This document shows, piece by piece, positions 1 to 64,000 of a stretch of DNA of 64,000 nucleotides. This DNA comes from Ostreococcus lucimarinus (taxonomy: Eukaryota): assembly GCA_000092065.1 (NCBI GenBank), contig CP000598.1; one strand, given 5' to 3'. A program made the position numbers and the translations under genes. The notes beneath the pieces were generated by a model, which had not been told where the DNA came from, did not search any database, and saw only the letters and a program-made list of their open reading frames with translations. How positions within the stretch are numbered: position 1 is the stretch's first letter; each line of letters starts with the position of its first letter.

Positions 1-59
1 CCGAAGAGTCCATTGGTATTGAAGTCAAAATCAACAGGGACGTACTATATTCTGCTGCG

Positions 60-446
60 ATGCTTCTGAAAGATCACGAATCCCAGCTGAACCAAGAACT
101 GGCGAGGCGCGCGCGCGAATGGAAGCTTCTGTTTAAGAATTTTGGAAAAGTGAAATTCAACCAGACGCTTGAAGAAATGGTTCAGGTGGAGCTCACCTCG
201 CCTGAAGGCGCGGACGCTGATTTAACACGCCGTGCTAAAAAATTTGTGGATTGGTGCGTGGAATCTTCACAGCAGCTGAGCCGAGGGGAGTTTAACCAGC
301 GTCTTCCTGGGATTACGGAAACGGCATATATCAGCCTAAAATCCCTCGCACAGAAGTCTGCCAGTTCGCTCGTTAAGATCGCACAAAAAACAGCTGCATC
401 GAGGCGTAGCAAAACAAAGACGTCAATATTCGGGTTTGCGCGCTAA
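60..446 (+). CDS. hypothetical protein, 3' portion; the frame is open back to the window start
   Basis: 128-aa ORF with no in-frame stop upstream to position 3, so the gene probably starts outside the window. No recognisable motifs. Confidence 0.3.
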   Translation: MLLKDHESQLNQELARRAREWKLLFKNFGKVKFNQTLEEMVQVELTSPEGADADLTRRAKKFVDWCVESSQQLSRGEFNQRLPGITETAYISLKSLAQKSASSLVKIAQKTAASRRSKTKTSIFGFAR

Positions 447-775
447 ATCCGCCAACCGAACGCCAGAATTGTTATGTTACGCTCGATGATAACATGGTTG
501 GGTTGGGGCAAATGCCCACAAATCAGCGTCAGGCGAAGGAAGACAGGTGCGTCTGCAAATTCCAAATTCTCGGCAGAACAAGTTCGTCGACTGGAAGAGC
601 TCGGCCGGTTTGGAGACAAACCCGCCATATTGGAAGAGCACTTCGCTGCCTGAGGGTACAGAAGATGTAGCTAATCAGAAGCGTGCGACCGTTAAGACCT
701 TGGGGATTCGACTCGCTTAAGATTTCGGCACCCTCGCTTAAGATTTCTCCAGAACGAATCGTGTGAGTGAAGTGG

Positions 776-1273
776 TCAAGCCAAGCCACGCAACTCATCT
801 ACCGTAAATTGATACTTGTCGAGACTGCGCTTCGAAGGCAGCGTGCCGCGCGCTCGAGCATTCTTGAGGCACGTCTTACGCAGTATTCTTTTCGCTTGCT
901 GCTTGTAATAACTGAGTTGTCTGTAGTTACCATCGCCGCCGACCCGCTTCGGCGTATATTGAGCTCTGCTGTAGGCCGGACTCCCGTCCACGTTCTCGTG
1001 GCACGCGTGTTTCTGGCTGCGTCCAGCAACTCGGGAGTTGAATAAGCCGTCGCGCTTCTCTCTCATGTAGGCACTTTTACGTTGATGGAGCTCTCCAGCT
1101 GGAATGTCCTTTTCGAGAACTCTCACGTCCGCGTCGCCAAACTTGAAGATTGGATGTCGTGCGTATTTATGCGAGGCAAGGCGCGCTCTGAGCGAACCTG
1201 TCGTCGATCCGATGTACGTCTTGTTACATTTCGCATTATCGCTAAACATTTCGTACACGCATCCCGACGGCAT
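776..1273 (-). CDS. GIY-YIG nuclease-domain protein
   Basis: The N-terminus reads 'VYEMFSDNAKCNKTYIGSTTGSLRARLASHKY', matching the GIY-(10-11 aa)-YIG...R...H signature of GIY-YIG endonucleases. The C-terminus is basic. Confidence 0.5.
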   Translation of the reverse strand: MPSGCVYEMFSDNAKCNKTYIGSTTGSLRARLASHKYARHPIFKFGDADVRVLEKDIPAGELHQRKSAYMREKRDGLFNSRVAGRSQKHACHENVDGSPAYSRAQYTPKRVGGDGNYRQLSYYKQQAKRILRKTCLKNARARGTLPSKRSLDKYQFTVDELRGLA

Positions 1274-1453
1274 TTGTCCTGATTACCTATCCATCCCTAA
1301 GAAAATATTGTTGCCAAAAGTGCTCCTCCTGTGGTTTGCAGTCACATTCGAGAGACCATAGGTACTCGTGTCGCTGCGTGGGGTGCAAGGTCCGGGGTGT
1401 AGATATCGAACCGCCTGATTTCACACCTGGACGTTCGTGATCCGACGAGACCT

Positions 1454-1641
1454 GACGAAATGACGAACTTGTTTTGTCGTCCCCAAATTCGTCAGCCCGT
1501 CGTTCGGTCACACTTTGTGTGTACCAATGATGAAAATGACGAAATGTTAAAATATTTTAATGTTTATTTTTATTTTAGATCTATGACAAGCAACAGTGTA
1601 GACCTTTATGAAAACAGTTCGTCATTCGTCATTTCGTCAGG
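1454..1641. repeat. inverted repeat (cctgacgaaatgacgaa ... ttcgtcattcgtcatttcgtcagg) flanking an AT-rich core; a possible hairpin, terminator or MITE-like structure
   Basis: Reverse-complementary arms of about 20-25 nt at 1454-1471 and 1617-1641, with a third 'gacgaaatg' copy at about 1537. It lies between two minus-strand genes. Confidence 0.45.
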
Positions 1642-1706
1642 ATCCAAACCATGGTCTTTTCGGTGTCTTGTTGAGTCTTCATATTGCAAATGTACGAATC
1701 ACAAAA

Positions 1707-2282
1707 TTAGTATGAACACCAGACGACCGCCGGCGCGAGCTCCGTCTCCCCCGTGTACCCATTGTTCTTCAGCCACTCGAAGCACCCGTCGCGGTCAATT
1801 TCCCAATAGACGCCCTTCTCGTCCCTACCTTGCCTCAGGTGGTCCTCTTCCATTGGGATCCTGTGGCCCTTTTCCTTCTTGAAGAAGTCCTTGAGCTTAT
1901 TGCCGACCTTCGTCGCGCTATCTTGGCCACGCGCAGCCGCTGGCAACCACGCCTGGTATTCGATGAAGATGTCACTGTTGCGGATTTTATTTCCAACCCA
2001 CTTCTCAGGGAATTCAACAGTGACGCAATGCTCAAACCATCGAGTGAACTTGGGCATGCATCCACGCTTCATTTCCGAATACGCGTCGGTCGTAGGTCTC
2101 GTGCGCTCCACATGATAACCGGTACGGAGAAGTTTATATTTATTAATTAAAGACTCGCGCGTGTTGGCGCTAAATGATTTTATTGCTGCCGAGAGACTCA
2201 AGTTTGGCCGTCGTTTGAGTCGCATCGATGGGTCGCGCCCGCCGATATAACGCCGGCGTTTCGGACACGATCTTGAAAACAA
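1707..2282 (-). CDS. hypothetical protein
   Basis: 191-aa ORF with non-repetitive composition ('KGVYWEIDRDGCFEWLKNNGY'). No family recognised. Confidence 0.35.
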   Translation of the reverse strand: MFSRSCPKRRRYIGGRDPSMRLKRRPNLSLSAAIKSFSANTRESLINKYKLLRTGYHVERTRPTTDAYSEMKRGCMPKFTRWFEHCVTVEFPEKWVGNKIRNSDIFIEYQAWLPAAARGQDSATKVGNKLKDFFKKEKGHRIPMEEDHLRQGRDEKGVYWEIDRDGCFEWLKNNGYTGETELAPAVVWCSY

Positions 2283-2302
2283 GCACTGGTTGACTTGATT
2301 GA

Positions 2303-4834
2303 TTAGGAAACCTTATCCGTGCCTTTTACGCTGAGCCCGGTCATGGACGGCTTCGTCGGCATGGTGAACGCGGTGTAGTCCGCCGCCGTGGGCACCGTGA
2401 TGCTCGTGTCGTACGACATCCCGGAGCACGCCGACGCATCGGCGGGAGCAAGCATTTCGACACCACTTTCGAGTTTCAAGACGTACCGGTCGCCAGTCGA
2501 TGGTTGTTTGAACGTGGTGCCATCGGGGATCAGGACATCCGGACGGCGATGGTAACCATTGTTGTCGTCGCACTCCTCGTTGCCATACTGGTCGACCTCG
2601 GGCGCCGCGCGCGAACCAGTCATCGGATTGAAGCAAATGAACGGCGCGTCGCCCAACCAACCGCCTTCGTAACGCACGTTGAGATTCACCCCGGAGTAGT
2701 CGGTACCGGATGGAGAGCGCAGCAACACGGCGTCCGTGGGTATCTTGCCTTGAAGCTGGAGAGGCGCATCCATGAACTTCTTTGACGCGGAGTCCGAAGG
2801 ATCTTCGAGCCACGCCATGCCCTCCCAATTGCTTGAGCTCCACTCGTAGTGCACATCCAATTTGTTGGGTTCCTCGCAAACGTCGGTAGTGGCGGTGCAA
2901 CTCAAAGTGTCGAGGTTCGCAGGTGTAGCTTCGAAGAGAACCATATGAACTTCTCCCGAGTCAAAGAATGAGTTGGTTGGGTCCATTACGACTTCAGCGC
3001 CGAGGGTGCCGGAAACGTCTTCCTTCAACGAGCCGGTATCTTTGTCGAAGACGTACTTTTTATAAGTGCTTCGAGCGTCGTTGTATCCGTTCGGCGAGCC
3101 GTAGAACTGGCTGTCGTGACTGCTCGCACTCGATAGCTTCGTCTGGTCGATACACCGCTCGCCGCACGTGAGTGCGAGGTGGCTGCTGAGCGACCCAGGG
3201 GGGACGGTTTGCGCGTCAGACACTTTGAAGTGCGTCAGGTTAAGCAAACTCGCAGAGCCTCGGCCGAAGATGCTTCCCCAGCAGCGTATGATTTGGTTGT
3301 CAATGTCAGCCATCGTGAGCGCACGCGGAGTCGTGATTGAGTTCGTGTTCAGCGATCCACCGTTCCAAGTTCGCTTCGACGACAACACGAGTGCGTTCGC
3401 GTCGGAGTCATACCTGAACTTGACCTCAACTTCTGCAGCGTTAGTGTCATCCCAGAACCAGCCTGTGATCGTCGCCCCTTGGTAGTCGCTTGCGCTTCGC
3501 ACCGTCGCCGTGAACTTGTACAACACCCCGCGTGAGACTTTGAGCCTCTTGTTCACGTTCAGTATCGGATCATCCCAATCGACAATTTCCTCTACTACGT
3601 TCCCGTCGGTGAACGCGGTTTGAGCGATAGTCTTCTCGGCGGTACTGAGCGCGGTGTCGGAAATGTAGTCGTAATCGGAAATGTAGAGATTGCCCGGATA
3701 GTGCAGATCAGCATTATACGTCTTGCCGTCGCTGCCTGTAGCCTGAAGATGCACGTAGCTTTGAAGGTTCACCTTCGCCCCGTTGCTGTCGTACGCGCCG
3801 TAGCGCTCACCGAAGAACGATCTGTTCTCGAGTTCATCGCAGAATGACTGCCCGTACGCCTTCGTCTTGACGAGCGTAGCGGTAGTCACCAATTGACCCG
3901 CTTGTGTCGAACCATTATCAAAGTCGATGGTCTGGAAAGAGGCCTTCGTGATGTCGTTTTCTGCGCGCGATTTAGCACCCGCGGTGAATGAATTGCTGCC
4001 TCGTGTCACCTCTTCCCACCACGTGACCCCGGTCGCCGTGCAATCCGAATCCGCGTCGGTGGTTTCGCACTCGCGACGAACCACACCTTTGATGCGTTGG
4101 GACGCGGTCGAGCCAGTCGGCGATTGGTACGTAAAGGTAAAGTTTTTCACCAAGATTTTGTCAGACTTGATGGCGACGTCATCGCGCTTGACGATCATTT
4201 CCGTGTCGATGTTCGGCATTTCTGGGGTATCGCTGAGGGCTACCCAGACGTTCGTCTTGAAATCACGGGTATCGCTCGCGTCGTCGATGTCTGGGCCCGT
4301 GGCGTTGACGACCCAACGGTACGTAACCTTACCCTTGATTCGGTCGCCGTCGCTGTTGTCACAGTGGAAAGGATCGATCTCAGCGATGTATGGGCCAGTG
4401 TTCAGGTTCGCCGTCCAGTTCACCGAGGCGACGTAGCAAAGAACCATGTTTGGTATCTGGAAAATTTCGGTACTTACAGCGTCGACGAACGTCTCCGCCG
4501 GCGGCGCCGTGGCGTAGTCGGACGTCGAAGAGAACGAAGACACTTCGAGAGGCGTCACCTCGACGAGCGAACGACCATCGATTCGAGACGAACCAGAAGA
4601 CGTCGTCGAAACACCCTCTGACGGGATCATGGTGACTTTACGCGGCGTCAACGCCGCCTTGAGCGCGTTCGTCTTCGCCGCGCCCGACAGCCCGCTGACG
4701 GTGGTCGGGGTCGGGGCCGGGGCCGGGGCCGGGGTCGCGTCGTCATCCCTGAGCCCGATGCCGAGGCCGGTGCCAAGGGCGACCACCACGGCGGCGACAC
4801 CAACGATCGCGATCGCAACGCCACGTCTCACCAT
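2303..4834 (-). CDS. large secreted or membrane-anchored Ser/Thr-rich glycoprotein, function unknown
   Basis: 843-aa uninterrupted ORF. The hydrophobic N-terminus 'AIAIVGVAAVVVALGTGLGIGL' is followed by an (AP)n/PT linker. There are many N-x-S/T sequons and scattered Cys. The codon usage is coherent. Confidence 0.6.
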   Translation of the reverse strand: MVRRGVAIAIVGVAAVVVALGTGLGIGLRDDDATPAPAPAPTPTTVSGLSGAAKTNALKAALTPRKVTMIPSEGVSTTSSGSSRIDGRSLVEVTPLEVSSFSSTSDYATAPPAETFVDAVSTEIFQIPNMVLCYVASVNWTANLNTGPYIAEIDPFHCDNSDGDRIKGKVTYRWVVNATGPDIDDASDTRDFKTNVWVALSDTPEMPNIDTEMIVKRDDVAIKSDKILVKNFTFTYQSPTGSTASQRIKGVVRRECETTDADSDCTATGVTWWEEVTRGSNSFTAGAKSRAENDITKASFQTIDFDNGSTQAGQLVTTATLVKTKAYGQSFCDELENRSFFGERYGAYDSNGAKVNLQSYVHLQATGSDGKTYNADLHYPGNLYISDYDYISDTALSTAEKTIAQTAFTDGNVVEEIVDWDDPILNVNKRLKVSRGVLYKFTATVRSASDYQGATITGWFWDDTNAAEVEVKFRYDSDANALVLSSKRTWNGGSLNTNSITTPRALTMADIDNQIIRCWGSIFGRGSASLLNLTHFKVSDAQTVPPGSLSSHLALTCGERCIDQTKLSSASSHDSQFYGSPNGYNDARSTYKKYVFDKDTGSLKEDVSGTLGAEVVMDPTNSFFDSGEVHMVLFEATPANLDTLSCTATTDVCEEPNKLDVHYEWSSSNWEGMAWLEDPSDSASKKFMDAPLQLQGKIPTDAVLLRSPSGTDYSGVNLNVRYEGGWLGDAPFICFNPMTGSRAAPEVDQYGNEECDDNNGYHRRPDVLIPDGTTFKQPSTGDRYVLKLESGVEMLAPADASACSGMSYDTSITVPTAADYTAFTMPTKPSMTGLSVKGTDKVS

Positions 4835-5330
4835 CGTCGCGCGTTGAAATGCGGCGACGACAAGTGGCGACGGTGACGCGATCTGCCCGCACGCAATTCA
4901 ATTCCTTCGGGTCACCTTATCTTTTGGAGCCCCGGAGATGCGACTGTTTACCAATACGATGGTTCCCTTTTTTCGGTCGCGAAAGCGCGCGGTCGCCGGG
5001 TCAACCAACACCTTCATCTCCGGGGGGGATCGGAGATTGTTTTTTACGGTCGCGCGCGCGGTCGCCGCGGACGCCCCCGCCCTCGTCGACGCCGCGCTGA
5101 CTGTCGCGCGCTGACTGACACGCGCTGACCGACGCGCGCGCGATCGAACGCCGCGAGTGGGGAAAGGCGAACGCGCGACGTCGTCGCGCGCGCCCCCGCG
5201 CGTCCCGGACCGAACCGCGCGTCGTCGTCGTCGCCGTCGCCGTCGCGCGCGTACGCTTCGGACCGCGAAAATCGTTTTTCGTCGCGGGGGGACTGCGGTG
5301 CGGGTCGTCTCACACTTCGGGACGCCGACG

Positions 5331-5669
5331 ATGGTGTCGTCCGGCGACGCCGACGTCGACGACGCGGTCGAACGACGCCATCGGCGCGGTCGCGGTCGCG
5401 CCGTTCGCGATCTTCTGCCGTCGTCCTCGGCGGCGCGCGCGAACACCGTCCCGCCGTTTGAAGCAACCGGTCGAGGCGCGCTCCCGAGGTGGTTTTGCAA
5501 GAGCTGTCGGAAAGCGCTCGACGTGTTTCGTGATTTCGACGGGGAGCTGAAGACGTGTCGACTGTGTTTGCGCGCGCGCAAGAAAGACGCGAAACGCAAA
5601 CGCGCGCTACGGCGGGCGGACGCGAAAAGGTCGGGCGACGGCGACGGTAAAAAAGGCGCGGCTTCGTAG
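5331..5669 (+). CDS. small basic Cys4 zinc-ribbon-like protein (speculative)
   Basis: About 112 aa from the ATG at 5331, with 'WFCKSCRKALDVFRDFDGELKTCRLC' (CxxC-x17-CxxC) and a Lys/Arg tail. It lies in a very GC-rich block where long ORFs arise by chance. Confidence 0.2.
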   Translation: MVSSGDADVDDAVERRHRRGRGRAVRDLLPSSSAARANTVPPFEATGRGALPRWFCKSCRKALDVFRDFDGELKTCRLCLRARKKDAKRKRALRRADAKRSGDGDGKKGAAS

Positions 5670-5968
5670 AGAAGCCGAACGCAGGGAACGACGACGAGTC
5701 GCGGATGCGCGCGAAACGATCGATCTTTGATTCGACACGCCTTCGGTATAGTAGTGTGTTTTGCTCTGTAGCCTCGCGTGTTGTAACTACCGTTGTACAT
5801 TTACATCAATGCGTCGTCGCGTTCGCGGCGATTTTACGTCGTCGTTCGTTCGCGACGCTTCGTTGGACATGGCGCTTCGACACAGAAGAATCCGACGCGC
5901 GCACAGTCCGTGGTGTCGCGCGCACGTCATCGCACACGTCTCATTTCTTATTTCTCCGCTCCAACTCG

Positions 5969-6334
5969 CTATCCTTCTGTCATAAAGCACACCCGGTCCG
6001 CGTCCGGGACGACGTCCTTCTCGTACTCGACGTTCGCGCAGTACATGTGTATTCGAAACAGCGCGCACCCCGTGCCGCACATGCCCGCGTGCACGTGATC
6101 GCCTCGAAAAAATACGACGGCGCCGTTCGGCACGGGCACGAAGTCCGTTGCCTTGGTCGCGTTCATGGGTATCGGCTTCGACACGATCATCGAGATCTGC
6201 TTATGGTCGGAACACTTTCGACCGTCGAGATCCGTGTGCCAGTCTTGGCGCTTCGTCTTGCTCTCGCCCTTCGGGGAGTGGCAATAGATGACGCTCGCGC
6301 CGCGTCGGTCGCCGCTCTCCTTCAACCCGCTCAA
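5969..6334 (-). CDS. 2OG-Fe(II) oxygenase-like domain (prolyl-4-hydroxylase-like). The upstream part, about 6428..6650, is in another frame, so the gene is split or frameshifted
   Basis: 'WHTDLDG' is an HxD motif. 'PNGAVVFFRGDHVHAG...R' supplies the second His and a distal Arg in jelly-roll spacing. The upstream 'MFDPSKERYAVFERCLTDARMKTIRREIIDANP' is in a different frame. The two frames are separated by a roughly 60-nt zone that is closed in both, which suggests an intron or a frameshift. Confidence 0.35.
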   Translation of the reverse strand: MSGLKESGDRRGASVIYCHSPKGESKTKRQDWHTDLDGRKCSDHKQISMIVSKPIPMNATKATDFVPVPNGAVVFFRGDHVHAGMCGTGCALFRIHMYCANVEYEKDVVPDADRVCFMTEG

Positions 6335-7362
6335 GAGCCACCCCTTGCGCGACGCCCGCGCGCTTCAGCGCGGCGCCGCAGTACGGATGGAACCGACGCG
6401 AGGTCTCGGGCGCTTCCCCGCGCGCGTTCACGACGTGCGTCCAGCGACTCTTCGTCCACGCCCCGCCCTTCGCTTCGCGCGCGTCGGTCGAGGGTTGGCG
6501 TCGATGATTTCTCGACGGATCGTCTTCATCCGTGCGTCCGTGAGGCACCGCTCGAACACGGCGTAGCGCTCTTTGGACGGATCGAACATGGCCGCGCCGT
6601 GTGAGGTGCACTGTTTCCCCTTGATCTCCGCCGCGCTCGCTCCCGCCGCGCGCGCGTGTCCAGACCCACGGCGTACGCGAGACGGCGCGTCGTCGCCGCG
6701 CTCGTCGGCTTCCACGCGTTCGGGAACCTGACGTGTTTGGGTAACCCACGAACGGCGCGCGCGGCGAGCGCCTCCAGGCGCGCGCGCCGCGCGGGAACTC
6801 TTCACCGTGCGCGCGTTTCCACTCGGCGAACACGCCGAGGGCGAGCGCGACTACGCGTCGACGGTGCGTTCCGCGAGTTCGCACCCGCGCCGGCGACGCC
6901 TGATCGTCTCGGCGCGCGATCGTCGCGGCATGGGACGCGTTGGAGGGCGGGGGTCGGGACGCGTCGCGGTTTCCCGCGCCGCGCGTCGCGCGTCGTCGGG
7001 TGCTGCGGGGACCGACCCCGCGGTTTTGTGCGAAATGAAATCGTTCGTCTAACCGTACTGCTGCGAGTAGTCTCGGTCGTTCAAGTAAAGGTGGCGCGCC
7101 CAGTGCTGGTCGGCCGGAAACACCACGCGCGAGGGGAGGGGCGGCTGAAAATTCGGTTTCTGAGGTATTCTCGAGCGCGTGGTTGTCCCTCCCGAGCGCG
7201 CGTTTCGCCGTGGAATCGTCCTTCGTCGAGTGCTCGTCGAAGCGTGACTCACCGTCGTCCGCTGACGTGGCGTCACGAGTCGATACGCGATTTCGCGGGT
7301 CACTCTCCCCGATTCGTGAACCGCCAAACGTAAATTAATATCTTTGCGCGCGAAAAAAGATC

Positions 7363-7380
7363 TTTTGACAGCTGTCAAAA
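7363..7380. promoter_or_regulatory. perfect 18-bp palindrome TTTTGACAGCTGTCAAAA (contains an E-box-like CAGCTG core)
   Basis: Read directly from the sequence. It lies in an intergenic GC-poor pocket about 500 bp upstream of the BCCT transporter gene. Confidence 0.3.
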
Positions 7381-7502
7381 AGCCGTTCGAATGCGCGAAC
7401 GCTCGAATGGCGCCGCGCCAGCAGTTCGCCGCGCGCGCGACGAGGCGACGAGTCGATCGACCCGATTCATTGATTTCCAAACATCTTTGATTCGCGATAA
7501 AA

Positions 7503-7528
7503 CGCTCGCTCGCTCGCTCGCTCGCGCC
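7503..7528. repeat. (GCTC)n microsatellite
   Basis: 'cgctcgctcgctcgctcgctcgcg' read directly from the sequence. Confidence 0.8.
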
Positions 7529-7876
7529 ATGAGTGAACCTACGGAAACGAAAACGGCGGACCCGTTGAATTGGAAGAATGAGGAAAACGTCAAGCGCTTC
7601 GTTCGACCGAGTCGCTGGTTGTCTCTCGATATCGCGGGCTACCCGGTGCGTGACACATTTCTGTCGATCGAATTTCGCTCGCGCGTCCTGCGCGAAGCGC
7701 GCGCGTAGGACGCGTTTGGGTCGAATGCACCGCGGCCCGATTTTCGAAATTATTTCGCGCGCGATGACACCTTCGTCACGAGTATCGTCGCTTCTGGCGA
7801 CGTGCGCGCGCAAAGACAACGAACTGGCAAATACAAAATCCATCATCGACTGACTCGCGAATCCCGCGCGACGTAG

Positions 7877-10102
7877 ATGTTGCGCATCAACTGGGTCTCC
7901 GCCGCGCTCGCGTCCTCCCTGCTCTGGGGCTTCATCATCTGGGTGCTCGTCGACGAGACGGGATCGTCAAGCGAAGTGACGCGTTGGACGAAGTGGATCA
8001 CGAGTAACTTTACGTGGCTGTACGTCGTCACGCAGGATGTCTGGTTTATCTTCATCTTGTATCTTTTGGGTACAAAGTACAAAGACGTGAAACTCGGTCG
8101 CGACGACGAAGAACCCGCCTTTGACTATTACGAATGGTTTTCCATGATGTTTGCGTGCGGTATCGGCGTTGGTCTGTACACTTTCAGCGTCATGGAACCC
8201 ATCAGCTACTACCGCGGCGTCGTGTCAAAGCTTCCGATCGTCAACGACGATCAGCGCGCGCAGCAGGCGATCACGCTCACGCTCTTCCACTGGGGCCTTC
8301 ACGGTTGGATTCCGTACGTCCTCGTCGCGATGACTTTGGGCGTCGTGTGCTACCGTCACGGACGTCCGATGACTATCCGCTCCGCGTTTTATCCGCTCTT
8401 CGGCGAAAATATCAACGGTCTCTTCGGCGACGCGATCGACGCGTTGTCCATCGCGACGACGACGTTCGGCGTGTGCACGTCCCTCGGGCTCGGCGTCACG
8501 ACGATCGCGTCTACGATGAACCGCTTGAACAGCGATGTGGATCCAAACGATGACGCCACCAAGATCCTAATCATCTGGTTGATCACTGCCGTCGCATGTA
8601 CGTCGGTCATTTTGGGTTTGAAGAACGGCATCAGAAGGCTTTCCAAGATTACGTTCTCCATCGGTCTCATCTTGCTCTTTGGAATCATCGTCGCGGACAA
8701 CCCTTGGTTCTTACTCAACTCTTTCGTGCAATCGATGGGTCATTACGTGCAATGGGTCACGCAGCTCGGCTGGGACACGGACACGTGGCCCGCGTCCGAA
8801 GCCATCATGCGCGACACGGGCGCTTGGCACTACCTCGCTTGGGGCGCCAAGGGTGAGAGCGATGCGATCGCGCGGACGCTTTCGACGCGTGGCGCCACCG
8901 CCCTGACCGACACTGAGCTTAACACCATGTGGGGCGTGCGAACCGACGACGGTTTCATGAACACGTGGACCCTCTTCTATTGGGGGTGGTGGATTTCGTG
9001 GGCCCCGTTCGTCGGCATGTTCATCGCCAGGATCTCGCGTGGTAGAACCGTCGGTGAAGTCATCAAGGGTGCATTCATCGCGCCTATTTTGTTTGGTTTC
9101 TTTTACCTCACCGTTTTGGGCTCCCTCGGAATCAAAATGGAGCGCATCGCCGAGCTCGCGTTGACGACGGCGCCGGCGGACGTCGACTGGCGAAGCGGCG
9201 ACGTCAAGTGCACCACCCTCGGGTACGCCGCTGACGGGACGCCGACCACCGCCGGATCGATTCAGCTCGCGAAAGAGGGCTACTACGCTCTGTCGTGCCG
9301 TCCGACATCGTCGCACATCCTTGACATCGTTGAGCCTTACGGCAAATTATCGACGCTCTTTCAAGCGATGATTCTCATCGCCATCATCCTGTACTTTATC
9401 ACGTCGTCGGATTCTGGATCGTACGTCGACGACTTGATCTCCGCCATGGGCTACGAAAATCCGCCAGTGTTGCAAAAGGTTTACTGGGCGTGCACCGAAG
9501 GCGCGCTCGCGCAAGCTTTGGTGACTTCCGGCGGCTTGAAAGTGGTGCAAGGCGTCTCCATCGTCTGCGGTTTGCCGTTTACGTTTGCTCTCAACTTTAT
9601 GGTCGTCTCTCTCTGGCGCGCGCTGAAGGATGAATTCAACGACGAGGCGCAACAAAAAACTCGCAAGGGGTTCAATACGTGCATGCTGGACGTCCTCGAA
9701 GGGTACGAGCCGGAAACCGCAGGCGCGAACGCGCCGGATCGCAAAACGCGCGTCGTCGCCGCATTGAAAAATTTCATCTACCCGTTCGACGCGATTCGCA
9801 AGGCGAAGATCGCCGTGGGGACGGATGAAAAATTTGCCTCCATCAACGCCGCCGTGGTCACTGGCGTGCTGTGGACTGCGATCGGTCTCCTCGCGTCCAC
9901 GAAAGCCGGCGCGGGCGCGCACTCCGTGGCGTGGCTCTTCTACCTCATCTTGATTTTCTGCATCGCGAACATTCGCCGAGAAGTTCGCGCGTCCAGAAAC
10001 ATTCTCGGTAACATCATGGAGGATTACACCGCCGCTGCTTTGTATCCGCTCGCGCTCGCGCAGATGGAACACGAGGCTGAATCCGACCCGAAGCTGGCGT
10101 AG
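7877..10102 (+). CDS. BCCT-family (betaine/carnitine/choline) transporter
   Basis: 741 aa with multiple TM segments. The BCCT signature is 'WTLFYWGWWISWAPFVGMFIARISRGRTVGE', and 'MFACGIGVGLYTFSVMEP' is the glycine-rich TM motif. Confidence 0.85.
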   Translation: MLRINWVSAALASSLLWGFIIWVLVDETGSSSEVTRWTKWITSNFTWLYVVTQDVWFIFILYLLGTKYKDVKLGRDDEEPAFDYYEWFSMMFACGIGVGLYTFSVMEPISYYRGVVSKLPIVNDDQRAQQAITLTLFHWGLHGWIPYVLVAMTLGVVCYRHGRPMTIRSAFYPLFGENINGLFGDAIDALSIATTTFGVCTSLGLGVTTIASTMNRLNSDVDPNDDATKILIIWLITAVACTSVILGLKNGIRRLSKITFSIGLILLFGIIVADNPWFLLNSFVQSMGHYVQWVTQLGWDTDTWPASEAIMRDTGAWHYLAWGAKGESDAIARTLSTRGATALTDTELNTMWGVRTDDGFMNTWTLFYWGWWISWAPFVGMFIARISRGRTVGEVIKGAFIAPILFGFFYLTVLGSLGIKMERIAELALTTAPADVDWRSGDVKCTTLGYAADGTPTTAGSIQLAKEGYYALSCRPTSSHILDIVEPYGKLSTLFQAMILIAIILYFITSSDSGSYVDDLISAMGYENPPVLQKVYWACTEGALAQALVTSGGLKVVQGVSIVCGLPFTFALNFMVVSLWRALKDEFNDEAQQKTRKGFNTCMLDVLEGYEPETAGANAPDRKTRVVAALKNFIYPFDAIRKAKIAVGTDEKFASINAAVVTGVLWTAIGLLASTKAGAGAHSVAWLFYLILIFCIANIRREVRASRNILGNIMEDYTAAALYPLALAQMEHEAESDPKLA

Positions 10103-10458
10103 TAACGTCGACGCCGTCCAAGACTTCTTTTTTCCAAACCGTCCTTTTATTAATCGAGCTCGATGACGACGAGTCGCAGACTTTTCGTTCATCAAGAGCA
10201 ATCAAATCACGTTGGGTGAGCGATCACCGTTCACGGGCCCGCGAGGCCGGTGAGCTTTTACCATCGGTTGACCTGCGTCGTCGTCACCCGTACGCGTTGG
10301 AACAAATCATACGTGTTGTGCGTGTTGTCCACCGTCGCCGCTCGAACTGCATCCAGCGTCGACGGTGCTCGTTGTTGTGTTTGACTTTATTACATTTCTC
10401 TCATCGGTCCTACGTAATACTTTGGCTGACATGAATTAATTTAATAACCACAAGAAAT

Positions 10459-11085
10459 TTACTTTACGAAACCGTCGTCGTCCGCGCGCCGCGTCCGCGC
10501 GTTCGCGTCGTTCATCTTGAAAACACCCGCGAGATACCGATAGATGAATCCAGAGTACGGTACCACCGCTCGCCGGTCTCTCGCTCGCGACGCGTCGCCG
10601 ACGGCGGTGGACGTCGTGCGACGTTCTGCGTCGGGAACGCGCATGGCCTCCGACGCGCCCGGGACGTAGTTTTCGTCGCGCGTCGTCTTCGTGTCACCGC
10701 CACGTCCGACCGATTTCTTTGACGCCTTCACCGACTTGAGGAAATGCTTTTGCGCGTGCGATCTGATTTGCGCCGCCGTCCTCGTCCCGACGTGTGTTTC
10801 GATCCGTTTCCAGTCGCGATCGTACAACTCGAGCGCGCGTAAAAACTTGTCGTGTTCGATCCTCGTCCACGGCGCGCGCGTCTTCGTTCGCACGTACGGT
10901 TTTCGCGGTTTCTTTGAACGCATCAGCGGCGCGCGCGCCGTGGTGGCTCTCGCCCGCGCGGCTTCGTTCTCGCTCGCGATTTTTCGTACGGCGGCGTCGA
11001 CGAGCGCCCGCACCGAGAGCGACGACGACGACGACGGCGACGTCGTCGCGTGTTTTTCGCTGTTTGGGCGGTCGTCGTTCGTCAT
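10459..11085 (-). CDS. MYB-related (single Myb/SANT repeat, SHAQKYF class) DNA-binding protein
   Basis: '[48 protein letters not shown]' is the canonical SHAQK(Y/H)F Myb-like domain of the plant/algal RVE/CCA1-like family. It has a Ser-rich N-terminus. Confidence 0.8.
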
Positions 11086-11775
11086 CGGCGACGGCGCGTC
11101 GGCGTCTGCCGCGTGACGAACTACAAACGCCCGATGAGACTCCGAGAAGACGACGACGCGCGCGGACGCGCGTCCAATCTCCAGGGCGCGTCGTCATACA
11201 ACCACTTTATATAGAATAATTCGAATTATTATACTGCCTCAAAATCAATATAATGACGACACGCATACCAGTTTACCGTAGAAATGGTAATAGCCCTTTC
11301 GCCAATCGAAGCTCGCGGGTAAGGTCGGTCGATACACACACGTCACGTTTCCTCAGGCTGAGAGCGCCACGCCTTTTGACGCGAGCGATACTGCCTTGAG
11401 CCTTTCTTCACGAGTTTCACCGTAGCGCATCGCACAAGAAAACACAAAAACTCAGCCCTGCGTAGACAGACGAGGGTGGCGCCGGAGTATGACGGCGAAA
11501 CGCGCCGCACGAGTTCAACGGGTTTCTCTCCAGAGCACTGGAACGGCGCGTTTTTTGTCGCGAATCCACGCAGCCCTTCTCTACCGCCGTAAAAGGTAAG
11601 TGCTTGTTGAAAAGCCGTGATTGCTTGCTGCTGCGTTGTCGCGTCAGCCGCTTCGCGCACGTATAAGCCCGCCGCGAGCCGTGAAAGTAAACGGGTACTC
11701 CGTGATGAGCGCTGTTTTTGGAAATCGGGATCCTCGTGGCTCCCAACGTTGTTAGCGAAAGGATGGAACGTGCAT

Positions 11776-12108
11776 TCAGACCGTCGCCGTGTTCGGCTCC
11801 CGTATATTTGCCACGCACTCGTCGTGCGTATACTTCACCTTGTAGTAGGGGTCGTTTTGCTTGCGCTGGTTCGCAACGAAACCCCGGCCGCGACCACGTC
11901 GAGCACACGATCGTTGCCGTGATAACCTGCGATGGTTGCGCGTAAAATGCGAGCAGCGCACCGCAGCGAAGGCAGCACCGCTCAACGCGTACCGGAGAAA
12001 GGTATACGAAGCGATCGCCGCGGGCGTCGCGAGATACGTTTGGTATCCTAGTTTGAGCGGTCTATCGGCGTCGTAGAAAACTTCCGGGGCGGGGAGTATG
12101 GAGTTCAT
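11776..12108 (-). CDS. hypothetical small membrane protein (possibly an exon of a larger gene)
   Basis: 110-aa ORF with a hydrophobic segment and 'NQRKQNDPYYKVKYTHDECV'. The overlapping 163-aa ORF in another frame suggests an unresolved exon structure. Confidence 0.2.
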   Translation of the reverse strand: MNSILPAPEVFYDADRPLKLGYQTYLATPAAIASYTFLRYALSGAAFAAVRCSHFTRNHRRLSRQRSCARRGRGRGFVANQRKQNDPYYKVKYTHDECVANIREPNTATV

Positions 12109-12387
12109 TCAGCCAATGCTTACTCGCCGTAGTCGGTTCATCTGTCGACATGCGTGCTGTGACTCAGGATGCGCGGCAGTGGCGCGTATCGTTAGACTTG
12201 CGACGGTGTGTCTCGCCAGAAATCAAAAGCACACATTTATTGAGTCGGGATGGCGTGGTGTTGTAAGTATTTACGTGGATTTAGCTCATGGCTATTAAAT
12301 GCACGCCGAGGAAGTATGCCACACATACGACGCATCGTGAGTGCGACAAATCTAACATTGCTACCGCGAGAACGTTCGAGTGTGTCT

Positions 12388-13344
12388 TCAAATCAGCGCG
12401 ACGCCAGGAGACCACGGAAAGCGTCCCGCGAATCGTCGCCGAGGACACGCGTCTAAATACGTCCAAAACGATTTGAGTGATTTCACCGTTGAGCTATATG
12501 ACGCGCGTTCGTTGAACGGATCCAGTGCTTGCCCCGTCGACCCGACGTCGTTTCGACACCCGTACGGATCGCGCGCGAACGCATCGCACGCTTTCGCTTC
12601 GCGCGTCGCCAGTTCGTTTTCGTTCACCGCCGCGGTACCGATGTAGGTCATATTGCTCCAGGAATACCCCATCGCGTCGAGATGAAGCTTTTCGAACCGC
12701 GCGCGCTCGACGTGAAACCCGACGACGGTGATCTTTGAAGGAAACTTTCGAGCGAGTTGAAAGAACCGACACACGCTGAATAACGCGTGCTCGAACCCGT
12801 CGTTCGCGTGTTCTTCCGTGAACGTCCTAGACTCGACCTTCGCGTCGACGCCGAACCAATCGTTCGCCCTGGCGACTTGCCAATACGAGCTCGCCCGAGT
12901 CATCACCGCGCCGGCGTCGATTGATTTTCCTCCACTGAAAACGAGCACTGCGTGTGGGTTCCTCGCTGCCTCGCGAACACCGATCTCGATGTGTTCGACC
13001 AGCGACCGTACGTATCCTTCCGACGACGTTTGATCGCGCTCTAAAGCCCAGTCGCCCGGGTCTTCCGCGGCTTTCGCGAAATCGCTACCCAAGTAAACCG
13101 CGCGCGCGGGAACGACGACGAGCTCGTCCACGTCCGTCACCGCGGGCACTATCTTCTTCTCCTGTGCGCTCAGTCGCATCACCGTGTGCGTGATCGCTGC
13201 TCGCGGCGCATGATTCGTCCTCCTGAGCGCTTCTATCGTGACGCAACACACGCACAGAAGAAACCAGAGCGAACGTTCGAGGTTAAGAATCCTCGTCGCG
13301 CGCTTCGCCCACATCCGAGCGTATCGAGTGAACGCATACGTCAC
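12388..13344 (-). CDS. DUF218 (YdcF/ElyC/SanA-like) domain protein
   Basis: 'VVPARAVYLGSDF...HAVLVFSGGKS...' resembles the DUF218 core (a conserved ...SGG... after a beta-strand). The N-terminus is hydrophobic. Confidence 0.4.
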   Translation of the reverse strand: MTYAFTRYARMWAKRATRILNLERSLWFLLCVCCVTIEALRRTNHAPRAAITHTVMRLSAQEKKIVPAVTDVDELVVVPARAVYLGSDFAKAAEDPGDWALERDQTSSEGYVRSLVEHIEIGVREAARNPHAVLVFSGGKSIDAGAVMTRASSYWQVARANDWFGVDAKVESRTFTEEHANDGFEHALFSVCRFFQLARKFPSKITVVGFHVERARFEKLHLDAMGYSWSNMTYIGTAAVNENELATREAKACDAFARDPYGCRNDVGSTGQALDPFNERASYSSTVKSLKSFWTYLDACPRRRFAGRFPWSPGVALI

Positions 13345-13543
13345 GCGATCGCGGACTCGCGATGCGTACGTCGACGCGTTCGGCGCCGCGACGTCGTCGA
13401 CTCGTCGGCGGACGCGCGCGCGTGTCCTTCGTCGCGCGCTGTGCAGGGCCGGAGTTTTTCACGCCCTCGGCTGCGTCAAACAAAAACCCGTCCTCCGAAA
13501 CACACCGGCGTCCTCACACCGCCGCGCTCGCGGCGTCGCCTCG

Positions 13544-15880
13544 ATGCGTCTGCGCGTCGCGTCGCTCTTCTCCGGCATCGGCGGTCTCGATCTCGGGCTC
13601 GAGCGCGCCGGACACGACGTGGTGTTGCGCGTCGAGCGCGACGCGCACTGTCGCGAGTTGCTTCGACGGCAATACCCCGACGGCGCGCTCATGGACGACG
13701 TCGCCGCCGTCATGCCGCGCGATCTCGACGGCGTCGATCTGCTCGCCGCCGGGTTCCCGTGCAACGATTGCTCGTTCGAAAACGCGGCGCGACCGGGTTT
13801 GGAACACGGCCGCGACACGCGTCTCGTGCGACACGTCTTTCGCCTGCTTCGCGAGAGACGCGTGGAGTGGGTGCTCCTGGAGAACGTCGTCGGGCTTTTG
13901 CGTTGGCACAGGCGGCGTCGTCGGAACGAGCGCCAGGGAGAGAACACGTCGCGGTCGCGCGATGCGCGTGCGCGGCCGCCGGCGATCGATCACATCGTCA
14001 CCGAATTCGAAAAACTCGGCTACCGCTGGGCGTATCGCGTGGTCGATTTGCTCGCCTTTGGCGTGCCGCACAAGCGCCGACGCGTCTTCATCGTCGCGAG
14101 CGCGCACGGCGACCCGCGAGACGTGCTTCTGAGTCAAGACTCGCAGTGTCAAGGCCGGTGCGAGACTTTCGCGGCGCACGCGCGCGTCCACCGCCGTCGG
14201 TGTTACGACTGCTTCAACGCGCCGCCGCGCGACGCCGCGACGGTCGAAGCCGTGTCCATCGACGTCGGCGAGAACAGACGACCGCCTCTGCGCGACATTT
14301 GCCAGTGCTTGACGACGTCGAACGGGCGGCGGACGTGCGTGGTGACGCGCGCGGCGAACGACGCGCGCGAGACGTCGACGACGCGCGCGCTCGCCGTCGA
14401 GGACGCCGAACGCCTGATGGGATTCGAGCCGGGGTACACCGCGTCGTGCTACCCGATCGCCGACGCCAACGGGCGCGCGCCGATGAGTTTCAACGTCGAC
14501 GCGCAAACGCGCAAACGGTTCGCGTTGTTGGGGCTCGCGTGCGCGGTGCCTCAGAGTGCGTGGCTCGGCGAGCGCCTGCGAAACCCGTACGCCGTCAAGT
14601 TTCCGTACGCCGCGCTGTGCGCGCCGTTCCGCCGCGCGTGTCCGGGCGGGGACGACGACGACCAGGAAGGCGCGTGGCCGCTCGCAGCGTACAACGTATT
14701 CGAGCTCGACGACGCGGACGAGCCGAGATGGAAAAGCCGCCGACGCGCGCCGAAGACGCTCTCGGAATCCCCCGTCGTGCGCGCGTTCGTGCCGCTGGGT
14801 GAGTTTTTGAAGTTTCAACGTCGCGCGCGGGACGTCGATCCCGAAACTTTGCGCACGTACGCGCGGCGACTCCGCGCGAGCGGCCACGACGACGTCGACG
14901 AGCTCGTGCGTCTCGCGTTGCTCGGCGACGAGCGACGCGATGGCAAGCGTCGGCGGATCGCGGCGCCGCACGTCGGTACTACCGTTCGTCGCGCCGAATC
15001 CGTCTGGTCGTCGAGCGACGACGAACGCGATGATTCCCGAGACGACGATGCGATGCCGACGTTCGGCGCGCGCGCGTGGGTGCGGTGGCGAGGCAAACGC
15101 GGCGACGTGGCGACGCGTTGGCCGTGTCTCGTGCTCGACGCGGGCGAAGATGGGGTGCGAGGCGTGACGACGCATCGCCACGTGGTATTTTTCGACGCCG
15201 CGCGTTCGCACGCGCGCGTCAGATCGACGGATATCGTCGGCCGATTTGGTGGAGACGACGACGACGGCGACAATATATCAGAACGCGCGGACATCGTCGG
15301 CGCGATCGAGCGCGCGAGGGTGTGGAAACGCGACGATCGAAATCACGAGTACGACCCGATCGCGTGGTCGTTTCGCGAACCGACGGCGTGTCTCGAGTGC
15401 GCAACGTGTCGCGAAGACGCGCCGCCCGCGGTGTCGACGCCCGATCGCAGTCGCGGCGGCAACGACGGTGTGTTGTCGCGAAGTCTTCGATCGAGCTTTG
15501 CGTCGGATTCAAAAACATCATCATCATCGAAGTGTCCGCAAGCGACGGAAATAATTCCTCGCGCGCGCCTCGGGCACGTCGGCGCGACGCTCGCGTTGCG
15601 CCGCGGCGACGCCGTCGGACGAAGACTGCGCGTGTTTTGGCCCATCGAAAACGCGTTTTTCGCGGGCACGATCGCGGCGTTCGACAAACAAACGTACACG
15701 TTTCGCGTCGATTACGACGACGGCGACGTCGAGGTGGCGTTCAAGCCGTGGATGGAGTCGGTGTGGCCGCTGAGGGGTGAAGATGAGTTCGCGACGTGTG
15801 GGGTGAAAACCCCTCGTGCGATCACACCATTCAATCAAAACACGCCAGAAATCTGCGAAGCACCAAAGACTCACTTTTAA
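13544..15880 (+). CDS. DNA (cytosine-5)-methyltransferase with C-terminal PWWP/Tudor-like reader domains
   Basis: Motif I is 'LFSGIGGLDLG', motif IV is 'GFPCNDCS' (catalytic Cys), motif VI is 'ENVVGL', and the C-terminal part of the catalytic domain is 'LMGFEPGY...LLGLACAVPQSAW'. After the domain come 'AWVRWRGKRGDVATRWPCLVLD' (PWWP-like) and 'FWPIENAFFAGTIAAFDKQTYTFRVDYDDGDVEVAF' (Tudor/Agenet-like). The track ORF starts at 13238, but motif I lies immediately after the ATG at 13544. Confidence 0.8.
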   Translation: MRLRVASLFSGIGGLDLGLERAGHDVVLRVERDAHCRELLRRQYPDGALMDDVAAVMPRDLDGVDLLAAGFPCNDCSFENAARPGLEHGRDTRLVRHVFRLLRERRVEWVLLENVVGLLRWHRRRRRNERQGENTSRSRDARARPPAIDHIVTEFEKLGYRWAYRVVDLLAFGVPHKRRRVFIVASAHGDPRDVLLSQDSQCQGRCETFAAHARVHRRRCYDCFNAPPRDAATVEAVSIDVGENRRPPLRDICQCLTTSNGRRTCVVTRAANDARETSTTRALAVEDAERLMGFEPGYTASCYPIADANGRAPMSFNVDAQTRKRFALLGLACAVPQSAWLGERLRNPYAVKFPYAALCAPFRRACPGGDDDDQEGAWPLAAYNVFELDDADEPRWKSRRRAPKTLSESPVVRAFVPLGEFLKFQRRARDVDPETLRTYARRLRASGHDDVDELVRLALLGDERRDGKRRRIAAPHVGTTVRRAESVWSSSDDERDDSRDDDAMPTFGARAWVRWRGKRGDVATRWPCLVLDAGEDGVRGVTTHRHVVFFDAARSHARVRSTDIVGRFGGDDDDGDNISERADIVGAIERARVWKRDDRNHEYDPIAWSFREPTACLECATCREDAPPAVSTPDRSRGGNDGVLSRSLRSSFASDSKTSSSSKCPQATEIIPRARLGHVGATLALRRGDAVGRRLRVFWPIENAFFAGTIAAFDKQTYTFRVDYDDGDVEVAFKPWMESVWPLRGEDEFATCGVKTPRAITPFNQNTPEICEAPKTHF

Positions 15881-15996
15881 ACGCTTTGGTTGTGGCGTAT
15901 AACCAACGATGGAGGAAACTTCAACAACACGTCAACTCTGCTCGCGCGTTGTTTTCTCAAAGCGCTTTGACGAAGACTATCTCAATGCGAAACTTG

Positions 15997-16914
15997 TCAG
16001 CAGTTGACAAAAAATAGTTTACAAAGATTTCGCGCGCGCTCGATGACTTCCATTTCGTCGTGCGTAGCGGCGAACTCCAATTCAGGCCACGTCACTAGAG
16101 GCGCGCGCTTTCCCGCGTGCGCGTTATGATTCTTTCGTCGTTCGATGGCGCCTTTGAAATCCAAGTCTTCACACCCGATGAAATGAGAACGCGCGCATAA
16201 CATTTCGAACAGTTTTGAATCGTTCGCGTCCTCAATTTTGAACCAACATTCCGCCGCTTCGTATCCAAGATTTGTGTATGTCGTCCACCACTCTAAACAT
16301 TGCACGTCGTGTCGCAAAGAGTTGAAAACGCTTATGTTGACCTCAAAATCGCGACGAATGTCCTTACCAGCCATTTCAGAGTTGAAATTTGTATCAAATT
16401 GCCACTTCGTTCCTCTGCAGCTGCGTATCACTTGGAGCGGATGTCGAACGATGAGGAAAGTATTCGTGAATACTTCGATTGATCTAATGGGAAATTGTGG
16501 TGAACTCGCCAGCCAGTTTGAGCTTCCGTTCACTCCGAATGTCTCGTGACCTATGTCTACGCCAACATCGCGAAATACTTGAGATACAAAGCCGGTTCCT
16601 GAATAGCCGGCTCCGGTTATGAGAGCTGCGGACGCGATTGCGGATTTGTCGCCCACCCGTACCGGTTTTGAACGACGTCGGAACGACGTCTCGCTGAGAG
16701 CATCTTCTGAGAGACATTGGTCTAGGCATGCGGCACAAACCGTTTCTGATGCAGTAACAAAGAACGAATCGTTCAAATTAACGTACCCCGTTAGCAATAA
16801 GGCGAGAATAGTCGACAGAAATCCACCGACCCTGGTAAAGCGCTCTCTGACTTTGACGAGCGAATACTCGTCACGAGTGACTCGAACTTCACACGCCAGC
16901 GGCGATTCGATCAT
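15997..16914 (-). CDS. type II membrane sulfotransferase-like protein
   Basis: An N-terminal TM anchor is followed by 'AALITGAGYSGTGF', a 5'-PSB-like P-loop (cf. the PKSGTT of carbohydrate sulfotransferases). 'IVRHPLQVIRS' is a 3'-PB-like RDP..vvS motif. Confidence 0.4.
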   Translation of the reverse strand: MIESPLACEVRVTRDEYSLVKVRERFTRVGGFLSTILALLLTGYVNLNDSFFVTASETVCAACLDQCLSEDALSETSFRRRSKPVRVGDKSAIASAALITGAGYSGTGFVSQVFRDVGVDIGHETFGVNGSSNWLASSPQFPIRSIEVFTNTFLIVRHPLQVIRSCRGTKWQFDTNFNSEMAGKDIRRDFEVNISVFNSLRHDVQCLEWWTTYTNLGYEAAECWFKIEDANDSKLFEMLCARSHFIGCEDLDFKGAIERRKNHNAHAGKRAPLVTWPELEFAATHDEMEVIERARNLCKLFFVNC

Positions 16915-17432
16915 TTGAGATCACCACACATTGCCATAGCCATAAAATCGTCAGTGAATGACGCACACGAACGGTTCTGTGTGACTTGCACGGCTGCACG
17001 GCCCAACAGGGGCGACGGTTCGATTGTTTTTACAGCTTCATTTATTACATACGAAAAGAGGCAGCTTTGCGTTGAGGCGACTTGAACCTAAGCTTTTCAT
17101 CTCCACTAGGCCACACCAATGTTCGCGTCGCAGTAGACGTGCAGGACAGACATTCGAATCGGTGCAACGTCGCGCTGTGAGTGGAAAGAACGACGCGGAG
17201 TGGTACGCCTCGATGAATCGTCACACTCTGTCTTATGATGCGCGGATTCACGCGCTGTCGGCGTTCATCGCACGAGTTCTGCTCGCACGCAAATGCGAAG
17301 GCGTACCAAAAGCTATTTCGTGTAGCCCTTTGACAACGACTGGAGGATGGCTGTGCGACCGTTTGGCGCTCGACGCGATTTCCAATTCTGTGTCGATCAC
17401 CCTAAGTAAATCGTAATCTTCTTGTGGGAACG

Positions 17433-18542
17433 TCAGGAATACGTGCTGCACAATTCTGTGACTTGTGCTTTTGCAGACGCGTCGTGAAGTGGATTCACCT
17501 TTAACCAATGCTTGCAGCGAGTACAGTAAATGTCGGTTTGGTTGTCGGTTGTTTTGGCGTTCCAATCTCGTTCCAATCTCGCGCCGATGTCCAGTTCTTC
17601 TGTATCTGAAATCGATTCAACGAAATCTAAGAGTAAATAACATTTGTACCCTTGAAGTCGGATGATTTCCTCCATTAACTCAATCGCTCTGTGAAGACTA
17701 AAGCTCGTGCGCTCGCGATACCACACCGCGGTGTACTCAAAAAACACATTTTTCACCGTTTTCGTTCTGAAGATGCGCATGCCGGACGACAAGACGCTCA
17801 GTTCATTACCTTCCGTATCTATGGCCAATATTTCAACGTCGTCATCATTCAAAGGGATGTCATCGAGCGCGATTGACGACACGATTTTGTGTCCAGCGCC
17901 GACGCCTTCGGCGTGTGTGTGAAACGTGCCAGAGCAAGTGTTGATCGGGGTGTCGATCGCGATCGGCACATCGCTGACGTAGTTGTTATACAACGAAACC
18001 CGTCTGACGAACTGCCGTGGGTACAAGGAAAACGTTTCCTGAATGCCAGAAACACAGAGAGGCAGAGGTTCTACGGCGTACACTCGGTACCCGCTGAGCA
18101 TGAAAATCACGCAGAAAAAGCATTCATGCGCTCCGATGTTTATTGTTGCACCTCTACCACGGGACACACTAGAAATCGCATTAGATTTGTATTCGACTGG
18201 CGTCGAAGCCAATAGATTGCGCAGAATTTGTTGAATTTTCAATTCGCCTCCGTTCACTGGTAACCACTCAAACGTGTCTTCCCTCTTCAGCACGATAGGG
18301 AGATTTACGTAACCGTACACTTCAGTTTTTACGTCCGCCTTGTCTTTGACGAGGGTATGCGTGTCTTCGACGCCGTTTAAGGTGATTTCGCTGATGTTGG
18401 TGTGGCGAGGCGTGAAAACGACCTCTTGTTCGGGGCTCGCTGACACGCTGTAGTTGACACCACGTCGGAGCAGCGTAGGAATAATAAAGAGCGAAAGGAG
18501 AAGCGTATGTTTCGCACGCACTGAAACTTGCAGACTCTGCAT
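17433..18542 (-). CDS. FkbM-family methyltransferase, type II membrane topology
   Basis: N-terminal signal anchor. 'ATINIGAHECF...RVYAVEPLP' is the FkbM DxGAN...afEP motif, and 'ILAIDTEGNELSVLSSG' matches the LKIDvEGaEl.vL.G motif. Confidence 0.55.
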   Translation of the reverse strand: MQSLQVSVRAKHTLLLSLFIIPTLLRRGVNYSVSASPEQEVVFTPRHTNISEITLNGVEDTHTLVKDKADVKTEVYGYVNLPIVLKREDTFEWLPVNGGELKIQQILRNLLASTPVEYKSNAISSVSRGRGATINIGAHECFFCVIFMLSGYRVYAVEPLPLCVSGIQETFSLYPRQFVRRVSLYNNYVSDVPIAIDTPINTCSGTFHTHAEGVGAGHKIVSSIALDDIPLNDDDVEILAIDTEGNELSVLSSGMRIFRTKTVKNVFFEYTAVWYRERTSFSLHRAIELMEEIIRLQGYKCYLLLDFVESISDTEELDIGARLERDWNAKTTDNQTDIYCTRCKHWLKVNPLHDASAKAQVTELCSTYS

Positions 18543-18839
18543 GACCCAAGCGTCGTTCCGGTGAGTGACGTTCGCTGTATGTCGAGCTGTTCTATGTTAA
18601 GTCAAACTGATATGAAGCTCATCAGTTATCGCGTCCTTGAAGAAAAATCTAATAATACGTCGAATAAACCAGTCACGGCTCGTTGCGTATCGGTACTTGA
18701 AAGTGCGCGCATATACAAGTGTACTTTACACTTCAAAATGTTTTCAACGCCTGGAGTGATATTGCTACAAAATTCACCTACTAGATCAGCCACTCGCCTC
18801 GTTTGCGAAGCGAGAGCTTTCGCCGGTGTCTGCGAGCAT

Positions 18840-20162
18840 CTAACGCTCTCCTGGTAGTATCGTTGCGCGTTGATCTATCGCTTGCCCTGTTGGATCCCAG
18901 GAAGGGTATCTCGTCATATTCGATAAGCGCAACGCCAAGGGCGTGTAAAATTGCTCGGCGTTCTCACCGGCTTTGACGAGCTCGTCGACCCTTCTCATGC
19001 GCGCGCCATACGCGCGTACTGGATCGTTCAAACAAAACAATCGCAATTCTTGCATCGTTTGTTCACAAGTCTTATTTGTACCGCTCTTAATGTTTCCTAT
19101 GAAGTCATCGAATCCACCGTATTCCGTCGCCGTCATCATTTTTAGGATATACTGAGGCGGGAAACAATAATTCGTCGCGTGGAATCCTCGACCGAGAACG
19201 TGTTCCATGCGCCCTCGAGGAAGGAGCATTTGGTCGAGGCGATTCGCTACGGTCACACCGGGATCACCGAGCGTCCACGGCATGTTACGCGCCGGAAAGT
19301 CGGATCGAAATGCGAAATTTAGGTTTCCGTACGGAAACCAAATGCCGAAATTACCCGGCAACGCCGTTTCGCAGCGCGCTGCTTTCCAAACGTCTTCCCT
19401 CGCCGGTATCTCGTCCACGTGACCAAAAATAACGAGCGTTTTCTCGTCGTAGCGTTTGGCGAGTTCCCGCGCTATGGCGCTCTCTTTCTCTGCTTCGAAT
19501 TGGAAATTGACCCCGTTCGGCGCCGCGGCGCCGGCTTGCGCGTGTTTGAAAATTTCCACCTTGTCGCGAATCGATTCAAACCTCGCCGTCTGTAATAATG
19601 ATTCAAGCGCGTCAAAAGTGGCTTCGCCTTTGTGCGTGACGTTCGACGTCACGGCGATAAACTTATCGACGACAGGGTGTAATTCGTACAGACGAATCTC
19701 CAACGTATCGACTTCGCCGCCGCCGAAGAGGAAAACATCCACAATATTCCTAGGTTCGTCTAAAGTTTTGCCAGCGTCGCACTCGAATTGAACGCTTGAT
19801 GCGGGTTGTAATGCTATGGAGGAATCGTCATAATCTGTGGGACTCAGAGCCGACGGAAACTGCGCGCGCGTGAGCAGTTCGATCACCCGACGGTGATCGC
19901 TCGATATGCGAACCAACTCTTCACACAGATCACTCGATGGCGCTAACGGTTCATTGAACGCACGAGGCGTGTTCTCATCTGCCGTTTCGCTCACGCTCGC
20001 GTCGATCGATTCACTCTGGTCACCTACTGTGCCGTTCACCGTGACTCCTGTGATGCGAACCAACTCTCGTGGAAAGTCGAAATCGACGTAGAGGTGCACG
20101 TACGCGTAAGTCAGCGTGACGACGACGAAAGCGACGATCTGAAACGCGCGCAGCTGTCTCAT
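18840..20162 (-). CDS. glycosyltransferase family 17-like (GnT-III-like), type II membrane protein
   Basis: 'DVFLFGGGEVDTLEIRLYELHPVVDKFIAVTSNVTHKGE' matches the GT17 core (ELDLLEIRL.EL...VD.FVIVES..TFTG). It has an N-terminal TM. Confidence 0.55.
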   Translation of the reverse strand: MRQLRAFQIVAFVVVTLTYAYVHLYVDFDFPRELVRITGVTVNGTVGDQSESIDASVSETADENTPRAFNEPLAPSSDLCEELVRISSDHRRVIELLTRAQFPSALSPTDYDDSSIALQPASSVQFECDAGKTLDEPRNIVDVFLFGGGEVDTLEIRLYELHPVVDKFIAVTSNVTHKGEATFDALESLLQTARFESIRDKVEIFKHAQAGAAAPNGVNFQFEAEKESAIARELAKRYDEKTLVIFGHVDEIPAREDVWKAARCETALPGNFGIWFPYGNLNFAFRSDFPARNMPWTLGDPGVTVANRLDQMLLPRGRMEHVLGRGFHATNYCFPPQYILKMMTATEYGGFDDFIGNIKSGTNKTCEQTMQELRLFCLNDPVRAYGARMRRVDELVKAGENAEQFYTPLALRLSNMTRYPSWDPTGQAIDQRATILPGER

Positions 20163-20378
20163 GGTGCATGTATGTGACTTGAACCACTTAAATCGAGGAC
20201 GTTACCTTCGTCGACGGTGCGTCCTCGATCGAGCCCCCGAGTGCGGCAACGCGACCGCAGGTCCGCCACTTCGCGGCGTCAACTTGACGCGCGAGAGTCG
20301 AAGAATAAGCGCTTCACGCGTATCGATCGTTGTGTGAGGTAGTGGCTTAAACAGAAGACCAGGTGCGCTGGCAACTGA

Positions 20379-21401
20379 ATGGCTGAACTATCCACGGGGA
20401 AAGTCGAAACCGGCTTGGTGAGCCCAACGATGGGCGTTCGAACCGCCTCGCTGGCGTCGCGAAAGCATCAAGCGCTGGCGCTTTTCATCTTGACGATCCA
20501 AAACACCGCCTTGGTGCTCGTGACGAAGTTTTCGTATAGAAAATCTGCGACGCCTTACGTCGTGTCCACAGTCATCGCGAGCGCCGAGCTCGTCAAACTC
20601 GCTTTGAGCTATATTTTGTTGGTCGCGTCCGACGGACAAAGCGCCGCCCGGGACGCGCTCCGCGAGGTGCCGTCCAACGCGACGCGGCTCGCGGTCCCAT
20701 CCGTGCTGTACGTAATACAAAACAACCTCCTTTTCGAGGGCGTGCGGTTGCTGAGCCCGACCGCATACATGGTGTGTTCGCAGAGCAAAATTCTCACGAG
20801 CACGATTTGTAGCGTCTTGCTCCTAGGAACGCGAATCACGCGTAAACAATATGTAGCGTTGTTGGTCCTCGCGTGTGGGATGATCATGGTACAGAACGAA
20901 GAAGGACGTGGACGCGATTTGCCGTCGGATAGAGCGCAGGTGAGACAAACTGTGCGAGGTATGGTCGTCGTGCTCACCGCCGCGTTTACGTCTGGCTTCG
21001 CGGGGGCGTATTTAGAGAAAATGTACAAAGAAGTGGGCGCTCAAAAGCGATCGGTATGGTTCCGCAACGCACAACTGGCGTGCTTTTCACTTCCAGTGGC
21101 GTTGATCGGATCAGTGTGGCGCGATGGAGAGCGCTTGCGCGCGAACGAAAGCGTGTTTCAAGGATACGACGGCGTCGTGTTGCTCGTCATCGCGCTACAA
21201 GCCGCCGGTGGTTTAGTCGTCGCGGCGGTGTTGCGATACGCGGGAAACGTGCTCAAGTGCTTCGCCGTGTCTATTTCTATATGTAATTGCGCCCTCGCGA
21301 CGACGGTGTTTGCCAACGACGGACACAACCTGAGCGTTACGGCATCTCTCGGCATAGCGCTCGTCATCGGGTCGACGTTTCTTTATTCAAACGTAGTGTA
21401 G
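20379..21401 (+). CDS. Golgi nucleotide-sugar transporter (SLC35A / UDP-Gal/CMP-Sia transporter family)
   Basis: A 340-aa polytopic protein. 'SVLYVIQNNLLFEGVRLLSPTAYMVCSQSKILTSTICSVLLLG' matches the Nuc_sug_transp signature (P..LY.lQNNL.yvAl..L.aatyQV.yQlKIlTTA). Confidence 0.85.
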   Translation: MAELSTGKVETGLVSPTMGVRTASLASRKHQALALFILTIQNTALVLVTKFSYRKSATPYVVSTVIASAELVKLALSYILLVASDGQSAARDALREVPSNATRLAVPSVLYVIQNNLLFEGVRLLSPTAYMVCSQSKILTSTICSVLLLGTRITRKQYVALLVLACGMIMVQNEEGRGRDLPSDRAQVRQTVRGMVVVLTAAFTSGFAGAYLEKMYKEVGAQKRSVWFRNAQLACFSLPVALIGSVWRDGERLRANESVFQGYDGVVLLVIALQAAGGLVVAAVLRYAGNVLKCFAVSISICNCALATTVFANDGHNLSVTASLGIALVIGSTFLYSNVV

Positions 21402-21538
21402 TGATTATATCATTCTGTGCGTTTAAACAAGAAAGATCAGGTATTTTCAAACGAGTGTAGCGGCGCGTTTTTATGCCTTCTATCTTCAAACGCGGAGCTA
21501 GAAATACCAAATCTCATCGACGCTACTAGAGTTCCTCA

Positions 21539-22375
21539 TCAGACTGATCGATATTCATCCGTAAATTCGATTTGACTACCGACTAAACTCGATGCTAGAG
21601 ACCGCCGTGCTACATCGCACGGTTCCGTTTGGCAGTAATCGCGTCGAATTGACAAACACGCCGAGTCTTCACATCGAAATATGGTACCTCGATAAACTTC
21701 GCCCGCTGCAGTGCTCAGTTTACCGACTTGGTAACTCGCAGACGCCATCTGTATTCTACACTCCGACCACGACCAACGATCGCCGCATGTATTCTCGCTC
21801 GGTGGGTGGGTACTGATACAATTTTCGTATGCATTTGCCATCGTAGCGAAACTATCCAAGGCTTCTCTCGGTATGATGGTGAACGTGTCCGTCATAAAAG
21901 AAACTTCTCGACCTGATCCAACACTATTCCCGTCCACTTCGTCGCGATAGATCACCATTCCATTGAGAACAAGATTTCTTTTAAGCCCATACCACGTCTC
22001 TCCAGGCGGCAGTCTAGCGTAATATTCTATGTCTGTCCTCGTCAGGATGAAGTGATCGAACTCAACGTCACTTCGATTTCCGTACGCTTGTACGTCTCGC
22101 AAACACTCGCGCTGTCGATAAACTTGGGGATACCCTGCAGAAACGCACCCTACCTCGCCTACGCGCCCGTGTGGTTCCACGTCGTAGACGCGCAGAGATT
22201 CTAGCGAGAACCAAGAACGTAGCTCGGTTTCGACGTCGACGTTCACGCCCTTCTTATCAAGATGTAGAAATACGTGGACTTTTCCGCCGATCAAAAGTGG
22301 AGCAAGTACGGCGTCGTATATATGATCTTGGATATCCTTGCGCACGAGAGTGCGCACCTGACCAACGATGCACAC
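21539..22375 (-). CDS. hypothetical protein (possible glycosylation-related enzyme)
   Basis: A 278-aa ORF in the GC-poor block with coherent composition. No family recognised. Confidence 0.3.
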   Translation of the reverse strand: MCIVGQVRTLVRKDIQDHIYDAVLAPLLIGGKVHVFLHLDKKGVNVDVETELRSWFSLESLRVYDVEPHGRVGEVGCVSAGYPQVYRQRECLRDVQAYGNRSDVEFDHFILTRTDIEYYARLPPGETWYGLKRNLVLNGMVIYRDEVDGNSVGSGREVSFMTDTFTIIPREALDSFATMANAYENCISTHPPSENTCGDRWSWSECRIQMASASYQVGKLSTAAGEVYRGTIFRCEDSACLSIRRDYCQTEPCDVARRSLASSLVGSQIEFTDEYRSV

Positions 22376-22709
22376 CGCGAAAGTCGGCGCGTGTGCTTTC
22401 GGCGCGTCGTCTGCTGTTCGATCGCCCGGTTGGTCAACGCGCAGGTGTGAAGAACCGCGACGTCCATGGTTTTTTCACCCGAGCGGCGAGCGTTAACGCT
22501 CAGCTTCCGATCATGAGCATTAATCCGTCGTGCGCATGCGAATGCCGTCTCAAAGTGGAGGCGTGGTATCTACATTCCGACTGGTTAAACGTGCCGCCGA
22601 CTCGTAATTCGAGTCACGTATCATCGGCCTTTTTTTCTTCTCTCAGCAAGGGCGTGCAAGGCACGTCAGTCGACGACGATCGTTTTAAAAAACCGCACAC
22701 TGCGCACGC

Positions 22710-23795
22710 GTGCATGCCACTAAATCTCTATCTTCGAAGCCGCGCGCGCGCATGGGATCGCGTAAGCAACGCGTCGCCGTTGTCCTGGCGCTCGTTGCCC
22801 TCGTCGCTGGAGGTGGACTAGTGAAACAGCTGGACACGCGCGGGTGTTCGAAAGATACTTCAGCCGCGACGGTAAGTGGCGCTTCGTCATCAGCTCAACC
22901 ACGCTCGACGGGAGCTGAATCGCGAGACAATAAACGCGAGACGCCACCTATCGATGCTGTCTCCGCGACGAAGATTGATGATCGAGCTGAAAAGTACGCT
23001 ATAATCGTCCCTATGCACGCCGTCACGCAGCTCGAAGTCATGAAAACCACGTGGAAAATATTTCCACCTTGCGCTGCCGATGCGCGAGCCGCACAAATAA
23101 TTGATTTGATTTTCTTATCCGACGTAGACCTCTCGTCGCTCGACGTCACAGGGGGTCACTGCTTTCAGCGAGTGTATCGCCTGCGACCGTTCATCCCGAG
23201 CTGCTACAACGTATACGCACAAGCACCACCGTATTGCTTCTTCACGATGATACTTCATCTCGACTTAGACCGTACGTACGACGCCATACTTCAAGTAGAA
23301 GCTGATTCCGTGCCCGTGAAATCCAATTGGTTGGACGCCGCCGTGGAAAACATATTAAAGCCGACATCGGGCGAAGTGTGGATACACGCAGCGAAAAATG
23401 AACGCGGTGGAAACAATTTCAACGGTAATGGCGCGTACAACTTGCAAAATGACGAATTTCGTCAATTCATAATAGGTTACAGGGAATGGTTTTACACAAA
23501 GGCGGTCAACTCTGGCGACACGGCGTTCGATACAAACATGATTACGTTTGCAAAAGAAGTGGGGTCTTTCGGAAATTTCTCCAACACGCATCTGCGTGCG
23601 TCGAAAAGTCTTCGGAACTGCGATCTCATGTCCCTGACAGCGTGTCGGTCGGCGGTGGATGCGTCCACGTGGGGCGGCGCGACGCCTGAAGCTCTTTTCG
23701 TTCACAGTCACGATCTGAAAGATCCTTCGCGAGTGAGGAGTCAAATCTTGGTGGAAATGCTTGGTAGAGACGATGGTATACGGCAATTCAAATGA
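22710..23795 (+). CDS. hypothetical type II membrane protein
   Basis: 'RVAVVLALVALVAGGGLV' is a signal anchor, followed by a Ser-rich stem and a globular domain of unknown family. Confidence 0.35.
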   Translation: MHATKSLSSKPRARMGSRKQRVAVVLALVALVAGGGLVKQLDTRGCSKDTSAATVSGASSSAQPRSTGAESRDNKRETPPIDAVSATKIDDRAEKYAIIVPMHAVTQLEVMKTTWKIFPPCAADARAAQIIDLIFLSDVDLSSLDVTGGHCFQRVYRLRPFIPSCYNVYAQAPPYCFFTMILHLDLDRTYDAILQVEADSVPVKSNWLDAAVENILKPTSGEVWIHAAKNERGGNNFNGNGAYNLQNDEFRQFIIGYREWFYTKAVNSGDTAFDTNMITFAKEVGSFGNFSNTHLRASKSLRNCDLMSLTACRSAVDASTWGGATPEALFVHSHDLKDPSRVRSQILVEMLGRDDGIRQFK

Positions 23796-24307
23796 GTATG
23801 CTTGCGACTATTGAGTTTTCGACATGCTGATGATTTCTTCGTACAGGGCGTCCCACGCCGCCGGAAGCGCTCGCCCGCACTTATCGAGAAGAGTGTACGG
23901 ACAGCGGACACCCATGGCAACATTATTCACGCGTATCGGACGCAGATCTGCATCAAACAAATCTTTATTCAACGCATAACGATTTACTTGCCGCTGCTGC
24001 ATGGTCACTTCTAATTGACCGATGCGTAGGACCTCCTTGAAGTTTGGAGTCTCTGTATGCAAGAACATCGTGTCGCCGCAGTCGCCCAAAACGCCAACTT
24101 CCACATAACTCTGCGCTCTCAAAATCGAGCGGACGTCCTCCTTCGGTCGCGCGATGGTGAAAATGTGAACCTATAAAACCGCGCGTGTGCGTCGTACGAC
24201 GCCGAAGTGCTAGTAAATGTTGCCCACTCCGACTGCACCGGTCGTTCTCACGCGTCCATCGACGCCGATACGCGCCGCGTCGCGGTATGCGTTTATCGAA
24301 AAAGTCT

Positions 24308-24361
24308 GAATGACCCCCTGAAATTTCAGGGGGTCTATGAGTCACTAGACCCCCTGAAATG
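24308..24361. repeat. nested palindromes (CCCCCTGAAATTTCAGGGGG; the left arm of a roughly 62-bp palindrome disrupted by an LTR insertion)
   Basis: Read directly. The right arm 'tctgacatttccagggggtc' lies at 24571-24590. Confidence 0.6.
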
Positions 24362-24393
24362 TCAGATACTTTCTAGACCGTCTAGAAAGTGTC

Positions 24394-24567
24394 TGCGAGC
24401 TATACCTTATAAATTGTGATCAATCGGGCCTAGTGCGTCGATAAGTGATGATGATTACAAGGAGCTATCATTGATTAGTTCATTAATGAGTGTTAACTCG
24501 TCAATTAGTCATCCTAGGTTAACTAGGGGAAGCTATACTTCATATTTTACTCTTCAGATTTCTAACA
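24394..24567 (-). mobile_element. solo LTR of a copia-like retrotransposon (5'-TG...CA-3') flanked by a 5-bp target-site duplication GTGTC
   Basis: 174 bp, about 95% identical to the LTR at 55885..56059 (shared 'caatcgggcctagtgcgtcgataagtgatgatgattacaaggagctat...ttcagatttctaaca'). GTGTC is present at 24389-24393 and at 24568-24572. Confidence 0.6.
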
Positions 24568-24687
24568 GTGTCTGACATTTCCAGGGGGTCGAATCAGTAA
24601 GATCCGTGTTCATGCCTAGAGATTTGAGCGCTCGGTGACAGCGGCAGCTTCCTGAAACGCTCCTCCAGACCCGGACGAGAGCGAGCC

Positions 24688-25674
24688 GTGAAGCCGTGCG
24701 CAAAAGTTCGGCGGTCGTCGATAGGTCTGGCAACGTCGGTCATGCGTTGGTTGAGGGGACGTGGTGTCAAGGCGATAATGTGCGTCGCCCTTGTCGCAGG
24801 TTTCGCCAAGGTACCAGATCTGCACGTCAATAAGTATACTATGACACAGACACTGCAAGGCGACGGCTTTGGTTCACAGTTTCAAAATATCACATCTACC
24901 GCGGCTGCTCTGCACGTCAATAAGTGTACTATGACACAGACACTGCAAGGCGACGGCTTTGGTTCACAGTTTCAAAATATCATATCTACCGCGGTTTTCG
25001 CTCAAACCTTGAACAAACACTTTTGCGTGACCCCTATCGAAAGCATGGAGCACAACTACGACAATCGCTCAACGTTCCTTCGAGAAGTCAGCGAACTGAT
25101 TAATTTACCAGTACTTTCAAGTCAAGAGGACATGGACATTGAAAAGTGCGAGGTTAAAAAAGGCTGGCTGGATAGCTACATAGTTCAGGAAGCAAATCAG
25201 TTGGACGTTCGTACAAAATTGGGTAACATTCGAAAGCAGTTCTTGGGTAACAAGCGCTCGTTGTCGGAACTTCGTAAACACGCTGCCGTGCACATCAGGA
25301 GGCAGAATTCTTTTGATAATCGAAACACTGTTTCTCATGATGAAGTCGTGTGCTTTGTGATGAGGGAAATTCTCACTCAAAACAGCAATATTCAGTTTCA
25401 TGTATTTAGCCAGGGCGATATTTCGGAGTTTTGGCGCTACCAGAACGATTCAAGAATCGTCCTACGTCTCGACGAACCCATCAACGTGACGTTCACTGAA
25501 ATGGTTGTCGCCAAAATTTTGGTCACAGCCACGTCGTCATTTAGCTATGCAGCAGCACTTCTCTCAGAGGGTGAGATATGGGCCCCAAGACCGTTCTGGC
25601 ACAACTACCCTTCCTTCTGGAAGACATATCAGCTTTCTCGTACATTGTCTAACTTTGAGACATGCCTACCATGA
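24688..25674 (+). CDS. GT11-like alpha-1,2-fucosyltransferase-like glycosyltransferase carrying an internal in-frame tandem duplication
   Basis: 'LQGDGFGSQFQNIISTAVFAQ' matches GT11 motif I (GGLGNQMFQYAFA), and the C-terminal 'ATSSFSYAAALLS' matches the (S/T)TFS..A motif. There is an N-terminal TM. Confidence 0.5.
   Translation: MKPCAKVRRSSIGLATSVMRWLRGRGVKAIMCVALVAGFAKVPDLHVNKYTMTQTLQGDGFGSQFQNITSTAAALHVNKCTMTQTLQGDGFGSQFQNIISTAVFAQTLNKHFCVTPIESMEHNYDNRSTFLREVSELINLPVLSSQEDMDIEKCEVKKGWLDSYIVQEANQLDVRTKLGNIRKQFLGNKRSLSELRKHAAVHIRRQNSFDNRNTVSHDEVVCFVMREILTQNSNIQFHVFSQGDISEFWRYQNDSRIVLRLDEPINVTFTEMVVAKILVTATSSFSYAAALLSEGEIWAPRPFWHNYPSFWKTYQLSRTLSNFETCLP
24821..25000. repeat. 2 x 90-bp tandem duplication inside the GT11-like CDS (in frame, duplicating motif I)
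   Basis: 'tgcacgtcaataagt[a/g]tactatgacacagacactgcaaggcgacggctttggttcacagtttcaaaatatca[c/t]atctaccgcgg' occurs twice, at 24821 and 24911. Confidence 0.8.
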
Positions 25675-26986
25675 TACCAGTTTTAATTGTGGGGTGTTAA
25701 TGCTATCGTTTGTGAGACACACTCGAGCGCCCTGTAGACTACTCGACTCTATCGCAGTACAAGTTCAGACAACACCAGGCAGAGGGCGTAGGCTAAGCCC
25801 CTTTTGCCCGTTCCCTCTGCCGCACTCTAAGAGCCTACTGCTGTCACAATGGTGCACGCGCTAGTAAGTATATTTTTCCTTCGGGGGTAACCTAGGCGAG
25901 TTTTTCTTATTCTAAAGCTAGTTAGTCAGAGTACTTTTTTATTTTGTGATGGTGACCGAATACAGCGAACACGGTGAAGTCGTCACGTGTGCAAGTCAGT
26001 GGCAGTGGCGGGTTAATGACTTTTCTAGATGAATTCTTTAGTTTGTACAATTCATTGGACATCGATGACCATGTTGATTGGCAGATGTTTAGCACTGCAT
26101 TACACGAGTACGTGTTGCTGCTTTGAAAACAATCGGTGGTGACGATTTGTGAGACGAAACAAGGAGCGTATATCTGTGACGTCAGAATACGACGATGCAC
26201 GGCATAACATCTTGGAAATTGAGCGCACGTGAACTCTCTGACATAGCACTGCATCGCAAGAATCTCTTAGTCGTCGTTGAGCGTTGTAAAACACCACACG
26301 CGCGTCAGCGTACATTGTCTGTACAAACTGTCAAATTGTGATTGCGTGAGTACTTTGACGCTCAAGTGAAATCGAAGAAAAAATCCAGGTCCAACATGTT
26401 ATTCAAAACAACTTATTCATGCGTGTAAGTGCATGCAATGGCCGAAAGAGTCAGCGTTGCGGAATCCAGTCAAAGCAAGTTCAGGCTTCCTCAAAACGTT
26501 TAACATAATTTTTTGAATTCTATTCCCGGGTCCATTGGGCGTGAGGGTCGGCGCCACGTTTGCGAAACAGTCAAAATCACGCATGTCGACGAATCATGAC
26601 TCATCACGCAGTCCCTCCGCCCCAGCATGATGTTCTGAAATCTGTGACGATCTTTGACGACCGAGTGCGCCGTCGACACGTGCTGCACACCGCTGGAAAT
26701 CGGTGAACGATGTTAAAACGAGTGTTGAACGCGTGATCGTCGTTTCACAAGCGCGTGCACGGGTCGTGTGCGATCGCTCGCTCATCAGATGACGCATTTC
26801 TGAAAATGGGCGAAATAATGTGCGTGTATGTAACCAGTCACTAAAGTGCCTACCTAGGTTACGATTTTGTCAGTTTCGGATCAAAACCGATTGCTGATGG
26901 TGATCTTGATTATGAGCGCGCACAGAGCTGATTCTACCATCATAACGAATCATCCTGACACTTTCTTCACCACGAACTGTCTGTCT

Positions 26987-27958
26987 CTACAACCCCTGGC
27001 AGAGCACTTGAGCAACATGCCGCATGTGGCGAAATCGCATGTTCAAGAATAAATCGTCGGCGCAATCATGATTCAAACCTCTTGGGAGGTATTCAAAGCC
27101 CAACGAGGTGATAAAGTCGCGAAGTTCATGCTCGCCATGCTGATCAGCGTAGCCGGTAACCACTAGCTCCGGTTGAATCCAGACAACTCGTTTCGATAGC
27201 CAATGCCGAGCCCCTTTGATAATCTCTAAGTCATGGCCCTGTGCGTCAATCTTCAACATGTCGATATATTGGACGCGGCCACCTTGAACACCTAGAGACT
27301 CTGACTTTGGAACTGACACGGACCAAGGCAGAAGGGTAAAGAAATCATGAAGATTCCAAACAGGGACCTGAATTTCATTCTGCACGTCAAACTTGACCGG
27401 TTTGTGTAAGCTTGATGTCCCTGGATCACCAGCGGTCGCGTAAAATGTCTGCAAGTGTAGAGGAGAAGAGCCCATCGCCACACAAGATAAAAAGTAGCGT
27501 TTGCCAACTAAGTCCAACGGCACACAGAGGTCTCCTGTGGAGCAAGCACAACCCTTCAGTATGTTCTTGCAACTTGTCGGATTAGGCTCAAACGCAAAAA
27601 CTGTCAGCTGATCCGGATCGGAAGTGCTGCTGAACCATAAGGCGGAGTTTGGAGCGTTGTAAGACTCACCAATAGATATTTTCACACGCCGCGTATGCCT
27701 CGGCAGTGCAATTTTTCCACGCCGCAGGTGCACTGGAAGTAAGGCACGCGTGGCGTGACGAGTGCGCGAGATATCTTTGATACGTTCGGCCCCTACGAGT
27801 GGATCACTTTTTGGTTCTTCACAGCTACTCCCAAGTGAGTCGCTGTACGATTCAGTCACAGGAAGTCCGCGTGCTGACGCAAACGCAAGGAGTACGAGCG
27901 AACCCAGCGAACCGAGCAAACAGCCCGCAACCAACCTAAATTTCATACTGAATTTCAT
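26987..27958 (-). CDS. FkbM-family methyltransferase, type II membrane topology
   Basis: 'VFAFEPNP' and 'IDMLKIDAQGHDLEIIKGA' are FkbM motifs. The probable start is the Met at 27958 ('MKFSMKFRLVAGCLLGSLGSLVLLAFA', a signal anchor). The track ORF extends to 28195, but its first 79 aa look non-coding. Confidence 0.5.
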   Translation of the reverse strand: MKFSMKFRLVAGCLLGSLGSLVLLAFASARGLPVTESYSDSLGSSCEEPKSDPLVGAERIKDISRTRHATRALLPVHLRRGKIALPRHTRRVKISIGESYNAPNSALWFSSTSDPDQLTVFAFEPNPTSCKNILKGCACSTGDLCVPLDLVGKRYFLSCVAMGSSPLHLQTFYATAGDPGTSSLHKPVKFDVQNEIQVPVWNLHDFFTLLPWSVSVPKSESLGVQGGRVQYIDMLKIDAQGHDLEIIKGARHWLSKRVVWIQPELVVTGYADQHGEHELRDFITSLGFEYLPRGLNHDCADDLFLNMRFRHMRHVAQVLCQGL

Positions 27959-28694
27959 TCTGACAGGGACTCGCACGTTCTCGTGTCGCTTAAAGCCCGT
28001 ATTTTGCTCCATCTCTTCGCGGTCTAAATACTGTATAAAGTGGGTGTGTAGTACGCTCTTTTCCGTTCTTCGGCCTGGGTGTTCAGTATGCTGTTTCCGG
28101 TCTTCAGTTTCTTCATCTCGACGGCTTCGGGGCGACCACTTTGGCCGGCGACGAGTTTGCCCTGTACCATAGGACATCGTGGCCGCACACAGCATTTCGA
28201 GGCCTATATATTATAATATCTCTTGTTTTTGTCAGAGGCCTATTTCTCAGAAACATCGTGTCCTTATGCGAAAATGAGGTGGATTAAGAGATGCGAAATT
28301 CGAAAATAGAATCGGCGATTTATTCCGATAAGGGCCGTTTTTTCCCACATCGGAATGAATCGGGCCTTTGTATTCCGAAAAGATACTTGTCAAAATAGCG
28401 CGACTCGTCACGTGACGAGTTAATTTTAGGGGGTCCTATTCCGACAACGCTATTCCGGCTATCTCTTTTGAAAAACTAGCGACGCGAAATGAAGACGCGC
28501 AGTCGCCCCACTAGTGCGCGTCACTTGTTGAACTCGTTCTTCACCGAACGGGGTTTTAAAGACGTACATGTGTCCTCAGGGAACCGCATGCGGATTGTCG
28601 TCGATCTCCTTTGACCTCGGACGCTGAGGCCTCGGACCTTAAAGTCCCCGCTTCCGACGTAAAAAGTTCTGTCAGTGCGAGTTTTAGCCACGCT

Positions 28695-30980
28695 ATGAAC
28701 TGGAGACTGAGTATGTCGGAGTCGAAGTCGTTGTTGATTCTTCTCGTTGCATATGCATTTTGCAGCTCGACTCTCTTGATTCTCAATAAAGTTGCGTTGC
28801 AGACCATAAACTCGGGTACATTTTTGCTCCTACTACAGTGCGTGTTCACTTGTATGGCTCTTGGGACTCTCGACCATTTTGGATTTACTTCGGCTATTTC
28901 GCCTCTGGAGGCAGCCGAGCGCGAGCGATTTACTGTGGTGGTTGCCCTGTTCGTGACAACTCTATTTGCCAACATGAAATGTCTACAACTCGCAAACGTC
29001 GATACCGTTATCTGTATCCGCATGACGTGTCCTTTGTTAGTGAGTTTGCTCGATTATCTCTTTCTTGGAAGGGAGCTGCCCACTCGCACTTCAACCCTAG
29101 CATTGGTTGCAACTTGTGTGAGCTTTGCCTCATTTTTACTCGTTGAACAGAACTCTTCATGGATCACAATATTTTGGCTATCATTTTGGTACTGTGCTAT
29201 GGTATTTGAGACCGTATTCGTCAAGTTTGTTGTCAGTGACTCGTCGCTTTCAACAGCGGCACAGTCCTTCTATCAAAATTTACTTGCGATCCCGGTGTTG
29301 ACAGTGATATGGTTTTCCACAGAGATCCCAACTAGTGTTTTTGAACAAATTTCTTTGTCTACTTCGGAATTCTCCTTGGTTCTGTCCACTTGTATTCTCG
29401 GGTTAGGGATGAGCTACTTGTCGTTTGCTGTGCGTGAACGGGTATCGGCGACGAGCTTTTCAATGCTTGGTAATACGTGCAAGTTGATAACAATTCTAAC
29501 GAATTATTTACTATGGGAAAAACATGCTACAGGTGTTGGAACTTTTGCAGTCCTTTTCTGTCTTGCATCCAGTACCTTTTATCGCCAGGCGCCGTTGCGA
29601 CATCCTATTAATCATAAGGCGCAGTCATGGTTTCCCGCCCCTTGTACCATCAAGGCTACTGAAGAAGTCAATATGAGGATCATTGCAGCTGGGTTACTCG
29701 GTATCCTGGCGCTTGGCTTGCACTTTACTTCATATTTTCGTAGTTCTGTGAACTGGAACCTTGAAGAACAAACAGGTGTTTCTGGCGTTTCAGGAAAATT
29801 ATTTACTGGTGCACAAGTGCGGCAGTATTTTCCTTCGCATGACGATCGTCCTTCCAAGAAAAATCGTTCGACCTCTTCTCCCTTCTTTTCTGATCATATG
29901 TCTTGCGAAAATTGGGCCGTTTGTACCACCATCTTCGTCGAGTCAGACGCAGTGCGTGACGTTTGTAAAATACTACCGTCGTACTGCCTACTTGTCGTCG
30001 CAGATAAGAAAGGTCCACTAGAATACTTCATCGACGGGAACTGCACGTTCGCATACTTATCTGTAGAGCAACAAGAAGACATGTTAACAGACTCAGACTT
30101 CATCACAGAAACGCCGTGGAATCACTTTGGGCGGAAAAATCTAGGGTACTTGTTTGCAATAGCGAATGGTGCGAAGATGATATGGGATTTTGATGATGAC
30201 AATCAAATAATCAGTTCAAAATTTTTTCTCGATCAGGCAGGAGAGCACCAACTAGTTACAGTCGAACCAATTACTTCGATGCTGAATCCTTACCCCTTAC
30301 TTGGTGCCGAAAAGTTTTCCTGGCCTCGTGGTTTTCCACTCGACGGTATAAAAAACGAGGCATCACAACCAAGCGTTGACGATCTACGAGTTTCTGTCGT
30401 CGACTTCGAACGTGTCGGAGTACTGCAATCACTGGCGAATAATGATCCAGATGTTGATGCTATTTACAGGCTTCAGAGAGACCTGCCTTTCAGCTTCAAA
30501 GGCTGGTCGAGTCCTGCAAGTGTTTTCGTTTTGCCAGGCGCTTCTTTTGCTCCCTGGAATGCTCAAGCCACCCTTTTCAGGATGCGGGATGCACTCTGGG
30601 TTTCGTATTTACCTATCTCTATTCATGGTAGGGTATCTGATATATGGAGATCATACATAGCGCAGCGACTTTTGCGGAACGTGTGTATTCACATCGCCTT
30701 CGCTGTGGAGCCACTTGTTGTGCAACATCGAAATCAGCATTCCTACCTTGCCGATTTCGATGCGGAGCAAGATTTGTATTACAAATCAGGTAAACTGATC
30801 GAGCTTCTTGGAGAGTGGACCGCAAAATCTTCCTTTCCTCAAGAGCAGATTGTGGAGCTCTTCAGGATTCTGTATGAACATGATTATGTTGGAATCAAAG
30901 ATGTTCGAATGATCGAACTCTGGATTTCAGAGCTCAACCGAGCGGGATACATCTTTCCAAAGAGCTGCAGTGTCCGCTAG
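28695..30980 (+). CDS. fusion protein: an N-terminal TPT/NST-type nucleotide-sugar transporter domain joined to a C-terminal STELLO/DUF288-like glycosyltransferase domain
   Basis: The first roughly 330 aa contain about 10 TM helices (drug/metabolite-transporter-like). After an extra TM ('IIAAGLLGILALGL') comes 'NHFGRKNLGYLFAIANGAKMIWDFDDDNQI', which matches the STELLO-like (DUF288) W..KN.GYL.AI..GA..I.D.DDDN motif. The 2.3-kb ORF is uninterrupted within AT-rich sequence. Confidence 0.55.
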   Translation: MNWRLSMSESKSLLILLVAYAFCSSTLLILNKVALQTINSGTFLLLLQCVFTCMALGTLDHFGFTSAISPLEAAERERFTVVVALFVTTLFANMKCLQLANVDTVICIRMTCPLLVSLLDYLFLGRELPTRTSTLALVATCVSFASFLLVEQNSSWITIFWLSFWYCAMVFETVFVKFVVSDSSLSTAAQSFYQNLLAIPVLTVIWFSTEIPTSVFEQISLSTSEFSLVLSTCILGLGMSYLSFAVRERVSATSFSMLGNTCKLITILTNYLLWEKHATGVGTFAVLFCLASSTFYRQAPLRHPINHKAQSWFPAPCTIKATEEVNMRIIAAGLLGILALGLHFTSYFRSSVNWNLEEQTGVSGVSGKLFTGAQVRQYFPSHDDRPSKKNRSTSSPFFSDHMSCENWAVCTTIFVESDAVRDVCKILPSYCLLVVADKKGPLEYFIDGNCTFAYLSVEQQEDMLTDSDFITETPWNHFGRKNLGYLFAIANGAKMIWDFDDDNQIISSKFFLDQAGEHQLVTVEPITSMLNPYPLLGAEKFSWPRGFPLDGIKNEASQPSVDDLRVSVVDFERVGVLQSLANNDPDVDAIYRLQRDLPFSFKGWSSPASVFVLPGASFAPWNAQATLFRMRDALWVSYLPISIHGRVSDIWRSYIAQRLLRNVCIHIAFAVEPLVVQHRNQHSYLADFDAEQDLYYKSGKLIELLGEWTAKSSFPQEQIVELFRILYEHDYVGIKDVRMIELWISELNRAGYIFPKSCSVR

Positions 30981-31357
30981 CAAGGTTTAGGATCGGTAAA
31001 AATAAAATTACACGCGTGTCGGTATTCGTTTCGTCGCTTCCGTCGGTTGCGCGCCACCGCTGGGCATTTGAAGTTAGCACTTCTCGATCGCCACGCGCGC
31101 GTTGTGGCGTCGTCGCGACTTATTAGCACTTCCGACGGCGCGCACGTATTAGGGACGTGGAGTGGAATACATACGTAGTTTTCTAATAACGAAAGAAGGA
31201 ATTCGACTCACAAATAAAACAAGTCATGAACACAAACACTTGGACGCGATGCGATGAACCGCAACGACCGTGGACGCCGTGTGGCTCACGCGTCGTATAT
31301 AGCACTTCGCTTCTCTCAACGACGACAATGAGAACCGCGGGAGCATCTACTTGTTTT

Positions 31358-32602
31358 TCACTCTGGAAACAAGGTACGCGTTTTTCTTCTCCAGTGCTTC
31401 AAGATATCGGCAATTGTGTTTGTGATGTTTGGGTCAGGAATCCACCCCGTCAGCTCTCGTATTTTCCTATTATCTGACAAAAGTATCTTCTCATCGTAAA
31501 GCCGCTCACGTGCACCATCAAACAGCGTCGTGATGTCTGGTCTTGTTGACAGTGAAATCGCTGTGTCTAGGATGTCCTTCATTGAAAGTGCGATGCCACT
31601 ACCGATGTTGTACGACTCTCCAGGCTCTCCAAGGTCTACAAGTTTCGTTACCACTCGTGCAGAATCGCGGAGGTCAGTTATGTCCCTTTTTGTGGTAATG
31701 CGCCCATGTCTCACCACTGGGCTTTGCAATCCGAGCTCGATCATTGCTATCTGCCGACAAAACTCTTGAGGTGCGAGACTCTCAGTCCCACCCGCTGAAA
31801 CTTGGATAAAAAATCGAGCGGTGACGACGTGCATGCCGTGGCTGTGCACATATTGCTGAGCAAGTAGGTCTGCTGCAACCTTGCTTACTCCATAAGGAGA
31901 CACGGGCGCCAATGGTGCTTCTTCAGGTATGGCCCCTTCCCACGTATCAGCAGTTTTTCCATATTCTGTGCTTGAACCAGCCAGCAGAAAGCGCGTTTTG
32001 TTGGAGAGTCCTGCAAATCGCACTGCTTCTAGCATGTTGAAGGTGCCTTTGATGTTGGTATCTAAAGTCAGCTCAGCGGAGTCATATGAAACCCCGTTGA
32101 TTGCTTGTGCAGCAAAATGGAAAATAACTGTTGGGCAGATTTCTGCGACCACCTGTTTGACACGAGTTCCGTCCAGAATGTCTCCACGAACGAGCTGTAT
32201 GTTGTTCAATTCGCCTGCCAAATTTGACAGGTCAGATCGGTATCGCACAAGACCGTGAACCTCATACTTTCCTTCCTGTATCAACTGTTTCACAACGTAG
32301 CTGCCTATCATTCCAGACACACCTGTCACGAGAGCTCTTGGTCTTGCAGATAGAGCACTCAAGCAAGGCGTGTAATCTTTACTCTTTGCATTAAGATTTG
32401 TAGCAAAAGAGGATTCCTCACGGTACATATGAGTTTTTGAAGGTTGAACATTGTATCGTGAAGTAACCGGGCTTGAAAGTCCTGATTTGAATTGCACAGC
32501 CTGATATGACGGATGTAACACAACAGCTGCTAAAACAAACGATGAAACAGCCAATATTCGTGCAGTCTTTCCCAGCGTGTGCTTGAAGCGACTGTCGCGC
32601 AT
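31358..32602 (-). CDS. NAD(P)-dependent nucleotide-sugar dehydratase/reductase of the extended SDR family (GDP-mannose 4,6-dehydratase/RMD-like), with an N-terminal membrane anchor
   Basis: 'LVTGVSGMIGSYVV' is a Rossmann GxxGxxG. 'YEVHGLVRYRS' resembles the GMD motif 'YEVHGIVRRSS'. 'GSSTEYG' and the 'YGVSK' YxxxK catalytic pair are present. Confidence 0.65.
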   Translation of the reverse strand: MRDSRFKHTLGKTARILAVSSFVLAAVVLHPSYQAVQFKSGLSSPVTSRYNVQPSKTHMYREESSFATNLNAKSKDYTPCLSALSARPRALVTGVSGMIGSYVVKQLIQEGKYEVHGLVRYRSDLSNLAGELNNIQLVRGDILDGTRVKQVVAEICPTVIFHFAAQAINGVSYDSAELTLDTNIKGTFNMLEAVRFAGLSNKTRFLLAGSSTEYGKTADTWEGAIPEEAPLAPVSPYGVSKVAADLLAQQYVHSHGMHVVTARFFIQVSAGGTESLAPQEFCRQIAMIELGLQSPVVRHGRITTKRDITDLRDSARVVTKLVDLGEPGESYNIGSGIALSMKDILDTAISLSTRPDITTLFDGARERLYDEKILLSDNRKIRELTGWIPDPNITNTIADILKHWRRKTRTLFPE

Positions 32603-33083
32603 AGATAGCTGTCCTTAGCAAGTGATGACTATGTTATACTTCGAAGGTGTGCGGGACAAAATTCGCGACTGCCCTTGAGCGGCACGGAATGAGTTCAACA
32701 AGTGAGGCGCGCTGGCAGGGCGACGGCGCGCGTATACGTGTCGCGTCTCTTCATTTGCCATCATTTTTTATGTACAGTACAAGGGGGCTAGTAGTACTTT
32801 AGTAAAGTAATTGTACTAATTGTAGTCATGATTGGTCGTTGTGCAGCATTGAGTCATGATTCGTCGTTTTACCCCTCCCAAACGTTGGCGGTATTTAGCC
32901 AGATCCGAATGTACACAGTCAGACGGTCGCTCTTGGGTCATGACTTGTCAAATGGGCTCAAAAACTCGCCCCGGCCGTGATCACCACAATGCCCTGACGC
33001 TCACTTTTTCGCTCAAAACGCTATCCTATGCCAAACGATGCCCGCACAACGGAGGACGCAGTCAAACGACTACAAACACTAGC

Positions 33084-34277
33084 ATGGCGTCCGTAGCGTC
33101 CGTTATCGCCGCCAAGCGCGCTGGCTTCATCGGTATGGGTCGTCTGGGATTGTGTACCGCCCTCAAGTTTGAGCAAGCGGGTTGGGATGTCTGTGGGTCT
33201 GACGTCTTTCCGTCGTACGTTGAAAGTATCAACGACAAGAGTCTTCGAAGCAAAGAGCCCGGAGTCGAAGAGGCTTTGCGAAAGAGCACGCGTTTGCGAG
33301 CGACTCTGAATCTCCTTGATGTCCTAGAGCATGCCGATATCGTTTTCATTCTCGTCGCGACTCCAACCAGCGCGGGCGAAGAGGCCTACGACACGACAAC
33401 TCTGAGCAGGGTCTTGAGTGATATCGCTAAATTAAGGCCGACAAACAAACACATCGTGATTTGCTGCACAGTGTTGCCTGGTTACATCTCGAACATCGGT
33501 AGTTACCTTATCGAAAGTTGCACTGGATGTAGTTTGAGTTACAATCCAGAGTTCATCGCCCAGGGTGAGATCATGAAGGGCCTCAGTGAACCCGACGTGG
33601 TGCTCATAGGGGAAGGAAGCGAAGAAGCCGGTGATATTCTACAGTTTTTATACGAGACCGCGACGTCCAATGAGCCTCGGATCTGTCGCATGTCTCCGCA
33701 AAGCGCTGAGATAATGAAACTAAGCGTAAACTGCTTTGTTACCACGAAGATCAGCTTCGCCAATATGATTGGTGACATTGCTGACGCGACGCCTGGTGCA
33801 GACAAATTCGACATCCTTAGAGCCGTTGGTCAGGATACACGTGTCGGCCACCGGTGCATCCTTCCAGGTTACGGCTTCGGAGGTCCTTGCTTTCCACGTG
33901 ATAATAGAGCACTCGGAATGTACGCACGCAAGGTTGGAATCACTCCTTCAATTTGCGACGCGACGGATGAATACAACCGACTTCACGCGGACGCCATGGT
34001 AAAGGCTCTTTTGGAACAAAAACTAGAGCATTATACCATCAGTGATGTTGCTTACAAGCCACAGTGTCCGGTGGATATTATTGAAGAGTCGCAACCACTC
34101 GAAGTGGCCAAGAGACTTGTTCAAGCAGGCAAGCGAGTCGTTATACGCGATCGACCCGCCATCATCGAGCTCGTACGCCGCGCTTACGGGCGTATGTTTA
34201 CCTACGGAGCATACAAAGTACCTAACGAAGAACCAAATACTTCTGCTGGCAACCCGTTATCAAGCTACGCGAGGTAA
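33084..34277 (+). CDS. UDP-glucose 6-dehydrogenase-family nucleotide-sugar dehydrogenase
   Basis: 'GFIGMGRLGL' is the NAD-binding GxGxxG. 'GYGFGGPCFPRDNRALG' is the catalytic Cys motif (canonical GFGGSCFPKD). The three-domain layout matches the UDPG_MGDP_dh family. The track ORF starts at 32856, but the first in-frame Met before the Rossmann fold is at 33084. Confidence 0.8.
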   Translation: MASVASVIAAKRAGFIGMGRLGLCTALKFEQAGWDVCGSDVFPSYVESINDKSLRSKEPGVEEALRKSTRLRATLNLLDVLEHADIVFILVATPTSAGEEAYDTTTLSRVLSDIAKLRPTNKHIVICCTVLPGYISNIGSYLIESCTGCSLSYNPEFIAQGEIMKGLSEPDVVLIGEGSEEAGDILQFLYETATSNEPRICRMSPQSAEIMKLSVNCFVTTKISFANMIGDIADATPGADKFDILRAVGQDTRVGHRCILPGYGFGGPCFPRDNRALGMYARKVGITPSICDATDEYNRLHADAMVKALLEQKLEHYTISDVAYKPQCPVDIIEESQPLEVAKRLVQAGKRVVIRDRPAIIELVRRAYGRMFTYGAYKVPNEEPNTSAGNPLSSYAR

Positions 34278-34446
34278 GCTCAACCATGTTCACGTTTCAA
34301 CGCTGTCACCAACTCACCGCGTGTCTGATGCGCTGGTGGCCAGATCTTTTGATTTAATATCTATCCATGATATAATCACAGATCTTTCACATCTTAGCCA
34401 CCGTGCTCGTCGTTTCCTCGGATCTCGCACGAAGTTGAGATAAATT

Positions 34447-34686
34447 TCATGTATAAATTACTCACCCTAATATCATACTGCATACACTTTAAGTGCGTCG
34501 ATAAAGAGCTTTGAGGTCGTGACAACGGCTGGAATCTACGAACCTGTTTCACGCATCAAAGTCCACCATGCTTTGAACCCTGCGGTTTGTGGCGCGTGAT
34601 GAGCAAGTAGCAAGTGCCACCCAAACCTGCGTTCTATGGTGCGCACGAGAGCATCCGGCATAGCCGCGAACCACGGCTCTTTTTTG
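34447..34686. repeat. dispersed repeat family B, copy 1 (a longer copy lies at 39543..40078)
   Basis: 'catgtataaattactcaccc...ctgcatacactttaagtgcgtcgataaagagctttga...gaaccacggctc' has high identity to 39590-39620 plus 39860-40078. The start motif 'ccttcgggggtaacctaggcgag' is also found at 25876. Confidence 0.6.
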
Positions 34687-34976
34687 TATGTGTACGATGT
34701 ATATGATTTGTATGTGTATGATTTGTTCGGGCGTTTTTTCCTTCGACTAATTTTGTCATCATCATCGAAACGGAACGTTTAATTCGAGCTCTCCACATTT
34801 TAGGGCTAATTTTGGGAAAAGTGTGACTGTCCATGTATAGACACAACACCAAACTCGATTAAAAAGCTCCTCAAAAAATGTGCGGGAATTGTCTCGAGTG
34901 TGTGGCGCTTGCGATTGTGGCACGCGTTGAAGCGACTCGCGGTACGGCACGTACGTAGTCTTGAACACGAATATAT

Positions 34977-36575
34977 GTGAATACGATTCACGTTCGAACG
35001 CTCTTGGAGTTGCGCTTCGACATGCTACTGAAAGTAGCTTGCGATTCCGGTACTATGGCTCGCCGAACGGTCATTCTGTTTGCGGTTGTGGCCGTGTTGC
35101 TTTGGAGACTGTTCTTGTTCGATATTGGTGACAGCAGATTTAAAAGTATCACACCACATCCATCACCGGAGCAAAGACGACAACAAAATCACCGAGCAAG
35201 ATTTTTAGAGCTCACACATAACGAAACCTACAAAACCGCAAATGTCGAAGAGAGGAACGATGAACATTTCAAGATGGAACGATATGAAGAATCACCTGCA
35301 AGATTACAAGCGTCAGCTAATTTGGATACACAGAGCACCCGCGTCTTGGTTTTAAGTTGGCATGGTGGTACCGCGAAAGACACAGCGATGCAACTTCATA
35401 ACGCTGGAGTTCGTCGCGAAAATATCGTGTGTGGAGGCATTATTTGGTACGAGAAAGTCCTCGATTCTGCTCCTTGCGTAAGAGATCATGCATTATCTGA
35501 GGCTTTGAATCGATTGACACAGCGTGTAAGAGGTTTTCCCATGGCTATCGATCCAGCAGACGAGAAATGGTTGGATGATTTCGCAGCTGAGGCTAGCGAG
35601 ATGCTATCTACGTTCCATGTGCTCTGGGCGGACTTTCCTACCGCCCTTTGTCTTCTATTAAACAAGATTGCCCCACATAAATTGATAGTACGCACAACGC
35701 ATCGTTTTGATCACCAGGTGGCTCATTCGAAGATAAATCACACGTCATTTGTACGTAAAAGCCTCATGCGCGTTCTACGCGAGGCGCCAATACTTCTTGC
35801 TGGGAGCGAGTACGATCGGGCATACATGAAGTTCTACACATGTCGTGAACCTGAACGTCTATTCATAACATGGCCAACACAGTATTTGGAGAGTTTGGGC
35901 GCATCGCGTACACTTACGAACGAGTCATGCTTCATCTTGTGGGGGGGGTCGAACAACGAAGGTAGTTCAAGCATATCGATTACATTTGATAGAATACGAG
36001 TCCTCGGGCGCACTATGGAGTCACAAGTTCCCATGAAAAGTCGCCCAACGAGTTTTGCTCACGCTTCGGAATTTGCAACAGAGCAAGCCGTAGTATATTT
36101 CCCATACAGTATGCCGAGTTCCGCATTTCATGAACTTTACGCGAGTGGTGTCCCCCTTTTCGTGCCATCGTTGACTTTCATGCTCGATGAGTTTTCAAAA
36201 AACCGTGGCTATCCTCACAAAGTAGCTGGTAATGTCCCTTGTGCTTCACCATCTTTTTACGAAAACGCTGAGGCAGTGGAGTTCTGCTGTCTTGACGATA
36301 CTGGGGTATGTCATGATCCAAATTCATGCGATCCTGAAGCGCTGAAACAATGGGTATCATTAGGTGACCTTTACACCACCCCGCATGTGACGTATTTCGA
36401 CAGTGCCGAGCATGCTGTGGAACTCATGAGCAACTGGATGAAGCATCCAGACCAACGGGATCGAACGATCGAGGACATGGAGTCACACAACGTTGCTAAC
36501 CTTCGATGGAATGCTCGTGTCGTTCAAGCCGCAATTCGTCATGTCAAACAAAGCAGCGCGCTTGAACTGGATTGA
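34977..36575 (+). CDS. putative type II membrane glycosyltransferase (GT-B-like C-terminus)
   Basis: 'RRTVILFAVVAVLLWRLFLF' is a signal anchor. The C-terminal 'VVYFPYSMPSSAFHELYASGVPLFVPS' resembles the GT1/GT4 donor-binding E...G.P motif. The last roughly 47 codons are duplicated at 40078..40213. Confidence 0.4.
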   Translation: MNTIHVRTLLELRFDMLLKVACDSGTMARRTVILFAVVAVLLWRLFLFDIGDSRFKSITPHPSPEQRRQQNHRARFLELTHNETYKTANVEERNDEHFKMERYEESPARLQASANLDTQSTRVLVLSWHGGTAKDTAMQLHNAGVRRENIVCGGIIWYEKVLDSAPCVRDHALSEALNRLTQRVRGFPMAIDPADEKWLDDFAAEASEMLSTFHVLWADFPTALCLLLNKIAPHKLIVRTTHRFDHQVAHSKINHTSFVRKSLMRVLREAPILLAGSEYDRAYMKFYTCREPERLFITWPTQYLESLGASRTLTNESCFILWGGSNNEGSSSISITFDRIRVLGRTMESQVPMKSRPTSFAHASEFATEQAVVYFPYSMPSSAFHELYASGVPLFVPSLTFMLDEFSKNRGYPHKVAGNVPCASPSFYENAEAVEFCCLDDTGVCHDPNSCDPEALKQWVSLGDLYTTPHVTYFDSAEHAVELMSNWMKHPDQRDRTIEDMESHNVANLRWNARVVQAAIRHVKQSSALELD

Positions 36576-36800
36576 AAATGCTGGTCGATACAAAGAAGCT
36601 GTGGGGGCGATACTTTGGACATCGTATTCAATATCTTACTTGGCGTACCTCGCCATGTAGAGTCTCACGCCTAGCGTATGTACGCGAAGTGAAAATAGAT
36701 TTGAGTTTTCATTTAGTGTAACTCGATAGCGGGTTTTCCATGGTGGTGTTCGGGATGGGCGCTACTCCCCCTGCCGTAGTATCGCATATTTCGTAATCGA
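36436..36800. repeat. segmental duplication unit (second copy at 40078..40440)
   Basis: A roughly 365-bp near-identical copy covering the 3' end of the 34977..36575 CDS and its downstream sequence. Confidence 0.85.
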
Positions 36801-37431
36801 ACAACTGCCCGTACGTTCCTCGCACTAAGTGAACAATCGCCACCCGGTCGAAAACTGTCACTTTCTTCCCCCGTCGCACGAGTCGTTTCGCGATTTCGAG
36901 CAGCTGGGACTCTTCGATGATATCCACAGGACAATTCGATTCATATGCGACGTAGGATACCTTACACCTATCGAGATCTAGCCAGGTAACACCGTGCCTC
37001 AAATCATCAAGTGTTTGTTCTCGGGGTTCAAGTCGCTAATATCACTCAAAAAACCGACTGAGCGCGCTTGTGTCGTACGCTTGATCTCCAGAGTCAGTGG
37101 GCGTGGCGACGAGGATGAAGACCATATCGACGCGATCGATCACTTCACGCAGCTTTAAAGTTGCGCGCAGATGTTTGCTCGATCGAAGCGCTTCCTCGAC
37201 TCTTGGCTCAGTCAAACGAAGCGTGATTTCGTTGATGCTGTCCACGTGCGCCGGAAAGACATCCGAACCAACGATATCCCAATCAGCTTGTTCACACTTG
37301 AGAGCCGTACATAGTCCGAGTCGGCCCAGACCGACGAATCTGGCGCGCGTTGTTTGCAAGATCGATCGAGTGGTAGCCATCTTCGCTCTGCGACGTTGCA
37401 ACGTCAGAGACGGCGACTGGCCCAAGATCAC
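36709..37431 (-). pseudogene. UDP-glucose 6-dehydrogenase paralog, internally deleted (N- and C-terminal fragments only)
   Basis: The 129-aa ORF 'ARFVGLGRLGLCTALKCEQADWDIVGSDVFPAHVDSINEITLRL...FILVATPTDSGDQAYDTSALSRFF' aligns to the N-terminus of the 33084 gene. The 97-aa ORF '...CPVDIIEESQLLEIAKRLVRRGKKVTVFDRVAIVHLVRGTYGQLFDYE...NPLSSYTK' aligns to its C-terminus. The central catalytic domain is missing. Confidence 0.7.
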
Positions 37432-37652
37432 TCCACTCTCTTAAAGCATGTCTCTTTCTGGACTTTATTATCCCTGGTACTTTGTTAGGTATATGTCGTA
37501 GGAACGCAACCGCGGACCACAGCCTCGGTGTTGACTCACCACTGCTTTCCTCTGCGTCGAAACTACCGCAACAACGCTCTTGACACGCGCACTAACATTA
37601 AGTACACCGGTCGTGAGCGACGCCATGCGCGAGTCGAATGAGTTCGTGAAAA

Positions 37653-38298
37653 CGTTTTACGATGATCGCCCTTGTAACATTCGGCTCGAAGGAATACTTT
37701 GAAGAAGTGACGCGGCGTAAATATTTCGTCGAGAACCACACTTTGGCATTCGCAAGTCTCGACGCGTACGAAAACAATCTGTTCTCGAGGTTGGTTGCGG
37801 TATAGGGACCGCGACACAAAGTTTTACTGAAGCTGGCGCGGTTTACACAGGCATCGACGTTTCCTTGCGAAGTGTAGAACTCGCTGAGAAGCGACTCAAA
37901 CTGTTCAAACTCAATGGTGAGGTGCGCGTTGCAGATATACAGACCGATGAATTCATGCACGACCATTTTGATCCTCTTTTTAGTTTCGGAGTTCTGCATC
38001 ACATCGCCGATGTACAACCCGCCGTGAAGGATATTTCATGACTCTCAAACCGGGAGGCGAGTGCAAGCTGATGATGTACGCAAATAATTCTTGGAAAAAA
38101 ACTTGGAAAAAGACTTTCGTCGACTCGGGATTGGACCAATTTGAACCACAATCTGGAGTTCCAATCACTCACACTTACAAAGCCAGTGTCGTGCAATCAT
38201 CAAGCTCGTTTGTGAAATCAAACTCGAGCGATCGTCGTCGACCGTCCGCGCTCGCCGAAGGGTGCGGGCGCAACGCAGGTGAGAATTCGCCCCAGTAG
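37653..38298 (+). pseudogene. class I SAM-dependent methyltransferase with at least two frameshifts
   Basis: Frame 1 reads 'MIALVTFGSKEYFEEVTRRKYFVENHTLAFASLDAYENNLFSRLVAV*'. Frame 3 reads 'VLEVGCGIGTATQSFTEAGAVYTGIDVS...DPLFSFGVLHHIADVQPAVKDIS*' (motifs I, post-I and II). A third frame gives 'LKPGGECKLMMYAN' (motif III). The frame changes are near 37790 and near 38037. Confidence 0.55.
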
Positions 38299-39364
38299 GC
38301 GCTCAAGTCGTTATTCGAGTACCAACGCACGGTTTCCGCGAGACCGACGTCCCAGGACTTTTCTTGTCGCCATCCGAGCGCTAAAAGCTTTGAGCAATCG
38401 ATGAAATATCTTCGGTCGTTGAAGGCTCGATCGCTCACGTGCTCGATGGTCGTTTCCGGGTCGCGATCGAGGAGCTTACAGACATCCCGAGCGACGGACA
38501 AGATCGTCCGCTCTTCGCGCGAGCCGATGTTATAAATCTGCGCCGTCGTCCCGCGGTGGAGAATGACATCGAACGCCGAAGACGCATCGTCAACGTGCAT
38601 GTACGAACGCGTCGCGTCGCCGTCGCCGTGTATCGAAATCTTTTCCCCGCGTTTCGCGAGGATTGAAAACTTTGGAATCGCCTTCTCTGGATACTGATTC
38701 GGCCCATACACGTTGTTTCCGCGAGTGATGATGTACGGTAGTCCGTACGAGCGTCCATACGCCATGACGAGCATCTCCGCGCCCGCCTTGGTCGCGGCGT
38801 ACGGGTTGGTGGGCGTCAGGAGCGACGCGTGCTCGGTGTTTGAATCCATGAGATTTTCCCCGTATACCTCATCCGTGGACACGTGCAGGAATCGTCGAAT
38901 TTCGGTCTTCTGCGCTCGCACGCACGCCTCGAGTAACGCGTGCGTGCCCTCGATGTTATTCTTCGTGAACTCGTACGAGTTCCCGAAAGAGTTGTCCACG
39001 TGACTCTGCGCGGCGAAGTGCATGACGGTGTCGATGCGCTCGCTTTGCAAGACGTAACTCAATAAATCGAACGAACGCACATCGCCCTTGACGAACCGCA
39101 CGTTCGCGCATTCTTTCGCGCGCTCGAGATTTTTCAAGCTCGAGCAATAGTCGAGCTTGTCCAGGATGACAATCTGTCGAGCGCGACGAGTCGTTCGCGG
39201 TCAGTCGTTCGCGCGAGAGATGGGTGCAAAGTCCGTGCGTTGTTCGACGCACGCGCACGGGGTCGAAATCGTGCGCGCACCGTGTACTCGGGATGCCTCG
39301 ACGCGAGGCGCTCGGCGACGTGCGAGCCGATGAAGCCGGCGCCACCGGTGAGAAGGATGCGCAT
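38175..39364 (-). CDS. UDP-/dTDP-glucose 4,6-dehydratase (RmlB/RHM-type), two exons: 39281..39364 and 38175..39173
   Basis: Exon 1 is 'MRILLTGGAGFIGSHVAERLASRHPEYT' (GxxGxxG). Exon 2 is 'IVILDKLDYCSSLKNL...HFAAQSHVDNSF...YAATKAGAEMLVMAY...NVYGPNQYPEKAIPKF', the hallmark of 4,6-dehydratases. Splicing restores the conserved '(Y/H)PEY-x-IVxLDKLDY' junction. Confidence 0.8.
39174..39280 (-). other. spliceosomal intron (phase 0, GT..AG, 107 nt) of the 4,6-dehydratase gene
   Basis: On the minus strand the intron begins GTGCGCGCAC and ends ...CTCGACAG. Removing it joins 'HPEYT' in frame to 'IVILDKLDYCSS'. Confidence 0.7.
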
Positions 39365-39542
39365 GCGGGCGGACGGGCGTCTCGGTCGAGCGCGTCTAGA
39401 TTTTCGCAGATTATCTCGACGACATGCTCGCGAATACCGCGCGCGCCTCGAGGGCGTTCGCGAGTGCTGCGCGCGATGTCCACGCGACGCCGCGCCTTTT
39501 GACGCCACTCGCACCGGCGCGCAGAAAACGAACGGCGGTTCG

Positions 39543-40078
39543 GCGGGGCGCGAAAGTGATTACTCCTTCGGGGGTAACCTAGGCGAGCTTCCCGTATTCA
39601 TGTACAAATTACTCACCCATATATCATACCTGGTATTGATCCGACACGCGTCAGAGATAACGGGGAGAATAAAACCACAGAAATTCATGTACACGCGGCA
39701 CTTCGACAAAGTCTTTCGATCGTTAAAGCACTGGTGACCCCTCTACCCTCCACGTTCTGTCAGAGGCTAGTTCTGTGAGTCTCTCAGTCTGTATTCTTTT
39801 ACACCGAAGGTCGCTCCGAGGACGAAACTATCTTGTGTTTATTTTTGGATCTGGTCTACTGCATACACTTTAAGTGCGCCGATAAAGAGCTTTGACTTCG
39901 TGACAACGGCTGTCATCTACGAACCTGTTTCACGCATCAAAGTCCACCATGCTTTGAATCCTGTGGCTTGTGGCACGTGATGAGCAAGTGCCACCCGAAC
40001 CTGCGTTCTATGGTGCGCACGAGAGCGTCCGCACGAGAGCATCCGGCATGGCCGCGAACCACGGCTCTTTTCTGGATG
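39543..40078. repeat. dispersed repeat family B, copy 2 (longer)
   Basis: It starts 'ccttcgggggtaacctaggcgag', as at 25876, and contains 'catgtacaaattactcaccc' and 'ctgcatacactttaagtgcgccgataaagagctttga...gaaccacggctc', matching 34447..34686. Confidence 0.6.
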
Positions 40079-40213
40079 AAGCATCCAGACCAACGGGATC
40101 GAACGATCGAGGACATGGAGTCACACAACGTCGCTAACCTTCGATGGAATGTTCGTGTCGTTCAAGCCGCAATTCGTCACGTCAAACAAAGCAGCGCGCT
40201 TGAACTGGATTGA
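39968..40213 (+). pseudogene. duplicated 3' gene fragment (C-terminal 47 codons of the 34977..36575 glycosyltransferase)
   Basis: The 81-aa ORF ends 'WMKHPDQRDRTIEDMESHNVANLRWNVRVVQAAIRHVKQSSALELD', which differs by 1 aa from the C-terminus of the 532-aa protein. The sequence upstream of it is repeat B. Confidence 0.7.
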
Positions 40214-40440
40214 AAATGCTGGTCGATACAAAGAAGCTGTGGGGACGATACTTTGGACATCGTATTCAATATCTTACTTAGCGTACCTCGCCGTGTAGAG
40301 TCTCACGCCTAGCGTACGTACGCGAAGTGAAAATAGATTTGAGTTTTCATTTAGTGTAACTCGATAGCGGGTTTCCCATGGTGGTGTTCGGGATGGGCGC
40401 TACTCCCCCTGCCGTAGCATCGCATATTTCGTAATCGAAA
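40078..40440. repeat. segmental duplication unit (copy of 36436..36800)
   Basis: Near-identical over about 363 bp. Identity stops at 'cgtaatcgaa' in both copies. Confidence 0.85.
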
Positions 40441-40450
40441 AGTTAACGTG

Positions 40451-40533
40451 CCCATCGAGTACTAATCAATGATAGCTACTTGTAATCATCATCACTTATT
40501 GACGCAGGCCCGATTGATCGCATAGTATTAGGT
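40451..40533 (+). mobile_element. truncated, degenerate LTR fragment of the copia-like family
   Basis: 'actaatcaatgatagctacttgtaatcatcatcacttattgacgcaggcccgattgatcgcatagtattaggtatagctcgca' matches the 3' half of the LTR at 55885..56059 in reverse orientation. Confidence 0.45.
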
Positions 40534-41006
40534 ATAGCTCGCATTTCGAAAATAATGTATGAGGGTAAAATAATGAATTTAATTAACGTCGACGTTTGTC
40601 GCGCCGTCGCGCGCCACTTCGCGCCGCGCGCGCGTCCGGGCGGCGCGGAGTCAACCGATGTTTCCGCGTATCGTGATATCCGACCGTTTAAGTTTGAATT
40701 CTGTGCGTGGGTGTTGACGGAACACGACCGTTGGAGCTCGATGGGCACGTTAACTTTTGGGCCAGATTCTGTCGCGTATGACGCACCCTCGCGCGCGCCG
40801 AAGCGCGTCTCCGACCGTGTCGACGGCACGGAAAGGTTGTAAGAAGGCTTCTCAGCGATCTTCAGCCTCGCTGGGAGGAGCAGAGGCAACGACGGCTCCC
40901 GCTTGCGACGACGAAGACTGGCGCGCTCAAGTGGCCAAAGATGCTCGTGAGGTTGCCGTTTCTTTGCTCGCGAACAAACGTCGCCGGGAGGTTTCTGTTT
41001 CTGATA

Positions 41007-41210
41007 CTATACTATACTTAGGGCTAGCTCATTCAGGCGATGTGAAACGTCCGTGACGACGCGCTCATACGTAAATTCTTGCATGAATGCGCGAGCATTT
41101 GCTGTGATTTCACGCAACCTCGTTAGCGATTCGCCATCGGTGTTCGCCACAATCTTCGTTTTCTCAGCCAAATCGTGCAAATCTTCGGATATTCCGATGA
41201 AGTGTATCAC
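41007..41210 (-). pseudogene. C-terminal fragment of a GT90 (CAP10/POGLUT-like) glycosyltransferase paralog
   Basis: 'HFIGISEDLHDLAEKTKIVANTDGESLTRLREITANARAFMQEFTYERVVTDVSHRLNELALSIV' is about 90% identical to the C-terminus of the 48623..49828 protein. No upstream catalytic region is present. Confidence 0.7.
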
Positions 41211-41423
41211 ATCTACTAGCTTGTCGCTGTAAGTGATCGATTTCTAAAAAAGTTGCACGAGGTAAAAACACCCCGGCGGAGTCCTCACCCTTTACCCATA
41301 CTCTTGAGTCATGAACGGCCAAAACCGAGCTAAATTTAGCGAAGCCCGGGCGAACCACGATTCATTCCTCCGTGAAGGACGTCCGCGTGCCCGAAGATTC
41401 CGACGCCAGCATACATCGCGGAG

Positions 41424-43796
41424 TTGATGGGACGGTTAAAAAGTATCCTCGTCCTCGATCGCCGAAGAGCGAGAACTCTGATCTCGTTAGTCTCGTTAGT
41501 CTCGCTAGTCTCGTTGTGTTTCGCCGCCCTGCTATCGGTGAACAAACATGCCGGTTGGCCGCGAAAAGGCGATCCTCCCACGCCCTCGTTGGACTCGATG
41601 AAAGATATCGAGTCAGAACGTTTCGACAGAACGGCCTATTCTGCTGAAATCAAAATCGCGATTGTCTTCGGTACGCGACCAGAGGCTGTGAAAATGGCTC
41701 CGGTGATTCAAGCGGTGGCCAGATCGTCGACTCTGAGTGCGATACTGATCTCCACGGGTCAACACAAACAGATGCTTGAGCAAGTTCTGCGCCAGTTCAG
41801 CTTGCAAGATAAAATTCAACACGAGCTAGCGCTGATGAAGCCAAATCAACAGCTCGCAGAGCTCACATCGAGCGCGGTGCGCGCGGTAGACGGCGTGCTA
41901 CGTTCGTCAAAACCAGACGCGGTGCTCGTGCAGGGCGATACAACGACAGCGTTTATCACGTCTTTGGCGGCGTTTTACTTGAAAATACCAGTTGGACACA
42001 TCGAAGCGGGTCTTCGTACGCGTGATATCTACTCACCCTTTCCCGAAGAAGTCAATAGACAGTGTATCTCAGTTATGGCGACGTATCACTTCGCACCCAC
42101 CGAACACGCGGCAAAAAATCTGTACGACGAGGGTAGACGCACGAATGTGTTTACAACCGGTAACACTGTTGTCGATGCCCTATATGCAATTTTAAAGACT
42201 GAACCGAGTGATCGAGTGATTGAGCTATCCAAAGTCGTGAAGACTGTATCCACTCTGCGCGACGTGAGGCTGTTACTTCTCACCGCTCATCGACGTGAAA
42301 ACCTTGGCGAACCCATACTCAACATCTTCACAAGCATAGAGAAGCTTCTGCAAGAATACCCTGACGTCGTCGTGATTTATCCCATTCACTTGAACCCTAT
42401 GGTGAAGCACTTAGCAGAACAGCACTTCGGCGTTGATACATTCCACAGCCTTGTACAGTCGGACCACGCGCCGCCAACGACTACGCACTTACGGCGATTG
42501 CTGATAGTACCACCTCTAGACCATGCAGATTTATTATTCATGATGAAAGAGAGTTTTTTCGTCATGACAGATTCGGGAGGTATCCAAGAGGAAGCGGTCA
42601 CTCTAGGAAAACCGGTGTTAGTGCTCAGAGACACAACAGAGAGACCAGAAGGAGTGCTCGCGGGCGCCGCAAAACTAGTTGGTCACGGTGCAGAAAGTAT
42701 ATACACCGAAGCGGCGTCTTTGCTGAAAGATCCCGATTCTTATAGATCCATGTCAGGCTCGAAGAAAACTTATGGCGATGGGAATGCTGCTGGAAACATC
42801 GTGCGCATCCTCGAGACAATGTTGAGAACGCCGCCGCCAAAGACACTTCCAGTATCGTCTTCGTTTCATAATGAACACTCCACTGCGCCGTACGAGAATG
42901 TGGTCGTCGTGACGGTTTGGAAACGTAAAACAATCACACAAGTGATGAAAATGATAAGCAAACAGACGACGCTGATGACGAAAAGAACTGCCATCGTTGT
43001 CGTTCAAAACGGGGAGCACGTGGATATTAGCGACGCGCTTCATCGATGGAATAGCTCAGAGGCTTGGTCGGGTGTTCCACCACACGTATATCACGTGCAT
43101 TCTAAAGTTGAAACGGGTTATTACGGTCGCTTTCTCGCGCCGATGTTCGTACAAACGACTCCACACGCAACGTTTATTGTTTTGGATGATGACGTTATGT
43201 TCGGATCGAGGTACTTTGAGAACATGCTGCGTGTCGTCGATGAAGGCTTTTTGGCGACGAGAAATGGTAGATTTTTGAACGAAAAGTTTTTAGAATTCGA
43301 TTGGCGAGGTCACTGGAAAGAAGGTCCGGTTGATACGTTTGACGAAGATGATGAATACGATTTTGGAGGTCATTTGTGGGCTGGGAGGATGGTCTGGTTA
43401 CAGGCCGCGTTTCGCGCGCCCCCTCCTTTACTTTACAATGCGGAAGACTTTTGGATAAGTGCTGTATTGCAAACAACCTTGGGCATCGGTACAAAGCGCG
43501 CGAGATGCCCTCGACCGGAAAATGGAGGCGATCTAGAACTTTGTGCTTGCAGCATGAAACAAGCCGGAAAGCACGAAGCCCCAAATCTTGGAAGTGACAA
43601 AATCAACGAGAGAAGATCAAAACGTCACGATGCGATGAAAACTATCGCCAAGCACTACGACTACGTGACGTTGTCTTCCAGGCGACGGTCGGCGGTTGAA
43701 GATGTTAAAAATCGCCACGAAGAAATACGTATGGAACGTTTTCACGCCGACGAGGAAACGTTGGAAATGTTTCAGCAGTGTCTTTACTGGTATTAG
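41424..43796 (+). CDS. bifunctional protein: a non-hydrolysing UDP-N-acetylglucosamine 2-epimerase (WecB-type) fused to a C-terminal GT-A-like glycosyltransferase domain (GT64-like, DxD)
   Basis: The N-terminal TM anchor is followed by 'KIAIVFGTRPEAVKMAPV', 'GHIEAGLRT', 'TDSGGIQEEAVTLGKPVLVLRDTTERPE', the canonical Epimerase_2 motifs. The extra roughly 330 aa carry 'NGYYGRFLAPMF...ATFIVLDDDVMF' (a DxD motif) and 'GGHLWAGRMVWLQAAF'. Confidence 0.75.
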   Translation: MMGRLKSILVLDRRRARTLISLVSLVSLVSLCFAALLSVNKHAGWPRKGDPPTPSLDSMKDIESERFDRTAYSAEIKIAIVFGTRPEAVKMAPVIQAVARSSTLSAILISTGQHKQMLEQVLRQFSLQDKIQHELALMKPNQQLAELTSSAVRAVDGVLRSSKPDAVLVQGDTTTAFITSLAAFYLKIPVGHIEAGLRTRDIYSPFPEEVNRQCISVMATYHFAPTEHAAKNLYDEGRRTNVFTTGNTVVDALYAILKTEPSDRVIELSKVVKTVSTLRDVRLLLLTAHRRENLGEPILNIFTSIEKLLQEYPDVVVIYPIHLNPMVKHLAEQHFGVDTFHSLVQSDHAPPTTTHLRRLLIVPPLDHADLLFMMKESFFVMTDSGGIQEEAVTLGKPVLVLRDTTERPEGVLAGAAKLVGHGAESIYTEAASLLKDPDSYRSMSGSKKTYGDGNAAGNIVRILETMLRTPPPKTLPVSSSFHNEHSTAPYENVVVVTVWKRKTITQVMKMISKQTTLMTKRTAIVVVQNGEHVDISDALHRWNSSEAWSGVPPHVYHVHSKVETGYYGRFLAPMFVQTTPHATFIVLDDDVMFGSRYFENMLRVVDEGFLATRNGRFLNEKFLEFDWRGHWKEGPVDTFDEDDEYDFGGHLWAGRMVWLQAAFRAPPPLLYNAEDFWISAVLQTTLGIGTKRARCPRPENGGDLELCACSMKQAGKHEAPNLGSDKINERRSKRHDAMKTIAKHYDYVTLSSRRRSAVEDVKNRHEEIRMERFHADEETLEMFQQCLYWY
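41483..41518. repeat. 9-bp tandem repeat (ctcgttagt)x4 inside the N-terminal anchor coding region
   Basis: It encodes (SLV)n, 'ISLVSLVSLVSLC'. Read directly from the sequence. Confidence 0.7.
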
Positions 43797-44069
43797 TAGT
43801 GACATCCTCTTCTTGGTAGCGCTCTTGCGCGCGGCAATCTCGCGACATATTCAAGAGATGTTTAGCCTTAGTAATCTAGTACGTAGTGAATAAATACTAT
43901 CAGTTTTAGAGCGAACGCTATAAGTTTTCACGGCGATGTCGTTCAAGGGTGAGTACGAGGTCACTCCGGCTTCATACACGGTCGCTATCGATTCAAAGCT
44001 CACACGACGCATACGATCGCCATTTCCCATCCCCGGTGCGCATTACCGCGAACGCATCGCGCACAAATA

Positions 44070-45116
44070 GTGGTGAGTATGGCGAAACCGAACCCCGGGC
44101 GGTTGAAAAGTTCGTTCCCGGCTGTTGCGTCACTTGTTAAGAGGAGTACTTTGGTGACTGTTTGCGCCTTCTGCGCCGCCTGTATCGCGTGCTGGTACAT
44201 TCGTACAGCTTTGAGTGAATCTCCTGTACGTGACAATAACGCAGCTCGTTCCAGCAGATTTAACTGCGGCGTCCGGCAGGCTCAGCTTCTATCGGTCGAT
44301 GGAAATCCGTGGCTTTTTCATTCGGGCGATGCGATCACTTCTACTGTTAAGGCGAAGGGCACTTTCGAGCCAGCGATAAGCAATTTGATTCGGCGTCAAC
44401 TCAGTATTGCAGATGGAATGATGGTCGATATAGGTGCAAATGTCGGTGTTATGACGAGTGTTGCGCTTTCTCTGGGCCGCGAAGTGGTCGCCGTGGAGGC
44501 ACTCCCGGATAACGCGAATCTGTTACGCTGTAGCGCAGATCACAACGGCTGGACCACGCTGTTGAAACTACATAATACGCCACTTGCTGATCCTGCGTCA
44601 AAATCCGAACGGTTTTGTGTGTGCCGGCCTATTGGAAACCCGAGCGACGGTATTCTAGTACCGTTTACTCAGTTTGCAGATCATCCTTTCTGTGGAGGTG
44701 GCCAAAGAAAAACAAAAGGAGCGACGGGGCACTGTGCCGAAGAAATGAAGTCCATAACCCTTGATGAAATACTAGGCAGTGGTTCGAATCCTATCGCCTT
44801 CATGAAAATGGATATTGAAGGAAATGAGTGTCGCGTCTTGAAAGGCGCGGCGGCGACCTTACATGGTGGCAACCCATGTACAATTTTAACTGAGTATAAT
44901 CCTGGTCTTCAGCAATATACCAATTGTACACTCATCGACATGATCGATCACATGAAGCTATTAGGTTACTTACCGCACACTTTTCAGCGACAAGGATGCT
45001 CTTTGAAGGAGCTTACATCCGTTCAGGCAGGAAAAATGAGCGCGCCAGGATCGGTGCATAATATTTGCTGGAAACCTCTTTTAGTTCCCAAACATTGCGT
45101 GAAAAAAGCGAGCTGA
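44070..45116 (+). CDS. FkbM-family methyltransferase, type II membrane topology
   Basis: 'MMVDIGANVGVMT' is the DxGAN.G motif, with 'VVAVEALP' and 'FMKMDIEGNECRVLKGA'. The signal anchor is 'LVTVCAFCAACIACWYI'. Confidence 0.7.
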   Translation: MVSMAKPNPGRLKSSFPAVASLVKRSTLVTVCAFCAACIACWYIRTALSESPVRDNNAARSSRFNCGVRQAQLLSVDGNPWLFHSGDAITSTVKAKGTFEPAISNLIRRQLSIADGMMVDIGANVGVMTSVALSLGREVVAVEALPDNANLLRCSADHNGWTTLLKLHNTPLADPASKSERFCVCRPIGNPSDGILVPFTQFADHPFCGGGQRKTKGATGHCAEEMKSITLDEILGSGSNPIAFMKMDIEGNECRVLKGAAATLHGGNPCTILTEYNPGLQQYTNCTLIDMIDHMKLLGYLPHTFQRQGCSLKELTSVQAGKMSAPGSVHNICWKPLLVPKHCVKKAS

Positions 45117-45718
45117 AACATCGTTCCAACGCATAGAATAAGTACGCTCTAAGGTGATATTCGTAAATCTGTTGCGCTCCAGGTATGACCACAGATCAAG
45201 CCCTAAAACATGGCAAGCGCGTAGGAAGTTTGCGAGGTCCCTCATACCCCACCCCGTTCATAGATACATAGCTTTCGCGGCCATAGTAGAGATAGAGCGT
45301 GGAAGGGCGAGGACTATCGCGCGTGTACGTGGCGCTAAAGGCGCGTGCACTCCTTCTGTAAAGTTTGTAAAGTAGTGTCCTAGAGTGTCGTAGACTTATT
45401 ATTTAGGTCGACCGCGCTCCTGGCGTTGCCGTGTCGTCAGTGCCGTGCGCCTGGCGAGAGTTAACTACGATTTGTACTCATTCATGGGGTTGCAAACGTG
45501 AGCACTGGTTGTCGAAAGTTCGCACCGCACCACACGAACCACCTGACTCAGTAAACCCGGTCCAAACACCGAACGGGTCGCCAGTCGTCCGCCCCTGTAC
45601 AGTAGCAGGGCGCACGACTAATACTCGTTTCGACGCTTCAGAGAAGAACCTACGATCGGCATTTAGCTTGGAAAGAAGGCTTCATGATCAATATCTAGGC
45701 GTCGAGTAGACGGAAGGC

Positions 45719-47044
45719 ATGAAGAAGACGTCTTCGAAGCGTCTCACAAAGTTTTCAGTCTGTCCCGTGGGACTCATCTTAACTTATGGTGTGCTGAAAC
45801 TAACGGGTCAAAGTTTCGAAGGCGATCTGCACGTCAATAGATTCAACGGTTCCGTTAGCGCCTTGTACACTGACCGTCGGGAATCTTGCTGGTTTCAGCG
45901 TTACGCTGATTTCCACGCGAACGCTGTGCGACGATCGCAGGAGGGTCAGTGCGTACCGTCCTTGATATACGTCTGCGACAAGCTCTGTGGGGGTGTAGGT
46001 GACCGAATGAGTGGTATCATGAGTGCGTTTTATCTCGCCGTCGTATTGGATAGGGCATTTTTCATTGAGTACAAGTCTCCTTTCCCGCTAACGCACACTT
46101 TGGTTCCGAAGACAGTTCGATGGGACCATAAACATAAAAGCAAGCGCGTATGCGCTTCGACGGGGTTCAAAGAGACCGAAATTTTCATGGTGGATTCCAA
46201 AGTCCCCTCAAAGGACCTCGAAAGGATCGAAGCGTTGCAAAGAGCTGGAACACCCACAATTAGACTTCACATCAACCGGTACTATGTCGGAATTTTTTTG
46301 TGGTCAGATCCTCATCAGTCTACACGAACACGATCTGATGGCGTGGCCGAATATTTTAAGGGCAAAATGACGCAATACCGTAGTTCACAGTGTGGAAGCA
46401 CGCTTGCACATGATTCGAGTGCTGCTCATACTTTTAGTTTTGCGTTTACTAACCTGTTTCACTTTGCGCCCAACGTCAAACGTCGAGCCTTAGAAATGCT
46501 TCAAGAGCTTCGTCTTCAAGACAATTCACCTTTCATCGCCGTCCACGCACGGATCGGTGGAAAGATGAAACGTTCAAATCGAGTCGTTGGTTGGATTGAC
46601 CCGAAGCGCCACGATATTGAGGATGTGACAAAGTTTTTTGACTGTGCAGAAATGAAGCGACAGCTGCTCGTGGAACACACACGCGATAACGCAAAGGATT
46701 CGTTGACCACTCATGTCGCTCCAATAGTTTTATTTTCTGATAGTGACGAACTAAAAAGTTCAGCTTTGGTGTCGGCTCGAGGCGTGCGCACTGTGCACAG
46801 TACCAATGTTTTTCACATCGACAGAAGTTGGAGCGTCTTCAAGCGGAGTATGCGAAAAGGGAATATGGATACTTTTGCTGAGCTTTATGTTCTATCTCAA
46901 GCATCGTGTATTGTTGGATCGAATAGTACTTACAGCGGCTTAGCTTCCTCGATCACGTTTCCTCCTCACCCGTGCTTCTCGTACTTTGATGATTGCACGA
47001 ACGCGCGTTGGGACTTTTGGACCGCCACTGAACGTCGTGTCTAA
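45719..47044 (+). CDS. putative fucosyltransferase-superfamily glycosyltransferase (GT11/GT23/GT65/GT68-like GT-B)
   Basis: 'CGGVGDRMSGIMSAFYLAVVLDRAFFI' resembles the GG(L/F)GN(R/Q) motif I. The C-terminal 'IVGSNSTYSGLAS' resembles the STFS motif. There is an N-terminal TM. Confidence 0.4.
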   Translation: MKKTSSKRLTKFSVCPVGLILTYGVLKLTGQSFEGDLHVNRFNGSVSALYTDRRESCWFQRYADFHANAVRRSQEGQCVPSLIYVCDKLCGGVGDRMSGIMSAFYLAVVLDRAFFIEYKSPFPLTHTLVPKTVRWDHKHKSKRVCASTGFKETEIFMVDSKVPSKDLERIEALQRAGTPTIRLHINRYYVGIFLWSDPHQSTRTRSDGVAEYFKGKMTQYRSSQCGSTLAHDSSAAHTFSFAFTNLFHFAPNVKRRALEMLQELRLQDNSPFIAVHARIGGKMKRSNRVVGWIDPKRHDIEDVTKFFDCAEMKRQLLVEHTRDNAKDSLTTHVAPIVLFSDSDELKSSALVSARGVRTVHSTNVFHIDRSWSVFKRSMRKGNMDTFAELYVLSQASCIVGSNSTYSGLASSITFPPHPCFSYFDDCTNARWDFWTATERRV

Positions 47045-47071
47045 TGCCGCAACTCGAAGCGGATCAATCTA

Positions 47072-48313
47072 CTAGACTGCGTTGGCGACTCCAAGGAGAC
47101 TGAGCGCGTGATCGAGAGAAGTACGAAAACGTTCAGGCGGTATCATAAAGTCGCGTTTCAGTTCGGTCAGACAGGCACTTTCAAAGCACTCCGCAATGGT
47201 CTTCGTAACGGCGTGCGTTTGATCGCCGAGAGCGTACGTGTGGAACAATCCGGCGTTCCGTGCGATTTTTGCGTAGAGCTCATAGTACCAAACCGTCGAA
47301 GGAAAGAGCTCAATGACTGCGCTTTCTCGTTGCATGAATATAACGTTCGTAAGATCGGCGCCATGCGATGAAATGAGCAAGTCTGTTTCTGACATGAGGG
47401 ACACTTGCTCCTTGAAAGAAAGCGTATCGAGCCGAACAGTTTTGTACCAAAGTCGACGCTCATCCAATATTTCTTGTAATTCGCCTACGTTAGTGACACG
47501 TCTCTTCTTTCTATCAATCAGTGTCACTCGCAAATCCGCTCTGTTTATTCGTTTCGGGTTGATTTTGAGATTGCCATACACTCGGTCTCGAAATAATTGA
47601 GCGTCATATGGGCCTTGAAGTAAACCTATCATAGTTCCAGCGACGACAACTCTTCTGGCACAAATAGGCGATGTCAACTCGTCACCATAAACGACCCTGA
47701 CGTCGCCAAAGATCTGCTGAGTCAAACTATCAATCCAACTTTGAGCGGGCGGCCGCTGTCTAAAAATTATCACGACAGAAGAGCTATCCGAATTCTCTAG
47801 CGTCCTGAGAGCGCTGTGAAAAAAGAACATGGCAGATTGCGCGAAATGAAAGGGATTTGCGCCGCGTTTGTCGTCTGGAGCGATCACGAACAGATTCGAC
47901 GTGTGGTTCTTATTGAGAGCGTGCGTGAAAATCACCGGGTCGACTTTTACGTCCACGTACGCCCTCAGTGGTAGCTGGTGAAACTTTGACATATCCACCG
48001 TGGGTAAGTTGGAAAGTCTACTGATTTCATGCCCGTCCGATTTGAGCGTCGTAAGCGCTGTCGAGACCAAAAGTCCACCACGTGTGACGCATACATCTTC
48101 TAACACGCAATACTCGTCGTAGTCGGGCGTCGTGAAGCAACTCGAATTAGTTCTCTGTGACGTCACGTACCTTTGAGATCTGAGCTGAGTAGACCCGTAG
48201 AAGAGCGCTGATGAGAGGAAAAACGCACGCATCATTCGTGTTCGCTCACGGCGTTTCACCGGCATCGCACTGTCCTTGACGTCGATATCTCGCTCTAGGG
48301 TGTGGAATCTCAC
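47072..48313 (-). CDS. glycosyltransferase family 61 (DUF563)-like
   Basis: 'SFKEQVSLMSETDLLISSHGADLTNVIFMQRESAVIELFP' matches the GT61/DUF563 signature (sF.EQv.l...tdvliGvHGAGLTn.lF..p...viEl.P). The N-terminus is hydrophobic. Confidence 0.7.
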   Translation of the reverse strand: MRFHTLERDIDVKDSAMPVKRRERTRMMRAFFLSSALFYGSTQLRSQRYVTSQRTNSSCFTTPDYDEYCVLEDVCVTRGGLLVSTALTTLKSDGHEISRLSNLPTVDMSKFHQLPLRAYVDVKVDPVIFTHALNKNHTSNLFVIAPDDKRGANPFHFAQSAMFFFHSALRTLENSDSSSVVIIFRQRPPAQSWIDSLTQQIFGDVRVVYGDELTSPICARRVVVAGTMIGLLQGPYDAQLFRDRVYGNLKINPKRINRADLRVTLIDRKKRRVTNVGELQEILDERRLWYKTVRLDTLSFKEQVSLMSETDLLISSHGADLTNVIFMQRESAVIELFPSTVWYYELYAKIARNAGLFHTYALGDQTHAVTKTIAECFESACLTELKRDFMIPPERFRTSLDHALSLLGVANAV

Positions 48314-48622
48314 GTATACCGAAGTGCTATCAACGCCCGTTCCGTTGTTTCACGCGACGCCATATCCGCGCAGCAGCTTTAATGCGCATCCAAAGTTAAA
48401 GTTTCATAGTAGAGCGCATCGAGTTATCGTGAGCACCACTCGTCTTAGAGTACACCACGTGTCAACAAGTGCGGCGTGCCTCTCGATTTTGAAATTTCTG
48501 CGCAAACGAGGGCGCCTTTCGCTCGTTCGCATACTCGTTCCACTCCGCGACGCGTTCGATTTACAACGGCACGCTCATACACATAGACTCGGGTAAATCG
48601 CAGTGATTATGAGCTTTTCGAC

Positions 48623-49828
48623 ATGTCCACCGCAGCCATGAAAACCTCCGCACGTCGGCTCGGTTTGCGCGTGCTGTTGGCTTTTTGGTTGTTGAAGTTT
48701 GTATTGTCTTTGCAGTTCATAACACGCGGATGCGAGCGCTCGGTGAAGTATTTGAGCGAGATGTGGATGCGAGAAGATGCTTGGACGCACTGTCGGAACT
48801 GCTGCGGCGACGTGAGGGAACGAATGCTGAAGTTCAGTTCATTTGGCTTGGGTAAAGACGTCGCGTGTTTCACCATTCATCCGGAGGCGACTTCGCCGTC
48901 GTCGTACACCTTCGTCGCACGCAGGCGTGAACCGCTGAATCGTAGCTACTTTAAAAGTGCCCTGCGGTTTCTCCGAGACGTCGCTGTGGAACGGCGACAG
49001 AACCAAGGAGAACGAAGCGACGTGGCTCTACGACTCCTTTGGGTGATTGACGACGATGCCTCTATGCCGAGGGAGCTGAAACGGGAATTGAAATCCTTGA
49101 ACACTTTCATTCTGGCGCATTCTATCAATGTGGATTGTTTCACCGACGAATCAGTCGTGCTCGCGCCAAACTTCCACTTCATCAAGCGCGACGGGTTCAA
49201 ACCGTTGCTTCGGAATCTGCGTGAACGTGAGATTCCGTTTGATGAACGCAAATCCGACGTATTCTGGAGAGGCTCGACGTCTGGTATGTCAACAAAATGC
49301 GAAATAGAAGAACCCGCTCGCGTCGACGTGAACGAAAGGGTTACCGCGTGCGTTGAACTTCCGCGCGTGCGAGCGGTGCAATCATCCATAAATGTTCCTT
49401 GGCTCGACGTCGAGATCACGCGAAGGGTACAATCGTGTAAAGGACAAACAAATGTACGCATTAGCCCGCACGTATCGGAACAGCATTGGATCACGCACAA
49501 AGGTATCCTCGAAATCGATGGAAACGTCGACGCGTGGGGAAACCGTTGGCGCATGGAAAGCGGGAGCGTCCTGTTCCTCGTCAAGTCAAATTTCAAGCAC
49601 TATTACAGCGACAAGCTGGTAGATGGAGTACACTACATCGGAATATCTGGAGATTTGCACGATTTAGTGGAAAAAACGAAGATTGTGGCGAACACCGATG
49701 GCGAATCGCTAACGAAGTTGCGTGATATCACAGCAAATGCTCGCGCGTTGATGCAAGAATTTACGTACGAGCGCGTCGTCAAGGGCGTTTCCCATCGTCT
49801 GAATGAGCTAGCCTTAGGTATGGTATAG
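48623..49828 (+). CDS. glycosyltransferase family 90 (CAP10/POGLUT/KDELC-like)
   Basis: 'DVFWRGSTSG', 'KGILEIDGNVDAWGNRWRMESGSVLFLVKS', 'VHYIGISGDLHDLVEKTKIVANTDGESL' match the Glyco_transf_90 core (ffWRG......yKY..diDG...s.r......sgSvvlk......hY.P...d.sdL.ek). Confidence 0.75.
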   Translation: MSTAAMKTSARRLGLRVLLAFWLLKFVLSLQFITRGCERSVKYLSEMWMREDAWTHCRNCCGDVRERMLKFSSFGLGKDVACFTIHPEATSPSSYTFVARRREPLNRSYFKSALRFLRDVAVERRQNQGERSDVALRLLWVIDDDASMPRELKRELKSLNTFILAHSINVDCFTDESVVLAPNFHFIKRDGFKPLLRNLREREIPFDERKSDVFWRGSTSGMSTKCEIEEPARVDVNERVTACVELPRVRAVQSSINVPWLDVEITRRVQSCKGQTNVRISPHVSEQHWITHKGILEIDGNVDAWGNRWRMESGSVLFLVKSNFKHYYSDKLVDGVHYIGISGDLHDLVEKTKIVANTDGESLTKLRDITANARALMQEFTYERVVKGVSHRLNELALGMV

Positions 49829-49854
49829 TATTAAATATTACGATCTAGCGACAA

Positions 49855-50056
49855 CTACTGCCGAATTCTTTCAGAGCGGCGAGTAAAACCATCGCGCGAA
49901 CCAAGCGCGAACATCTTGATCGTCAGCGCTATCGACAGAAATTTCCATATTAGTCGACGTTGGGTGCTCAAAGTTTGAACACGTGAAACCAAAATTGAGG
50001 TCCGGTAGAAAGTTGTGAAGCAAAGCGTTCTCGGCAAGTACACCATTTTCGAGCAT
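49855..50056 (-). pseudogene. gene fragment paralogous to the middle of the 51001..53277 glycosyltransferase
   Basis: 'LLHNFLPDLNFGFTCSNFEHPTSTNMEISVDSADDQDV..RAWFARWFYSPL' aligns to 'LLHKLLSSHNFGFFCSNFMHPTVENLELSIDEEGNLVC...RRWLRDWFYGPI'. Confidence 0.5.
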
Positions 50057-51000
50057 CAGACTGAAATACGCCTGGAGATCGTACTCTGGCGGCGTTCTTC
50101 ATAGACACCTCGAGGTGCGTCAATGCGTCAGAGCTTCCCAGGCCGACGCTGAGTAGAACGTTTGTTGCACATCTCTCACCGCACGGACGTCCAAGCGCGA
50201 GATGTCCCGGTAGAACATGGAATGCGCGTTCTTCACCGCGCCAACGTTGCAGTTCCTGATATCTCCGTTCAAGGTACTCTTGTACTGAAACAAATCGCGC
50301 GTGTCATCCACCGCGCTCACGTCCCAGTTCGCGATCGGCACGCTCGACGACGCGCTCCCGCCGACGTCGCCCCCGTGGCGTCGCCGCCGAGACAGTTAGC
50401 GTCGGCGATCGCGAATATCAGCGACCAATACGTCATGAACGGCGACACGTACCTGCTCGCCGAGCTCCACGCCGTGCGTGCCCCTTCCGCGCGCGTCGTC
50501 CCGACGACGCCCGCGCCCGTGGGCACCGTCCGCATCCTCGTCCGCGAGAATCGCCGCCATTCGCGTTTCGACGCGTTCTCCTTCTTCGCGCGTCGCGCTC
50601 GCGCACCCGCGTCGTCGGCGTCGTAATCCCTCGTCGCACAGCGCGCGACGATCGGTGCCGCGCTCGGCGCGCGAACGACGCTCGCGCGCGCGCGGTTCTG
50701 GGGCTAAAGTTTCCACGTCGGTTTGGACGTTAGGCTCTCCCTCGAAGGTGCCATGGGTGTGTAGAGGGCGTTTGGGGCGCCGAAGGGGGATAACCGCCGT
50801 CACAAGGCGTGGGGACGTTCTCCGCGTCCGCTACGCACGACGCGCGCGAGATCATCTTCACCGCGCACCCGGATCGACGCACCGAGCGAGACGCGCGCCT
50901 CGCCGACACCCTCCTCTAAAACGGACCGCGACGGCTCTGTTTCGCGTGACGCTCCGCATTACGAGCGACCGCGTCCGCGGGGACGCGGCGCGCACGTCGC

Positions 51001-53277
51001 GTGATGTTCGCGTGCGATGCGCGGGCGACTCTGCCCGCGCATCGAACGCAGCGGCGCGCGCGACGACGAGCGCTTCCGATAGTACTCGTCGCGCTGTGCG
51101 CGTGCTGGCTGTGCAGAGAGCGCACGCGCGAGCGCGCCCGAGAAAGCGATGATGTTGCACTCCAACGTAAAAAGTCGCGAGTGGTCGTCGAACCGTGCAT
51201 CGGAGGTCGGCTTGAAGCGTCGATAGCCGACGAACCGGAATCGATTCGCTTCGCTACGTTTGCCTTTGCGCGGAACGCTGGCAAAAGATGGAGCGTGGAA
51301 AGCACGAAGATAGCTTTGCGGCTCATGTACTCGTCGTTGGCGAGATCGCAAGCAAGGAAACCGCCGTGTTTACACGTGTACACGGACACGCCGGGCGTGA
51401 TTCCGCTCAAGACCACGTTTGGCACAGAGGTTGACGTAATCACGCACGCGTGCGACTCGCAGTCTTTTCCGCCAAACGCTTACACGAACGTCGGGCCGTG
51501 GGCGGCGCTTTCACGAGCGAAACTTGATGCTGTAGAACATTTAATGACGGTGTTCGGTGCGAGGGTGATATGGATCGATCTCGACACTCTCGTCTTCGTA
51601 GACTTGGGACAGACGTTCAGGCAAAGCTCGTCGTGGGTCGTGGGTTACCAAAGAGGCGCGCACTGCGAGGGAATAAGAGCATGTTTTCATTCCGCGCACT
51701 CTTCGGTTCGACCGGAATTCGACGCACTCGGAGATCTCTGGTCGCTCGATCGCGAAACAATAGCAAAGGTCAGAGACTTTGAACGGAGGAGGATTACGTC
51801 CAGCGCGAGGACGCCACCGAAATACGATTTACAAACGTATTACGGACAGATGCTCGAGGAAGAAATGTTATCGAGCGATGTGTTGCTGCACAAACTTTTG
51901 TCGAGTCATAACTTTGGTTTCTTTTGTTCCAACTTCATGCATCCGACGGTTGAAAACTTGGAACTTTCAATTGACGAGGAGGGGAATCTCGTCTGTCCTC
52001 GACGGCCGGATGTCAAAATGGGCGAACGCGTGGGCGCGATTTCGTTCACAGCCAAGACGTTTCAAAGTATGTTTTCCGCAGACGGCGATGTATTCGAAAA
52101 CATAGCGCATCCCGGAGCGCGACGATGGCTGCGCGACTGGTTTTATGGTCCTATCGCTAGAGGGAGCAACGGCTCGGCGCGCCCCGGCGTCGACAAAAAC
52201 GTCGATTCAAAGCCGAAGACTGATCACGAGCGAATGGTTTTCACGCCAATGAAGCCATCGAGCGATAGGTACGACGACACAGATATCGTTTCAGTTAAGC
52301 GATGGTACGGTCGGCTCGGCAATAGGGTACGGATATTTGCGATGATGCTCGAGGACGCGCTGGTCCGCGGTTGTCACGTGCGCATACTCGACGACATACT
52401 ACCGGGATGGAGATCAGAAAATACGTTTTTCGCAAACAAACAGATCGATGGTGTGCGGAATAAGCGTGCTGCGAAGAAGTGTCAGAAACTGAGCGGGCGT
52501 CGCTGGTACGATACGTACCTCAAATCGAAAGATGCGCTTCGTCAACAGAACGGTTTTGCAGACGACCGAATGTCTATACCAGACGGGTCTGTCGTAACCA
52601 ATGCTATCTCGCGTTACTTTGAAACGAACGTGACGCACGCGTTTGGTCGTGCCTGCGAGAGTGTCGGCGATGATGTGCTCGCGGTGCACGTGCGCGCGGG
52701 AGACATCGTCAGCGGCTCCTACAGTCGTTGGACGGGTCATTTCGTTGCGAAAGAGCCGTCAAAGCACACGACGTACGGACCTTTTCCGACGTCGTACTAC
52801 GCGAGCGTGCAGAGTTACGCTTCGGAATCGGCATTACAAGTGCGAGTTTTCTGCGAAGACTTGAACAATCCAACGTGTATGTTTTTTCAACAGCTCGCCG
52901 CGGTACTTCCAAACGTCACCATGAGACTTGGACGGGACTTGATTTCTGACTTGGTGGAGTTTAACTGCGCCGCTCGCGTAGCGTTTTCGTACGGCTCGTT
53001 TCGAGATGCGCTAGTTCTAAGAAATCGTCCTTTACGAACGCACGACTTTTTCTTTGACAGAAATGAAGCCGAGACTACGTGCTCGCGCGCGTCGCGTGGA
53101 TCGAGCGCGCGACACCGCCGGTATTTCTTCGCGTTGAAAAGCGACGAAATAGAGTATCAAAAATGGATTCGCCGGAATAACTGGCGCAACACGGCGAGGC
53201 AGCGCCACTTGGTTGACAAACACTATCAAATTGGTTTCGTTGAATGCGAGAACCGTGGAAAGGATTTCTTCGGGTAG
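51001..53277 (+). CDS. two-domain glycosyltransferase: an N-terminal GT-A-like nucleotide-diphospho-sugar transferase domain and a C-terminal O-fucosyltransferase/GT23-like GT-B domain
   Basis: The TM anchor is 'LPIVLVALCACWL'. 'ARVIWIDLDTLVFVDL' is a DxD-type motif. The C-terminal half has 'WYGRLGNRV' (GG.GN(Q/R) motif I) and 'LAVHVRAGD' (the HxR.GD motif of POFUT/FUT8-type enzymes). The start is uncertain in the GC-rich 5' part. Confidence 0.45.
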   Translation: MMFACDARATLPAHRTQRRARRRALPIVLVALCACWLCRERTRERARESDDVALQRKKSRVVVEPCIGGRLEASIADEPESIRFATFAFARNAGKRWSVESTKIALRLMYSSLARSQARKPPCLHVYTDTPGVIPLKTTFGTEVDVITHACDSQSFPPNAYTNVGPWAALSRAKLDAVEHLMTVFGARVIWIDLDTLVFVDLGQTFRQSSSWVVGYQRGAHCEGIRACFHSAHSSVRPEFDALGDLWSLDRETIAKVRDFERRRITSSARTPPKYDLQTYYGQMLEEEMLSSDVLLHKLLSSHNFGFFCSNFMHPTVENLELSIDEEGNLVCPRRPDVKMGERVGAISFTAKTFQSMFSADGDVFENIAHPGARRWLRDWFYGPIARGSNGSARPGVDKNVDSKPKTDHERMVFTPMKPSSDRYDDTDIVSVKRWYGRLGNRVRIFAMMLEDALVRGCHVRILDDILPGWRSENTFFANKQIDGVRNKRAAKKCQKLSGRRWYDTYLKSKDALRQQNGFADDRMSIPDGSVVTNAISRYFETNVTHAFGRACESVGDDVLAVHVRAGDIVSGSYSRWTGHFVAKEPSKHTTYGPFPTSYYASVQSYASESALQVRVFCEDLNNPTCMFFQQLAAVLPNVTMRLGRDLISDLVEFNCAARVAFSYGSFRDALVLRNRPLRTHDFFFDRNEAETTCSRASRGSSARHRRYFFALKSDEIEYQKWIRRNNWRNTARQRHLVDKHYQIGFVECENRGKDFFG

Positions 53278-53705
53278 GCTGAGAGCGGTTGCATCGGCTC
53301 AAAGTGGCATAGTGCTTGAAACTAATTAAGCGTCTTGTGTCTGTCAGTCATAACCACCTTTGCGAGAGGCGATTGTCCGTCATGGTCGTCGGTTCAGCCG
53401 TGCATAGGAATCATTTTAGCGATAGCAAAGGGAGCGAATGGTACACGATCAAGGTGGTCGAGCTTCTCACGCGACGCGGCCACGACATCGTGCAGCGGCT
53501 GAGCGCGCTCCCGGATGACGATTTCGTCTATCTGGCGAACGCGCGGTACTTTTTTCCCACTGGCGGCGGGTACGGAGGACAGGCGAGCATTTGCGTCGAA
53601 AGACTCGGTGGAACGTCGAGCTGGTGGCGCTGGTTTCGTCATCGAAAAGTTGAGCGCTGACTCGAAAGGACGTGCCCAGTGATTTACAAGAGTGTCTATC
53701 ACTTA

Positions 53706-54743
53706 CTACGAGTTTAGGGAATTTTCCACGCCCTCAATACCACCATCGAAGCGAATGAATGCGAATTCGACGCACATTTTGTGCAATAGTGAATACTTGA
53801 TATTCGGCTCTTTGTGGAAAATGTAAAAGTTTTCGTCGTGAAGGCGTCGGAAGAAACGTTTCGCCACCGGCTCGCGCAAAGGGTCGAGCGCGCCGCGGCC
53901 GAAAAGTTGATCGCCGACGATCAGAGAGAGCCACGATTGATGTACTTCTTTCAAGTTCGAGTCAATCGTGCCCGCGTGTATTTCCACGAGCATTTCATCG
54001 ACGCGCACGTCGGCGTCGATCCAGCTGCCGTAAGTGCTCCATTCGCAGCCTTCGCAGTCAATTTTTAATACGTCTATCGTCCTTCCTTTGTGACCGAGCG
54101 CGACGACGACGTCGGCTAAACTTTTCAAATCGCTCCCATCGGGTTCGCGCGCGCCTCCTAATCCCCATGGTTGAAAGTGGACACCGCACGGTTTGTTTCG
54201 CGGGTTCGACACCGTGTGATCGAACACGTGTATTTCGCACGCGCTCGACACGTCCCGCATGATCGCTTCTTCGAAACTAAAGTCATCGAAACTTCCGACG
54301 CTATATATCAAACCGTCCGCCCCCCGCGCGCGCAGACGGTTCGGGTCGCACAAACACTTCCCACCCTCGCCAGCTGGACCGACGCGCTCTTCGCGCGCGC
54401 ACGTCACGGCGGGCTCCACGTTGTCTTGGTACCAACCGTCGGCTCTCTGCGTACCTCCGCGCGAGACGGTGTCGAAGAGCGCGTAGCGCTTGAGCTTATC
54501 GGCGTTGATCGCGTTGATCGCGCGATCGAAGGCGGCGTCGACGTCTTTTGCGATCGGCGCCGTCGAACGCGTCGGCTTCGGTTGTGCGCACGAGTGCTGT
54601 TCTTCGACCCGAGCACGCACGGGTTTGGCGAGGTGATACCGTGTGAACAGGGTGAAACACGCCGCGAAAAGCAGCAACGCGCTGATTTCTCGCGCGCGCT
54701 TCGATCGTGCGAGGACGGAGCCGTTCGAAGCGAGACGAATCAT
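53706..54743 (-). CDS. FkbM-like methyltransferase, type II membrane topology
   Basis: The anchor is 'ALLLFAACFTLF'. 'LIYSVGSFDDFSFEEAI' and 'IDVLKIDCEGCEWSTY' match the FkbM LKIDvEG motif. Confidence 0.45.
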   Translation of the reverse strand: MIRLASNGSVLARSKRAREISALLLFAACFTLFTRYHLAKPVRARVEEQHSCAQPKPTRSTAPIAKDVDAAFDRAINAINADKLKRYALFDTVSRGGTQRADGWYQDNVEPAVTCAREERVGPAGEGGKCLCDPNRLRARGADGLIYSVGSFDDFSFEEAIMRDVSSACEIHVFDHTVSNPRNKPCGVHFQPWGLGGAREPDGSDLKSLADVVVALGHKGRTIDVLKIDCEGCEWSTYGSWIDADVRVDEMLVEIHAGTIDSNLKEVHQSWLSLIVGDQLFGRGALDPLREPVAKRFFRRLHDENFYIFHKEPNIKYSLLHKMCVEFAFIRFDGGIEGVENSLNS

Positions 54744-54900
54744 GAAACGAACGACGAATACTGCGGGAAGAGAAGTGAGGTGAGTGATTACGCACGTGAC
54801 GAGAATGATACACTATGATGCGATTTCGAGACTACATCACTACACGTTGAGCTAGAATCTACGTACGATCGATCGCGCCAAATGGTTTCCACCGACTTCT

Positions 54901-55779
54901 TCACGACGCATAAATGTCCCCTCCCCGCGACATTTCGCTGTAGTGCTTCGTCGCTCGAGGCAGCTTAAAGTGCAACAACACCTCCTCGTCTGTGCGCACG
55001 TCCGCGACGCGTCGACTCGCCGCGCTCAACGCGTCTCTATGTTGCACGCGCCAACGGAACTCGATCGAATCTCCATCCGCGATGCTTTCGTAGAGCAACG
55101 CGGGCCCGGTGTAGTACAACGAATGATAAAAGTGTTGTCGGTCGGCGACGTTCGCGGCGATTTTGTCCATCGCGCGCGCGAAAACATCCAACCCGGGGAC
55201 CGCCACCATGAACGCGTTCCACACTTGTTTCGGCCCGCCCGCGAGTTTGTACACGCGTCTGTCGTACACGAACAACGCGTCGTGGCGCATATCGTGGGTC
55301 AATTCGTCGAGAGACTTCACCAGTAAAATGTCATCGTCCATCCAAGCGCCGCCTTCGGTGTACAGAATGCAGTACCGCAACAAATCAGCCTTGAACGCGA
55401 GTGGTTTTAGTGCTCTGTACGCGCGTAAATATTTTTTGCAGTTCGTTTCTATATACTCGGCTCCGCCGTACACGTCGTACGTCTTCAACGTCCACGTCGG
55501 GTTGAGTCGCGTGGTGATTTTTAACGGGAACGACGAATCGTTCGGTAACGTCAGGGTGTGCAACTTGCGAGGTAAAGGCTTTGTGTCAGTCGTCGTTGTC
55601 CATAACACCGGTACTGGTACGTCGTTCCAATGACTTTGTAAACCTCGCCAAAATGCTTGAAGCAAAAGTATACTTGCTATGGTGACGAATAGTACGAACG
55701 CGAACGTTCGTGTAGTCTTGCGACGAATATAGCGTGAGACGATGGTAAACGACTCGTTCCAAATGCCTTCGCCTTTCAT
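54901..55779 (-). CDS. glycosyltransferase family 32 (Och1/alpha-1,6-mannosyltransferase-like, DxD)
   Basis: 'KADLLRYCILYTEGGAWMDDDILL' is the GT32 signature (kaDllRy.iLy.yGGiYlDtD). The anchor is 'FAFVLFVTIASILLL'. Confidence 0.75.
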   Translation of the reverse strand: MKGEGIWNESFTIVSRYIRRKTTRTFAFVLFVTIASILLLQAFWRGLQSHWNDVPVPVLWTTTTDTKPLPRKLHTLTLPNDSSFPLKITTRLNPTWTLKTYDVYGGAEYIETNCKKYLRAYRALKPLAFKADLLRYCILYTEGGAWMDDDILLVKSLDELTHDMRHDALFVYDRRVYKLAGGPKQVWNAFMVAVPGLDVFARAMDKIAANVADRQHFYHSLYYTGPALLYESIADGDSIEFRWRVQHRDALSAASRRVADVRTDEEVLLHFKLPRATKHYSEMSRGGDIYAS

Positions 55780-55884
55780 ATCTCGCGAGGAGAAATTTGT
55801 GACGAAGAAGCCCTCGTTCGCGCGAAACGTTTCGTTCAGAGTGTTGCGGAATCCGCCGGCTTGCCTTATTAAAGGCTCGTTACA

Positions 55885-58563
55885 TGCGAGCTATACCTTA
55901 TATGATTGTGAGCAATCGGGCCTAGTGCGTCGATAAGTGATGATGATTACAAGGAGCTATGATTGATTAGTTCATTAATGAGTGTTAACTCGTCAATTAG
56001 TCATCCTAGGTTAACTAGGGGAAGCTATACTTCATACTTTACTCTTCAGATTTCTAACACACCTCCTTAGCTTTCTCTAGTCTGAGGGCTTATCAATCAA
56101 TACCTTTGAAAGGTTGGATTTCCTCACTTTCGACCTTCTCGAGATATTCTTGAAATGTGTGCAGAGCGTCACTCTTCACCATACCTTCACTCAACCTCTG
56201 GTTGATGAAGTCTCGTATGTCCTTTGAAGATATATGACTTAACATTACGTTGAAGTGATTAGAACACTCGTGAACGTCTGTTGTACCTGAAAAGTTCTTC
56301 TTGTTCGGCAATATCTTTGTCAACATATCGGCTAGATTGTATGACGATCCGATGTTGAATGGCTGTATAATCCCTTCTCTGTGAGCATAATGTTGGAGCC
56401 AAGCGTATCTTATTTCCATATGCTTGTTTGACTTTGACGACATCGTCTCCATCGCTTGTCGAATGGCTGTCGTGTTGTCACAAAACAATGGTACCCTGGA
56501 AAGTTTGAACCCAAGTTCTCTAAGTAACAAGATTTGAAAGAATAAATCTTTCGCGGCTTCATACATTGCCATAAACTCTGCTTGCGCTGAACTCGTGGCT
56601 GGTATTCCTTGCAGTTTGCTCTTCCAATTGGTAGGGCCGCATGAAAAAGATATATACCCCGATGTGGATTTTCTTCCGCATCTATCTTTCGAATTTAAGG
56701 ATAACTTTTGGCCTGCCCAATCCGAGTCTGTAAATCCTGCAAGTCTCACTATACCATTGCATTCAGCACCGTTGTAGGTTAATGGAATATTGGGGTTCCT
56801 CTTGAGATATCCAACTGCTCTGCATAGAGCGCTAAATTGTTTATGCGTTGGGTTACTTGCTACTCTTCCAGCTAGGCTGCATACCACAGCAAGATCCGGG
56901 CGAGTAGCTGTATTGAACCAATTCAGACTTCCCAACACTTGTTGATATGTTGTCCGTTTCATCCTGTCTACTGCATCTGTGTCATCCTCCTTGGCGAGAA
57001 CAAACATATCTGATGGTAGTAACGGTGAATCGCGAGCATTGATGTCTTGCACTGGGCATTTTGCTAGGAATTGCGCAATCGAATATTCTTGGCTCAGTGT
57101 GTAGCAGTGCTTCTCTAATCTGTGCATATTAATGCCGTTATACACTTTGCACTGTTCAAATTGCGATACTTTGTAGGTGTCTGAAAACTCGGTGTGGAAA
57201 CGTTCAACTTTTTCATTGTCCTGAGCCAATATTAGGAGATCATCCACCAAGACTGAAATGATCAGAAATGGTTTACCATGATTCATCTTAACAAATAAGC
57301 AGCTATCTTTGGCTAGTTGGGTTAAACCAATAGACCTTAGTGTCTTGGTTACATGAAGATACCAACATCTTCCAGCTTGCTTTGTTCCATATAGAGGTCT
57401 CTTTAATTTGTAGACTACTCCTTTCGGAAGCGGATGAGATCGTGGTGCTTTGATGAATATATCATCTAAAAGCTCTCCTTGAGTATAAGCTTGGGATACA
57501 TCTATCGTAAAGATGTCCCATCCTAAGATTGCCGCAATATTGATGAGTATCCTAAACGTGGTCATGGAAGCAACAGCACTAAATGTGTCGTGGTAGTCCT
57601 TCAACCAAACTTGGGTGAATCCTTGCACTACCAATCTAGACTTAAGGGAACCATCTGGTTTTACCTTATCTACCCATTTGGATCCACAAATATTTGCATC
57701 TCCGGCTTCATCAATACTGACCTCCATTAATGTGGTTTCGAGCAATCCATTGAGCTCTTTTGCTCTGCTCTCTGAGAAATCCACACTTGACTCATCAATA
57801 ATTTTACCGTATTCTTCGCCTTTTGCGACGGCTGTGGCTAGCACACTGTGTGCTGCCCTATTTGTCGAATCAGCGTTATTTAGCGCAGGATTCAATTTTA
57901 CCGTTTTATCGCCATAACTCCCGCCCTGAAGCTGGATATGCGAATACTTAGAGAACTTGGGTTCAAACTTTCCAGGGTACCATTGTTTTGTGACAACACG
58001 ACAGCCATTCGACAAGCGATGGAGACGATGTCGTCAAAGTCAAACAAGCATATGGAAATAAGATACGCTTGGCTCCAACATTATGCTCACAGAGAAGGGA
58101 TTATACAGCCATTCAACATCGGATCGTCATACAATCTAGCCGATATGTTGACAAAGATATTGCCGAACAAGAAGAACTTTTCAGGTACAACAGACGTTCA
58201 CGAGTGTTCTAATCACTTCAACGTAATGTTAAGTCATATATCTTCAAAGGACATACGAGACTTCATCAACCAGAGGTTGAGTGAAGGTATGGTGAAGAGT
58301 GACGCTCTGCACACATTTCAAGAATATCTCGAGAAGGTCGAAAGTGAGGAAATCCAACCTTTCAAAGGTATTGATTGATAAGCCCTCAGACTAGAGAAAG
58401 CTAAGGAGGTGTGTTAGAAATCTGAAGAGTAAAGTATGAAGTATAGCTTCCCCTAGTTAACCTAGGATGACTAATTGACGAGTTAACACTCATTAATGAA
58501 CTAATCAATCATAGCTCCTTGTAATCATCATCACTTATCGACGCACTAGGCCCGATTGCTCAC
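55885..58563. mobile_element. truncated Ty1/copia retrotransposon rearranged into a palindrome: the RT core is flanked by roughly 640-bp inverted copies of its own 3' end (RNase H C-terminus + PPT + LTR)
   Basis: Arm A, 55885..56526, is the reverse complement of arm B, 57948..58563. The arm B ORF 57938..58378 encodes the same 146 aa as the C-terminus of the minus-strand pol ORF. The LTR TGTTAG...GCTCGCA sits at 55885..56059, with the PPT-like 'gctaaggaggtg' next to it. Confidence 0.8.
56093..58015 (-). CDS. copia-type pol fragment (reverse transcriptase + RNase H). gag, PR and IN are absent
   Basis: 'YVDDLLILAQDNEKVE' is RT motif C (the YVDD box). 'ATSSAQAEFMAMYEAAKDLFFQILLLRELG...CDNTTAIRQA' is the copia RNase H. 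The first roughly 25 codons of the ORF are the antisense of arm B and are not genuine. Confidence 0.8.
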   Translation of the reverse strand: MSNGCRVVTKQWYPGKFEPKFSKYSHIQLQGGSYGDKTVKLNPALNNADSTNRAAHSVLATAVAKGEEYGKIIDESSVDFSESRAKELNGLLETTLMEVSIDEAGDANICGSKWVDKVKPDGSLKSRLVVQGFTQVWLKDYHDTFSAVASMTTFRILINIAAILGWDIFTIDVSQAYTQGELLDDIFIKAPRSHPLPKGVVYKLKRPLYGTKQAGRCWYLHVTKTLRSIGLTQLAKDSCLFVKMNHGKPFLIISVLVDDLLILAQDNEKVERFHTEFSDTYKVSQFEQCKVYNGINMHRLEKHCYTLSQEYSIAQFLAKCPVQDINARDSPLLPSDMFVLAKEDDTDAVDRMKRTTYQQVLGSLNWFNTATRPDLAVVCSLAGRVASNPTHKQFSALCRAVGYLKRNPNIPLTYNGAECNGIVRLAGFTDSDWAGQKLSLNSKDRCGRKSTSGYISFSCGPTNWKSKLQGIPATSSAQAEFMAMYEAAKDLFFQILLLRELGFKLSRVPLFCDNTTAIRQAMETMSSKSNKHMEIRYAWLQHYAHREGIIQPFNIGSSYNLADMLTKILPNKKNFSGTTDVHECSNHFNVMLSHISSKDIRDFINQRLSEGMVKSDALHTFQEYLEKVESEEIQPFKGID

Positions 58564-58798
58564 CTTAGTCGGCTTAAGTATTATTCATATTTTCGGCTAT
58601 CTCTTCGTCGGCCTAACAGCGAAATTTCCCTCTTTTGCACGTCCGGTTCGCCCAGCTCAGCCGCTTAACGAGTTCATTTCAACTTGAAATTTTCAAGGTA
58701 AAAAAGGCAACCTAAACGCTGTACTCAAGGTCCAACCTTAGTGTGCACCTAGACGTGTACCCACCGGTTCTCCTCCCTTCATCTCTTCCTCGCCGTTT

Positions 58799-60196
58799 TT
58801 GAAGTGTCACGCGCCGTCACTTAAGACGGCGATGCCCCGCCAGTTCCGTCTTCCGCCTCGCTCTGAAAGTTTGCTATTTAGTAGTGACTGTGCAAGAGGG
58901 GCACATGCCACAAGCCACGGTGGTAGACGAGGGGTGGGCCGACATAGACAAAATCACTGCGTAGTCCTCGCGTGGCGTCTTCTAACTCTCACTTGCGCGA
59001 TTTCCGTGTGTGCTTTGTTGGTCGCTCGCGGCCTGGAAAACATTCGTTTGTACCGTGCTGGGAACTTTGTTAGCTCTTTGGCACACGTATTGGACAGGGC
59101 AGTCGGTGTGGAGAAACTCGAGGAACTTCAGAAAGTGTGCACGCGGAGTACGGCGATAGAGGAGACATACCTGGTGACTGGCGCAGCTGGTTTTATCGGA
59201 AGTTACGTCGCACGAGCGCTCAACGAGCGTCGTGTACGAGTCGTTGGTTTAGATAACATCAACGGCTACTACCCGAGGGCTTTGAAGAGAAATCGGATTT
59301 CAAAGCTCGCAGAGGTTGGCGTGCACGTGGTGGAGGCGGACCTCAATGACTCTTTGACACTCAGGGGGATTTTAGATACGTGTAGAGTGACGACAATCGT
59401 ACACTTGGCAGCACAAGCGGGCGTGAGATATGCAGTGAAAAATCCAGGGTCGTATGTTCACTCAAATGTCGCAGGTTTTGTTTCACTGCTCGAAGAAGTA
59501 GTGAAGACAAGTCCTATACCAAGAGTGATCTTTGCCTCGTCGTCGAGTGTATATGGGTTGAACACAAAGCTTCCGTTTAGCGAATCGGATGTAACTGATT
59601 CGCCAGCGTCACTATACGCCGCAACCAAAAAAGCGAATGAACTCTTGGCGCGCACATACAATCATATTCATGGTGTTGCATTGACGGCGCTGCGCTTTTT
59701 CACAGTCTATGGGCCGCACGGTAGACCTGATATGGCGTACTACTCGTTCGCGAATAATATCAGGGCAGGGCAACTTGTGAATATATTTAGAAGTGCCGAT
59801 GGCAGTGAACTTGCACGTGACTTTACATACATAGATGATATTGTTCGTGGTATCATTGCAGCATGCGATACAAGCGAGGCTAGTGGGAAGAAAGCAGATG
59901 GTTCGAACCCACCTTTTAGGGTATATAATCTTGGCAACACGCATCCGGTGACGGTGAGCGACTTCGTCTCGAAACTTGAACACGCCCTTGGCATGGTGGC
60001 CAAGCGCAACTACTTGCCCATGCCCAAGACTGGGGATGTCCCTTACACACATGCCAACATCAGTGCTGCTGAACGTGACTTGTCGTACAAACCCAGAGTT
60101 GATCTTGATACTGGTCTTCAATATTTCGCGGAATGGTACTTAGGTTACTATGATAGTGGCGCGAACAGTGAGGACTTCAAGTACATACCACTGTGA
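58799..60196 (+). CDS. UDP-glucuronate 4-epimerase (GAE-type, membrane-anchored)
   Basis: 'YLVTGAAGFIGSYVA' is the GxxGxxG. 'YAATKKANE' is the YxxxK pair. 'FFTVYGPHGRPDMAYYSFANNI' matches the GAE signature FFTVYGPWGRPDMAYFFFT. The N-terminal TM is 'VVLAWRLLTLTCAISVCALLV'. Confidence 0.8.
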   Translation: MKCHAPSLKTAMPRQFRLPPRSESLLFSSDCARGAHATSHGGRRGVGRHRQNHCVVLAWRLLTLTCAISVCALLVARGLENIRLYRAGNFVSSLAHVLDRAVGVEKLEELQKVCTRSTAIEETYLVTGAAGFIGSYVARALNERRVRVVGLDNINGYYPRALKRNRISKLAEVGVHVVEADLNDSLTLRGILDTCRVTTIVHLAAQAGVRYAVKNPGSYVHSNVAGFVSLLEEVVKTSPIPRVIFASSSSVYGLNTKLPFSESDVTDSPASLYAATKKANELLARTYNHIHGVALTALRFFTVYGPHGRPDMAYYSFANNIRAGQLVNIFRSADGSELARDFTYIDDIVRGIIAACDTSEASGKKADGSNPPFRVYNLGNTHPVTVSDFVSKLEHALGMVAKRNYLPMPKTGDVPYTHANISAAERDLSYKPRVDLDTGLQYFAEWYLGYYDSGANSEDFKYIPL

Positions 60197-60259
60197 TGCA
60201 TCTGATCTGAAGAACCGACCACGAGATTTGGAGATGAACGCTTTAGCTTCCAATAAAAT

Positions 60260-61267
60260 CTAAAAGCATGACATGTCTCGCTGCCCAGATACATCGCACT
60301 CCTGTTGAAAGTATTTCTCCCAAAGCTCTTTGTGAGGTGTGTATCGACACCAAGGTTTCGACTGACCTGACCAATGGAGAACTCTCGCTTCATTCAGTAC
60401 CGACGCTCTAAGCCCTTTTTTGTAGCCGACTCCATCAACATTCCAATGCGATGGAATTGACTCGAAGGAATCGCCAAACACTAGCAACAAGGGAGGCTGA
60501 CTTCCATGGCTATATAATTTCGACACTGAGTTCATCTTCAACCAAGTCTCTACAGTTGAAGTAATTCTCTTACGCCGCCAGCTTTCAAGGTCGATTAGGA
60601 GTACCCCGGCATTGAAAGAATGCATTTTTTCACGAAGACCTGACGATTTTACCGCCGCATTTGAGAAATTGAGCAGACTACCGAGGGGGACACTTCGCTT
60701 CACAGCAGCAATGACAGATGTTGAAGACGAACGTAAATTTGCGTCATGTAACCTGCATATGTCACCTTTGACAATAATGTCAGTATCCAGATAGACTACT
60801 TTCTGGACGTCTGATAATATTTCTGCAAAGTAGAAGCGGGCATAGTTGAAAGCGTTTTGCAGCCTCCACTCTTTTCTGCTGTGTACAGTTATATTAGCTC
60901 GAATCATATCTTTGGAAAATTCGTGTAGTTCCCAGATGAAGGGTATTGCTCGGCTGTAGCAATTCAATTGCACACTAGCATCAGTGAGAGCATCGCGTGC
61001 AGTGAAGATGTGAAACCGTATCCGATGAGGTGACGCGGTGGCCGAAAGCACTGAACTGATCACAGGCCCTAACGTAAATAACTGAGTAGGATCGCAGGCA
61101 AATGCTATGTGAACCAGGGACTGAGCGTTCGGTATCTTTCTCCGAGGAAACACACGTATTAGAACGAACACGAAAAGCAAAATTCGACATATCGTGATGC
61201 TCGTGCGTGCGACTCTCACCGTATTGTTGAACCTAATAGAGGGGCGCAACATGTATGACAGTTTCAC
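60260..61267 (-). CDS. glycosyltransferase family 8, GATL/GAUT-like (putative galacturonosyltransferase)
   Basis: 'NYARFYFAEILSDVQKVVYLDTDIIVKGDI' is the DxD motif. 'FNAGVLLIDLESWRR' and 'ARVLHWSGQSKPW' match the plant GATL/GAUT GT8 core. The anchor is 'ICRILLFVFVLI'. Confidence 0.8.
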   Translation of the reverse strand: MKLSYMLRPSIRFNNTVRVARTSITICRILLFVFVLIRVFPRRKIPNAQSLVHIAFACDPTQLFTLGPVISSVLSATASPHRIRFHIFTARDALTDASVQLNCYSRAIPFIWELHEFSKDMIRANITVHSRKEWRLQNAFNYARFYFAEILSDVQKVVYLDTDIIVKGDICRLHDANLRSSSTSVIAAVKRSVPLGSLLNFSNAAVKSSGLREKMHSFNAGVLLIDLESWRRKRITSTVETWLKMNSVSKLYSHGSQPPLLLVFGDSFESIPSHWNVDGVGYKKGLRASVLNEARVLHWSGQSKPWCRYTPHKELWEKYFQQECDVSGQRDMSCF

Positions 61268-62204
61268 GTCAGGTTTGACGTTTCAAGTCGTCCACTGCTG
61301 TAGCCGAACCATGCTGAGCTCAAGTCCACGAGCGTGGCCGAATCTCGCCTGAACGTAGTTTCGCTTTAGATGTCTTTCCAAACACTGCTTTACTAGAAGC
61401 CTTCGACACCGTCAGATTCTGCGGTCGATGTAGTAGAAGATCGGAGCGAACAAATAGAAAAGAAAGGGCAATATAAGAGGGTGCGCAACATTCAGTTCAT
61501 TGAATTCATTCAATTGAACCAATCAATTGACCTTTCAACGTTTTGTCTCTCACCTCGGATCCACCTGGATCTGACGTCGTGAACAGATCGTTCGGATTCT
61601 CGTGGGTGTCGGCTTCGAAGGGCATGAACCCTATCGATAGTGCGCCACCCCGAGCTGTGTTGTACCTCATGTATGTTAGATTTCTCAGTTTACGCTCGGC
61701 GGCATAGCGTCATACCGTTCTTTATAGAGCCACTTGTAGATTTAATGTTGTCTGTCCCTTACAATGATGTACACCCTGAGCATGTTGAATGTGCCAGATA
61801 GGGTCAATCACATCGCTCAAGAAGCTAGTACAGAACGTTGATCATGATGAGCCGGAAGTATATTTTTCTGGTGAAGTGATATCACTGGGCAGTATCACTG
61901 GCGGCAAGCACAGTGCTGAATGGTCAGTACCCTTCGGAGAAACTCTAGATATATATTTTAATTCGCGATTCTAACGTTGCCGTGGGAAGTCTTGAATTTT
62001 CAGTCTCTATACCGCTCGCATCGATCCAGGAGCGTTTATGGCGGTTGTAAATGTGCCACTTTCTGGTGGTCTTGTCAACAAGGATCCATGTTTGGCTGCA
62101 AAACCCAAGCACAGTCACTGTCCGATCACCGTCCGATATCCCATCTAGCGTCTGGTATCCTCCTTTGACAAGCGCAGAAACGTTTCTCGTAGACCGTTGT
62201 CTAT

Positions 62205-62621
62205 TTATGAAGCCATTTCCATGGCGACTGACAGCATGACAAATCTGGAGTACTGGCTTTTAAGTCCATTCATGGGCATAAACACCAACAGCTCGCCGAG
62301 TGGAATTTTATAAGGCACGGTCATCCAAAACGGTTTATCTTCAGCCTGCATGTATCTCAAGCCCACACGTATACCATCAGAGTTTGCTTTCGGACCGACG
62401 TCGCGCAGCAGCTCTCTCGCCCACGTTGACAGATCGAAGCGTCTACTATCCGTGACTTGGTTTGTGAACGTTTGAGAGTCGACTCGAACCCGTCGATCGC
62501 TTTGAGCAGCTCGTGCGTACTCTCGCACCACCAGCAACGCGCTCACGACGGTGAAAATCTTAGCAGCGGCAATATATTTTCGAGTTGCGCACATTTTCTG
62601 GGCTGCTGTGACGAGTGACAT
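62205..62621 (-). CDS. hypothetical secreted or membrane protein (possibly the first exon of a longer gene)
   Basis: A 138-aa ORF with the signal-anchor-like 'IAAAKIFTVVSALLVV'. No family recognised. Confidence 0.25.
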   Translation of the reverse strand: MSLVTAAQKMCATRKYIAAAKIFTVVSALLVVREYARAAQSDRRVRVDSQTFTNQVTDSRRFDLSTWARELLRDVGPKANSDGIRVGLRYMQAEDKPFWMTVPYKIPLGELLVFMPMNGLKSQYSRFVMLSVAMEMAS

Positions 62622-62640
62622 CAGAATCTACAGGCGAAGC

Positions 62641-62700
62641 TCGCACCGTCTAAGTGCGTCGATAAGTGATGTCGATTACGAGTATGAGGGATAATGACTC
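62641..62700 (-). mobile_element. diverged LTR-related fragment
   Basis: 'ctaagtgcgtcgataagtgatgtcgattacgag' is similar to the 'ctagtgcgtcgataagtgatgatgattacaagg' of the copia-family LTR. Confidence 0.3.
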
Positions 62701-63177
62701 ATGAGATGAACCCAATCCCGCATTACACTGGTGCTAATGTTAGATAATCTATGAGAAACCTTGGGTTTATGAGTCGCGATGGTTGCCGCGCGAGCTTGTC
62801 CGATGCTGACTCATACACGCTAAGTCTATATGTAGGTCTAGGTCGTGTAGTATAGACATAGGCGTTAGAACCACTATAATACGGGATTGGCTTCATTCAT
62901 GTGCTTATCTCTCATCACATGCCATGGGATTTTGACTCGTTCAGAGCAACATCAGTAGGGTTTCAGTGACCGTTCATGACTCAATAAATCGTTGACCAGT
63001 CATAACTCGCCAACAGGGACTGTGCCGAGACGCCGAGCTCCCTGCGTCGCCATCGCGGCAGACGTCGCCTCCCCGCGCGACGACGGCGGGGGGGGGACGG
63101 CGCCAACGCGGCGCGGGACGCCGTCGCTGCGACGTGAGAGTCGCGACGACTCGTCAAACCCGGCCGCGACGTGATAT

Positions 63178-63837
63178 ATGCAGCCGGAAGATGCCGGGGA
63201 AGGGGTGACGGTGCCCTCCCAGGTTGGCGATGACGCGCTCGGAATCGTCCCCGTCGACGAGTACGAGACGGTGTTTTCGTTTCCAACCGTCGGAAAGGAC
63301 TCTGAGCTGTGTGTTACGCGATGTCACGGGTTCTGGCTGACATTTTACGTGGACGATACTCGCTCTGTCAGTGGCCAAGGCCCGCGAGCGAACAAAACCA
63401 AGTACGCCAGGAGCATGCGAGCTTTCAAGGTGCGAGCTTCCAAGCGCGATCCGCCGAAGTTTTTCGTATCGACACCGCCTGCGGGATTGTTCTCACATCG
63501 AGATATCGTTTGGCAATGTGATGTTCAGTGGCCTTACGAGAAAAGCGCGAGTAATTGGCTGCACGCCGTGATCCCGGCGGAGAGGTTGCTAGATTTCCGA
63601 CGCGGCGTGCAGTGCGACGCCGCCACAGAGTTCCGCGTTTATTCTAGATACAAGAAAGGGAGGGGAACAAACAGCGTGGGGTCATTATACACGAATATAA
63701 CCATCTGGCATTGCTTTTGTGGTCCTGAAGACCATTCGGTTGATGCCAAGGAAAAGTTTGCCAAGCTCTGCAGCGGGAAGGCGAAGCGCATCTCGAGAAA
63801 GGTGGGCTGTCAATGTCGTTTAGGGTTTAGGGTTTAG
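63178..63837 (+). CDS. hypothetical protein, 3'-truncated by the telomere (the in-frame stop is supplied by the telomeric repeats)
   Basis: A 219-aa ORF of unknown family. The frame reads into (TTTAGGG)n as ...LGFRV* with no native stop codon or 3' UTR. Confidence 0.35.
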   Translation: MQPEDAGEGVTVPSQVGDDALGIVPVDEYETVFSFPTVGKDSELCVTRCHGFWLTFYVDDTRSVSGQGPRANKTKYARSMRAFKVRASKRDPPKFFVSTPPAGLFSHRDIVWQCDVQWPYEKSASNWLHAVIPAERLLDFRRGVQCDAATEFRVYSRYKKGRGTNSVGSLYTNITIWHCFCGPEDHSVDAKEKFAKLCSGKAKRISRKVGCQCRLGFRV

Positions 63838-64000
63838 GGTTTAGGGTTTAGGGTTTAGGGTTTAGGGTTTAGGGTTTAGGGTTTAGGGTTTAGGGTTTAG
63901 GGTTTAGGGTTTAGGGTTTAGGGTTTAGGGTTTAGGGTTTAGGGTTTAGGGTTTAGGGTTTAGGGTTTAGGGTTTAGGGTTTAGGGTTTAGGGTTTAGGG
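63819..64000 (+). repeat. telomere: about 26 x TTTAGGG (plant/green-algal type), G-rich strand running 5'->3' to the window end
   Basis: Perfect tandem heptamers from 63819 to the end of the window. Confidence 0.95.

Follow-up and report, generated by a model that had tools for sequence, protein, structure and literature searches.

Native-type segments and CpG-neutral cassettes adjoin in a probable small outlier chromosome of an Ostreococcus-like alga

The stretch of DNA analyzed here (64 kb, hereafter the window) carries about 33 genes, at least 14 of them for sugar metabolism and five for methyltransferases (Table 1). By Pfam, the glycosylation set consists of GT17, GT61, GT90, GT8, STELLO, a DXD glycosyltransferase, four SDR sugar enzymes, a UDP-glucose dehydrogenase (UGDH), a 2-epimerase and two sugar transporters, while the methyltransferases are three FkbM proteins, a Methyltransf_22 protein and a C5 DNA methyltransferase (DNMT). 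A Pfam search with orf843 gave no match. The copia reverse transcriptase, the nucleotide-sugar transporters and a GT-AG intron of 107 nt in the 4,6-dehydratase gene (39174-39280) mark the locus as eukaryotic.

Table 1. Genes, compositional blocks and junction features of the window (CpG o/e, observed/expected ratio of CpG; GC3, GC at third codon positions).
Feature	Position	Strand	Remarks
orf843	2303-4834	-	Thr/Ser-rich; N-terminal hydrophobic stretch (by eye); native-type, GC3 0.72, CpG o/e 1.43
Very-high-GC segment	4479-7023		66% GC (6628-7023, 76%); mostly phantom ORFs; arrangement differs among strains
Real-looking exon	5972-6301	-	GC3 0.81; dioxygenase-like WHTDLDG...DHVHAG motif
Native-type block	7024-13343		57% GC, CpG o/e 1.72; orf265, BCCT, Myb, orf110, orf308; kept in 9 metagenome contigs
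orf265	7049-7846		Codon periodicity absent; probably a phantom
BCCT transporter	7877-10102	+	
Myb	10459-11085	-	
C5 DNA methyltransferase (DNMT)	13544-15880	+	Mono-CXXC and Tudor domains; GC 66%, GC3 0.78, CpG o/e 1.87
Intermediate glyco block	15997-23795		GC3 0.51-0.68, CpG o/e 1.44-1.75; orf305, FkbM methyltransferase, GT17, nucleotide-sugar transporter, orf347
FkbM methyltransferase	17433-18542		
GT17	18840-20162		
Nucleotide-sugar transporter	20379-21401		
Copy of copia-arm sequence	24394-24567		97% identity; at start boundary of CpG-neutral block
Low-GC, CpG-neutral cassette block	24742-36575		Genes pooled: GC 0.477, CpG o/e 1.07; spacers 1.44; includes orf310, orf517
FkbM-2	26987-28195	-	
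TPT-STELLO fusion	28695-30980	+	
GDP-sugar reductase/dehydratase-like (Rmd-like)	31358-32602	-	
UGDH	32856-34277	+	
4,6-dehydratase (RHM/GMD-type)	38175-39364	-	Native-type: GC3 0.72, CpG o/e 1.80
Junk junction	39857-40544		Ghost copy of orf517 cassette ends (85% and 97.6%) and copia-arm fragment
Intermediate to low block	41427-49828		UDP-GlcNAc 2-epimerase fusion, FkbM-3, orf441, GT61, GT90; GC3 0.47-0.60, CpG o/e 1.20-1.57
Very-high-GC segment	50069-51140		67% GC; without clean ORF
DUF285 surface-repeat fragment	50123-50335	-	At left edge of 50069-51140 segment
Native to intermediate glyco block	51004-55779		54% GC, CpG o/e 1.72; orf757 and the next two genes
Methyltransf_22	53706-54743	-	
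DXD glycosyltransferase	54901-55779	-	
Copia-type RT/RNase H fragment	55629-58593	- (ORF 56093-58015)	GC 42%, CpG o/e 0.75, TpG/CpA 1.22
Low-GC, CpG-neutral gene pair	58832-61252		UDP-glucuronate 4-epimerase-like and GT8
UDP-glucuronate 4-epimerase-like	58832-60196	+	CpG o/e 1.11
GT8	60260-61252	-	CpG o/e 1.02

Base composition is strongly heterogeneous along the window, which has an overall GC of 52.3% and a CpG o/e of 1.51. The standard deviation of GC in 500-bp windows is 0.065 against a binomial value of 0.022, Jensen-Shannon segmentation returns nine segments versus one in each of five homogeneous Markov simulations, and a two-component mixture is favored, with means of 0.495 (71% of the 500-bp windows) and 0.591 (29%). 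Codon usage is sharply divided by gene class, as the initial annotation had proposed. The heterogeneity is genuine but had been overstated as about 68% against about 45% GC: the three blocks concerned (4.8-15.9, 38.2-39.5 and 50.1-55.8 kb) have 61.1%, 59.1% and 56.3%, and the DNA between them 49-50%. Values of 66-67% are attained by three short segments alone (4479-7023, 13344-15820 and 50069-51140, about 6 kb in total); 7.0-13.3 kb stands at 57% and 51.1-55.6 kb at 54%. Per gene, GC3 (0.41-0.78) and CpG o/e (0.75-2.06) form continua with no two clean classes. Several boundaries are as abrupt as described, the GC step taking no more than 200 bp near 7.02, 15.82, 50.1-50.4 and 51.14 kb; that they fall between genes is weakly supported, the distance of 25-355 bp to the nearest gene end being weakly better than chance at the present gene density.

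The high-GC DNA had been framed as the anomaly of the locus, a framing that has to be reversed, as the high-GC, CpG-rich state is the norm of the lineage and the low-GC part is anomalous. Standard loci of relatives have a GC of 0.577-0.60 and a CpG o/e of 1.59-1.67, and codon usage (RSCU) of the high class correlates with that of a relative's housekeeping genes at r = 0.96, compared with 0.84 for the intermediate and 0.12 for the low class. High-class codons prefer NCG, as in housekeeping genes, and the nearest BCCT and a DNMT homolog in relatives sit in housekeeping neighborhoods. These observations support a native origin of the genes in the high-GC parts. The deviant parts are the low-GC, CpG-neutral cassettes (24.7-36.6 and 58.8-61.3 kb) and the copia fragment.

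The most GC-rich DNA is largely without clean ORFs (4835-7048 except for the exon; orf265; 49829-51003 except for the DUF285 fragment), and in the GC-rich parts both strands carry long Arg/Ala-rich phantom ORFs, as already reported in the initial annotation. Its description of the codons as CpG-saturated is incomplete: the excess extends to all three pairs of codon positions (1-2, 2-3 and 3-1) as well as to intergenic DNA (CpG o/e 1.2-1.9), and therefore is no codon effect. Could selection have kept NCG-rich optimal codons in highly expressed genes, with their loss in rarely expressed, inducible cassettes? The codon preference shared by the high class and housekeeping genes would agree with this, as would the weak expression of genes on small outlier chromosomes (SOCs) in the absence of virus challenge (PMC5498103), but the equally CpG-rich and GC-rich state of non-coding DNA and of all three codon-position pairs, together with the chiefly non-coding nature of the most GC-rich stretches, makes it very unlikely. 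Short, CpG-dense, GC-rich stretches, often at gene 5' ends, also recall vertebrate CpG islands. That type does not fit, because here the background itself is CpG-rich (1.51 in the window, 1.6-1.7 in relatives' standard DNA) and it is the CpG-neutral gene bodies that stand out.

The DNMT shares 59% identity, and its DNA_methylase, mono-CXXC and Tudor domains, with O. tauri CAL58430/XP_003084365, which is encoded on CAID01000019.2 (chr19); it is the ortholog of the C5-methyltransferase of the O. tauri chr19 SOC and a conserved SOC gene. DNMT5, the CG methyltransferase of Mamiellales, does not match, since Pfam gives these three domains alone, with no SNF2-type ATPase or RING. The closest solved structures to the catalytic domain are those of the bacterial M.HhaI and M.HaeIII. 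Neither on the O. tauri SOC nor in this alga is any other gene as rich in GC and CpG as the DNMT. Its presence on the SOC in both algae would make it an old resident, and an old resident with the highest GC and CpG argues that high GC is not a general sign of recent arrival. In the O. tauri chr19 piece, GC is 0.60-0.76 and CpG o/e 1.7-2.05 through the DNMT, and about 0.5 kb beyond its stop codon the values drop to those of genes with GC 0.45 and CpG o/e 0.94-0.99. In the window, composition changes and the strains diverge in arrangement at the same place, the 3' end of the gene (GC boundary and breakpoint at 15767-15820). The remark that a DNMT is present without CpG depletion holds at the window-wide o/e, and the CpG excess is lineage-wide.

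The window is probably a piece of the SOC of an Ostreococcus-like Mamiellales alga, as read from the 64-kb piece alone, with standard-type segments beside near-equilibrium cassettes, joined by rearrangement. Its GC is below that of the rest of the genome, for which the relatives' standard loci served as comparator (52.3% versus 57.7-60%), and published SOCs have 51-53% (PMC3491373). Published SOC gene inventories match its content (PMC3491373; PMC5082852), the DNMT is a marker common to the reference SOC, and the locus is hypervariable and non-syntenic, with no synteny to the examined O. tauri chr19 segment beyond the DNMT. An SOC is a separate small chromosome of about 100-400 kb with low GC throughout; no telomere was seen in the 64 kb, and neither here nor in the piece of O. 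tauri chr19 is GC uniformly low, both being mosaics. With the SOC members compared (O. tauri chr19, O. lucimarinus chr18, Micromonas RCC299 chr17 and Bathycoccus chr19) the window shares a lower GC, the dominance of glycosyltransferases, nucleotide-sugar enzymes and transporters and FkbM or other methyltransferases, retroelement and DDE transposon material, DUF285 surface-repeat genes, the orthologous C5-DNMT, strain-level rearrangement and the same sharp GC/CpG switch next to the DNMT. It differs in the presence of a BCCT transporter and a Myb gene, the former located on a standard chromosome in a relative. The low-GC region of the big outlier chromosome of Mamiellales (BOC1, the mating-type region) similarly has transposons and sharp changes of composition beside its low GC, all ascribed to suppressed recombination, but it is rich in housekeeping genes and introns and carries PKS genes, whereas the window has few introns and many glycosylation genes. 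With prokaryotic genomic islands and fungal accessory chromosomes the window shares an atypical composition, content that is specific to strains, remnants of mobile elements at its joints and a host-parasite role; unlike these, the window is eukaryotic nuclear DNA with no tRNA/integrase boundary, and its low-class genes seem suited to the secretory pathway of eukaryotes.

Metagenome contigs of other strains break or rearrange at window positions 5440, 6547, 15767 and 32812, with segments cut and pasted at compositional boundaries. Contig L011 breaks at 15767, beside the GC boundary at 15820. In L018, window 6194-7040 lies inverted immediately upstream of UGDH, where L021 has a DDE transposase, and other strains lack the Rmd-like cassette or have a replacement for it. 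At block junctions there are ghost duplicates and fragments of the copia arm, and a perfect 619-bp inverted repeat encloses the copia fragment. The window seems to come from environmental or short-read data and the repeat could be an assembly artefact, as expected of a chimera of DNA from different organisms; such a chimera is hardly credible, as independent contigs, recovered from other samples, run across the boundaries at 7.0 kb (five contigs), 15.8 kb (L001, 100% identical, and L010) and 36.6-39.5 kb (L018-L020), and reference O. tauri chr19 has the same pattern.

The cassettes and the retroelement have a GC3 of 0.41-0.53, flat codon usage, a CpG o/e around 1 (0.84-1.33 in the low class versus 1.4-2.1 in native-type genes) and raised TpG/CpA. 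The initial annotation explained the mosaic as native relocated genes beside foreign ones; the low-GC cassettes would accordingly have been acquired horizontally from bacteria, prasinoviruses or other eukaryotes, with turnover faster than amelioration. Its native half stands, whereas the foreign origin of the low-GC genes is unproven and, in our view, doubtful. Codons unrelated to the native pattern and CpG-neutral gene bodies between host-like spacers are what acquisition would produce, but the intermediate class bridges the extremes and low-class composition is near the expected mutational equilibrium, at which GC in this group would be 37-46% versus the observed 56-64% (PMC5455958). The low signature recurs in the ortholog of the Rmd-like gene from a sister species; as dS is only 0.20, this is no proof of equilibrium. 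The Rmd-like cassette varies in presence by strain, but its homologs are a mixture of eukaryote-length and bacterial-length proteins of similar identity. SOC genes are reported to be enriched in putative horizontal gene transfers, often without plant orthologs (PMC3491373), and the DNMT, long resident and still native in composition, indicates that the SOC setting alone does not force low GC. On the other hand, N-terminal hydrophobic stretches of low-class proteins resemble eukaryotic Golgi-type anchors (read by eye), the TPT-STELLO fusion resembles a TPT-glycosyltransferase fusion on O. tauri chr19 (PMC5082852), and four low-class genes had no close relatives among IMG/VR viral contigs, by a method that detects close relatives only.

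From the high class through the intermediate and low ones to the transposon, CpG falls from 1.71 to 1.58, 1.11 and 0.75, and TpG+CpA rises from 0.84 to 0.96, 1.16 and 1.22. This mirroring, strongest in the copia fragment, would be left by CpG-to-TpG decay if normally silent cassettes and the transposon underwent dense silencing methylation that spared the spacers, perhaps by the SOC-encoded CXXC-Tudor DNMT. At equal GC, spacers of the low block retain the CpG excess (1.44) and gene bodies do not (1.07), likewise on O. tauri chr19, of which large parts are transcriptionally silent in virus-susceptible cells (PMC5082852). Decay by methylation is nevertheless quite unlikely, as GC3 and the entire dinucleotide signature are shifted and not CpG alone, outlier regions are less CG-methylated than standard DNA in published methylomes (bioRxiv 10.1101/2025.04.21.649811), and the specificity proposed for the DNMT, whose catalytic domain is nearest to bacterial enzymes, is putative. 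Alternatively, though we consider it unlikely, CpG-neutral, flat-codon gene bodies within CpG-rich spacers, as seen in the window and on O. tauri chr19, may be a specific architecture of SOC cassettes, arising through a chromatin or methylation regime of its own (such as marking of silent cassettes by the SOC-encoded CXXC-Tudor DNMT, with CpG-to-TpG decay) or through a continual influx of foreign cassettes between host-derived regulatory spacers. In that case one could read from cassette composition which immunity cassettes are silenced or recently acquired.

The explanation we favor starts from standard DNA of the lineage, with about 58-60% GC, a strong NCG codon preference and a CpG o/e of about 1.6-1.8. 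Because mutation is AT-biased, this state would need non-mutational support, for which the literature suggests GC-biased gene conversion and/or selection as candidates. On the SOC, rearrangement and duplication, the activity of transposons and translocations out of standard chromosomes may splice segments with the standard signature beside cassettes and a retroelement of near mutational-equilibrium composition; the sharp boundaries would therefore be rearrangement joints. Translocation from standard chromosomes onto O. tauri chr19 and GC-biased gene conversion have both been reported (PMC5498103). We infer that the low class is kept low by reduced gene conversion and not by foreign origin. The CpG-richer spacers at equal GC speak against this, since simple neutral decay predicts the opposite. 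In the singleton spectrum, the high block has an implied equilibrium GC of about 0.53, the low block having 8 usable SNPs only.

Low SOC GC, hypervariability, translocations from standard chromosomes, a SOC-borne DNMT and a mutational bias to AT that GC-biased gene conversion counteracts are already published, so that the window is a fresh instance of a known phenomenon and no new kind of system. SOCs have been linked to prasinovirus resistance in O. tauri (PMC5082852), and the window would be part of such a resistance-associated chromosome in an abundant marine picoalga. A compositional key of GC3, CpG o/e and TpG/CpA sorts native-type DNA, intermediate DNA, CpG-neutral cassettes and transposon debris, and could serve SOC pangenome annotation and the question of cassette origin; it works on O. 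tauri chr19 too.

The high-GC, CpG-rich DNA of the window is the ordinary composition of the lineage. The anomalous parts are the CpG-neutral cassettes at 24.7-36.6 and 58.8-61.3 kb, partly those at 44-47 kb, and a copia fragment. The baseline is provided by housekeeping loci of relatives (contigs L002, L024 and L026; on L002 an 86% ortholog of the BCCT transporter lies beside PDCD2, IPPT and dynein heavy chain), where GC is 0.577-0.60 and CpG observed/expected (o/e) is 1.59-1.67 overall, with GC3 of 0.63-0.85 and CpG o/e of 1.3-1.95 per gene. Sorted by GC3 and CpG o/e, the window genes form a high class (orf843, BCCT, Myb, orf308, the C5 DNA methyltransferase or DNMT, the sugar transporter at 20379, the 4,6-dehydratase, Methyltransf_22 and the DXD glycosyltransferase), an intermediate class and a low class, plus the copia fragment. 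The correlation of codon usage (RSCU) with a relative's housekeeping genes is 0.96, 0.84, 0.12 and -0.26, respectively, the native pattern being a strong preference for GCG, ACG, CCG, TCG and CGC. Along the same series CpG falls (1.71, 1.58, 1.11, 0.75) and TpG+CpA rises (0.84, 0.96, 1.16, 1.22). The CpG excess affects all three codon-position pairs and intergenic DNA (o/e 1.2-1.9), and is therefore not a codon artefact. Since both codon usage and CpG agree with the relatives' housekeeping loci, the high-GC DNA is considered ordinary. The initial annotation had proposed an island assembled from native relocated genes and foreign ones; the native, relocated part is supported for the high-GC genes, while a foreign source of the low-GC genes is unproven.

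The heterogeneity itself is strong. In a window of 52.3% GC and CpG o/e 1.51, 500-bp windows have GC values between 0.40 and 0.72 (standard deviation 0.065, three times the binomial value), a distribution best fitted by a two-component mixture (means 0.495 and 0.591). Jensen-Shannon segmentation yields nine segments (see table), with no split in five homogeneous Markov simulations; recursion leaves 15.8-50.1 kb undivided, and the finer classes there come from per-gene statistics. The GC steps at 7.02, 15.82, 50.1-50.4 and 51.14 kb span 200 bp or less, in line with the abrupt boundaries first described. The figures originally attached to this mosaic do not hold: three blocks of about 68% GC in DNA of 45% measure 61.1%, 59.1% and 56.3%, with 49-50% between them, and their extents are not reproduced. 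A relative has short spikes of 69-79% GC on a standard chromosome too, in the DNA separating ChlH from a PPR gene (L024 4000-6000), so kilobase-scale GC peaks are not specific to the island. Arg/Ala-rich phantom ORFs on both strands were correctly recognized. ORFs called in the GC-rich 4.8-7.8 kb (including orf265), and those of 302 and 446 aa in this region of other strains' contigs, lack codon-position GC periodicity and are taken as phantom. A real-looking exon at 5972-6301 carries a WHTDLDG...DHVHAG motif that recalls Fe(II)/2OG dioxygenases, with no Pfam family assigned; upstream, to about 6960, the coding signal changes frame several times (introns or frameshifts).

Segments and other features of the window
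Feature	Coordinates	Strand	Description
Segment	1-4478		GC 0.53
Segment	4479-7023		GC 0.66
Segment	7024-13343		GC 0.57
Segment	13344-15820		GC 0.67
Segment	15821-50068		GC 0.50
Segment	50069-51140		GC 0.67
Segment	51141-55628		GC 0.54
Segment	55629-58593		GC 0.42
Segment	58594-64000		GC 0.50
Real-looking exon	5972-6301	-	GC3 0.81
DNMT	13544-15880	+	
Copia-arm piece	24394-24567		
Copia-arm piece	40461-40544		
Copia-arm piece	55885-56059		
Copia-arm piece	58412-58563		
Duplication in orf310	24819-24994		90-bp tandem
Spacer	30981-31357		47 CpG vs 24 expected, z=5.9
Rmd-like gene	31358-32602		
UDP-glucose dehydrogenase-like ORF	37042-37380	-	112 aa, N-terminal domain only
Intron of 4,6-dehydratase	39174-39280		107 nt, GT-AG
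Ghost orf517 cassette	39857-40439		flanks copied from 34476-34690 and 36434-36801 (85%, 97.6%)
Copy of GT90 3' end	41004-41232		inverted, 90% identical to 49603-49831
DUF285 fragment	50123-50335	-	Pfam E=4.8e-12
Copia palindrome	55908-58563		arms 55908-56526 and 57945-58563
Tandem repeat	63818-64000		perfect, 56 bp

A known structure accounts for the mosaic: the small outlier chromosome (SOC) of Mamiellales, in an Ostreococcus-like alga. The assignment to genus level is based on the orthology of DNMT and on composition. Published SOCs have 51-53% GC, transposons, no synteny and hypervariable sequence, and about 20% of their genes serve sugar metabolism and 6-10% methylation (PMC3491373, PMC5082852, PMC5498103); the window agrees with these descriptions in GC, gene content, transposons, lack of synteny and hypervariability. 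The closest named relatives of its DNMT are Ostreococcus proteins, and a 59%-identity cluster includes O. tauri CAL58430/XP_003084365, encoded on CAID01000019.2 (chromosome 19); this chromosome is the O. tauri SOC, on which a C5-methyltransferase has been reported (PMC5082852). A more distant O. tauri paralog (43%) lies on an 835-kb standard chromosome, and a 44% homolog in another alga neighbours ChlH, PPR and RbcX genes. In the single 22-kb segment of chromosome 19 compared, DNMT is the sole gene shared with the window. Through DNMT (GC3 0.72, CpG o/e 1.91) the O. tauri DNA has GC of 0.60-0.76 and CpG o/e of 1.7-2.05, and about 0.5 kb beyond its stop codon the genes fall to GC 0.45, GC3 0.45-0.46 and CpG o/e 0.94-0.99. 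The single reference SOC segment examined therefore displays the pattern noticed in the window as well.

The initial annotation had also remarked on a DNMT without CpG depletion. CpG is indeed not depleted, but because its excess is lineage-wide there is no island-specific paradox. A passage in PMC5082852, citing earlier work, ascribes CG methylation in Mamiellales to DNMT5 and places it in nucleosome linkers, and methylation has been reported to be lower in outlier regions than in standard DNA (bioRxiv 10.1101/2025.04.21.649811). The window enzyme combines its C5-methyltransferase with mono-CXXC and Tudor domains (Pfam); both SNF2 and RING domains are missing, which excludes DNMT5. Among solved structures, those of the bacterial enzymes M.HhaI and M.HaeIII come nearest to its catalytic domain. 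CpG density in the window has no peak at 150-200 bp, the periodicity expected had linker methylation shaped the sequence.

Why are there two compositions? Mutation accumulation in four Mamiellophyceae gives an equilibrium of 37-46% GC against the observed 56-64% (PMC5455958), and GC-biased gene conversion in O. tauri is backed by population data (PMC5498103). DNA escaping this process should drift toward the values of the low class and the copia fragment, and such escape is the preferred explanation of the low class. It has limits. DNMT has long resided on the SOC but shows the highest GC and CpG richness in both species. Spacers of the low block have a CpG o/e of 1.44, against 1.07 for gene bodies of equal GC (the spacer between the TPT-STELLO fusion and the Rmd-like gene is listed in the table), and O. 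tauri chromosome 19 differs in the same direction (1.37 versus 1.05; L027 12300-21878). The Rmd-like gene and its sister ortholog (on contig L007) are equally low in GC3 and CpG, but with dS of only 0.20 this reflects shared ancestry; the pair evolves fast (dN/dS 0.56, versus 0.18 for the BCCT pair at dS 0.46). Singleton polymorphisms on strain contigs comprise 69 S>W and 52 W>S in the high block (implied equilibrium GC about 0.53), with only 8 SNPs in the low block. Given the composition of DNMT, the spacer CpG excess and the weak tests of direction, a foreign origin of the low-class cassettes stays a live rival to escape from gene conversion. Against it stand the N-terminal hydrophobic stretches of low-class proteins, which on visual inspection look like membrane anchors of eukaryotic type, the TPT-STELLO fusion, the existence of an intermediate class and the absence of close viral relatives: four low-class genes have no close prasinovirus or other viral relatives in IMG/VR, by a method that detects close relatives only.

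The DNA as a whole is eukaryotic and green-algal. Pfam identifies a copia-type reverse transcriptase, the BCCT transporter, a Myb protein, two nucleotide-sugar/triose-phosphate-type transporters, three FkbM and one Methyltransf_22 methyltransferases, glycosyltransferases (GT17, GT61, GT90, GT8, STELLO and one DXD), four SDR sugar dehydratase/epimerases, UDP-glucose dehydrogenase (UGDH) and a UDP-GlcNAc 2-epimerase fusion. The 4,6-dehydratase needs its intron removed to regain the Rossmann N-terminus, and the spliced product covers the full Pfam profile. The copia reverse transcriptase, spliceosomal intron and green-algal homologs rule out a giant-virus or bacterial origin. A DUF285 surface-repeat fragment has no intact upstream ORF; this protein type also appears on the published O. 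tauri chromosome 19 map.

Metagenome contigs of other strains (97-99% identity) reveal cut-and-paste at compositional joints. Nine contigs preserve the block at 6.9-15.8 kb, and strain contigs part from the window at 15767 (L011), 6547 (L015) and 5440 (L012). Upstream of UGDH (32812), one strain retains the window order with the Rmd-like gene, a second (L018) has window 6194-7040 inverted, and a third (L021) carries a DDE transposase (L021 3-1727). L018 also holds a repeat-rich 532-aa ORF there (L018 2-1600). The small ORF matching UGDH probably represents a pseudogenized piece of the adjacent gene. The ghost cassette has lost the orf517 gene body, and the inverted GT90 copy lies upstream of the epimerase fusion gene. 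Copia-arm pieces of about 85-175 bp, 88-98% identical, sit at block junctions, which suggests transposon-mediated rearrangement. A palindrome encloses the copia RT/RNase H fragment; its inverted arms of 619 bp are 100% identical, and the RT ORF extends into both. The palindrome either arose very recently by inverted duplication or is an artefact of assembly. These rearrangements agree with the mechanism published for O. tauri chromosome 19, translocation from standard chromosomes with massive internal rearrangement and duplication (PMC5498103). On a smaller scale, the duplication within orf310 doubles a 30-residue peptide (HVNKYTMTQTLQGDGFGSQFQNI...), and a tandem repeat occupies the right edge of the window.

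Follow-up and report, generated by a model that had tools for sequence, protein, structure and literature searches.

The gene at positions 13,544–15,880 of the window (the whole stretch of 64,000 nucleotides of Ostreococcus lucimarinus contig CP000598.1 that was analyzed) encodes a predicted C5-cytosine methyltransferase that carries chromatin-reader modules C-terminal to its catalytic domain. We propose, with moderate confidence, that it is a member of the chlorophyte clade that the literature names “Chlorophyta DNMT6-like” (PMC10538959, 2023) and “ChloroDNMT” (PMC12344493, 2025), that its catalytic part descended from a bacterial Dcm-like enzyme, that its reader cassette was gained in algae, and that it is a fast-evolving paralogue on the small outlier chromosome (SOC). 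The gene does not represent a new kind of system; it adds to the known ChloroDNMT clade, from which DNMT3 appears to stand apart by sequence.

The gene is a single ORF without interruption (Table 1), and the encoded protein is identical to O. lucimarinus XP_001422300.1/ABP00617.1 (“predicted protein”). Long overlapping or antisense ORFs (13,514–15,211 on the minus strand, 13,186–14,802, and 15,076–15,780) and an in-frame upstream extension (13,238–13,543) were rejected as Arg-rich artifacts of 66% GC DNA, as none of them has a Pfam match.

Table 1. Features of the methyltransferase gene, in order of position, and the only transposon-like ORF of the window
Feature	Positions	Strand	Residues and sequence marks	Evidence
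Complete, intronless CDS	13544..15880	+	778 aa + TAA	ATG to TAA
C5-cytosine methyltransferase core, motifs I to X	13544..14593	+	1–350	Pfam, TIGR00675, HhaI alignment, AF2, Foldseek
Motif LFSGIGG	13565-13585	+		
Motif IV	13751-13774	+	GFPC73NDCS	
Motif VI (ENV)	13874-13894	+	LLENVVG	
Motif VIII	14066-14095	+	PHKRRRVFIV	
Cys4 insert after motif VIII	14147..14212	+	202–223 (C202, C206, C220, C223)	Homologue column comparison
Motif IX	14396-14425	+	VEDAERLMGF	
Motif X	14525-14551	+	LLGLACAVP	
Extension after motif X	14594..14941	+	351–466 (AWPLAAYN 14672-14695, PLGEFL 14792-14809)	Homology, pLDDT 86–95
PWWP, divergent and shortened	15056..15343	+	~505–600 (AWVRWRG, R525-W526-P527, FF549-550, C-terminal helix IVGAIERARVW)	
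Mono-CXXC zinc knuckle	15377..15553	+	612–670 (C616-x2-C619-x2-C622 + distal C664)	Pfam PF15626
Two-helix linker and PTM/DIR17-type Tudor	15554..15778	+	671–688 and 689–745	Pfam PF21743, 7de9, Foldseek
C-terminal tail, disordered	15779..15877	+	746–778	pLDDT <50
Copia-type RT, only transposon-like ORF found	56093-58015		40 kb from gene	Pfam scan

Catalytic domain and C-terminal modules

The protein matches Pfam DNA_methylase (PF00145; E = 2.9e-32, 112.8 bits against a cut-off of 22) and TIGR00675 dcm (E = 1.4e-32, 113.7 bits against 100.65), in agreement with the earlier note, which had called the product a C5-cytosine methyltransferase from the DNA letters and a list of ORFs. Motif columns were compared across 74 homologues and with an HhaI alignment. 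The canonical motif order is kept (F9-G11-G13/G14, P72-C73, E113-N114-V115, R178/R180, DAERLMGF, GLACAV), so that both the catalytic Cys (C73) and the ENV triad are intact. As had been claimed, motif IV reads PCN (GFPC73N) and not PCQ; motif X has a Leu at the position of the Asn of GNAV in most relatives. The AF2 model of the catalytic core has pLDDT values mostly >90, and Foldseek matches it to HhaI, HaeIII, DNMT2, and DNMT3. Based on the intact motifs I to X and this confident model, the protein is predicted to be a catalytically competent DNA C5-cytosine methyltransferase.

Three parts of the protein had been overlooked before: the Cys4 insert (residues 202–223), the bacterial-type extension (residues 351–466), and the mono-CXXC (residues 612–670) described below. 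All four Cys of the insert are invariant in the aligned family (A1). The insert is common to algal members, the bacterial relatives being gapped there, and it may form a zinc site within the variable/target-recognition region. In the extension, W378, P379, A382, P410, L418, and R442 are near-invariant in the family alignment. Outside the algae, the nearest relatives are Dcm-like enzymes of bacteria, ~440 aa long. One of them (P0099) aligns with residues 3–403 at 34% identity (E = 1e-48), with shared motif order over motifs I to X and a shared “WP.AAW” extension; judged from this homology, at least the first part of the extension is common to such enzymes, which are widespread in Myxococcota, Actinomycetota, and Planctomycetota. 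Unlike the algal protein, enzymes of the P0099 type lack the Cys4 insert and the chromatin modules, and they keep PCQ and GNAV. Among the bacterial and phage restriction–modification (RM)-type relatives, some are fused to Vsr and some adjoin McrB-like genes.

Two aromatic-cage-like reader modules of ~60 aa each had been proposed to follow the catalytic domain; their actual lengths are ~95 and ~55 aa. The first had been recognized as PWWP-like from “RWPCLVLD” (residues 525–532). Its place in the protein and its predicted fold uphold that assignment, and what falls short is the Pfam score, together with the shortening and mutation of the domain. The segment occupies exactly the position of the “YWPGVALH” PWWP motif of the orthologues, yet the match to Pfam PWWP (PF00855) is subthreshold (E = 0.038, 14.9 bits against a gathering cut-off of 25.6). 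Of six orthologues scanned in full, four exceed this cut-off (28.3–42.2 bits: P0008, P0010, P0052, and the P0074 type), and the other two (P0003 and P0016) lie just below it at 25.3 bits. A family profile of the region matches the PWWPs of NSD2, MSH6, NSD3, and BRPF1. Foldseek retrieves the PWWPs of MSH6, NSD3, BRPF1, NSD2, and DNMT3B (probability 0.97–1.0, E = 2.5e-3 to 3e-2, TMt 0.4–0.55), matches that point to the five-strand barrel with C-terminal helix of the PWWP fold, in a region modeled with a pLDDT of only 50–88. By orthology, family profile, and predicted fold, then, residues ~505–600 are a divergent PWWP.

The cage of this PWWP is partly kept: W526 and F549/F550 are retained, and R525 stands in place of the aromatic residue before WP. 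At R558 a near-invariant Trp has been lost, and a deletion makes the domain 17 residues shorter than in the orthologues. That Trp (of “FAWV”) was considered as a third cage residue and rejected, since the alignment with MSH6 and NSD2 puts the cage residue in “FFD/FFG,” that is, at F549/F550. The PWWP is wholly gone from the O. tauri-type, P0002, and RCC789 SOC copies. Because the domain is degenerate here and deleted in sister copies, the full three-reader logic cannot hold for the window paralogue.

The mono-CXXC zinc knuckle matches PF15626 (E = 2.3e-21, 76.2 bits against a cut-off of 20), a score that is perhaps inflated if the Pfam seed includes this same protein. The CxxCxxC…C pattern (C616, C619, C622, and C664) is kept across the family, and the loop between the cysteines is disordered, with low pLDDT at residues 632–659. 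The unit resembles the CXXC domains of DNMT1, MLL, and CFP1 in being a zinc-binding unit of the CGxCxxC type beside a DNA methyltransferase; it differs from them in having just one CXXC unit, of four Cys, which a long disordered insert interrupts. Full-text searching returned no relevant literature on mono-CXXC or PF15626, and the role assigned to it here follows the Pfam name only. Recognition of CpG by such a half-CXXC is hypothetical.

The second module had been called Tudor-like, and all searches agree. The segment “FWPIENAFF...YDDGDVEV” (residues 698–731) lies within a domain that exceeds the gathering cut-off of PF21743, if marginally (28.3 against 27.2 bits), so that at least one reader domain is recovered by Pfam. 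The RDM15 Tudor–H3K4me1 structure (PDB 7de9) is matched by the window protein in phmmer with E = 1.7e-7 and by the family profile (A1) with E = 8.8e-10. Structure prediction, which left the PWWP with modest model confidence, is clear for the Tudor: the model (pLDDT 85–97) superimposes on 7de9 with a TM-score of 0.90 (TMt) and an rmsd of 0.8 Å at 32% identity. In RDM15, the H3K4me1 ligand is held by a three-residue aromatic cage, two Asp, and a Glu (PMC8184781). These residues (W616/Y623/Y641/D643/D645/E647) align with W699/F706/Y724/D726/D728/E730, which suggests a methyl-lysine cage of W699, F706, and Y724 with D726, D728, and E730 as acidic ligands; W699, D726, and D728 are invariant across the family. 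The single-Tudor fold and a cage that is identical or conservatively substituted are thus shared with Arabidopsis RDM15/PDS5C and with the MSH6 Tudor, as are, with RDM15/PDS5C, the two Asp that select monomethyl-lysine. By analogy with RDM15/PDS5C, the domain is most likely an H3K4me1-type reader. The plant RDM15-type Tudor likewise ties a histone mark to DNA methylation, via RdDM. What differs is the fusion partner: the window Tudor is joined directly to the methyltransferase and not to a cohesin regulator or mismatch-repair protein.

The gene copy on the small outlier chromosome

O. lucimarinus has a second, core-type paralogue, XP_001417930, with an intact PWWP. It corresponds to P0003 (110/111 identical to the printed XP_001417930), which adjoins RbcX; the O. 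mediterraneus-type copy has the same neighbor. We built a neighbor-joining (NJ) tree of algal and bacterial sequences only (numpy distance script, 100 bootstraps), in which the window protein groups with P0002 and P0004 (bootstrap 91/100) in an SOC-type clade of long branches that is sister to the core type. The core-type paralogue sits at a housekeeping locus, and the window gene is a fast-evolving copy on the SOC (chr18). The contig measures 149,386 bp against the 150-kb chr18, and a telomere lies at the window end, 48 kb from the gene. The earlier note had placed the gene beside a transposon-rich island, which we did not find: the neighbors are a BCCT transporter, a Myb gene, FkbM methyltransferases, glycosyltransferases, and nucleotide-sugar enzymes, and in Pfam scans of ~40 window ORFs nothing transposon-like was near the gene, the sole copia RT being distant (Table 1).

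It is conceivable that the SOC copy is a decaying or noncatalytic duplicate, either a DNMT3L-like cofactor or a gene being lost, and that the core-type paralogue does the work. The long branches would fit this, as would the erosion of the PWWP, which sister copies have lost altogether, and the additional absence of the CXXC from P0012. The C-terminal tail is variable, being mostly missing from 745-aa metagenomic alleles (allele L167 has two gaps, 99 nt in total). The dN/dS ratio against a natural allele, ~0.45 on only 27 substitutions, is high for an enzyme, and SOC gene turnover is fast, only 11% of the genes being orthologous between O. tauri and O. lucimarinus. Against decay, every catalytic motif is in place, the Tudor cage is complete, the domains are free of frameshifts, and the reading frame stays open both in the genome and across many metagenomic alleles (a cluster of 188 members). 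Despite the turnover, at least two Ostreococcus clades keep the gene on SOC-like contigs, and the C5-methyltransferase of O. tauri chr19 shows regulated transcription (log2FC 3.46). We regard decay as improbable.

The location also raises the idea of a role in virus–host conflict, with a bacterial-style, sequence-specific methylase that marks self DNA or targets viral DNA as part of SOC immunity, the readers being secondary. The SOC has been called the “viral immunity chromosome,” and ostta19g00045, a 5-cytosine methyltransferase on O. tauri chr19 whose best matches are confined to Mamiellales, shows elevated transcription in lines resistant to OtV5 (PMC5082852). This gene is probably the P0004/XP_003084365 orthologue and the O. 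tauri counterpart of the window gene, a correspondence that we only infer and that weakens the argument to that extent. The catalytic module is closest to RM-type enzymes of bacteria and phages, including those associated with Vsr or McrB-like genes; however, the ~40 scanned window ORFs contain no cognate nuclease or Vsr, and the kept reader cassette favors nucleosome-guided over site-guided targeting. The authors of PMC5082852 judged silencing of chr19 via methylation unlikely. An IMG/VR scan for a prasinovirus or giant-virus origin gave only relatives at 30–39%, the best long match (L089) being a prokaryotic-style tandem methylase with a McrB-like cassette; as these are no closer than bacterial relatives, nothing points to a prasinovirus origin. 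A conflict-centered role is, in our judgment, unlikely.

Relationship to other methyltransferase families

The best homologues are chlorophyte methylase-plus-PWWP proteins (Trebouxia, Chlorella, Coccomyxa, Dunaliella, Haematococcus, and Cymbomonas), the same as those of ChloroDNMT, a chlorophyte-restricted clade in which a PWWP is often present. In the NJ tree, algal sequences stand apart from bacterial ones. Searched against the PDB, the family profile scores 75 bits for HhaI, 64 for HaeIII, 44 for DNMT2, 39 for DNMT3A/B, and 22 for DNMT5 (7r76), with DNMT1 ranked below DNMT3. Fold by itself is not decisive for the family, as whole-model Foldseek searches of the PDB do not distinguish HhaI, DNMT2, and DNMT3 (E = 3e-13 to 1e-10). 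Compared with the ChloroDNMTs described so far, the window gene is an accelerated, SOC-resident paralogue with a degenerate PWWP. We know of no functionally characterized member of the clade.

Published phylogenies place the chlorophyte enzymes in a clade of their own, with a PWWP gained independently of DNMT3 (PMC12344493; PMC10538959). The same-species paralogue XP_001417930 is named in the 2023 tree (PMC10538959). XP_001422300 is absent from the supplements of both the eLife 2023 and the MBE 2025 papers, including the 2023 table (PMC10538959; PMC12344493), and its membership therefore rests on the paralogue and the homologues. Neither paper mentions a mono-CXXC or an RDM15-type Tudor.

Pfam scans of the window protein agree with the earlier view that it is not Dnmt1- or CMT-like: BAH, replication-foci domain (RFD), and chromodomain gave no match at E up to 10. 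Nor was there a match to SNF2/helicase, the mark of DNMT5, or to ADD or PHD. The architecture had further been called DNMT3-like, which holds as a functional analogy only. Animal DNMT3A/3B share the combination of PWWP and catalytic domain (a reader-guided de novo logic) and PCN in motif IV; PCN is indeed the DNMT3A form (GGSPCNDLS), and the catalytic loop PCNDCSFENAARPGL resembles PCNDLSIVNPARKGL of DNMT3A. Taken together with the eLife 2023 wording that the clade “seems to be diverged from DNMT6 and DNMT3” (PMC10538959), this could suggest a true DNMT3-family de novo enzyme, an orthologue or early offshoot with the ancestral PWWP kept. The family profile, however, scores about twice as high for HhaI and HaeIII as for DNMT3A/B, and both the 34% identity and the C-terminal extension are shared with a specific bacterial family. 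The residue after PC varies freely, being N only in Mamiellales, Q in Bathycoccus-like members, and I, V, T, or P in other ChloroDNMTs, so PCN is not diagnostic within the family. The window protein lacks an ADD, has an extra CXXC and Tudor, and carries its readers, the PWWP included, after the catalytic domain and not before it as in DNMT3A/3B; MBE 2025 likewise sets ChloroDNMT apart as a different catalytic clade with an independently gained PWWP (PMC12344493). A DNMT3 identity is very unlikely.

An RNA (tRNA) methyltransferase of the DNMT2/DNMT6 kind, suggested by the provisional eLife 2023 label “DNMT6-like” (PMC10538959) and by the rank of DNMT2 above DNMT3 (44 against 39 bits) despite a DNA-methylase fold, is highly improbable, given that companion domains are consistently absent from DNMT2 and DNMT6 (PMC12344493) and the window protein has three chromatin/DNA modules, that the top matches are the DNA methylases HhaI and HaeIII, and that Vsr, the partner of the bacterial relatives, is an endonuclease acting on T:G mismatches in DNA.

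Proposed function and implications for Mamiellales

The analysis directly documents an intact gene, its catalytic motifs, the identity of its domains, its grouping with chlorophyte homologues, its paralogy, and its genomic setting. What the enzyme acts on, in which sequence context, which histone ligand it reads, and what it does in the cell we infer from the ChloroDNMT reading as follows. The catalytic module and post-motif-X extension would have descended from a bacterial Dcm-like enzyme, and the algal lineage would then have gained the Cys4 insert and the C-terminal PWWP/mono-CXXC/Tudor cassette for chromatin targeting. The Tudor may dock on a lysine in a low methylation state, by the RDM15/PDS5C analogy most likely H3K4me1, with the CXXC knuckle and remnant PWWP touching DNA or the nucleosome, and the catalytic domain would then methylate nearby cytosines, probably de novo. 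The function is thus probably reader-guided de novo DNA methylation, which would supplement maintenance by DNMT5 in a lineage without DNMT1 and DNMT3.

Mamiellales (Ostreococcus, Micromonas, and Bathycoccus) have dense CG methylation. To our knowledge, they lack DNMT1 and DNMT3, and the maintenance-type DNMT5 is the sole enzyme discussed to date; ChloroDNMTs are obvious candidates for de novo methylation in this group. A further and decidedly speculative idea, for which we see a small chance, is that the SOC paralogue acts as the writer in an epigenetic switch, in which the Tudor reads H3K4me1 or another low-methyl lysine and methylation toggles the SOC glycosylation clusters. If true, these clusters would shift between virus-susceptible and virus-resistant expression states, which would account both for the retention of this gene, one of few, on the SOC in different Ostreococcus species and for the induction of the C5-methyltransferase of O. 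tauri chr19 in resistant lines.

The family fuses a methyltransferase directly to an H3K4me1-type Tudor, of the same type that land plants carry in PDS5C/RDM15 and MSH6, and so offers a predicted link from histone to DNA methylation that is testable in a genetically tractable picoalga, O. tauri being amenable to homologous recombination. O. lucimarinus has two such paralogues, and the one overlooked in the published survey lies on a fast-evolving SOC linked to antiviral resistance, where its PWWP is being shed and its catalytic motifs and Tudor are kept.

Gene, catalytic domain and family

The open reading frame at 13544–15880 (+) runs uninterrupted from ATG to TAA over 778 codons, and its translation matches XP_001422300.1 (ABP00617.1) over the full length without a difference. 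The latter is an Ostreococcus lucimarinus CCE9901 entry titled "predicted protein" and encoded on a record of 149,386 bp. The gene and the same neighbors recur on independent metagenome and SRA contigs. Long ORFs overlapping it in other frames and on the minus strand, and an in-frame stretch 5' of the ATG, had no family match and were set aside as chance products of 66% G+C.

The protein clears the cut-offs of two profiles, DNA_methylase in Pfam (E = 2.9e-32) and TIGR00675 (dcm) in NCBIfam (E = 1.4e-32), and the C5-methyltransferase motifs are complete and in canonical order: LFSGIGG (I), GFPC73N (IV), LLENV (VI), HKRRR (VIII), DAERLMGF (IX), and LLGLACAVP (X). AlphaFold, given 74 homologues, models residues 1–466 with confidence (pLDDT mostly >90), and the model matches the M.HhaI, M.HaeIII, DNMT2, and DNMT3 folds. 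With Cys73 and ENV in place, the identification as a C5-cytosine methyltransferase made in the earlier note holds. That note singled out PCN for the usual PCQ in motif IV; PCN is indeed present, and is also the form of DNMT3A, GGSPCNDLS, but it is uninformative on family because the residue after P-C varies among the protein's own relatives (Mamiellales have N, Bathycoccus-like and bacterial members have Q, and core chlorophytes have I, V, T, or P).

The architecture had also been called DNMT3-like, and descent from DNMT3 was considered as an alternative. A single-sequence search favors M.HhaI (5e-12) over DNMT3A (9e-4), and a profile of 19 family sequences gives 75 bits for HhaI, 64 for HaeIII, 44 for DNMT2, 39 for DNMT3A/B, 24 for DNMT1, 23 for DRM, and 22 for DNMT5. 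The nearest non-algal proteins are Dcm-like enzymes of ~440 aa (34% identity over residues 3–403, E = 1e-48), which are widespread (Myxococcota, Rhodococcus/Nocardia, Planctomycetota, and others), are sometimes fused to Vsr, and share with the window protein a conserved extension past motif X (AWPLAAYN onward). The nearest proteins overall are chlorophyte methylase–PWWP proteins (Trebouxia, Chlorella, Auxenochlorella, Coccomyxa, Dunaliella, Haematococcus, Tetradesmus, and Cymbomonas), a clade described twice before, as "Chlorophyta DNMT6-like" (PMC10538959) and as ChloroDNMT (PMC12344493). A Pfam scan of the window protein found no ADD, BAH, RFD, chromo, or SNF2 domain. Given this ranking, the named clade, and the missing domains, the protein appears DNMT3-like by analogy only; the lack of BAH, RFD, and chromo domains agrees with the earlier view that it is not Dnmt1- or CMT-like. 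Being already in databases, the gene is thus a further member of a named but uncharacterized family.

The algal proteins have two features of their own, a Cys4 insert after motif VIII and the C-terminal reader cassette. C202, C206, C220, and C223 of the insert, which probably bind zinc, are invariant in algal members and absent from bacterial relatives.

On an IMG/VR contig (L089:4953–9010), two C5-methylases stand in tandem, the second being of the ~440-aa Dcm-like type (P0099) closest to ChloroDNMTs. They are followed by a 522-aa ORF that, judged by its sequence, may be McrB-like, and the whole looks like a cassette of prokaryotic restriction–modification style.

Reader modules

Of the two reader modules proposed earlier, both were recovered, and a mono-CXXC module between them had been missed.

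Features of the window protein (residues) and of the window (nucleotides)
Feature	Position	Strand	Observation
PWWP module	residues ~505–600		around RWPCLVLD
Mono-CXXC module	residues 612–670		Pfam mono-CXXC, E = 2.3e-21
Tudor	residues 689–745		two conserved helices directly before
FkbM-type (three) and Methyltransf_22 (one) genes	17433–18542, 26987–28195, 44070–45116, 53706–54743		
Copia-type RT ORF	56093–58015	−	640 aa; RVT_2 (Ty1/copia), E = 1e-43
ORF	2303–4834	−	843 aa; no Pfam family at E ≤ 0.01
ORF	34977–36575	+	532 aa; no Pfam family at E ≤ 0.001
ORF	51001–53277	+	758 aa; no Pfam family at E ≤ 0.001
Unannotated ORF	24688–25674		no Pfam match
Repeat inside this ORF	24819–24994		90-bp unit repeated twice, 97% identity
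GTTTAGG (plant-type telomere repeat)	63818–64000		26 perfect copies, to window end

The PWWP-like module is borne out by orthology, profile, and fold, but in the window protein it is degenerate and scores below the Pfam cut-off. Full-length orthologues (43–49% identical) carry a PWWP match at exactly the RWPCLVLD position; four of the six scanned in full pass the Pfam cut-off, P0003 and P0016 falling just short (25.3 vs 25.6 bits). PF00855 matches 11/11 family segments (best 4e-12), and the window protein's segment reaches 14.9 bits (E = 0.038), below the 25.6 cut-off. In the PDB, a profile built on this region picks up the PWWPs of NSD2, MSH6, NSD3, and BRPF1. A search with the AlphaFold model of the C-terminal part returns PWWP structures by the dozen (prob ~1, E = 2.5e-3 to 3e-2). 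Compared with orthologues, 17 residues are missing between strands 2 and 3, R525 replaces Tyr/Phe before W-P, and R558 replaces a near-invariant Trp; W526 and F549/F550 are retained. The module is wholly deleted in the sister copies P0004 (O. tauri-type), P0002, and P0012 (RCC789). These comparisons point to a PWWP that is real by descent and eroding in this lineage.

In the mono-CXXC module, C616-x2-C619-x2-C622 and C664 are conserved family-wide, with a disordered loop between. A score this high suggests that the window protein is itself part of the Pfam seed; we found no literature on this Pfam family.

The Tudor passes the PTM_DIR17_Tudor cut-off (28.3 vs 27.2 bits). Its best PDB match (E = 1.7e-7) is 7de9, the Tudor of Arabidopsis RDM15/PDS5C bound to H3K4me1 (PMC8184781), on which the model superposes closely (TM 0.90, rmsd 0.8 Å, 32% identity). 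In RDM15, W616, Y623, and Y641 form the cage, D643 and D645 hold the two protons of monomethyl-lysine, and E647 binds H3R2 (PMC8184781). These six residues align with W699, F706, Y724, D726, D728, and E730; no family member departs from W699, D726, or D728. Preprints on the RDM15-type Tudor in PDS5 and MSH6 mention no methyltransferase fusion.

In an exhaustive HMMER search with residues 605–745 (530 representatives found), the whole cassette was matched only by ChloroDNMT relatives. The Tudor alone, often arrayed, recurs in other chromatin proteins, among them FAR1-type, ORC1/Cdc6-like, nucleoplasmin-like, and bromodomain-GATA proteins. Weak Tudor matches were also seen in a Trebouxia ChloroDNMT and a second ~1000-aa Mamiellales paralogue.

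Paralogues, alleles and chromosomal setting

Neighbor-joining on the catalytic region puts the window protein with P0001, P0002, and P0004 (91/100; 54/100 with P0012 added). The sister of this long-branched group, the small outlier chromosome (SOC) type, is a compact clade of core-type proteins of 800–850 aa with an intact PWWP, whose gene adjoins RbcX among housekeeping genes in two species. Since core-type P0003 agrees at 110/111 positions with the N-terminal sequence that the eLife supplement prints for O. lucimarinus XP_001417930, O. lucimarinus has both paralogues, as does clade D (P0012, RCC789; P0166, O. mediterraneus). XP_001422300 is absent from the eLife table (PMC10538959). The window gene is the SOC-located paralogue of the core gene.

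A third DNMT-like protein of O. lucimarinus, XP_001422099 (eLife 2023 supplement file 9), lies outside the window and pairs with Micromonas XP_003064391 (support 99.7/100). It aligns 'VLVCGLMTREYEGSW' at motif IV and, having no Pro-Cys there, may be catalytically dead. Another Mamiellales family of ~1000-aa methylase-like proteins (P0022–P0037, P0048, and P0063) shares the half from ENV to motif X and has weak PWWP and Tudor matches; the listed gene calls appear to begin after motif IV.

A decaying or regulatory duplicate was also considered. Against a 98%-identical natural allele, the gene shows no frameshift and no change at catalytic or cage residues, with dN/dS ~0.45 from small counts (11.5 synonymous, 15.5 non-synonymous differences), consistent with relaxed but real constraint. 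In the allele on L167:4001–6238, two deletions (99 nt in total; window 15768–15877) take out the greater part of the disordered tail that follows the Tudor; most metagenomic alleles are 745 aa.

The 149,386-bp record agrees with chr18 of O. lucimarinus (150 kb; PMC5082852 Table 1), and the telomere repeats make the window the terminal 64 kb of the chromosome and put the gene ~48 kb from the telomere. The note's transposon-rich island next door was not recovered: the gene has a BCCT transporter, a Myb gene, and glycosylation genes for neighbors, and the copia ORF, in the window's lowest-GC trough (42–43%), is the sole transposon-like ORF found by Pfam scans of about 40 ORFs of the window. Scattered among the three FkbM (Methyltransf_21) genes and the one for Methyltransf_22 lie at least six glycosyltransferases (GT17, STELLO, GT61, GT90, GT8, and one further type) and four nucleotide-sugar enzymes; the sugar genes comprise a nucleotide-sugar transporter, GDP-mannose-dehydratase-type epimerases, UDP-glucose dehydrogenase, and UDP-GlcNAc 2-epimerase. 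This set is the signature content of the Mamiellales SOC. The three tabulated ORFs of 532 to 843 aa are probably SOC orphan genes.

A compositional boundary lies at ~16000: GC3 is 77–78% in the methyltransferase, Myb, and BCCT genes and 51–59% in the next downstream genes (15997–16914, FkbM, GT17). The methyltransferase closes a GC-normal block, which abuts low-GC SOC-type DNA.

O. tauri and O. lucimarinus share orthologues for just 11% of their SOC genes (PMC5082852). On either side of the O. tauri-type orthologue lie GT61 and GT90 genes, the GT90 being 32% identical to the window GT90 (3e-58). An antiviral self-marking methylase was likewise considered: virus-resistant lines over-transcribe ostta19g00045 (table value 3.46), a gene on chr19 described as a "5-cytosine methyltransferase" whose best matches are confined to Mamiellales (PMC5082852), and we infer that it is the orthologue P0004/XP_003084365.

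Proposed function

The gene encodes an intact and conserved C5-methyltransferase of bacterial derivation to which three chromatin/DNA modules are fused; the earlier observation was largely right and its interpretation half right. The enzyme would methylate DNA, a reading preferred to the RNA methylase also considered. The Tudor would tether it to H3K4me1-type nucleosomes, and the CXXC knuckle and PWWP remnant may contribute further contacts with DNA or the nucleosome. In Mamiellales, DNMT1 and DNMT3 are missing and methylation is maintained via DNMT5 (PMC5082852, PMC10538959), beside which the enzyme would work de novo. To the known family, the analysis adds an RDM15-type Tudor with a complete predicted H3K4me1 pocket, a previously overlooked CXXC unit, and the recognition of the window gene as a SOC paralogue with a decaying PWWP.

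Follow-up and report, generated by a model that had tools for sequence, protein, structure and literature searches.

The telomere-proximal glycan-gene region of Ostreococcus lucimarinus chromosome 18, a small outlier chromosome

We analyzed a 64-kb stretch of DNA (here called the window) from Ostreococcus lucimarinus CCE9901, a marine green alga, in which it forms the right-hand end of chromosome 18 together with the telomere. The glycan-gene region lies at 16 to 62 kb and stops 2.5 kb short of the telomere. The features are listed below by window position and strand.

15997..16914 (-): 305-aa lineage-restricted protein, anchor aa 29-47 (4 homologues)
17433..18542 (-): FkbM-family methyltransferase (PF05050, 62 bits; TIGR01444, 45.7 bits; identical to XP_001422343)
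18840..20162 (-): GT17 glycosyltransferase, type II anchor aa 4-22 (PF04724, 52 bits; identical to XP_001422344)
20379..21401 (+): nucleotide-sugar transporter, SLC35A type (PF04142, Nuc_sug_transp, 240 bits; TIGR00803, 111 bits)
22752..23795 (+): 347-aa type II protein, anchor aa 8-26 (UniProt "Nucleotide-diphospho-sugar transferase domain-containing")
24742..25674 (+): GT11-like (fucosyltransferase-superfamily) type II protein (homologues matching PF01531; UniProt "Fucosyltransferase")
26987..28195 (-): FkbM-family methyltransferase, hydrophobic segment aa 88-106 (PF05050, 36.5 bits)
28695..30980 (+): DMT/EamA-type transporter fused to a STELLO-like glycosyltransferase (EamA, STELLO, TM scan)
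31358..32602 (-): GDP-mannose-dehydratase (GMD)-like extended SDR, N-terminal anchor aa 10-28 (PF16363, 213 bits)
32856..34277 (+): UDP-glucose-6-dehydrogenase-type NDP-sugar dehydrogenase (UGD), no anchor (PF03721 and PF00984; TIGR03026)
35022..36575 (+): 517-aa type II protein (adjoins UGD in environmental contigs too)
36712..37431 (-): pseudogene fragments of a degenerate UGD paralogue with an internal deletion (tblastn; PF03721)
38175..39364 (-): dTDP/UDP-glucose 4,6-dehydratase, GC-rich, no anchor (TIGR01181, 299 bits)
41010..41231 (-): fragment, 3' end of a GT90 paralogue (inverted repeat I2, 90%; tblastn, 84% identity)
41427..43796 (+): WecB (non-hydrolysing UDP-GlcNAc 2-epimerase) and GT-A fusion, signal-anchored (TIGR00236; fold)
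44079..45116 (+): FkbM-family methyltransferase, type II anchor aa 19-37 (PF05050, 48.7 bits)
45719..47044 (+): 441-aa protein (sub-threshold O-FucT and XG_FTase)
47072..48265 (-): GT61 glycosyltransferase (PF04577, 59 bits)
48623..49828 (+): GT90 (CAP10-type) glycosyltransferase, type II anchor aa 15-33 (PF05686, 34.6 bits; UniProt "CAP10 domain")
51004..53277 (+): 757-aa lineage-restricted protein (UniProt "Nucleotide-diphospho-sugar transferase domain")
53706..54743 (-): Methyltransf_22-family methyltransferase (PF13383, 172 bits; identical to XP_001422352)
54901..55779 (-): GT32 glycosyltransferase, type II anchor aa 25-43 (PF04488, 36 bits; identical to XP_001422353)
55908..58563 (no strand): rearranged copia-type retroelement remnant (RVT_2, 150 bits; inverted repeat I1)
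58832..60196 (+): UDP-glucuronate 4-epimerase (GAE)-like SDR, type II anchor aa 44-62 (PF01370, 164 bits)
60260..61252 (-): GT8 glycosyltransferase, type II anchor aa 17-35, convergent with GAE (PF01501, 146 bits)
63818..64000 (+): telomere, (TTTAGGG) x26 (repeat matches)

All five nucleotide-sugar enzymes proposed in an earlier note on this DNA (UGD, GAE, GMD-like, 4,6-dehydratase, and WecB) were confirmed by HMM searches, as were both nucleotide-sugar transporters (one by Nuc_sug_transp and one by its EamA/DMT domain). UGD scored 221 bits against TIGR03026, over the cutoff of 190, and UDP-glucose 6-dehydrogenases were its best PDB matches (3vtf, 151 bits). The GAE-like SDR best matched 5u4q (297 bits) and 6zl6/6zla (140 bits), the latter of which we take to be the Bacillus cereus UDP-GlcA 4-epimerase. 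The GMD-like SDR fell under every NCBIfam equivalog cutoff. Exons 39364-39281 and 39173-38175 of the 4,6-dehydratase gene are separated by a single 107-nt GT-AG intron, and splicing yields a 360-aa protein that matches XP_001422349 and XP_001422283 exactly. In the transporter fusion, the N-terminal half matched EamA (36 bits) and has eight hydrophobic segments, and the C-terminal half matched STELLO (72-74 bits); a transporter-GT92 fusion, ostta19g00600, is a precedent (PMC5082852). The WecB domain (aa 75-463; TIGR00236, 427 bits) is joined to a C-terminal GT-A glycosyltransferase domain with a DDD motif and a GT64/GT27-like fold, and its GT64-like assignment is supported at the fold level only. 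In tblastn, the UGD paralogue fragments align with UGD at aa 77-198 (57% identity) and aa 390-473 (50% identity), and the corresponding gene called in environmental contigs L002-L004 matched PF03721.

Six glycosyltransferases scored over Pfam gathering scores (GT17, STELLO, GT61, GT90, GT32, and GT8). These stand, together with the GT64-like domain by fold and the GT11-like protein via its homologues, from the 10 or more that had been proposed; two or three others found no confirmation in these searches. According to PMC3797821, the GT17 protein is the only one of its family that CAZy lists for these algae. The GT11-like protein itself matched no Pfam family; it has 835 homologues, Glyco_transf_11 (PF01531) was matched by 7 of 43, and relatives occur on 158 IMG/VR contigs, mainly giant-virus MAGs. 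The gene contains an in-frame 90-bp tandem duplication (24819-24994), of which environmental sequences carry both one-copy and two-copy variants. Glycosyltransferases are enriched in the region: they account for 6 to 8 of about 25 genes, compared with 0.75% across the genome (the latter figure from PMC3797821; binomial P = 3e-8 to 1e-11). In an all-against-all BLASTP at E 1e-3, the three SDRs matched one another (23-28% identity); no pair of transferases or of FkbM proteins did, and by this search there is no recent paralogy among them.

The methyltransferases comprise three FkbM proteins plus one Methyltransf_22 protein; the fifth FkbM of the earlier note was found in the window by neither profile search nor tblastn. 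Six or seven ORFs had no assignable family in profile scans. The 15997-16914 product, previously called sulfotransferase-like, matched nothing in Pfam, NCBIfam, or PDB, and its AlphaFold2 model failed (pLDDT, 33); the call is unverified. The motifs TGxGYSGTG and VRHPLxVxxS are kept among its four homologues. The fucosyltransferase-like call for 45719-47044 is likewise unverified: the product reached the cutoff of neither O-FucT (E = 0.028) nor XG_FTase (E = 0.057), and hhalign gave no significant alignment to the GT11-like profile. Pfam gave no match to the 22752-23795 product even at E<=10, and profile scans of the 35022-36575 product gave just a sub-threshold Glyco_trans_1_2 (E = 0.037). The 51004-53277 product had no Pfam or PDB match and only three homologues. 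Two GenBank accessions exist for this identical protein, and the GC-rich segment that holds its gene is probably duplicated. Short-read contigs end abruptly at 49981.

Hydropathy places a hydrophobic segment at the N terminus of about 17 to 18 of the 22 non-transporter proteins; UGD, the 4,6-dehydratase, GT61 (weak), and ORF 21539 are the exceptions. This agrees with the expected anchor on nearly all proteins. Golgi localization and type II orientation, earlier claimed for all, are predicted from hydropathy alone for most of the proteins and do not apply to UGD or the 4,6-dehydratase.

The transposon scars reported earlier are present. The copia remnant contains a reverse-transcriptase ORF (56093-58015, -) flanked by perfect 619-nt inverted arms (I1, 100%), and its 155-nt end piece has a third, dispersed copy at 24413-24567. 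Fragments of the UGD, GT90, 517-aa, and 757-aa genes also occur. The block around UGD (32812-39545) was 99.1-99.8% identical in environmental contigs, where it had at least four different left flanks: the SDR gene, an FG-GAP protein with a copy of a gene from 6.2-7.0 kb of the window, a third sequence, and a DDE transposase. Such metagenome contigs may be chimeric or come from sister populations. In contig L002, the block terminates at the dispersed 155-nt repeat. In other samples, the ORFs were unbroken, with 99-100% conservation. Most genes fell into 90%-identity clusters of tens to hundreds of members, and the clusters beside the telomere were small (GAE, 2; GT8, 2; ORF 62205, 1).

Proteins of the window are identical to XP_001422343, XP_001422344, XP_001422352, XP_001422353, XP_001422302, XP_001422303, XP_001422349, and others of O. 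lucimarinus CCE9901, and the GenBank record that carries them all is the 149,386-bp chromosome 18. This chromosome is listed as a small outlier chromosome (SOC) (Moreau 2012, PMC3491373, Table 2; Yau 2016, PMC5082852, Table 1) of 149-150 kb and 53% GC, enriched in sugar-metabolism genes, methyltransferases, epimerase/dehydratases, and sugar transporters (PMC3491373; PMC5082852). The 46-kb telomere-proximal region thus belongs to the SOC of this strain, and the earlier guess of a Mamiellophyceae SOC was right. So were the chromosome-end position, given the (TTTAGGG)26 array on the G-rich, outward-running strand (25 matches versus 0 expected), and the lower GC (0.500 in 16001-62000 versus 0.609 in the neighboring 4001-16000). 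The description as a subtelomeric island is correct about telomere proximity but falls short on extent: the chromosome is tiny, and the low-GC glycan DNA makes up most of its body instead of capping a chromosome of normal size.

The SOC identity is shown, and we consider an explanation that adds to it a secretory glycan assembly line and a role in virus susceptibility quite probable. The family assignments suggest a non-redundant assembly line in the secretory pathway, with specificities guessed at the family level. The anchor-less UGD and 4,6-dehydratase, both probably cytosolic, would make UDP-GlcA and a 4-keto-6-deoxyhexose nucleotide, respectively. The two DMT-superfamily transporters, one with its fused STELLO-like transferase, would bring in nucleotide sugars for enzymes that are anchored in the membrane and whose catalytic domain is predicted to lie in the lumen. 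Among these, GAE would convert UDP-GlcA to UDP-GalA next to GT8, a family that includes plant galacturonosyltransferases; WecB, fused directly to its GT-A transferase, would convert UDP-GlcNAc to UDP-ManNAc; and the GMD-like SDR may be a further member. At least eight type II transferases of unrelated families would lengthen the glycans, and the four methyltransferases probably O-methylate them. The repeats, retroelement remnant, and duplicated fragments may be a substrate for rearrangements. By analogy with other Ostreococcus species, altered gene presence or expression could alter the surface glycans met by prasinoviruses and thereby susceptibility.

Experiments tie prasinovirus resistance to O. 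tauri chromosome 19 (Yau 2016, PMC5082852; Blanc-Mathieu 2017, PMC5498103) and to the SOC of O. mediterraneus (bioRxiv 10.64898/2026.02.10.705097), whereas for O. lucimarinus chromosome 18 the earlier claim holds as an analogy only; the role of this SOC is explicitly treated as an analogy and an open question in PMC6851583. In O. mediterraneus, SOC glycosyltransferases are over-expressed in resistant and susceptible lines alike (bioRxiv 10.64898/2026.02.10.705097), a pattern that does not point one simple way.

The same enzymes could build an ordinary glycocalyx or gamete- or species-recognition glycans, serving surface biogenesis or mating barriers with no specific antiviral role. Most genes being intact and conserved across many environmental samples agrees with this, and cell surface processes in general have been proposed (PMC3491373). 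However, expression differences between resistant and susceptible O. tauri and O. mediterraneus lie mostly on the SOC (PMC5082852; bioRxiv 10.64898/2026.02.10.705097), resistance correlates with SOC size in O. tauri (PMC5498103), and the flank variation and near strain-specific telomeric module fit diversifying selection better than housekeeping; we regard a purely ordinary role as unlikely. Very unlikely, in our view, is an intracellular action in which competition between the transferases and viral glycosyltransferases, over nucleotide sugars or acceptors, impairs the glycosylation or assembly of virions and leaves adsorption unaffected. It was raised as an alternative in the O. mediterraneus preprint (bioRxiv 10.64898/2026.02.10.705097), the region encodes enzymes that divert nucleotide-sugar pools, and the GT11-like family is common to giant viruses, but most of the proteins have the kind of membrane anchor that lumenal enzymes of the secretory pathway typically bear. 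Capsid glycosylation in chloroviruses, the best-studied case among algal viruses, is regarded as largely cytoplasmic, which we also count against this idea.

Low GC, lineage-restricted genes (15997 and 51004), a bacterial-type WecB, gene fragments and a transposon remnant, and the excess of horizontal transfer on SOCs (PMC3491373) would all suit a tolerated dumping ground for acquired DNA on a dispensable chromosome, whose genes share no pathway. The long unbroken ORFs, the eukaryotic signal anchors even on bacterial-type enzymes, the complementary functions (dehydrogenase, epimerase, transporter, transferase), and the high conservation across samples make this highly improbable. Viral or bacterial contamination or misassembly has practically no standing: only atypical GC and bacterial-type or virus-related gene families hint at it, and it is refuted by the plant-type telomere, the GT-AG intron, the exact protein matches to the finished chromosome, and independent Logan assemblies 100% identical to the window over 11.6 kb and 7.7 kb.

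The dense gene load is real and has been documented ever since the genome paper; given the exact protein matches and the published SOC descriptions, the finding is therefore a correct rediscovery of what was already known. The present work makes smaller additions: the signal-anchored WecB/GT-A fusion is a member of an unnamed protist family, the GT11-like gene family is common to giant-virus MAGs, the UGD block has varying flanks, and the GAE and GT8 genes beside the telomere are near strain-specific.

Exact-sequence look-ups identified the window: the products of many of its ORFs have identical counterparts in GenBank among the proteins of Ostreococcus lucimarinus CCE9901, all from a single 149,386-bp record (e.g., XP_001422343, XP_001422344, XP_001422352, XP_001422353, XP_001422302, and XP_001422303; further identical proteins are XP_001422316, XP_001422338, and XP_001422357). 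The same look-ups returned no entry for the transporter at 20379 or for the GT90 protein. Because these proteins belong to that record and chromosome 18 is the published small outlier chromosome (SOC) of this species, the window represents the right-hand 43% of chromosome 18, and the earlier note had guessed correctly that it was looking at a Mamiellophyceae SOC. Chromosome 18 has been described as having 149 kb, 53% GC, 78 ORFs, 16 sugar-metabolism genes, and 5 methylation genes (PMC3491373, Table 2). Yau 2016 lists 150 kb, 97 ORFs, 11 methyltransferases, 8 glycosyltransferases, 6 NAD epimerase/dehydratases, and 4 sugar transporters (PMC5082852, Table 1). Moreau et al. 2012 credit earlier Ostreococcus genome papers for this chromosome (PMC3491373). 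The locus analyzed here is the published one, with no difference in kind (PMC3491373, PMC5082852); the phenomenon and the locus itself are thus already known.

Twenty-six perfect TTTAGGG repeats (63818-64000), their G-rich strand pointing outward, close the window. This is the true right chromosome end, as had been proposed. A 219-aa ORF (63178-63837) with no assigned family abuts the telomere, its stop codon falling inside the first telomeric repeats; the 16 members of its cluster vary in length. The base composition is two-part, and the lower GC previously attributed to the island (the glycan-gene region at 16 to 62 kb) was borne out, with a mean of 50% versus 61% in the adjoining patch at 4 to 16 kb. 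In the literature, chromosome 18 has 53% GC and the Mamiellales genomes, Bathycoccus excepted, have more than 59% (PMC3491373). GC-rich patches also occur inside the island, at 38.0 to 39.6 kb (58%) and 50 to 52 kb (60%). The characteristics of an SOC were found together: a smallest, atypical chromosome, low GC, gene-class enrichment, lineage-restricted genes, and structural hypervariability. The earlier observation was confirmed apart from slight overcounts, and its interpretation was supported.

Moreau 2012 calls the whole SOC low-GC (PMC3491373), and the 12-kb patch of 61% GC (4001-16000) lies within this low-GC chromosome. It contains the following genes:

7877-10102, BCCT transporter
10459-11085, Myb protein
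13238-15880, cytosine-5 DNA methyltransferase with CXXC and Tudor domains

The patch looks like the "translocations from standard chromosomes" described in O. tauri. At 2303-4834 lies a gene for an 843-aa protein that matches no Pfam family and is at least 90% identical to another protein of this chromosome, the 841-aa paralogue XP_001422333.

The enzyme families, like the identity of the locus, could be demonstrated. All five nucleotide-sugar enzymes claimed for the island were recovered with Pfam and NCBIfam. The nucleotide-sugar dehydrogenase (UGD, 32856-34277) scored above the TIGR03026 cutoff, and among solved structures, its best matches are UDP-glucose 6-dehydrogenases. For the UDP-glucuronate 4-epimerase-like SDR (GAE, 58832-60196), the best solved relatives were 5u4q and 6zl6/6zla, the latter presumably the UDP-GlcA 4-epimerase of Bacillus cereus. 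The GMD-like SDR (31358-32602) remained under all NCBIfam equivalog cutoffs, and the bacterial-type WecB reached 426.6 bits on TIGR00236 (equivalog cutoff, 210). The dTDP/UDP-glucose 4,6-dehydratase (38175-39364) looked frame-shifted in the ORF list; the cause is a canonical GT-AG intron of 107 nt (39280-39174), and splicing gives a 360-aa product that matches the GenBank protein exactly. Both predicted nucleotide-sugar transporters were also confirmed: one matched Nuc_sug_transp with 240 bits, and in the second, an EamA/DMT domain that has eight hydrophobic segments is joined to a STELLO-like domain.

The transferase counts needed trimming. Six of the at least ten glycosyltransferases claimed (GT17, STELLO, GT61, GT90, GT32, and GT8) passed the Pfam gathering thresholds. 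The fucosyltransferase-like protein 45719 gave O-FucT and XG_FTase matches that were both subthreshold, and the GT64-like call, on the C-terminal domain of 41427-43796, found no sequence match (no Pfam family at E ≤ 10 and no match in the PDB). Three of the five proposed FkbM methyltransferases (17433, 26987, and 44079) were confirmed by PF05050 or TIGR01444. A fourth proved to be a Methyltransf_22 protein (PF13383), and a fifth was not found by tblastn of all island proteins against the window. Relative to a genome-wide baseline of 57 glycosyltransferases, or 0.75% of genes (PMC3797821), six to eight in about 25 genes correspond to a binomial P of 3e-8 to 1e-11. The transferases and methyltransferases showed no recent paralogy among one another, and the set is diverse, with no tandem expansion.

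Six or seven ORFs had no family match. Pfam and NCBIfam scans assigned no family to 22752, 35022, or 51004, two of which are labeled in UniProt as nucleotide-diphospho-sugar transferase domain proteins. Searches of the PDB with phmmer gave nothing significant for 42834-43796, 24742, 15997, 45719, or 51004, and 5.8 billion clusters held only four homologues of 15997 and three of 51004. The sulfotransferase-like call (15997-16914) received no HMM or PDB match, and its motifs are only loosely similar to those of sulfotransferases. An AF2 model built with its four homologues was unusable (pLDDT of 33), and the protein is essentially an orphan.

An N-terminal signal anchor had been claimed for nearly every island protein. 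In a hydropathy scan, roughly 17 to 18 of the 22 nontransporter proteins had a hydrophobic segment at the N terminus, UGD and the 4,6-dehydratase being without. Such segments were present in the GMD-like SDR, GAE, and WecB. This pattern agrees with a pathway that begins in the cytosol and goes on to interconversion and transfer in the lumen, with orientation and Golgi residence as predictions. Several public models are N-terminally shorter than our ORFs and therefore are without the anchors (GAE, 345 aa; GT8, 259 aa [partial]; FkbM 26987, 162 aa). To these models, the gene-level map adds the N-terminal anchors, complete forms of the WecB-GT and transporter-STELLO fusions, and a number of pseudogene fragments.

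In plants, the Golgi pectin module consists of a membrane-anchored UDP-GlcA 4-epimerase (GAE) and GT8 galacturonosyltransferases. The island appears to have a similar arrangement, in which a type II GAE-like SDR adjoins a type II GT8 and a UDP-glucose dehydrogenase would act earlier in the pathway. The GT8 family also holds enzymes with other donors, and to our knowledge, Ostreococcus has no cell wall.

The GT-A domain fused to WecB (41427-43796) has no Pfam model. Related proteins in marine metagenomes (P0151-P0244) often carry the identical fusion, and the sole named homologue of the domain is a hypothetical protein of Tritrichomonas foetus. A literature search found no WecB or ManNAc pathway in Ostreococcus. 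The signal-anchored fusion may represent an unnamed "make-and-transfer" enzyme family. If so, UDP-ManNAc would be made in the secretory lumen and used on the spot, placing a bacterial-type sugar on a green-algal surface.

The GT11-like protein (24742-25674) itself had no Pfam match, including to Glyco_transf_11, but 7 of 43 sampled members among its 835 relatives did match this family (PF01531; best E value, 1.2e-6). Relatives with 27 to 38% identity were found on 158 IMG/VR contigs, most of them named giant-virus MAGs. The other island proteins tested had no comparable IMG/VR relatives; scans with the GMD-like SDR, FkbM 17433, and the WecB-partner domain detected no viral relatives, bar one SDR match of 24% identity. 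Alignment of the GT11-like profile (hhalign) with 45719 and with the C-terminal half of 51004 was not significant (probability of <1%), so these comparisons demonstrated no common fucosyltransferase-superfamily origin of the three proteins. Owing to an in-frame 90-bp tandem duplication (24819-24994), the GT11-like protein has its conserved QGDGFGSQFQ motif twice. In environmental variants, there are either one or two copies, with the first copy decayed to QCDRFGSQ in some, and the one-copy form could be mimicked by assembly collapse.

The transposon scars described earlier include a confirmed copia reverse transcriptase, whose core is enclosed by perfect 619-nt inverted arms (55908-56526 and 57945-58563; 100% complementarity). 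Either the inverted duplication arose very recently, or the repeat is an artifact of the assembly. A 155-nt end piece of the retroelement is seen again at 24.4 kb. Direct repeats of 300 nt and 180 nt flank a segment with a decayed UGD copy (36712-37431) and the GC-rich dehydratase. Three further gene fragments were mapped:

40073-40210, fragment of the 517-aa gene
41010-41231, fragment of the GT90 gene
49931-50098, fragment of the 757-aa gene

On the 149,386-bp record, identical 757-aa, 360-aa (dehydratase), and 219-aa proteins have two GenBank accessions each. The regions of these proteins in the window are as follows:

49981-53700, region of the 757-aa protein
38175-39364, region of the 360-aa dehydratase
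62300-63837, region of the 219-aa protein

Close paralogues of the GT90 and Methyltransf_22 proteins are likewise on this record. Short-read contigs stop exactly at 49981, and the 219-aa gene lies on a contig of just 1,548 bp. The order of the accessions points to mirrored copies in the left arm, in the manner of the O. tauri inverted repeat region. Chromosome 18 may have several genes present identically, as mirror images, on its two arms.

Besides these repeats, we found variation between samples. Independent short-read assemblies were 100% identical to the window over 8840-20483 and 41133-48808, and the block at 32812-39545 was present in environmental contigs with 99.1 to 99.8% identity. 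The contigs that share the UGD block (L002-L007) diverge sharply at 32812, 44 nt upstream of the UGD start codon. The sequence to the left of this position comes in at least four versions. One is the SDR gene seen in the window; another encodes an FG-GAP-repeat protein and then has a copy of a gene that the window carries in its GC-rich patch; the other two are a further sequence and one that encodes a DDE transposase. In resistant O. mediterraneus, the overexpressed SOC genes include some for FG-GAP proteins (bioRxiv 10.64898/2026.02.10.705097). In one environmental contig, the block ends at about 39545 against the dispersed 155-nt repeat. The junction motif GTACTAATTGTAG was considered as a recurrent recombination signal and rejected (2 matches versus 0.65 expected in the window; not significant). 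Wild O. lucimarinus populations may swap whole gene cassettes at fixed junctions such as the one upstream of UGD. GAE, GT8, and ORF 62205 (58832-62621) lie between the retroelement remnant and the telomere, and their 90%-identity clusters have 2, 2, and 1 members, respectively, versus tens to hundreds for most genes, which suggests a nearly strain-specific telomeric module. This evidence for structural hypervariability comes from metagenomes, not isolates. The WecB/GT-A family, the GT11-like family, the UGD junction, and the hints of mirrored copies are modest leads, not discoveries. We consider it rather unlikely that details such as the make-and-transfer family, cassette exchange with strain-specific GAE and GT8, and mirrored chromosome arms stand as undescribed features of the locus.

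Among the closest known systems is chromosome 19 of O. tauri, the "viral immunity chromosome," which shares functional categories with the window, including a transporter-glycosyltransferase fusion (Yau 2016; Blanc-Mathieu 2017). It likewise has transposon-related genes, duplicated and shuffled modules, and strain-specific DNA, although only about 11% of the SOC genes have an orthologue in the other species (Yau 2016). An inverted repeat region of about 180 kb and a 2.5-kb tandem GT array are O. tauri's own. Long-read population genomics of O. tauri chromosome 19 revealed duplications, translocations from standard chromosomes, and strain-specific DNA, and the variation patterns of the window match these (PMC5498103). 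The SOCs of Bathycoccus prasinos (chromosome 19) and Micromonas (chromosome 17 or 19) are similarly low in GC, poor in orthologues, and dominated by glycosyltransferases and methyltransferases (PMC3491373, Table 2). They have no synteny and almost no orthology with that of O. lucimarinus, and the resemblance is one of functional convergence. Hypervariable genomic islands of Prochlorococcus, as cited in PMC3491373, also have few orthologues, abound in sugar-modifying enzymes and methyltransferases, and are linked to cyanophage resistance. Those islands are prokaryotic and concern cell envelope polysaccharide, whereas the O. lucimarinus locus is part of a eukaryotic chromosome and encodes Golgi-type enzymes.

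Most probably, the island encodes a secretory-pathway glycan assembly line, whose varying gene content and expression would alter the surface met by prasinoviruses. From family knowledge, we infer the order of the pathway, the coupling of GAE with GT8 and of WecB with its GT domain, and the methylation of sugars. An antiviral role in O. lucimarinus is suggested by analogy and has been treated explicitly as a question (PMC6851583). In resistant O. tauri lines, about one-third of the differentially transcribed genes are on the SOC, and most SOC glycosyltransferases are affected (Yau 2016); SOC size correlates with resistance in the same species (PMC5498103). In O. mediterraneus, the SOC carries 95% of the genes with consistent differential expression (bioRxiv 10.64898/2026.02.10.705097). 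Changes in expression and size upon resistance have been demonstrated in O. tauri; for differential expression or rearrangement upon the gain of prasinovirus resistance, the demonstrations come from O. tauri and O. mediterraneus only.

Our finding adds no new phenomenon but shows that the compartment is correctly recognizable from raw sequence. Among eukaryotes, the SOC is one of the clearest cases of a genome compartment given over to surface-glycan variation driven by viruses; Ostreococcus itself is abundant among the primary producers of the sea. The gene-level map, with anchors absent from public models, two fusion enzymes, the GAE-GT8 pair, a cassette junction, and a family that giant viruses share, could help direct experiments on glycan chemistry and on resistance in O. 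lucimarinus.

Follow-up and report, generated by a model that had tools for sequence, protein, structure and literature searches.

A low-GC chromosome end in Ostreococcus lucimarinus with four divergent methyltransferases and an unannotated sulfotransferase-fold gene

Gene content of the chromosome 18 terminus

The window that we analyzed is the terminal 64 kb (64,000 nucleotides) of chromosome 18 of O. lucimarinus CCE9901, including the telomere, whose TTTAGGG repeat occupies positions 63818-64000. Chromosome 18 is the low-GC "small outlier chromosome" (SOC) of this species, and its size in print is 149-150 kb (PMC5082852). Proteins encoded in the window match those of CCE9901 exactly, on a record of 149,386 bp. 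Along the window, the GC content falls around 16 kb, from 0.60-0.65 to 0.46-0.53. The gene set is that of an SOC: the small, low-GC chromosome is enriched here in glycosyltransferases, methyltransferases, epimerases, and sugar transporters.

Five open reading frames singled out by an earlier, sequence-only reading of the region 15997-54743 are all present: four methyltransferase genes (17433-18542, 26987-27958, and 53706-54743 on the minus strand; 44070-45116 on the plus strand) and a gene for a 305-residue protein (15997-16914, minus strand). Pfam searches agree with that reading that glycosyltransferases (GT17, STELLO, GT61, GT90, and GT32-like) are interleaved with them, together with nucleotide-sugar enzymes and transporters. 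The GT17-like gene (18840-20162, minus strand; Glyco_transf_17, E 8.8e-14) encodes a signal anchor at residues 6-24, and an SLC35A-type nucleotide-sugar transporter gene lies beside it (20379-21401, plus strand; Nuc_sug_transp, E 3.9e-71). At 28611-30980 (plus strand) we found a fusion of an EamA/DMT-type transporter domain in the N-terminal half (EamA, E 1e-8) with a STELLO-like glycosyltransferase in the C-terminal half (STELLO, E 2e-20). Sugar metabolism is represented by a GDP-mannose 4,6-dehydratase-like gene (31358-32602, minus strand; GDP_Man_Dehyd, E 8.9e-63), a UDP-glucose/GDP-mannose dehydrogenase gene (32856-34277, plus strand; UDPG_MGDP_dh_N, E 9.3e-28), and an NAD-dependent sugar epimerase/dehydratase in two reading frames (38175-39514, minus strand; GDP_Man_Dehyd, E 6.1e-55; Epimerase, E 4.7e-7, for the N-terminal Rossmann piece). 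A membrane-anchored UDP-GlcNAc 2-epimerase follows (41424-43796, plus strand; Epimerase_2, E 9.4e-107), and its 310-residue C-terminal domain had no Pfam match. The remaining glycosyltransferase genes belong to GT61 (47072-48313, minus strand; Glyco_transf_61, E 6.2e-16), to GT90 (48623-49828, plus strand; Glyco_transf_90, E 1.3e-8), and to a GT32-like type with a DXD region (54901-55779, minus strand; Gly_transf_sug, E 1.1e-8; Caps_synth, E 9.6e-6), whose product, XP_001422353.1, carries the name "Glycosyltransferase family 32 protein." A GT8 gene lies just beyond the 15997-54743 region. No transporter for S-adenosylmethionine (SAM) or PAPS was identified within the window.

The 305-residue sulfotransferase-fold protein

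The gene at 15997-16914 is missing from the NCBI annotation of the O. lucimarinus genome, where its product lacks an accession, and from a survey of carbohydrate sulfotransferases in algae, in which only chromosome 7 and chromosome 14 genes are listed. Its dN/dS is 0.31, and it is a real gene under purifying selection. The product is a type II-anchored protein that falls in the Tyr-variant clade of a family without a name. The sequence-only reading called it sulfotransferase-like, a description that holds for its fold and motifs but not for family profiles: there was no Pfam match even at an E value of 10 and no NCBIfam match. The protein has the sulfotransferase alpha/beta fold with its P-loop-like core, but its sequence matches to solved sulfotransferases were weak (E 0.03-0.3), and it shares only 8-15% identity with such enzymes. 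Among its relatives, Sulfotransfer_3 was matched by 8 of 54, above any other family, and in a second set it was the sole family matched (16 of 50); these matches were sub-threshold, with a best E value of 2.1e-6 and 17-21 bits where shown against a cutoff of 27.

We compared the motifs with those of known enzymes. The sulfotransferase loop has the consensus PKxGTT or GxPRSGTT, which includes the catalytic Lys or Arg. The predicted 5'-phosphosulfate loop of the window protein, after strand 1, contains G101, G103, S105, and T107, the last two each conserved in 53 of 54 relatives. At the Lys/Arg position, however, the window protein and 35 of the 54 relatives have Tyr (Tyr104), and 15 have Arg. 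The 3'-phosphate motif is present, with R157, P159, and S165 invariant (54/54), a strand at 149-156, and a helix at 159-169; the R157-S165 region aligns to the same motif in the OLS, CurM, and SgdX2 sulfotransferases. An invariant pair about 20 residues past the loop, H123 and E124 (53/54), provides candidate catalytic bases, and Glu99 of TPST2 presumably has a similar spacing after its loop. Thus, the expected PAPS-binding residues S105, T107, R157, and S165 are kept, and the catalytic Arg/Lys position is not. Compared with Sulfotransfer_3-type enzymes (TPST1/2, the CurM and OLS domains, and StaL), the protein is sub-threshold for all curated profiles and differs in two residues, Tyr104 for the catalytic Arg of TPST-type enzymes and His266 for an Arg of soluble relatives; it also carries an invariant His-Glu pair. 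The Tyr is a trait of the membrane-anchored clade, whose Tyr-type members have a median of six Cys.

The Tyr in the phosphosulfate loop may mean that the protein is inactive, that it is a binding protein, or that it works as a transferase or in a kinase-like manner from a different donor. We consider it rather unlikely, but worth keeping in view, that this protein of the sulfotransferase/P-loop fold is something other than a PAPS-dependent sulfotransferase.

Methyltransferase families, fusions, and kinship

The sequence-only reading counted five FkbM methyltransferases. Three genes passed the Pfam gathering threshold for Methyltransf_21 (PF05050; 22.7 bits), the FkbM family, when we searched 17433-18542, 26987-28195, and 44070-45116; the gene at 53706-54743 belongs instead to Methyltransf_22 (PF13383; cutoff, 22.4 bits). 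A search of every six-frame open reading frame with a profile of the four, and Pfam searches of the remaining frames, gave no fifth methyltransferase in the window.

The canonical member is 44070-45116 (first ATG at 44079; Methyltransf_21, E 1.2e-12), which scored 48.7 bits with PF05050 and 64.4 bits with TIGR01444 (cutoff, 37.7 bits). Its motifs read DIGANVG, AVEALP, and KMDIEGNE; it matches the FkbM structure 2py6 in PDB weakly, and its homologues, 45-51% identical, are all metagenomic. The 369-residue product of 17433-18542 (XP_001422343.1; Methyltransf_21, E 8.5e-17) covers profile positions 2-172 of 173 at 62.2 bits, scored 45.7 bits with TIGR01444, and has a partial set of motifs (NIGAHE, AVEPLP, and AIDTEGNE). 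The gene at 26987-27958 is divergent (323 residues; Methyltransf_21, E 7.1e-9). Its frame is open to 28195, and the start used in the sequence-only reading, 27958, is Met80 of that frame. Over 26987-28195 we obtained 36.5 bits with PF05050, but for profile positions 25-173 only, and 27.9 bits with TIGR01444, below the cutoff. Its SAM motif I is degenerate (SIGESY), although AFEPNP and KIDAQGHD are retained. As read from sequence, the SAM-binding motifs are canonical in 44070-45116, partial in 17433-18542, and degenerate at motif I in 26987-27958. The likeness to FkbM lies in the full-length domain matches and in the signatures D/N-I-G-A-N/H, xxE-P/A-x-P with its acidic residue, and K/A-x-D-x-E-G-x-E; the window proteins differ in being eukaryotic with secretory N termini and, for 26987-27958, in having no recognizable motif I.

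The fourth protein (53706-54743; 345 residues; XP_001422352.1) matched PF13383 at 171.9 bits (E 2.5e-50) over profile positions 40-252, with no match to PF05050 at an E value of 0.01 or below and none to TIGR01444. It contains the motifs YSVGSFDDFSFE and KIDCEGCE. It has an N-terminal anchor and is cysteine-rich, like secreted members of the METTL24-like group, and the family alignment of its relatives has six invariant Cys. Many of its homologues also carry a PF05050 match. It is not a member of FkbM proper: in profile-profile comparison (hhalign), the relation of its family to that of 44070-45116 has a probability of 6% and is confined to the KxDxEG motif (KIDxEG segment). To our knowledge, no member of Methyltransf_22 has been functionally characterized.

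Domain fusions in proteins elsewhere bear on what these enzymes modify. One protein (P0301) joins a Methyltransf_22 half that is 50% identical to 53706-54743 to a GT32-like domain, and the window gene 54901-55779 matches that glycosyltransferase half (E 1e-8). A second (P0022) joins FkbM to a sulfotransferase-like domain, and three more (P0021, P0026, and P0140) join GT2 to a sulfotransferase-like domain. The window has the Methyltransf_22/GT32-like and FkbM/sulfotransferase-like pairs as neighbors on the same strand, with 157 bp between the Methyltransf_22 gene and the GT32-like gene upstream of it. Methyltransf_22 is thus tied to GT32 by adjacency here and by fusion elsewhere. Because these fusions join the same domains to glycosyltransferases, glycan decoration is the most economical reading for the five window proteins, and O-methylation or sulfation of luminal glycans is plausible.

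The methyltransferases could instead modify something other than glycans along the secretory pathway, for instance lipids, small metabolites, or proteins on their way out of the cell; their position among glycosyltransferases would then merely reflect the gathering of variable, horizontally acquired genes on the SOC. The enzyme on which the FkbM family was founded has a macrolide and not a sugar as its substrate, Pfam describes Methyltransf_22 only as "Methyltransferase domain," the substrates in published tables for O. tauri are generic, and roughly half of the SOC genes have no known function and lack collinearity between species. However, both fusions involving a methyltransferase, and the same pairs side by side in the window, speak for glycans, as does an FkbM-family relative of 44070-45116 that also matches the model of Vibrio cholerae RfbT, an O-antigen sugar methyltransferase. 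We therefore regard non-glycan acceptors as unlikely.

It is very improbable that some of these frames, notably the 305-residue one and the degenerate 26987-27958, are pseudogenes in decay on a chromosome prone to rearrangement. The window does hold gene debris (UDP-glucose dehydrogenase fragments, the split epimerase, partial duplications, and a retroelement), and the 305-residue frame has no accession; however, all these frames are intact, catalytic motifs are retained, identical protein sequences occur on tens of independent metagenome contigs, and the dN/dS of the 305-residue gene indicates selection.

The genes had also been described as an expansion of paralogues, with relatives 28-50% identical. 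We found no cross-matches among the four with phmmer; the closest pair by BLASTP, 17433-18542 and 44070-45116, was 22-24% identical over 98-192 residues (E 0.004-0.005), and all remaining pairs had E values of at least 0.3. What we see are four deeply divergent lineages in two Pfam families, with no local expansion. Recent amplification of a single FkbM gene on chromosome 18 is hardly credible: three of the four do share a Pfam family, and 53706-54743 has an at least 90%-identical copy elsewhere on the chromosome (XP_001422281.1), but the sequence and profile comparisons above and the closer kin of each gene in other organisms (45-51% identity) contradict it. By these comparisons, the four were recruited independently and are not duplicates of one another.

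Predicted location and a possible role at the cell surface

In all five proteins, basic residues near the N terminus are followed by 13-21 uncharged, hydrophobic residues; in the methyltransferases this stretch spans residues 13-25 (17433-18542), 9-29 from Met80 (26987-27958), 26-44 (44070-45116), and 20-34 (53706-54743). The claim that all carry signal anchors held for the hydrophobic N terminus but less well for its type in 17433-18542, whose 13 residues look more like a signal peptide that is cleaved off than like an anchor. Secretory, luminal placement is predicted from hydropathy, and the conserved Cys of the Methyltransf_22 family and of the Tyr-type sulfotransferase-like clade would fit an oxidizing, luminal compartment. 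Our analysis shows the family and fold assignments, hydrophobic N termini, neighborhood, domain fusions, and purifying selection, whereas luminal location, glycan acceptors, PAPS use, and a link to viruses are inferred.

We propose, with a probability of roughly 0.6, that the window is a glycosylation island whose five decorating enzymes vary luminal glycans and probably a surface recognized by viruses. The island would be a self-contained kit for variable cell-surface glycoconjugates, comprising enzymes for unusual nucleotide sugars, importers of those sugars into the ER/Golgi, membrane-anchored glycosyltransferases of at least seven families, and the decorating enzymes. The three FkbM proteins and the Methyltransf_22 protein would be inserted through their N-terminal signal or anchor, most likely so that the catalytic domain faces the lumen, and would there methylate the sugar hydroxyls of growing glycans with SAM as the donor. 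The 305-residue protein would most likely bind PAPS through its strand-loop-helix motifs and then sulfate a glycan acceptor. Such variation would probably change the surface available for prasinovirus recognition, as has been proposed before for this chromosome in the genus. An earlier link to scale or cell-wall polysaccharides does not apply, as Ostreococcus is a naked cell (PMC3491373). A review of microalgal N-glycans makes no mention of Ostreococcus.

Much of this has precedent. The window is the O. lucimarinus SOC itself, the counterpart of the O. tauri chromosome 19 "viral immunity chromosome" (PMC5082852; PMC3491373), and it shares with Mamiellales SOCs the low GC content, glycosyltransferases, methyltransferases, NAD epimerase/dehydratases, sugar transporters, transposon remnants, and ORFans. 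Published SOC content comprises methyltransferases, glycosyltransferases, epimerases, and sugar transporters; the tally for O. lucimarinus chromosome 18 is 11 methyltransferases and 8 glycosyltransferases, and the role of the SOC in virus resistance is the relevant context (PMC5082852). In virus-resistant O. tauri, induction of the FkbM gene ostta19g00560 reaches a log2 fold change of 7.42, and glycan methylation was proposed for it, as for FkbM methyltransferases that neighbor sugar genes (PMC5082852; PMC5371798). The four membrane-anchored methyltransferases of the window, like SOC methyltransferases and FkbM "glycan methylation" in general, are already in print (Yau 2016; Weynberg 2017). 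Earlier work counted the methyltransferases without separating them; our comparisons divide them into three lineages of FkbM and one of Methyltransf_22, with fusion links to glycosyltransferases. The sole new item is the unannotated sulfotransferase-fold gene.

Our most tentative suggestion concerns that gene. Its product could represent an unnamed, largely metagenome-only, membrane-anchored clade of the sulfotransferase fold with a changed mechanism or donor, tied by fusion and adjacency to FkbM and GT2 enzymes and, in Ostreococcus, helping to determine the surface glycan recognized by prasinoviruses; on the present comparisons, we think this whole picture improbable. If it were true, the Tyr in place of the catalytic Arg/Lys and the C-terminal Arg-to-His change would point to an altered mechanism or donor. 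A role on surface glycans would then fit the 2026 report that virus-susceptible lines overexpress SOC genes annotated as sulfotransferases, which mark such lines (bioRxiv 10.64898/2026.02.10.705097).

Methyltransferase genes of two families

The sequence-only reading of this region described an expansion of five FkbM paralogues, 28-50% identical to each other. The open reading frames (ORFs) were present where it had placed them. Three matched Methyltransf_21/FkbM in Pfam: 17433-18542 on the minus strand (E = 8.5e-17), 26987-28195 on the minus strand (E = 7.1e-9), and 44070-45116 on the plus strand (E = 1.2e-12). The product of 53706-54743 on the minus strand instead matched Methyltransf_22 (E = 2.5e-50). 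By the Pfam HMM, FkbM membership held for the first three genes but not for 53706. With the NCBIfam fkbM_fam model, 17433 and 44070 scored above the cutoff, while 26987 reached 27.9 bits, below the cutoff of 37.7, and 53706 also did not pass. Profile-profile comparison of the 53706 family with the 44070 family gave a probability of 6%, confined to a KxDxEG segment, and on this value we rejected 53706 as a member of FkbM.

We found no fifth methyltransferase: when every six-frame ORF was searched with an HMM made from the four, nothing else was recovered, and Pfam searches of the remaining window ORFs of at least 100 amino acids found no further methyltransferase except a C5 DNA methylase at 13238-15880. 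Among the four proteins, phmmer gave no cross-hits. The best BLASTP pair was 17433 and 44070 (22-24% identity, E = 0.004-0.005), and every other pair had an E value of at least 0.3. Each of the four had its own relatives, at 45-51% identity, on contigs of other organisms. The supposed five paralogues are therefore four genes in two families, and an expansion was not borne out within the window. We observed a copy of 53706-54743, at least 90% identical, elsewhere on chromosome 18 (149,386-bp record; XP_001422281.1/OSTLU_93976, 323 amino acids, same 90%-identity cluster). This pair is the sole genuinely recent methyltransferase duplication. Viral contigs scanned with the 44070 methyltransferase, and likewise with the sulfotransferase-like protein of the region, contained no relatives and gave no sign of prasinovirus exchange. 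The literature on characterized FkbM sugar methyltransferases yielded nothing directly usable.

All five proteins, the sulfotransferase-like one included, had been said to carry signal anchors. We confirmed a hydrophobic N terminus in each, with an uncharged run following basic residues: residues 29-45 in the sulfotransferase-like protein (15997-16914), 13-25 in 17433, 9-29 in 26987 (numbered from Met80), 26-44 in 44070, and 20-34 in 53706. At 13 residues, the run of 17433 resembles a cleavable signal peptide more closely than it does an anchor. Six cysteines were invariant in the Methyltransf_22 alignment, and the membrane-anchored clade of the sulfotransferase-like family had a median of six cysteines per domain. 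These conserved cysteines also fit a luminal placement.

The sulfotransferase-like gene

The ORF at 15997-16914 on the minus strand is a real gene. Its identical 305-amino-acid product was found on 89 metagenome contigs, and dN/dS was 0.31 against a 64-69%-identical homologue. No NCBI accession exists for the protein, so the reference genome carries no annotated product of this sequence. The sequence-only reading would lead one to look for a sulfotransferase HMM match, but the protein matched no model of any family, either in Pfam with the limit relaxed to E = 10 or in NCBIfam. A word-indexed search found four clusters of relatives, and an exhaustive profile search found 797. The ten clusters that we examined were all metagenomic, and none was named beyond "hypothetical protein."

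AlphaFold (AF2) modeling with a 4-sequence alignment was unusable (pLDDT 32.7). With a 54-sequence alignment, the pLDDT rose to 80.7 and exceeded 90 across most of the catalytic domain. Foldseek searches of the PDB and of viral models with this structure were in agreement, and the best viral match was a domain of a 1202-amino-acid Megaviridae "capsular polysaccharide synthesis protein." Sulfotransfer_3 was the top Pfam family among the 54 relatives, matched by 8 of them, and in a second set it was matched by 16 of 50 with no other family found; all of these matches fell below the Pfam threshold. These matches point in the same direction as the fold searches. Family profiles compared with PDB sequences gave weak matches (E = 0.03-0.3), confined to the RxPxxxxxS region. 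We also considered whether the protein might be a P-loop kinase, but it has no Walker-A lysine, and kinases ranked lower in the searches, with shorter alignments. The 305-amino-acid protein has a sulfotransferase fold, yet it is invisible to curated HMMs.

The 54-sequence alignment placed conserved residues on this model. In TPST-type enzymes the 5'-phosphosulfate loop reads GxPRSGTT, and a strand-loop-helix, G101-x-G103-[Y/R]104-S105-G-T107, corresponds to it. R157-H-P159-x5-S165, at the end of a strand and in the next helix, was invariant and is the predicted 3'-phosphate motif, with correct spacing. H123 was invariant and E124 was present in 53 of 54 relatives; both are candidate catalytic bases. 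Thus, the PAPS-binding positions that contact phosphate are kept, but the basic residue that is catalytic in known enzymes (Arg or Lys at position 104) is replaced by Tyr104 in the window protein.

The family divided cleanly at this position into a Tyr-type (35 members in the alignment) and an Arg-type (15 members). The Tyr-type had a median of 88 residues ahead of the loop and an upstream hydrophobic anchor in 28 of 35 members, compared with 8 residues and an anchor in 1 of 15 for the Arg-type. Position 266 was His in the Tyr-type and mostly Arg in the Arg-type. Comparing relatives P0064-P0153 with P0003-P0059 showed the substitutions to be coupled: Tyr104 goes with His266 in the members that have a membrane anchor, and Arg104 mostly with Arg266 in those that are short and soluble.

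Chromosomal setting and probable coupling to glycan genes

Chromosome 18 of Ostreococcus lucimarinus, the small outlier chromosome (SOC), is 149-150 kb long with 53% GC (PMC3491373; PMC5082852). A perfect plant-type telomere repeat, (TTTAGGG)n, occupied 63818-64000 and reached the window end; thus, the window is the last 64 kb of this chromosome. GC content was 0.60-0.65 at 4-16 kb and 0.46-0.53 at 16-50 kb, and the low-GC block coincides with the methyltransferase and sulfotransferase-like genes. Directly adjoining this island, in 65%-GC DNA, the C5 cytosine DNA methyltransferase gene (13238-15880, plus strand) encodes CXXC and Tudor-like domains. It is reminiscent of the O. tauri SOC gene ostta19g00045, a possible epigenetic regulator according to Yau et al. 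(PMC5082852).

Interleaving with glycosyltransferases was confirmed: we found GT17, an EamA-transporter/STELLO-GT fusion, GT61, GT90, and a GT32-like gene, with a GT8 lying slightly outside the noted interval. Also interleaved were an SLC35A-type nucleotide-sugar transporter, a membrane-anchored UDP-GlcNAc 2-epimerase, and nucleotide-sugar enzymes (GDP-mannose-dehydratase-like, UDP-Glc/GDP-Man dehydrogenase, and further NAD epimerase/dehydratases). Exact-sequence matches in O. lucimarinus CCE9901 included XP_001422343.1 (17433-18542), XP_001422352.1 (53706-54743), XP_001422344.1 (GT17 gene), and XP_001422353.1 (GT32 gene). Like the 305-amino-acid protein, a 414-amino-acid anchored GDP-mannose-dehydratase-like protein (31358-32602, minus strand) had its exact sequence only in metagenome-derived sources, without an NCBI or UniRef accession. 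Since it and 15997-16914 lack accessions while their neighbors carry XP_ accessions, both are probably missing from the reference annotation or differently modeled there.

The island also contained repeats and gene debris. A Copia-type reverse transcriptase ORF (56093-58015, minus strand; RVT_2, E = 1.2e-43) lay in a region, 55908-58563, with 619-nt inverted repeats, 100% complementary, at 55908-56526 and 57945-58563. Copies of this flanking repeat (152-155 nt, 98% identical) were found 31 kb away at 24413-24567. Two short ORFs at 36709-37431 (minus strand) were UDP-glucose/GDP-mannose dehydrogenase fragments with 50-62% amino acid identity to the intact gene at 32856-34277 (plus strand), 3 kb off, and look like its decayed inverted duplicate. 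Direct repeats (36434-36733/40072-40371 and 34476-34657/39857-40031; 83-98% identical) duplicated the 3' end of ORF 34977-36575 (46 amino acids, 98% identical at 39896-40210), evidence of a recent segmental rearrangement within the island. A NAD-dependent sugar epimerase/dehydratase at 38175-39514 (minus strand) ran over two frames, its N-terminal Rossmann part being encoded by 39134-39514 and its remainder by 38175-39137, which reflects a frameshift or a short intron. ORF 24688-25674 (plus strand), anchored and without a Pfam match, contained an 86-nt tandem unit at 24819-24994 (90-nt spacing, 98% identity) that yields a duplicated 30-amino-acid peptide. A 229-nt inverted repeat (41004-41232/49603-49831, 90% complementary) flanked an 8.4-kb block holding the UDP-GlcNAc 2-epimerase, the 44070 FkbM methyltransferase, the unassigned ORF 45719-47044 (faint fucosyltransferase-family matches only), GT61, and GT90.

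Natural fusions joined the same kinds of domains in relatives from elsewhere. P0301, a single continuous ORF of 595 amino acids, combines a Methyltransf_22 domain, which shares 50% identity with 53706-54743, with a GT32-like domain after it, whose match to 54901-55779 has E = 1e-8; the two window genes lie on the same strand with 157 bp between them. P0022 (1152 amino acids, marine metagenome) has an FkbM domain followed by a sulfotransferase-like domain, and the sulfotransferase-like and 17433 FkbM genes adjoin on the same strand. In P0021, P0026, and P0140, the partner of the sulfotransferase-like domain is a GT2 domain. Acceptors aside, these fusions support a link between glycan assembly and the transfer of methyl or sulfate groups. 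They somewhat strengthen the interpretation that the methyltransferases and the sulfotransferase-like gene may decorate glycans, a plausible reading and the best one for these genes.

Relation to published work and virus resistance

Yau et al. (2016; PMC5082852) reported 11 methyltransferases, 8 glycosyltransferases, 6 epimerase/dehydratases, and 4 sugar transporters on O. lucimarinus chromosome 18. In the same work, the O. tauri SOC FkbM gene ostta19g00560 was induced in lines resistant to viruses (log2 fold change 7.42), and glycan methylation was suggested, a picture restated in a review by Weynberg et al. (2017; PMC5371798). Probable methylation of glycans by SOC methyltransferases is an idea already in the literature, and our analysis leaves it unchanged. 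A 2026 preprint described SOC sulfotransferase-annotated genes as overexpressed in lines of O. mediterraneus and O. tauri that are susceptible to viruses (bioRxiv 10.64898/2026.02.10.705097). In a survey of carbohydrate sulfotransferases in algae from 2015, the O. lucimarinus entries lie on chromosomes 7 and 14 only, and Ostreococcus goes unmentioned in a 2025 review of N-glycans in microalgae. An analogy with polysaccharides of algal scales and cell walls had been drawn, but it is misplaced because Ostreococcus is a naked cell without scales or wall (PMC3491373).

What we add is modest: a 305-amino-acid gene absent from the annotation; the assignment of this gene to a family without a name, mainly from metagenomes, whose membrane-anchored clade has Tyr in place of the catalytic residue; and two pairings, methyltransferase-GT32 and FkbM-sulfotransferase-like. 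The SOC is the best current candidate for switching between virus susceptibility and resistance in these abundant marine algae. Our analysis supplies concrete candidates for enzymes that would decorate glycans: methyltransferases of four unrelated lineages, a gene with a sulfotransferase fold that lacks annotation, and two specific enzyme pairs that occur as fusions in other organisms, namely methyltransferase with GT32 and sulfotransferase-like with FkbM.
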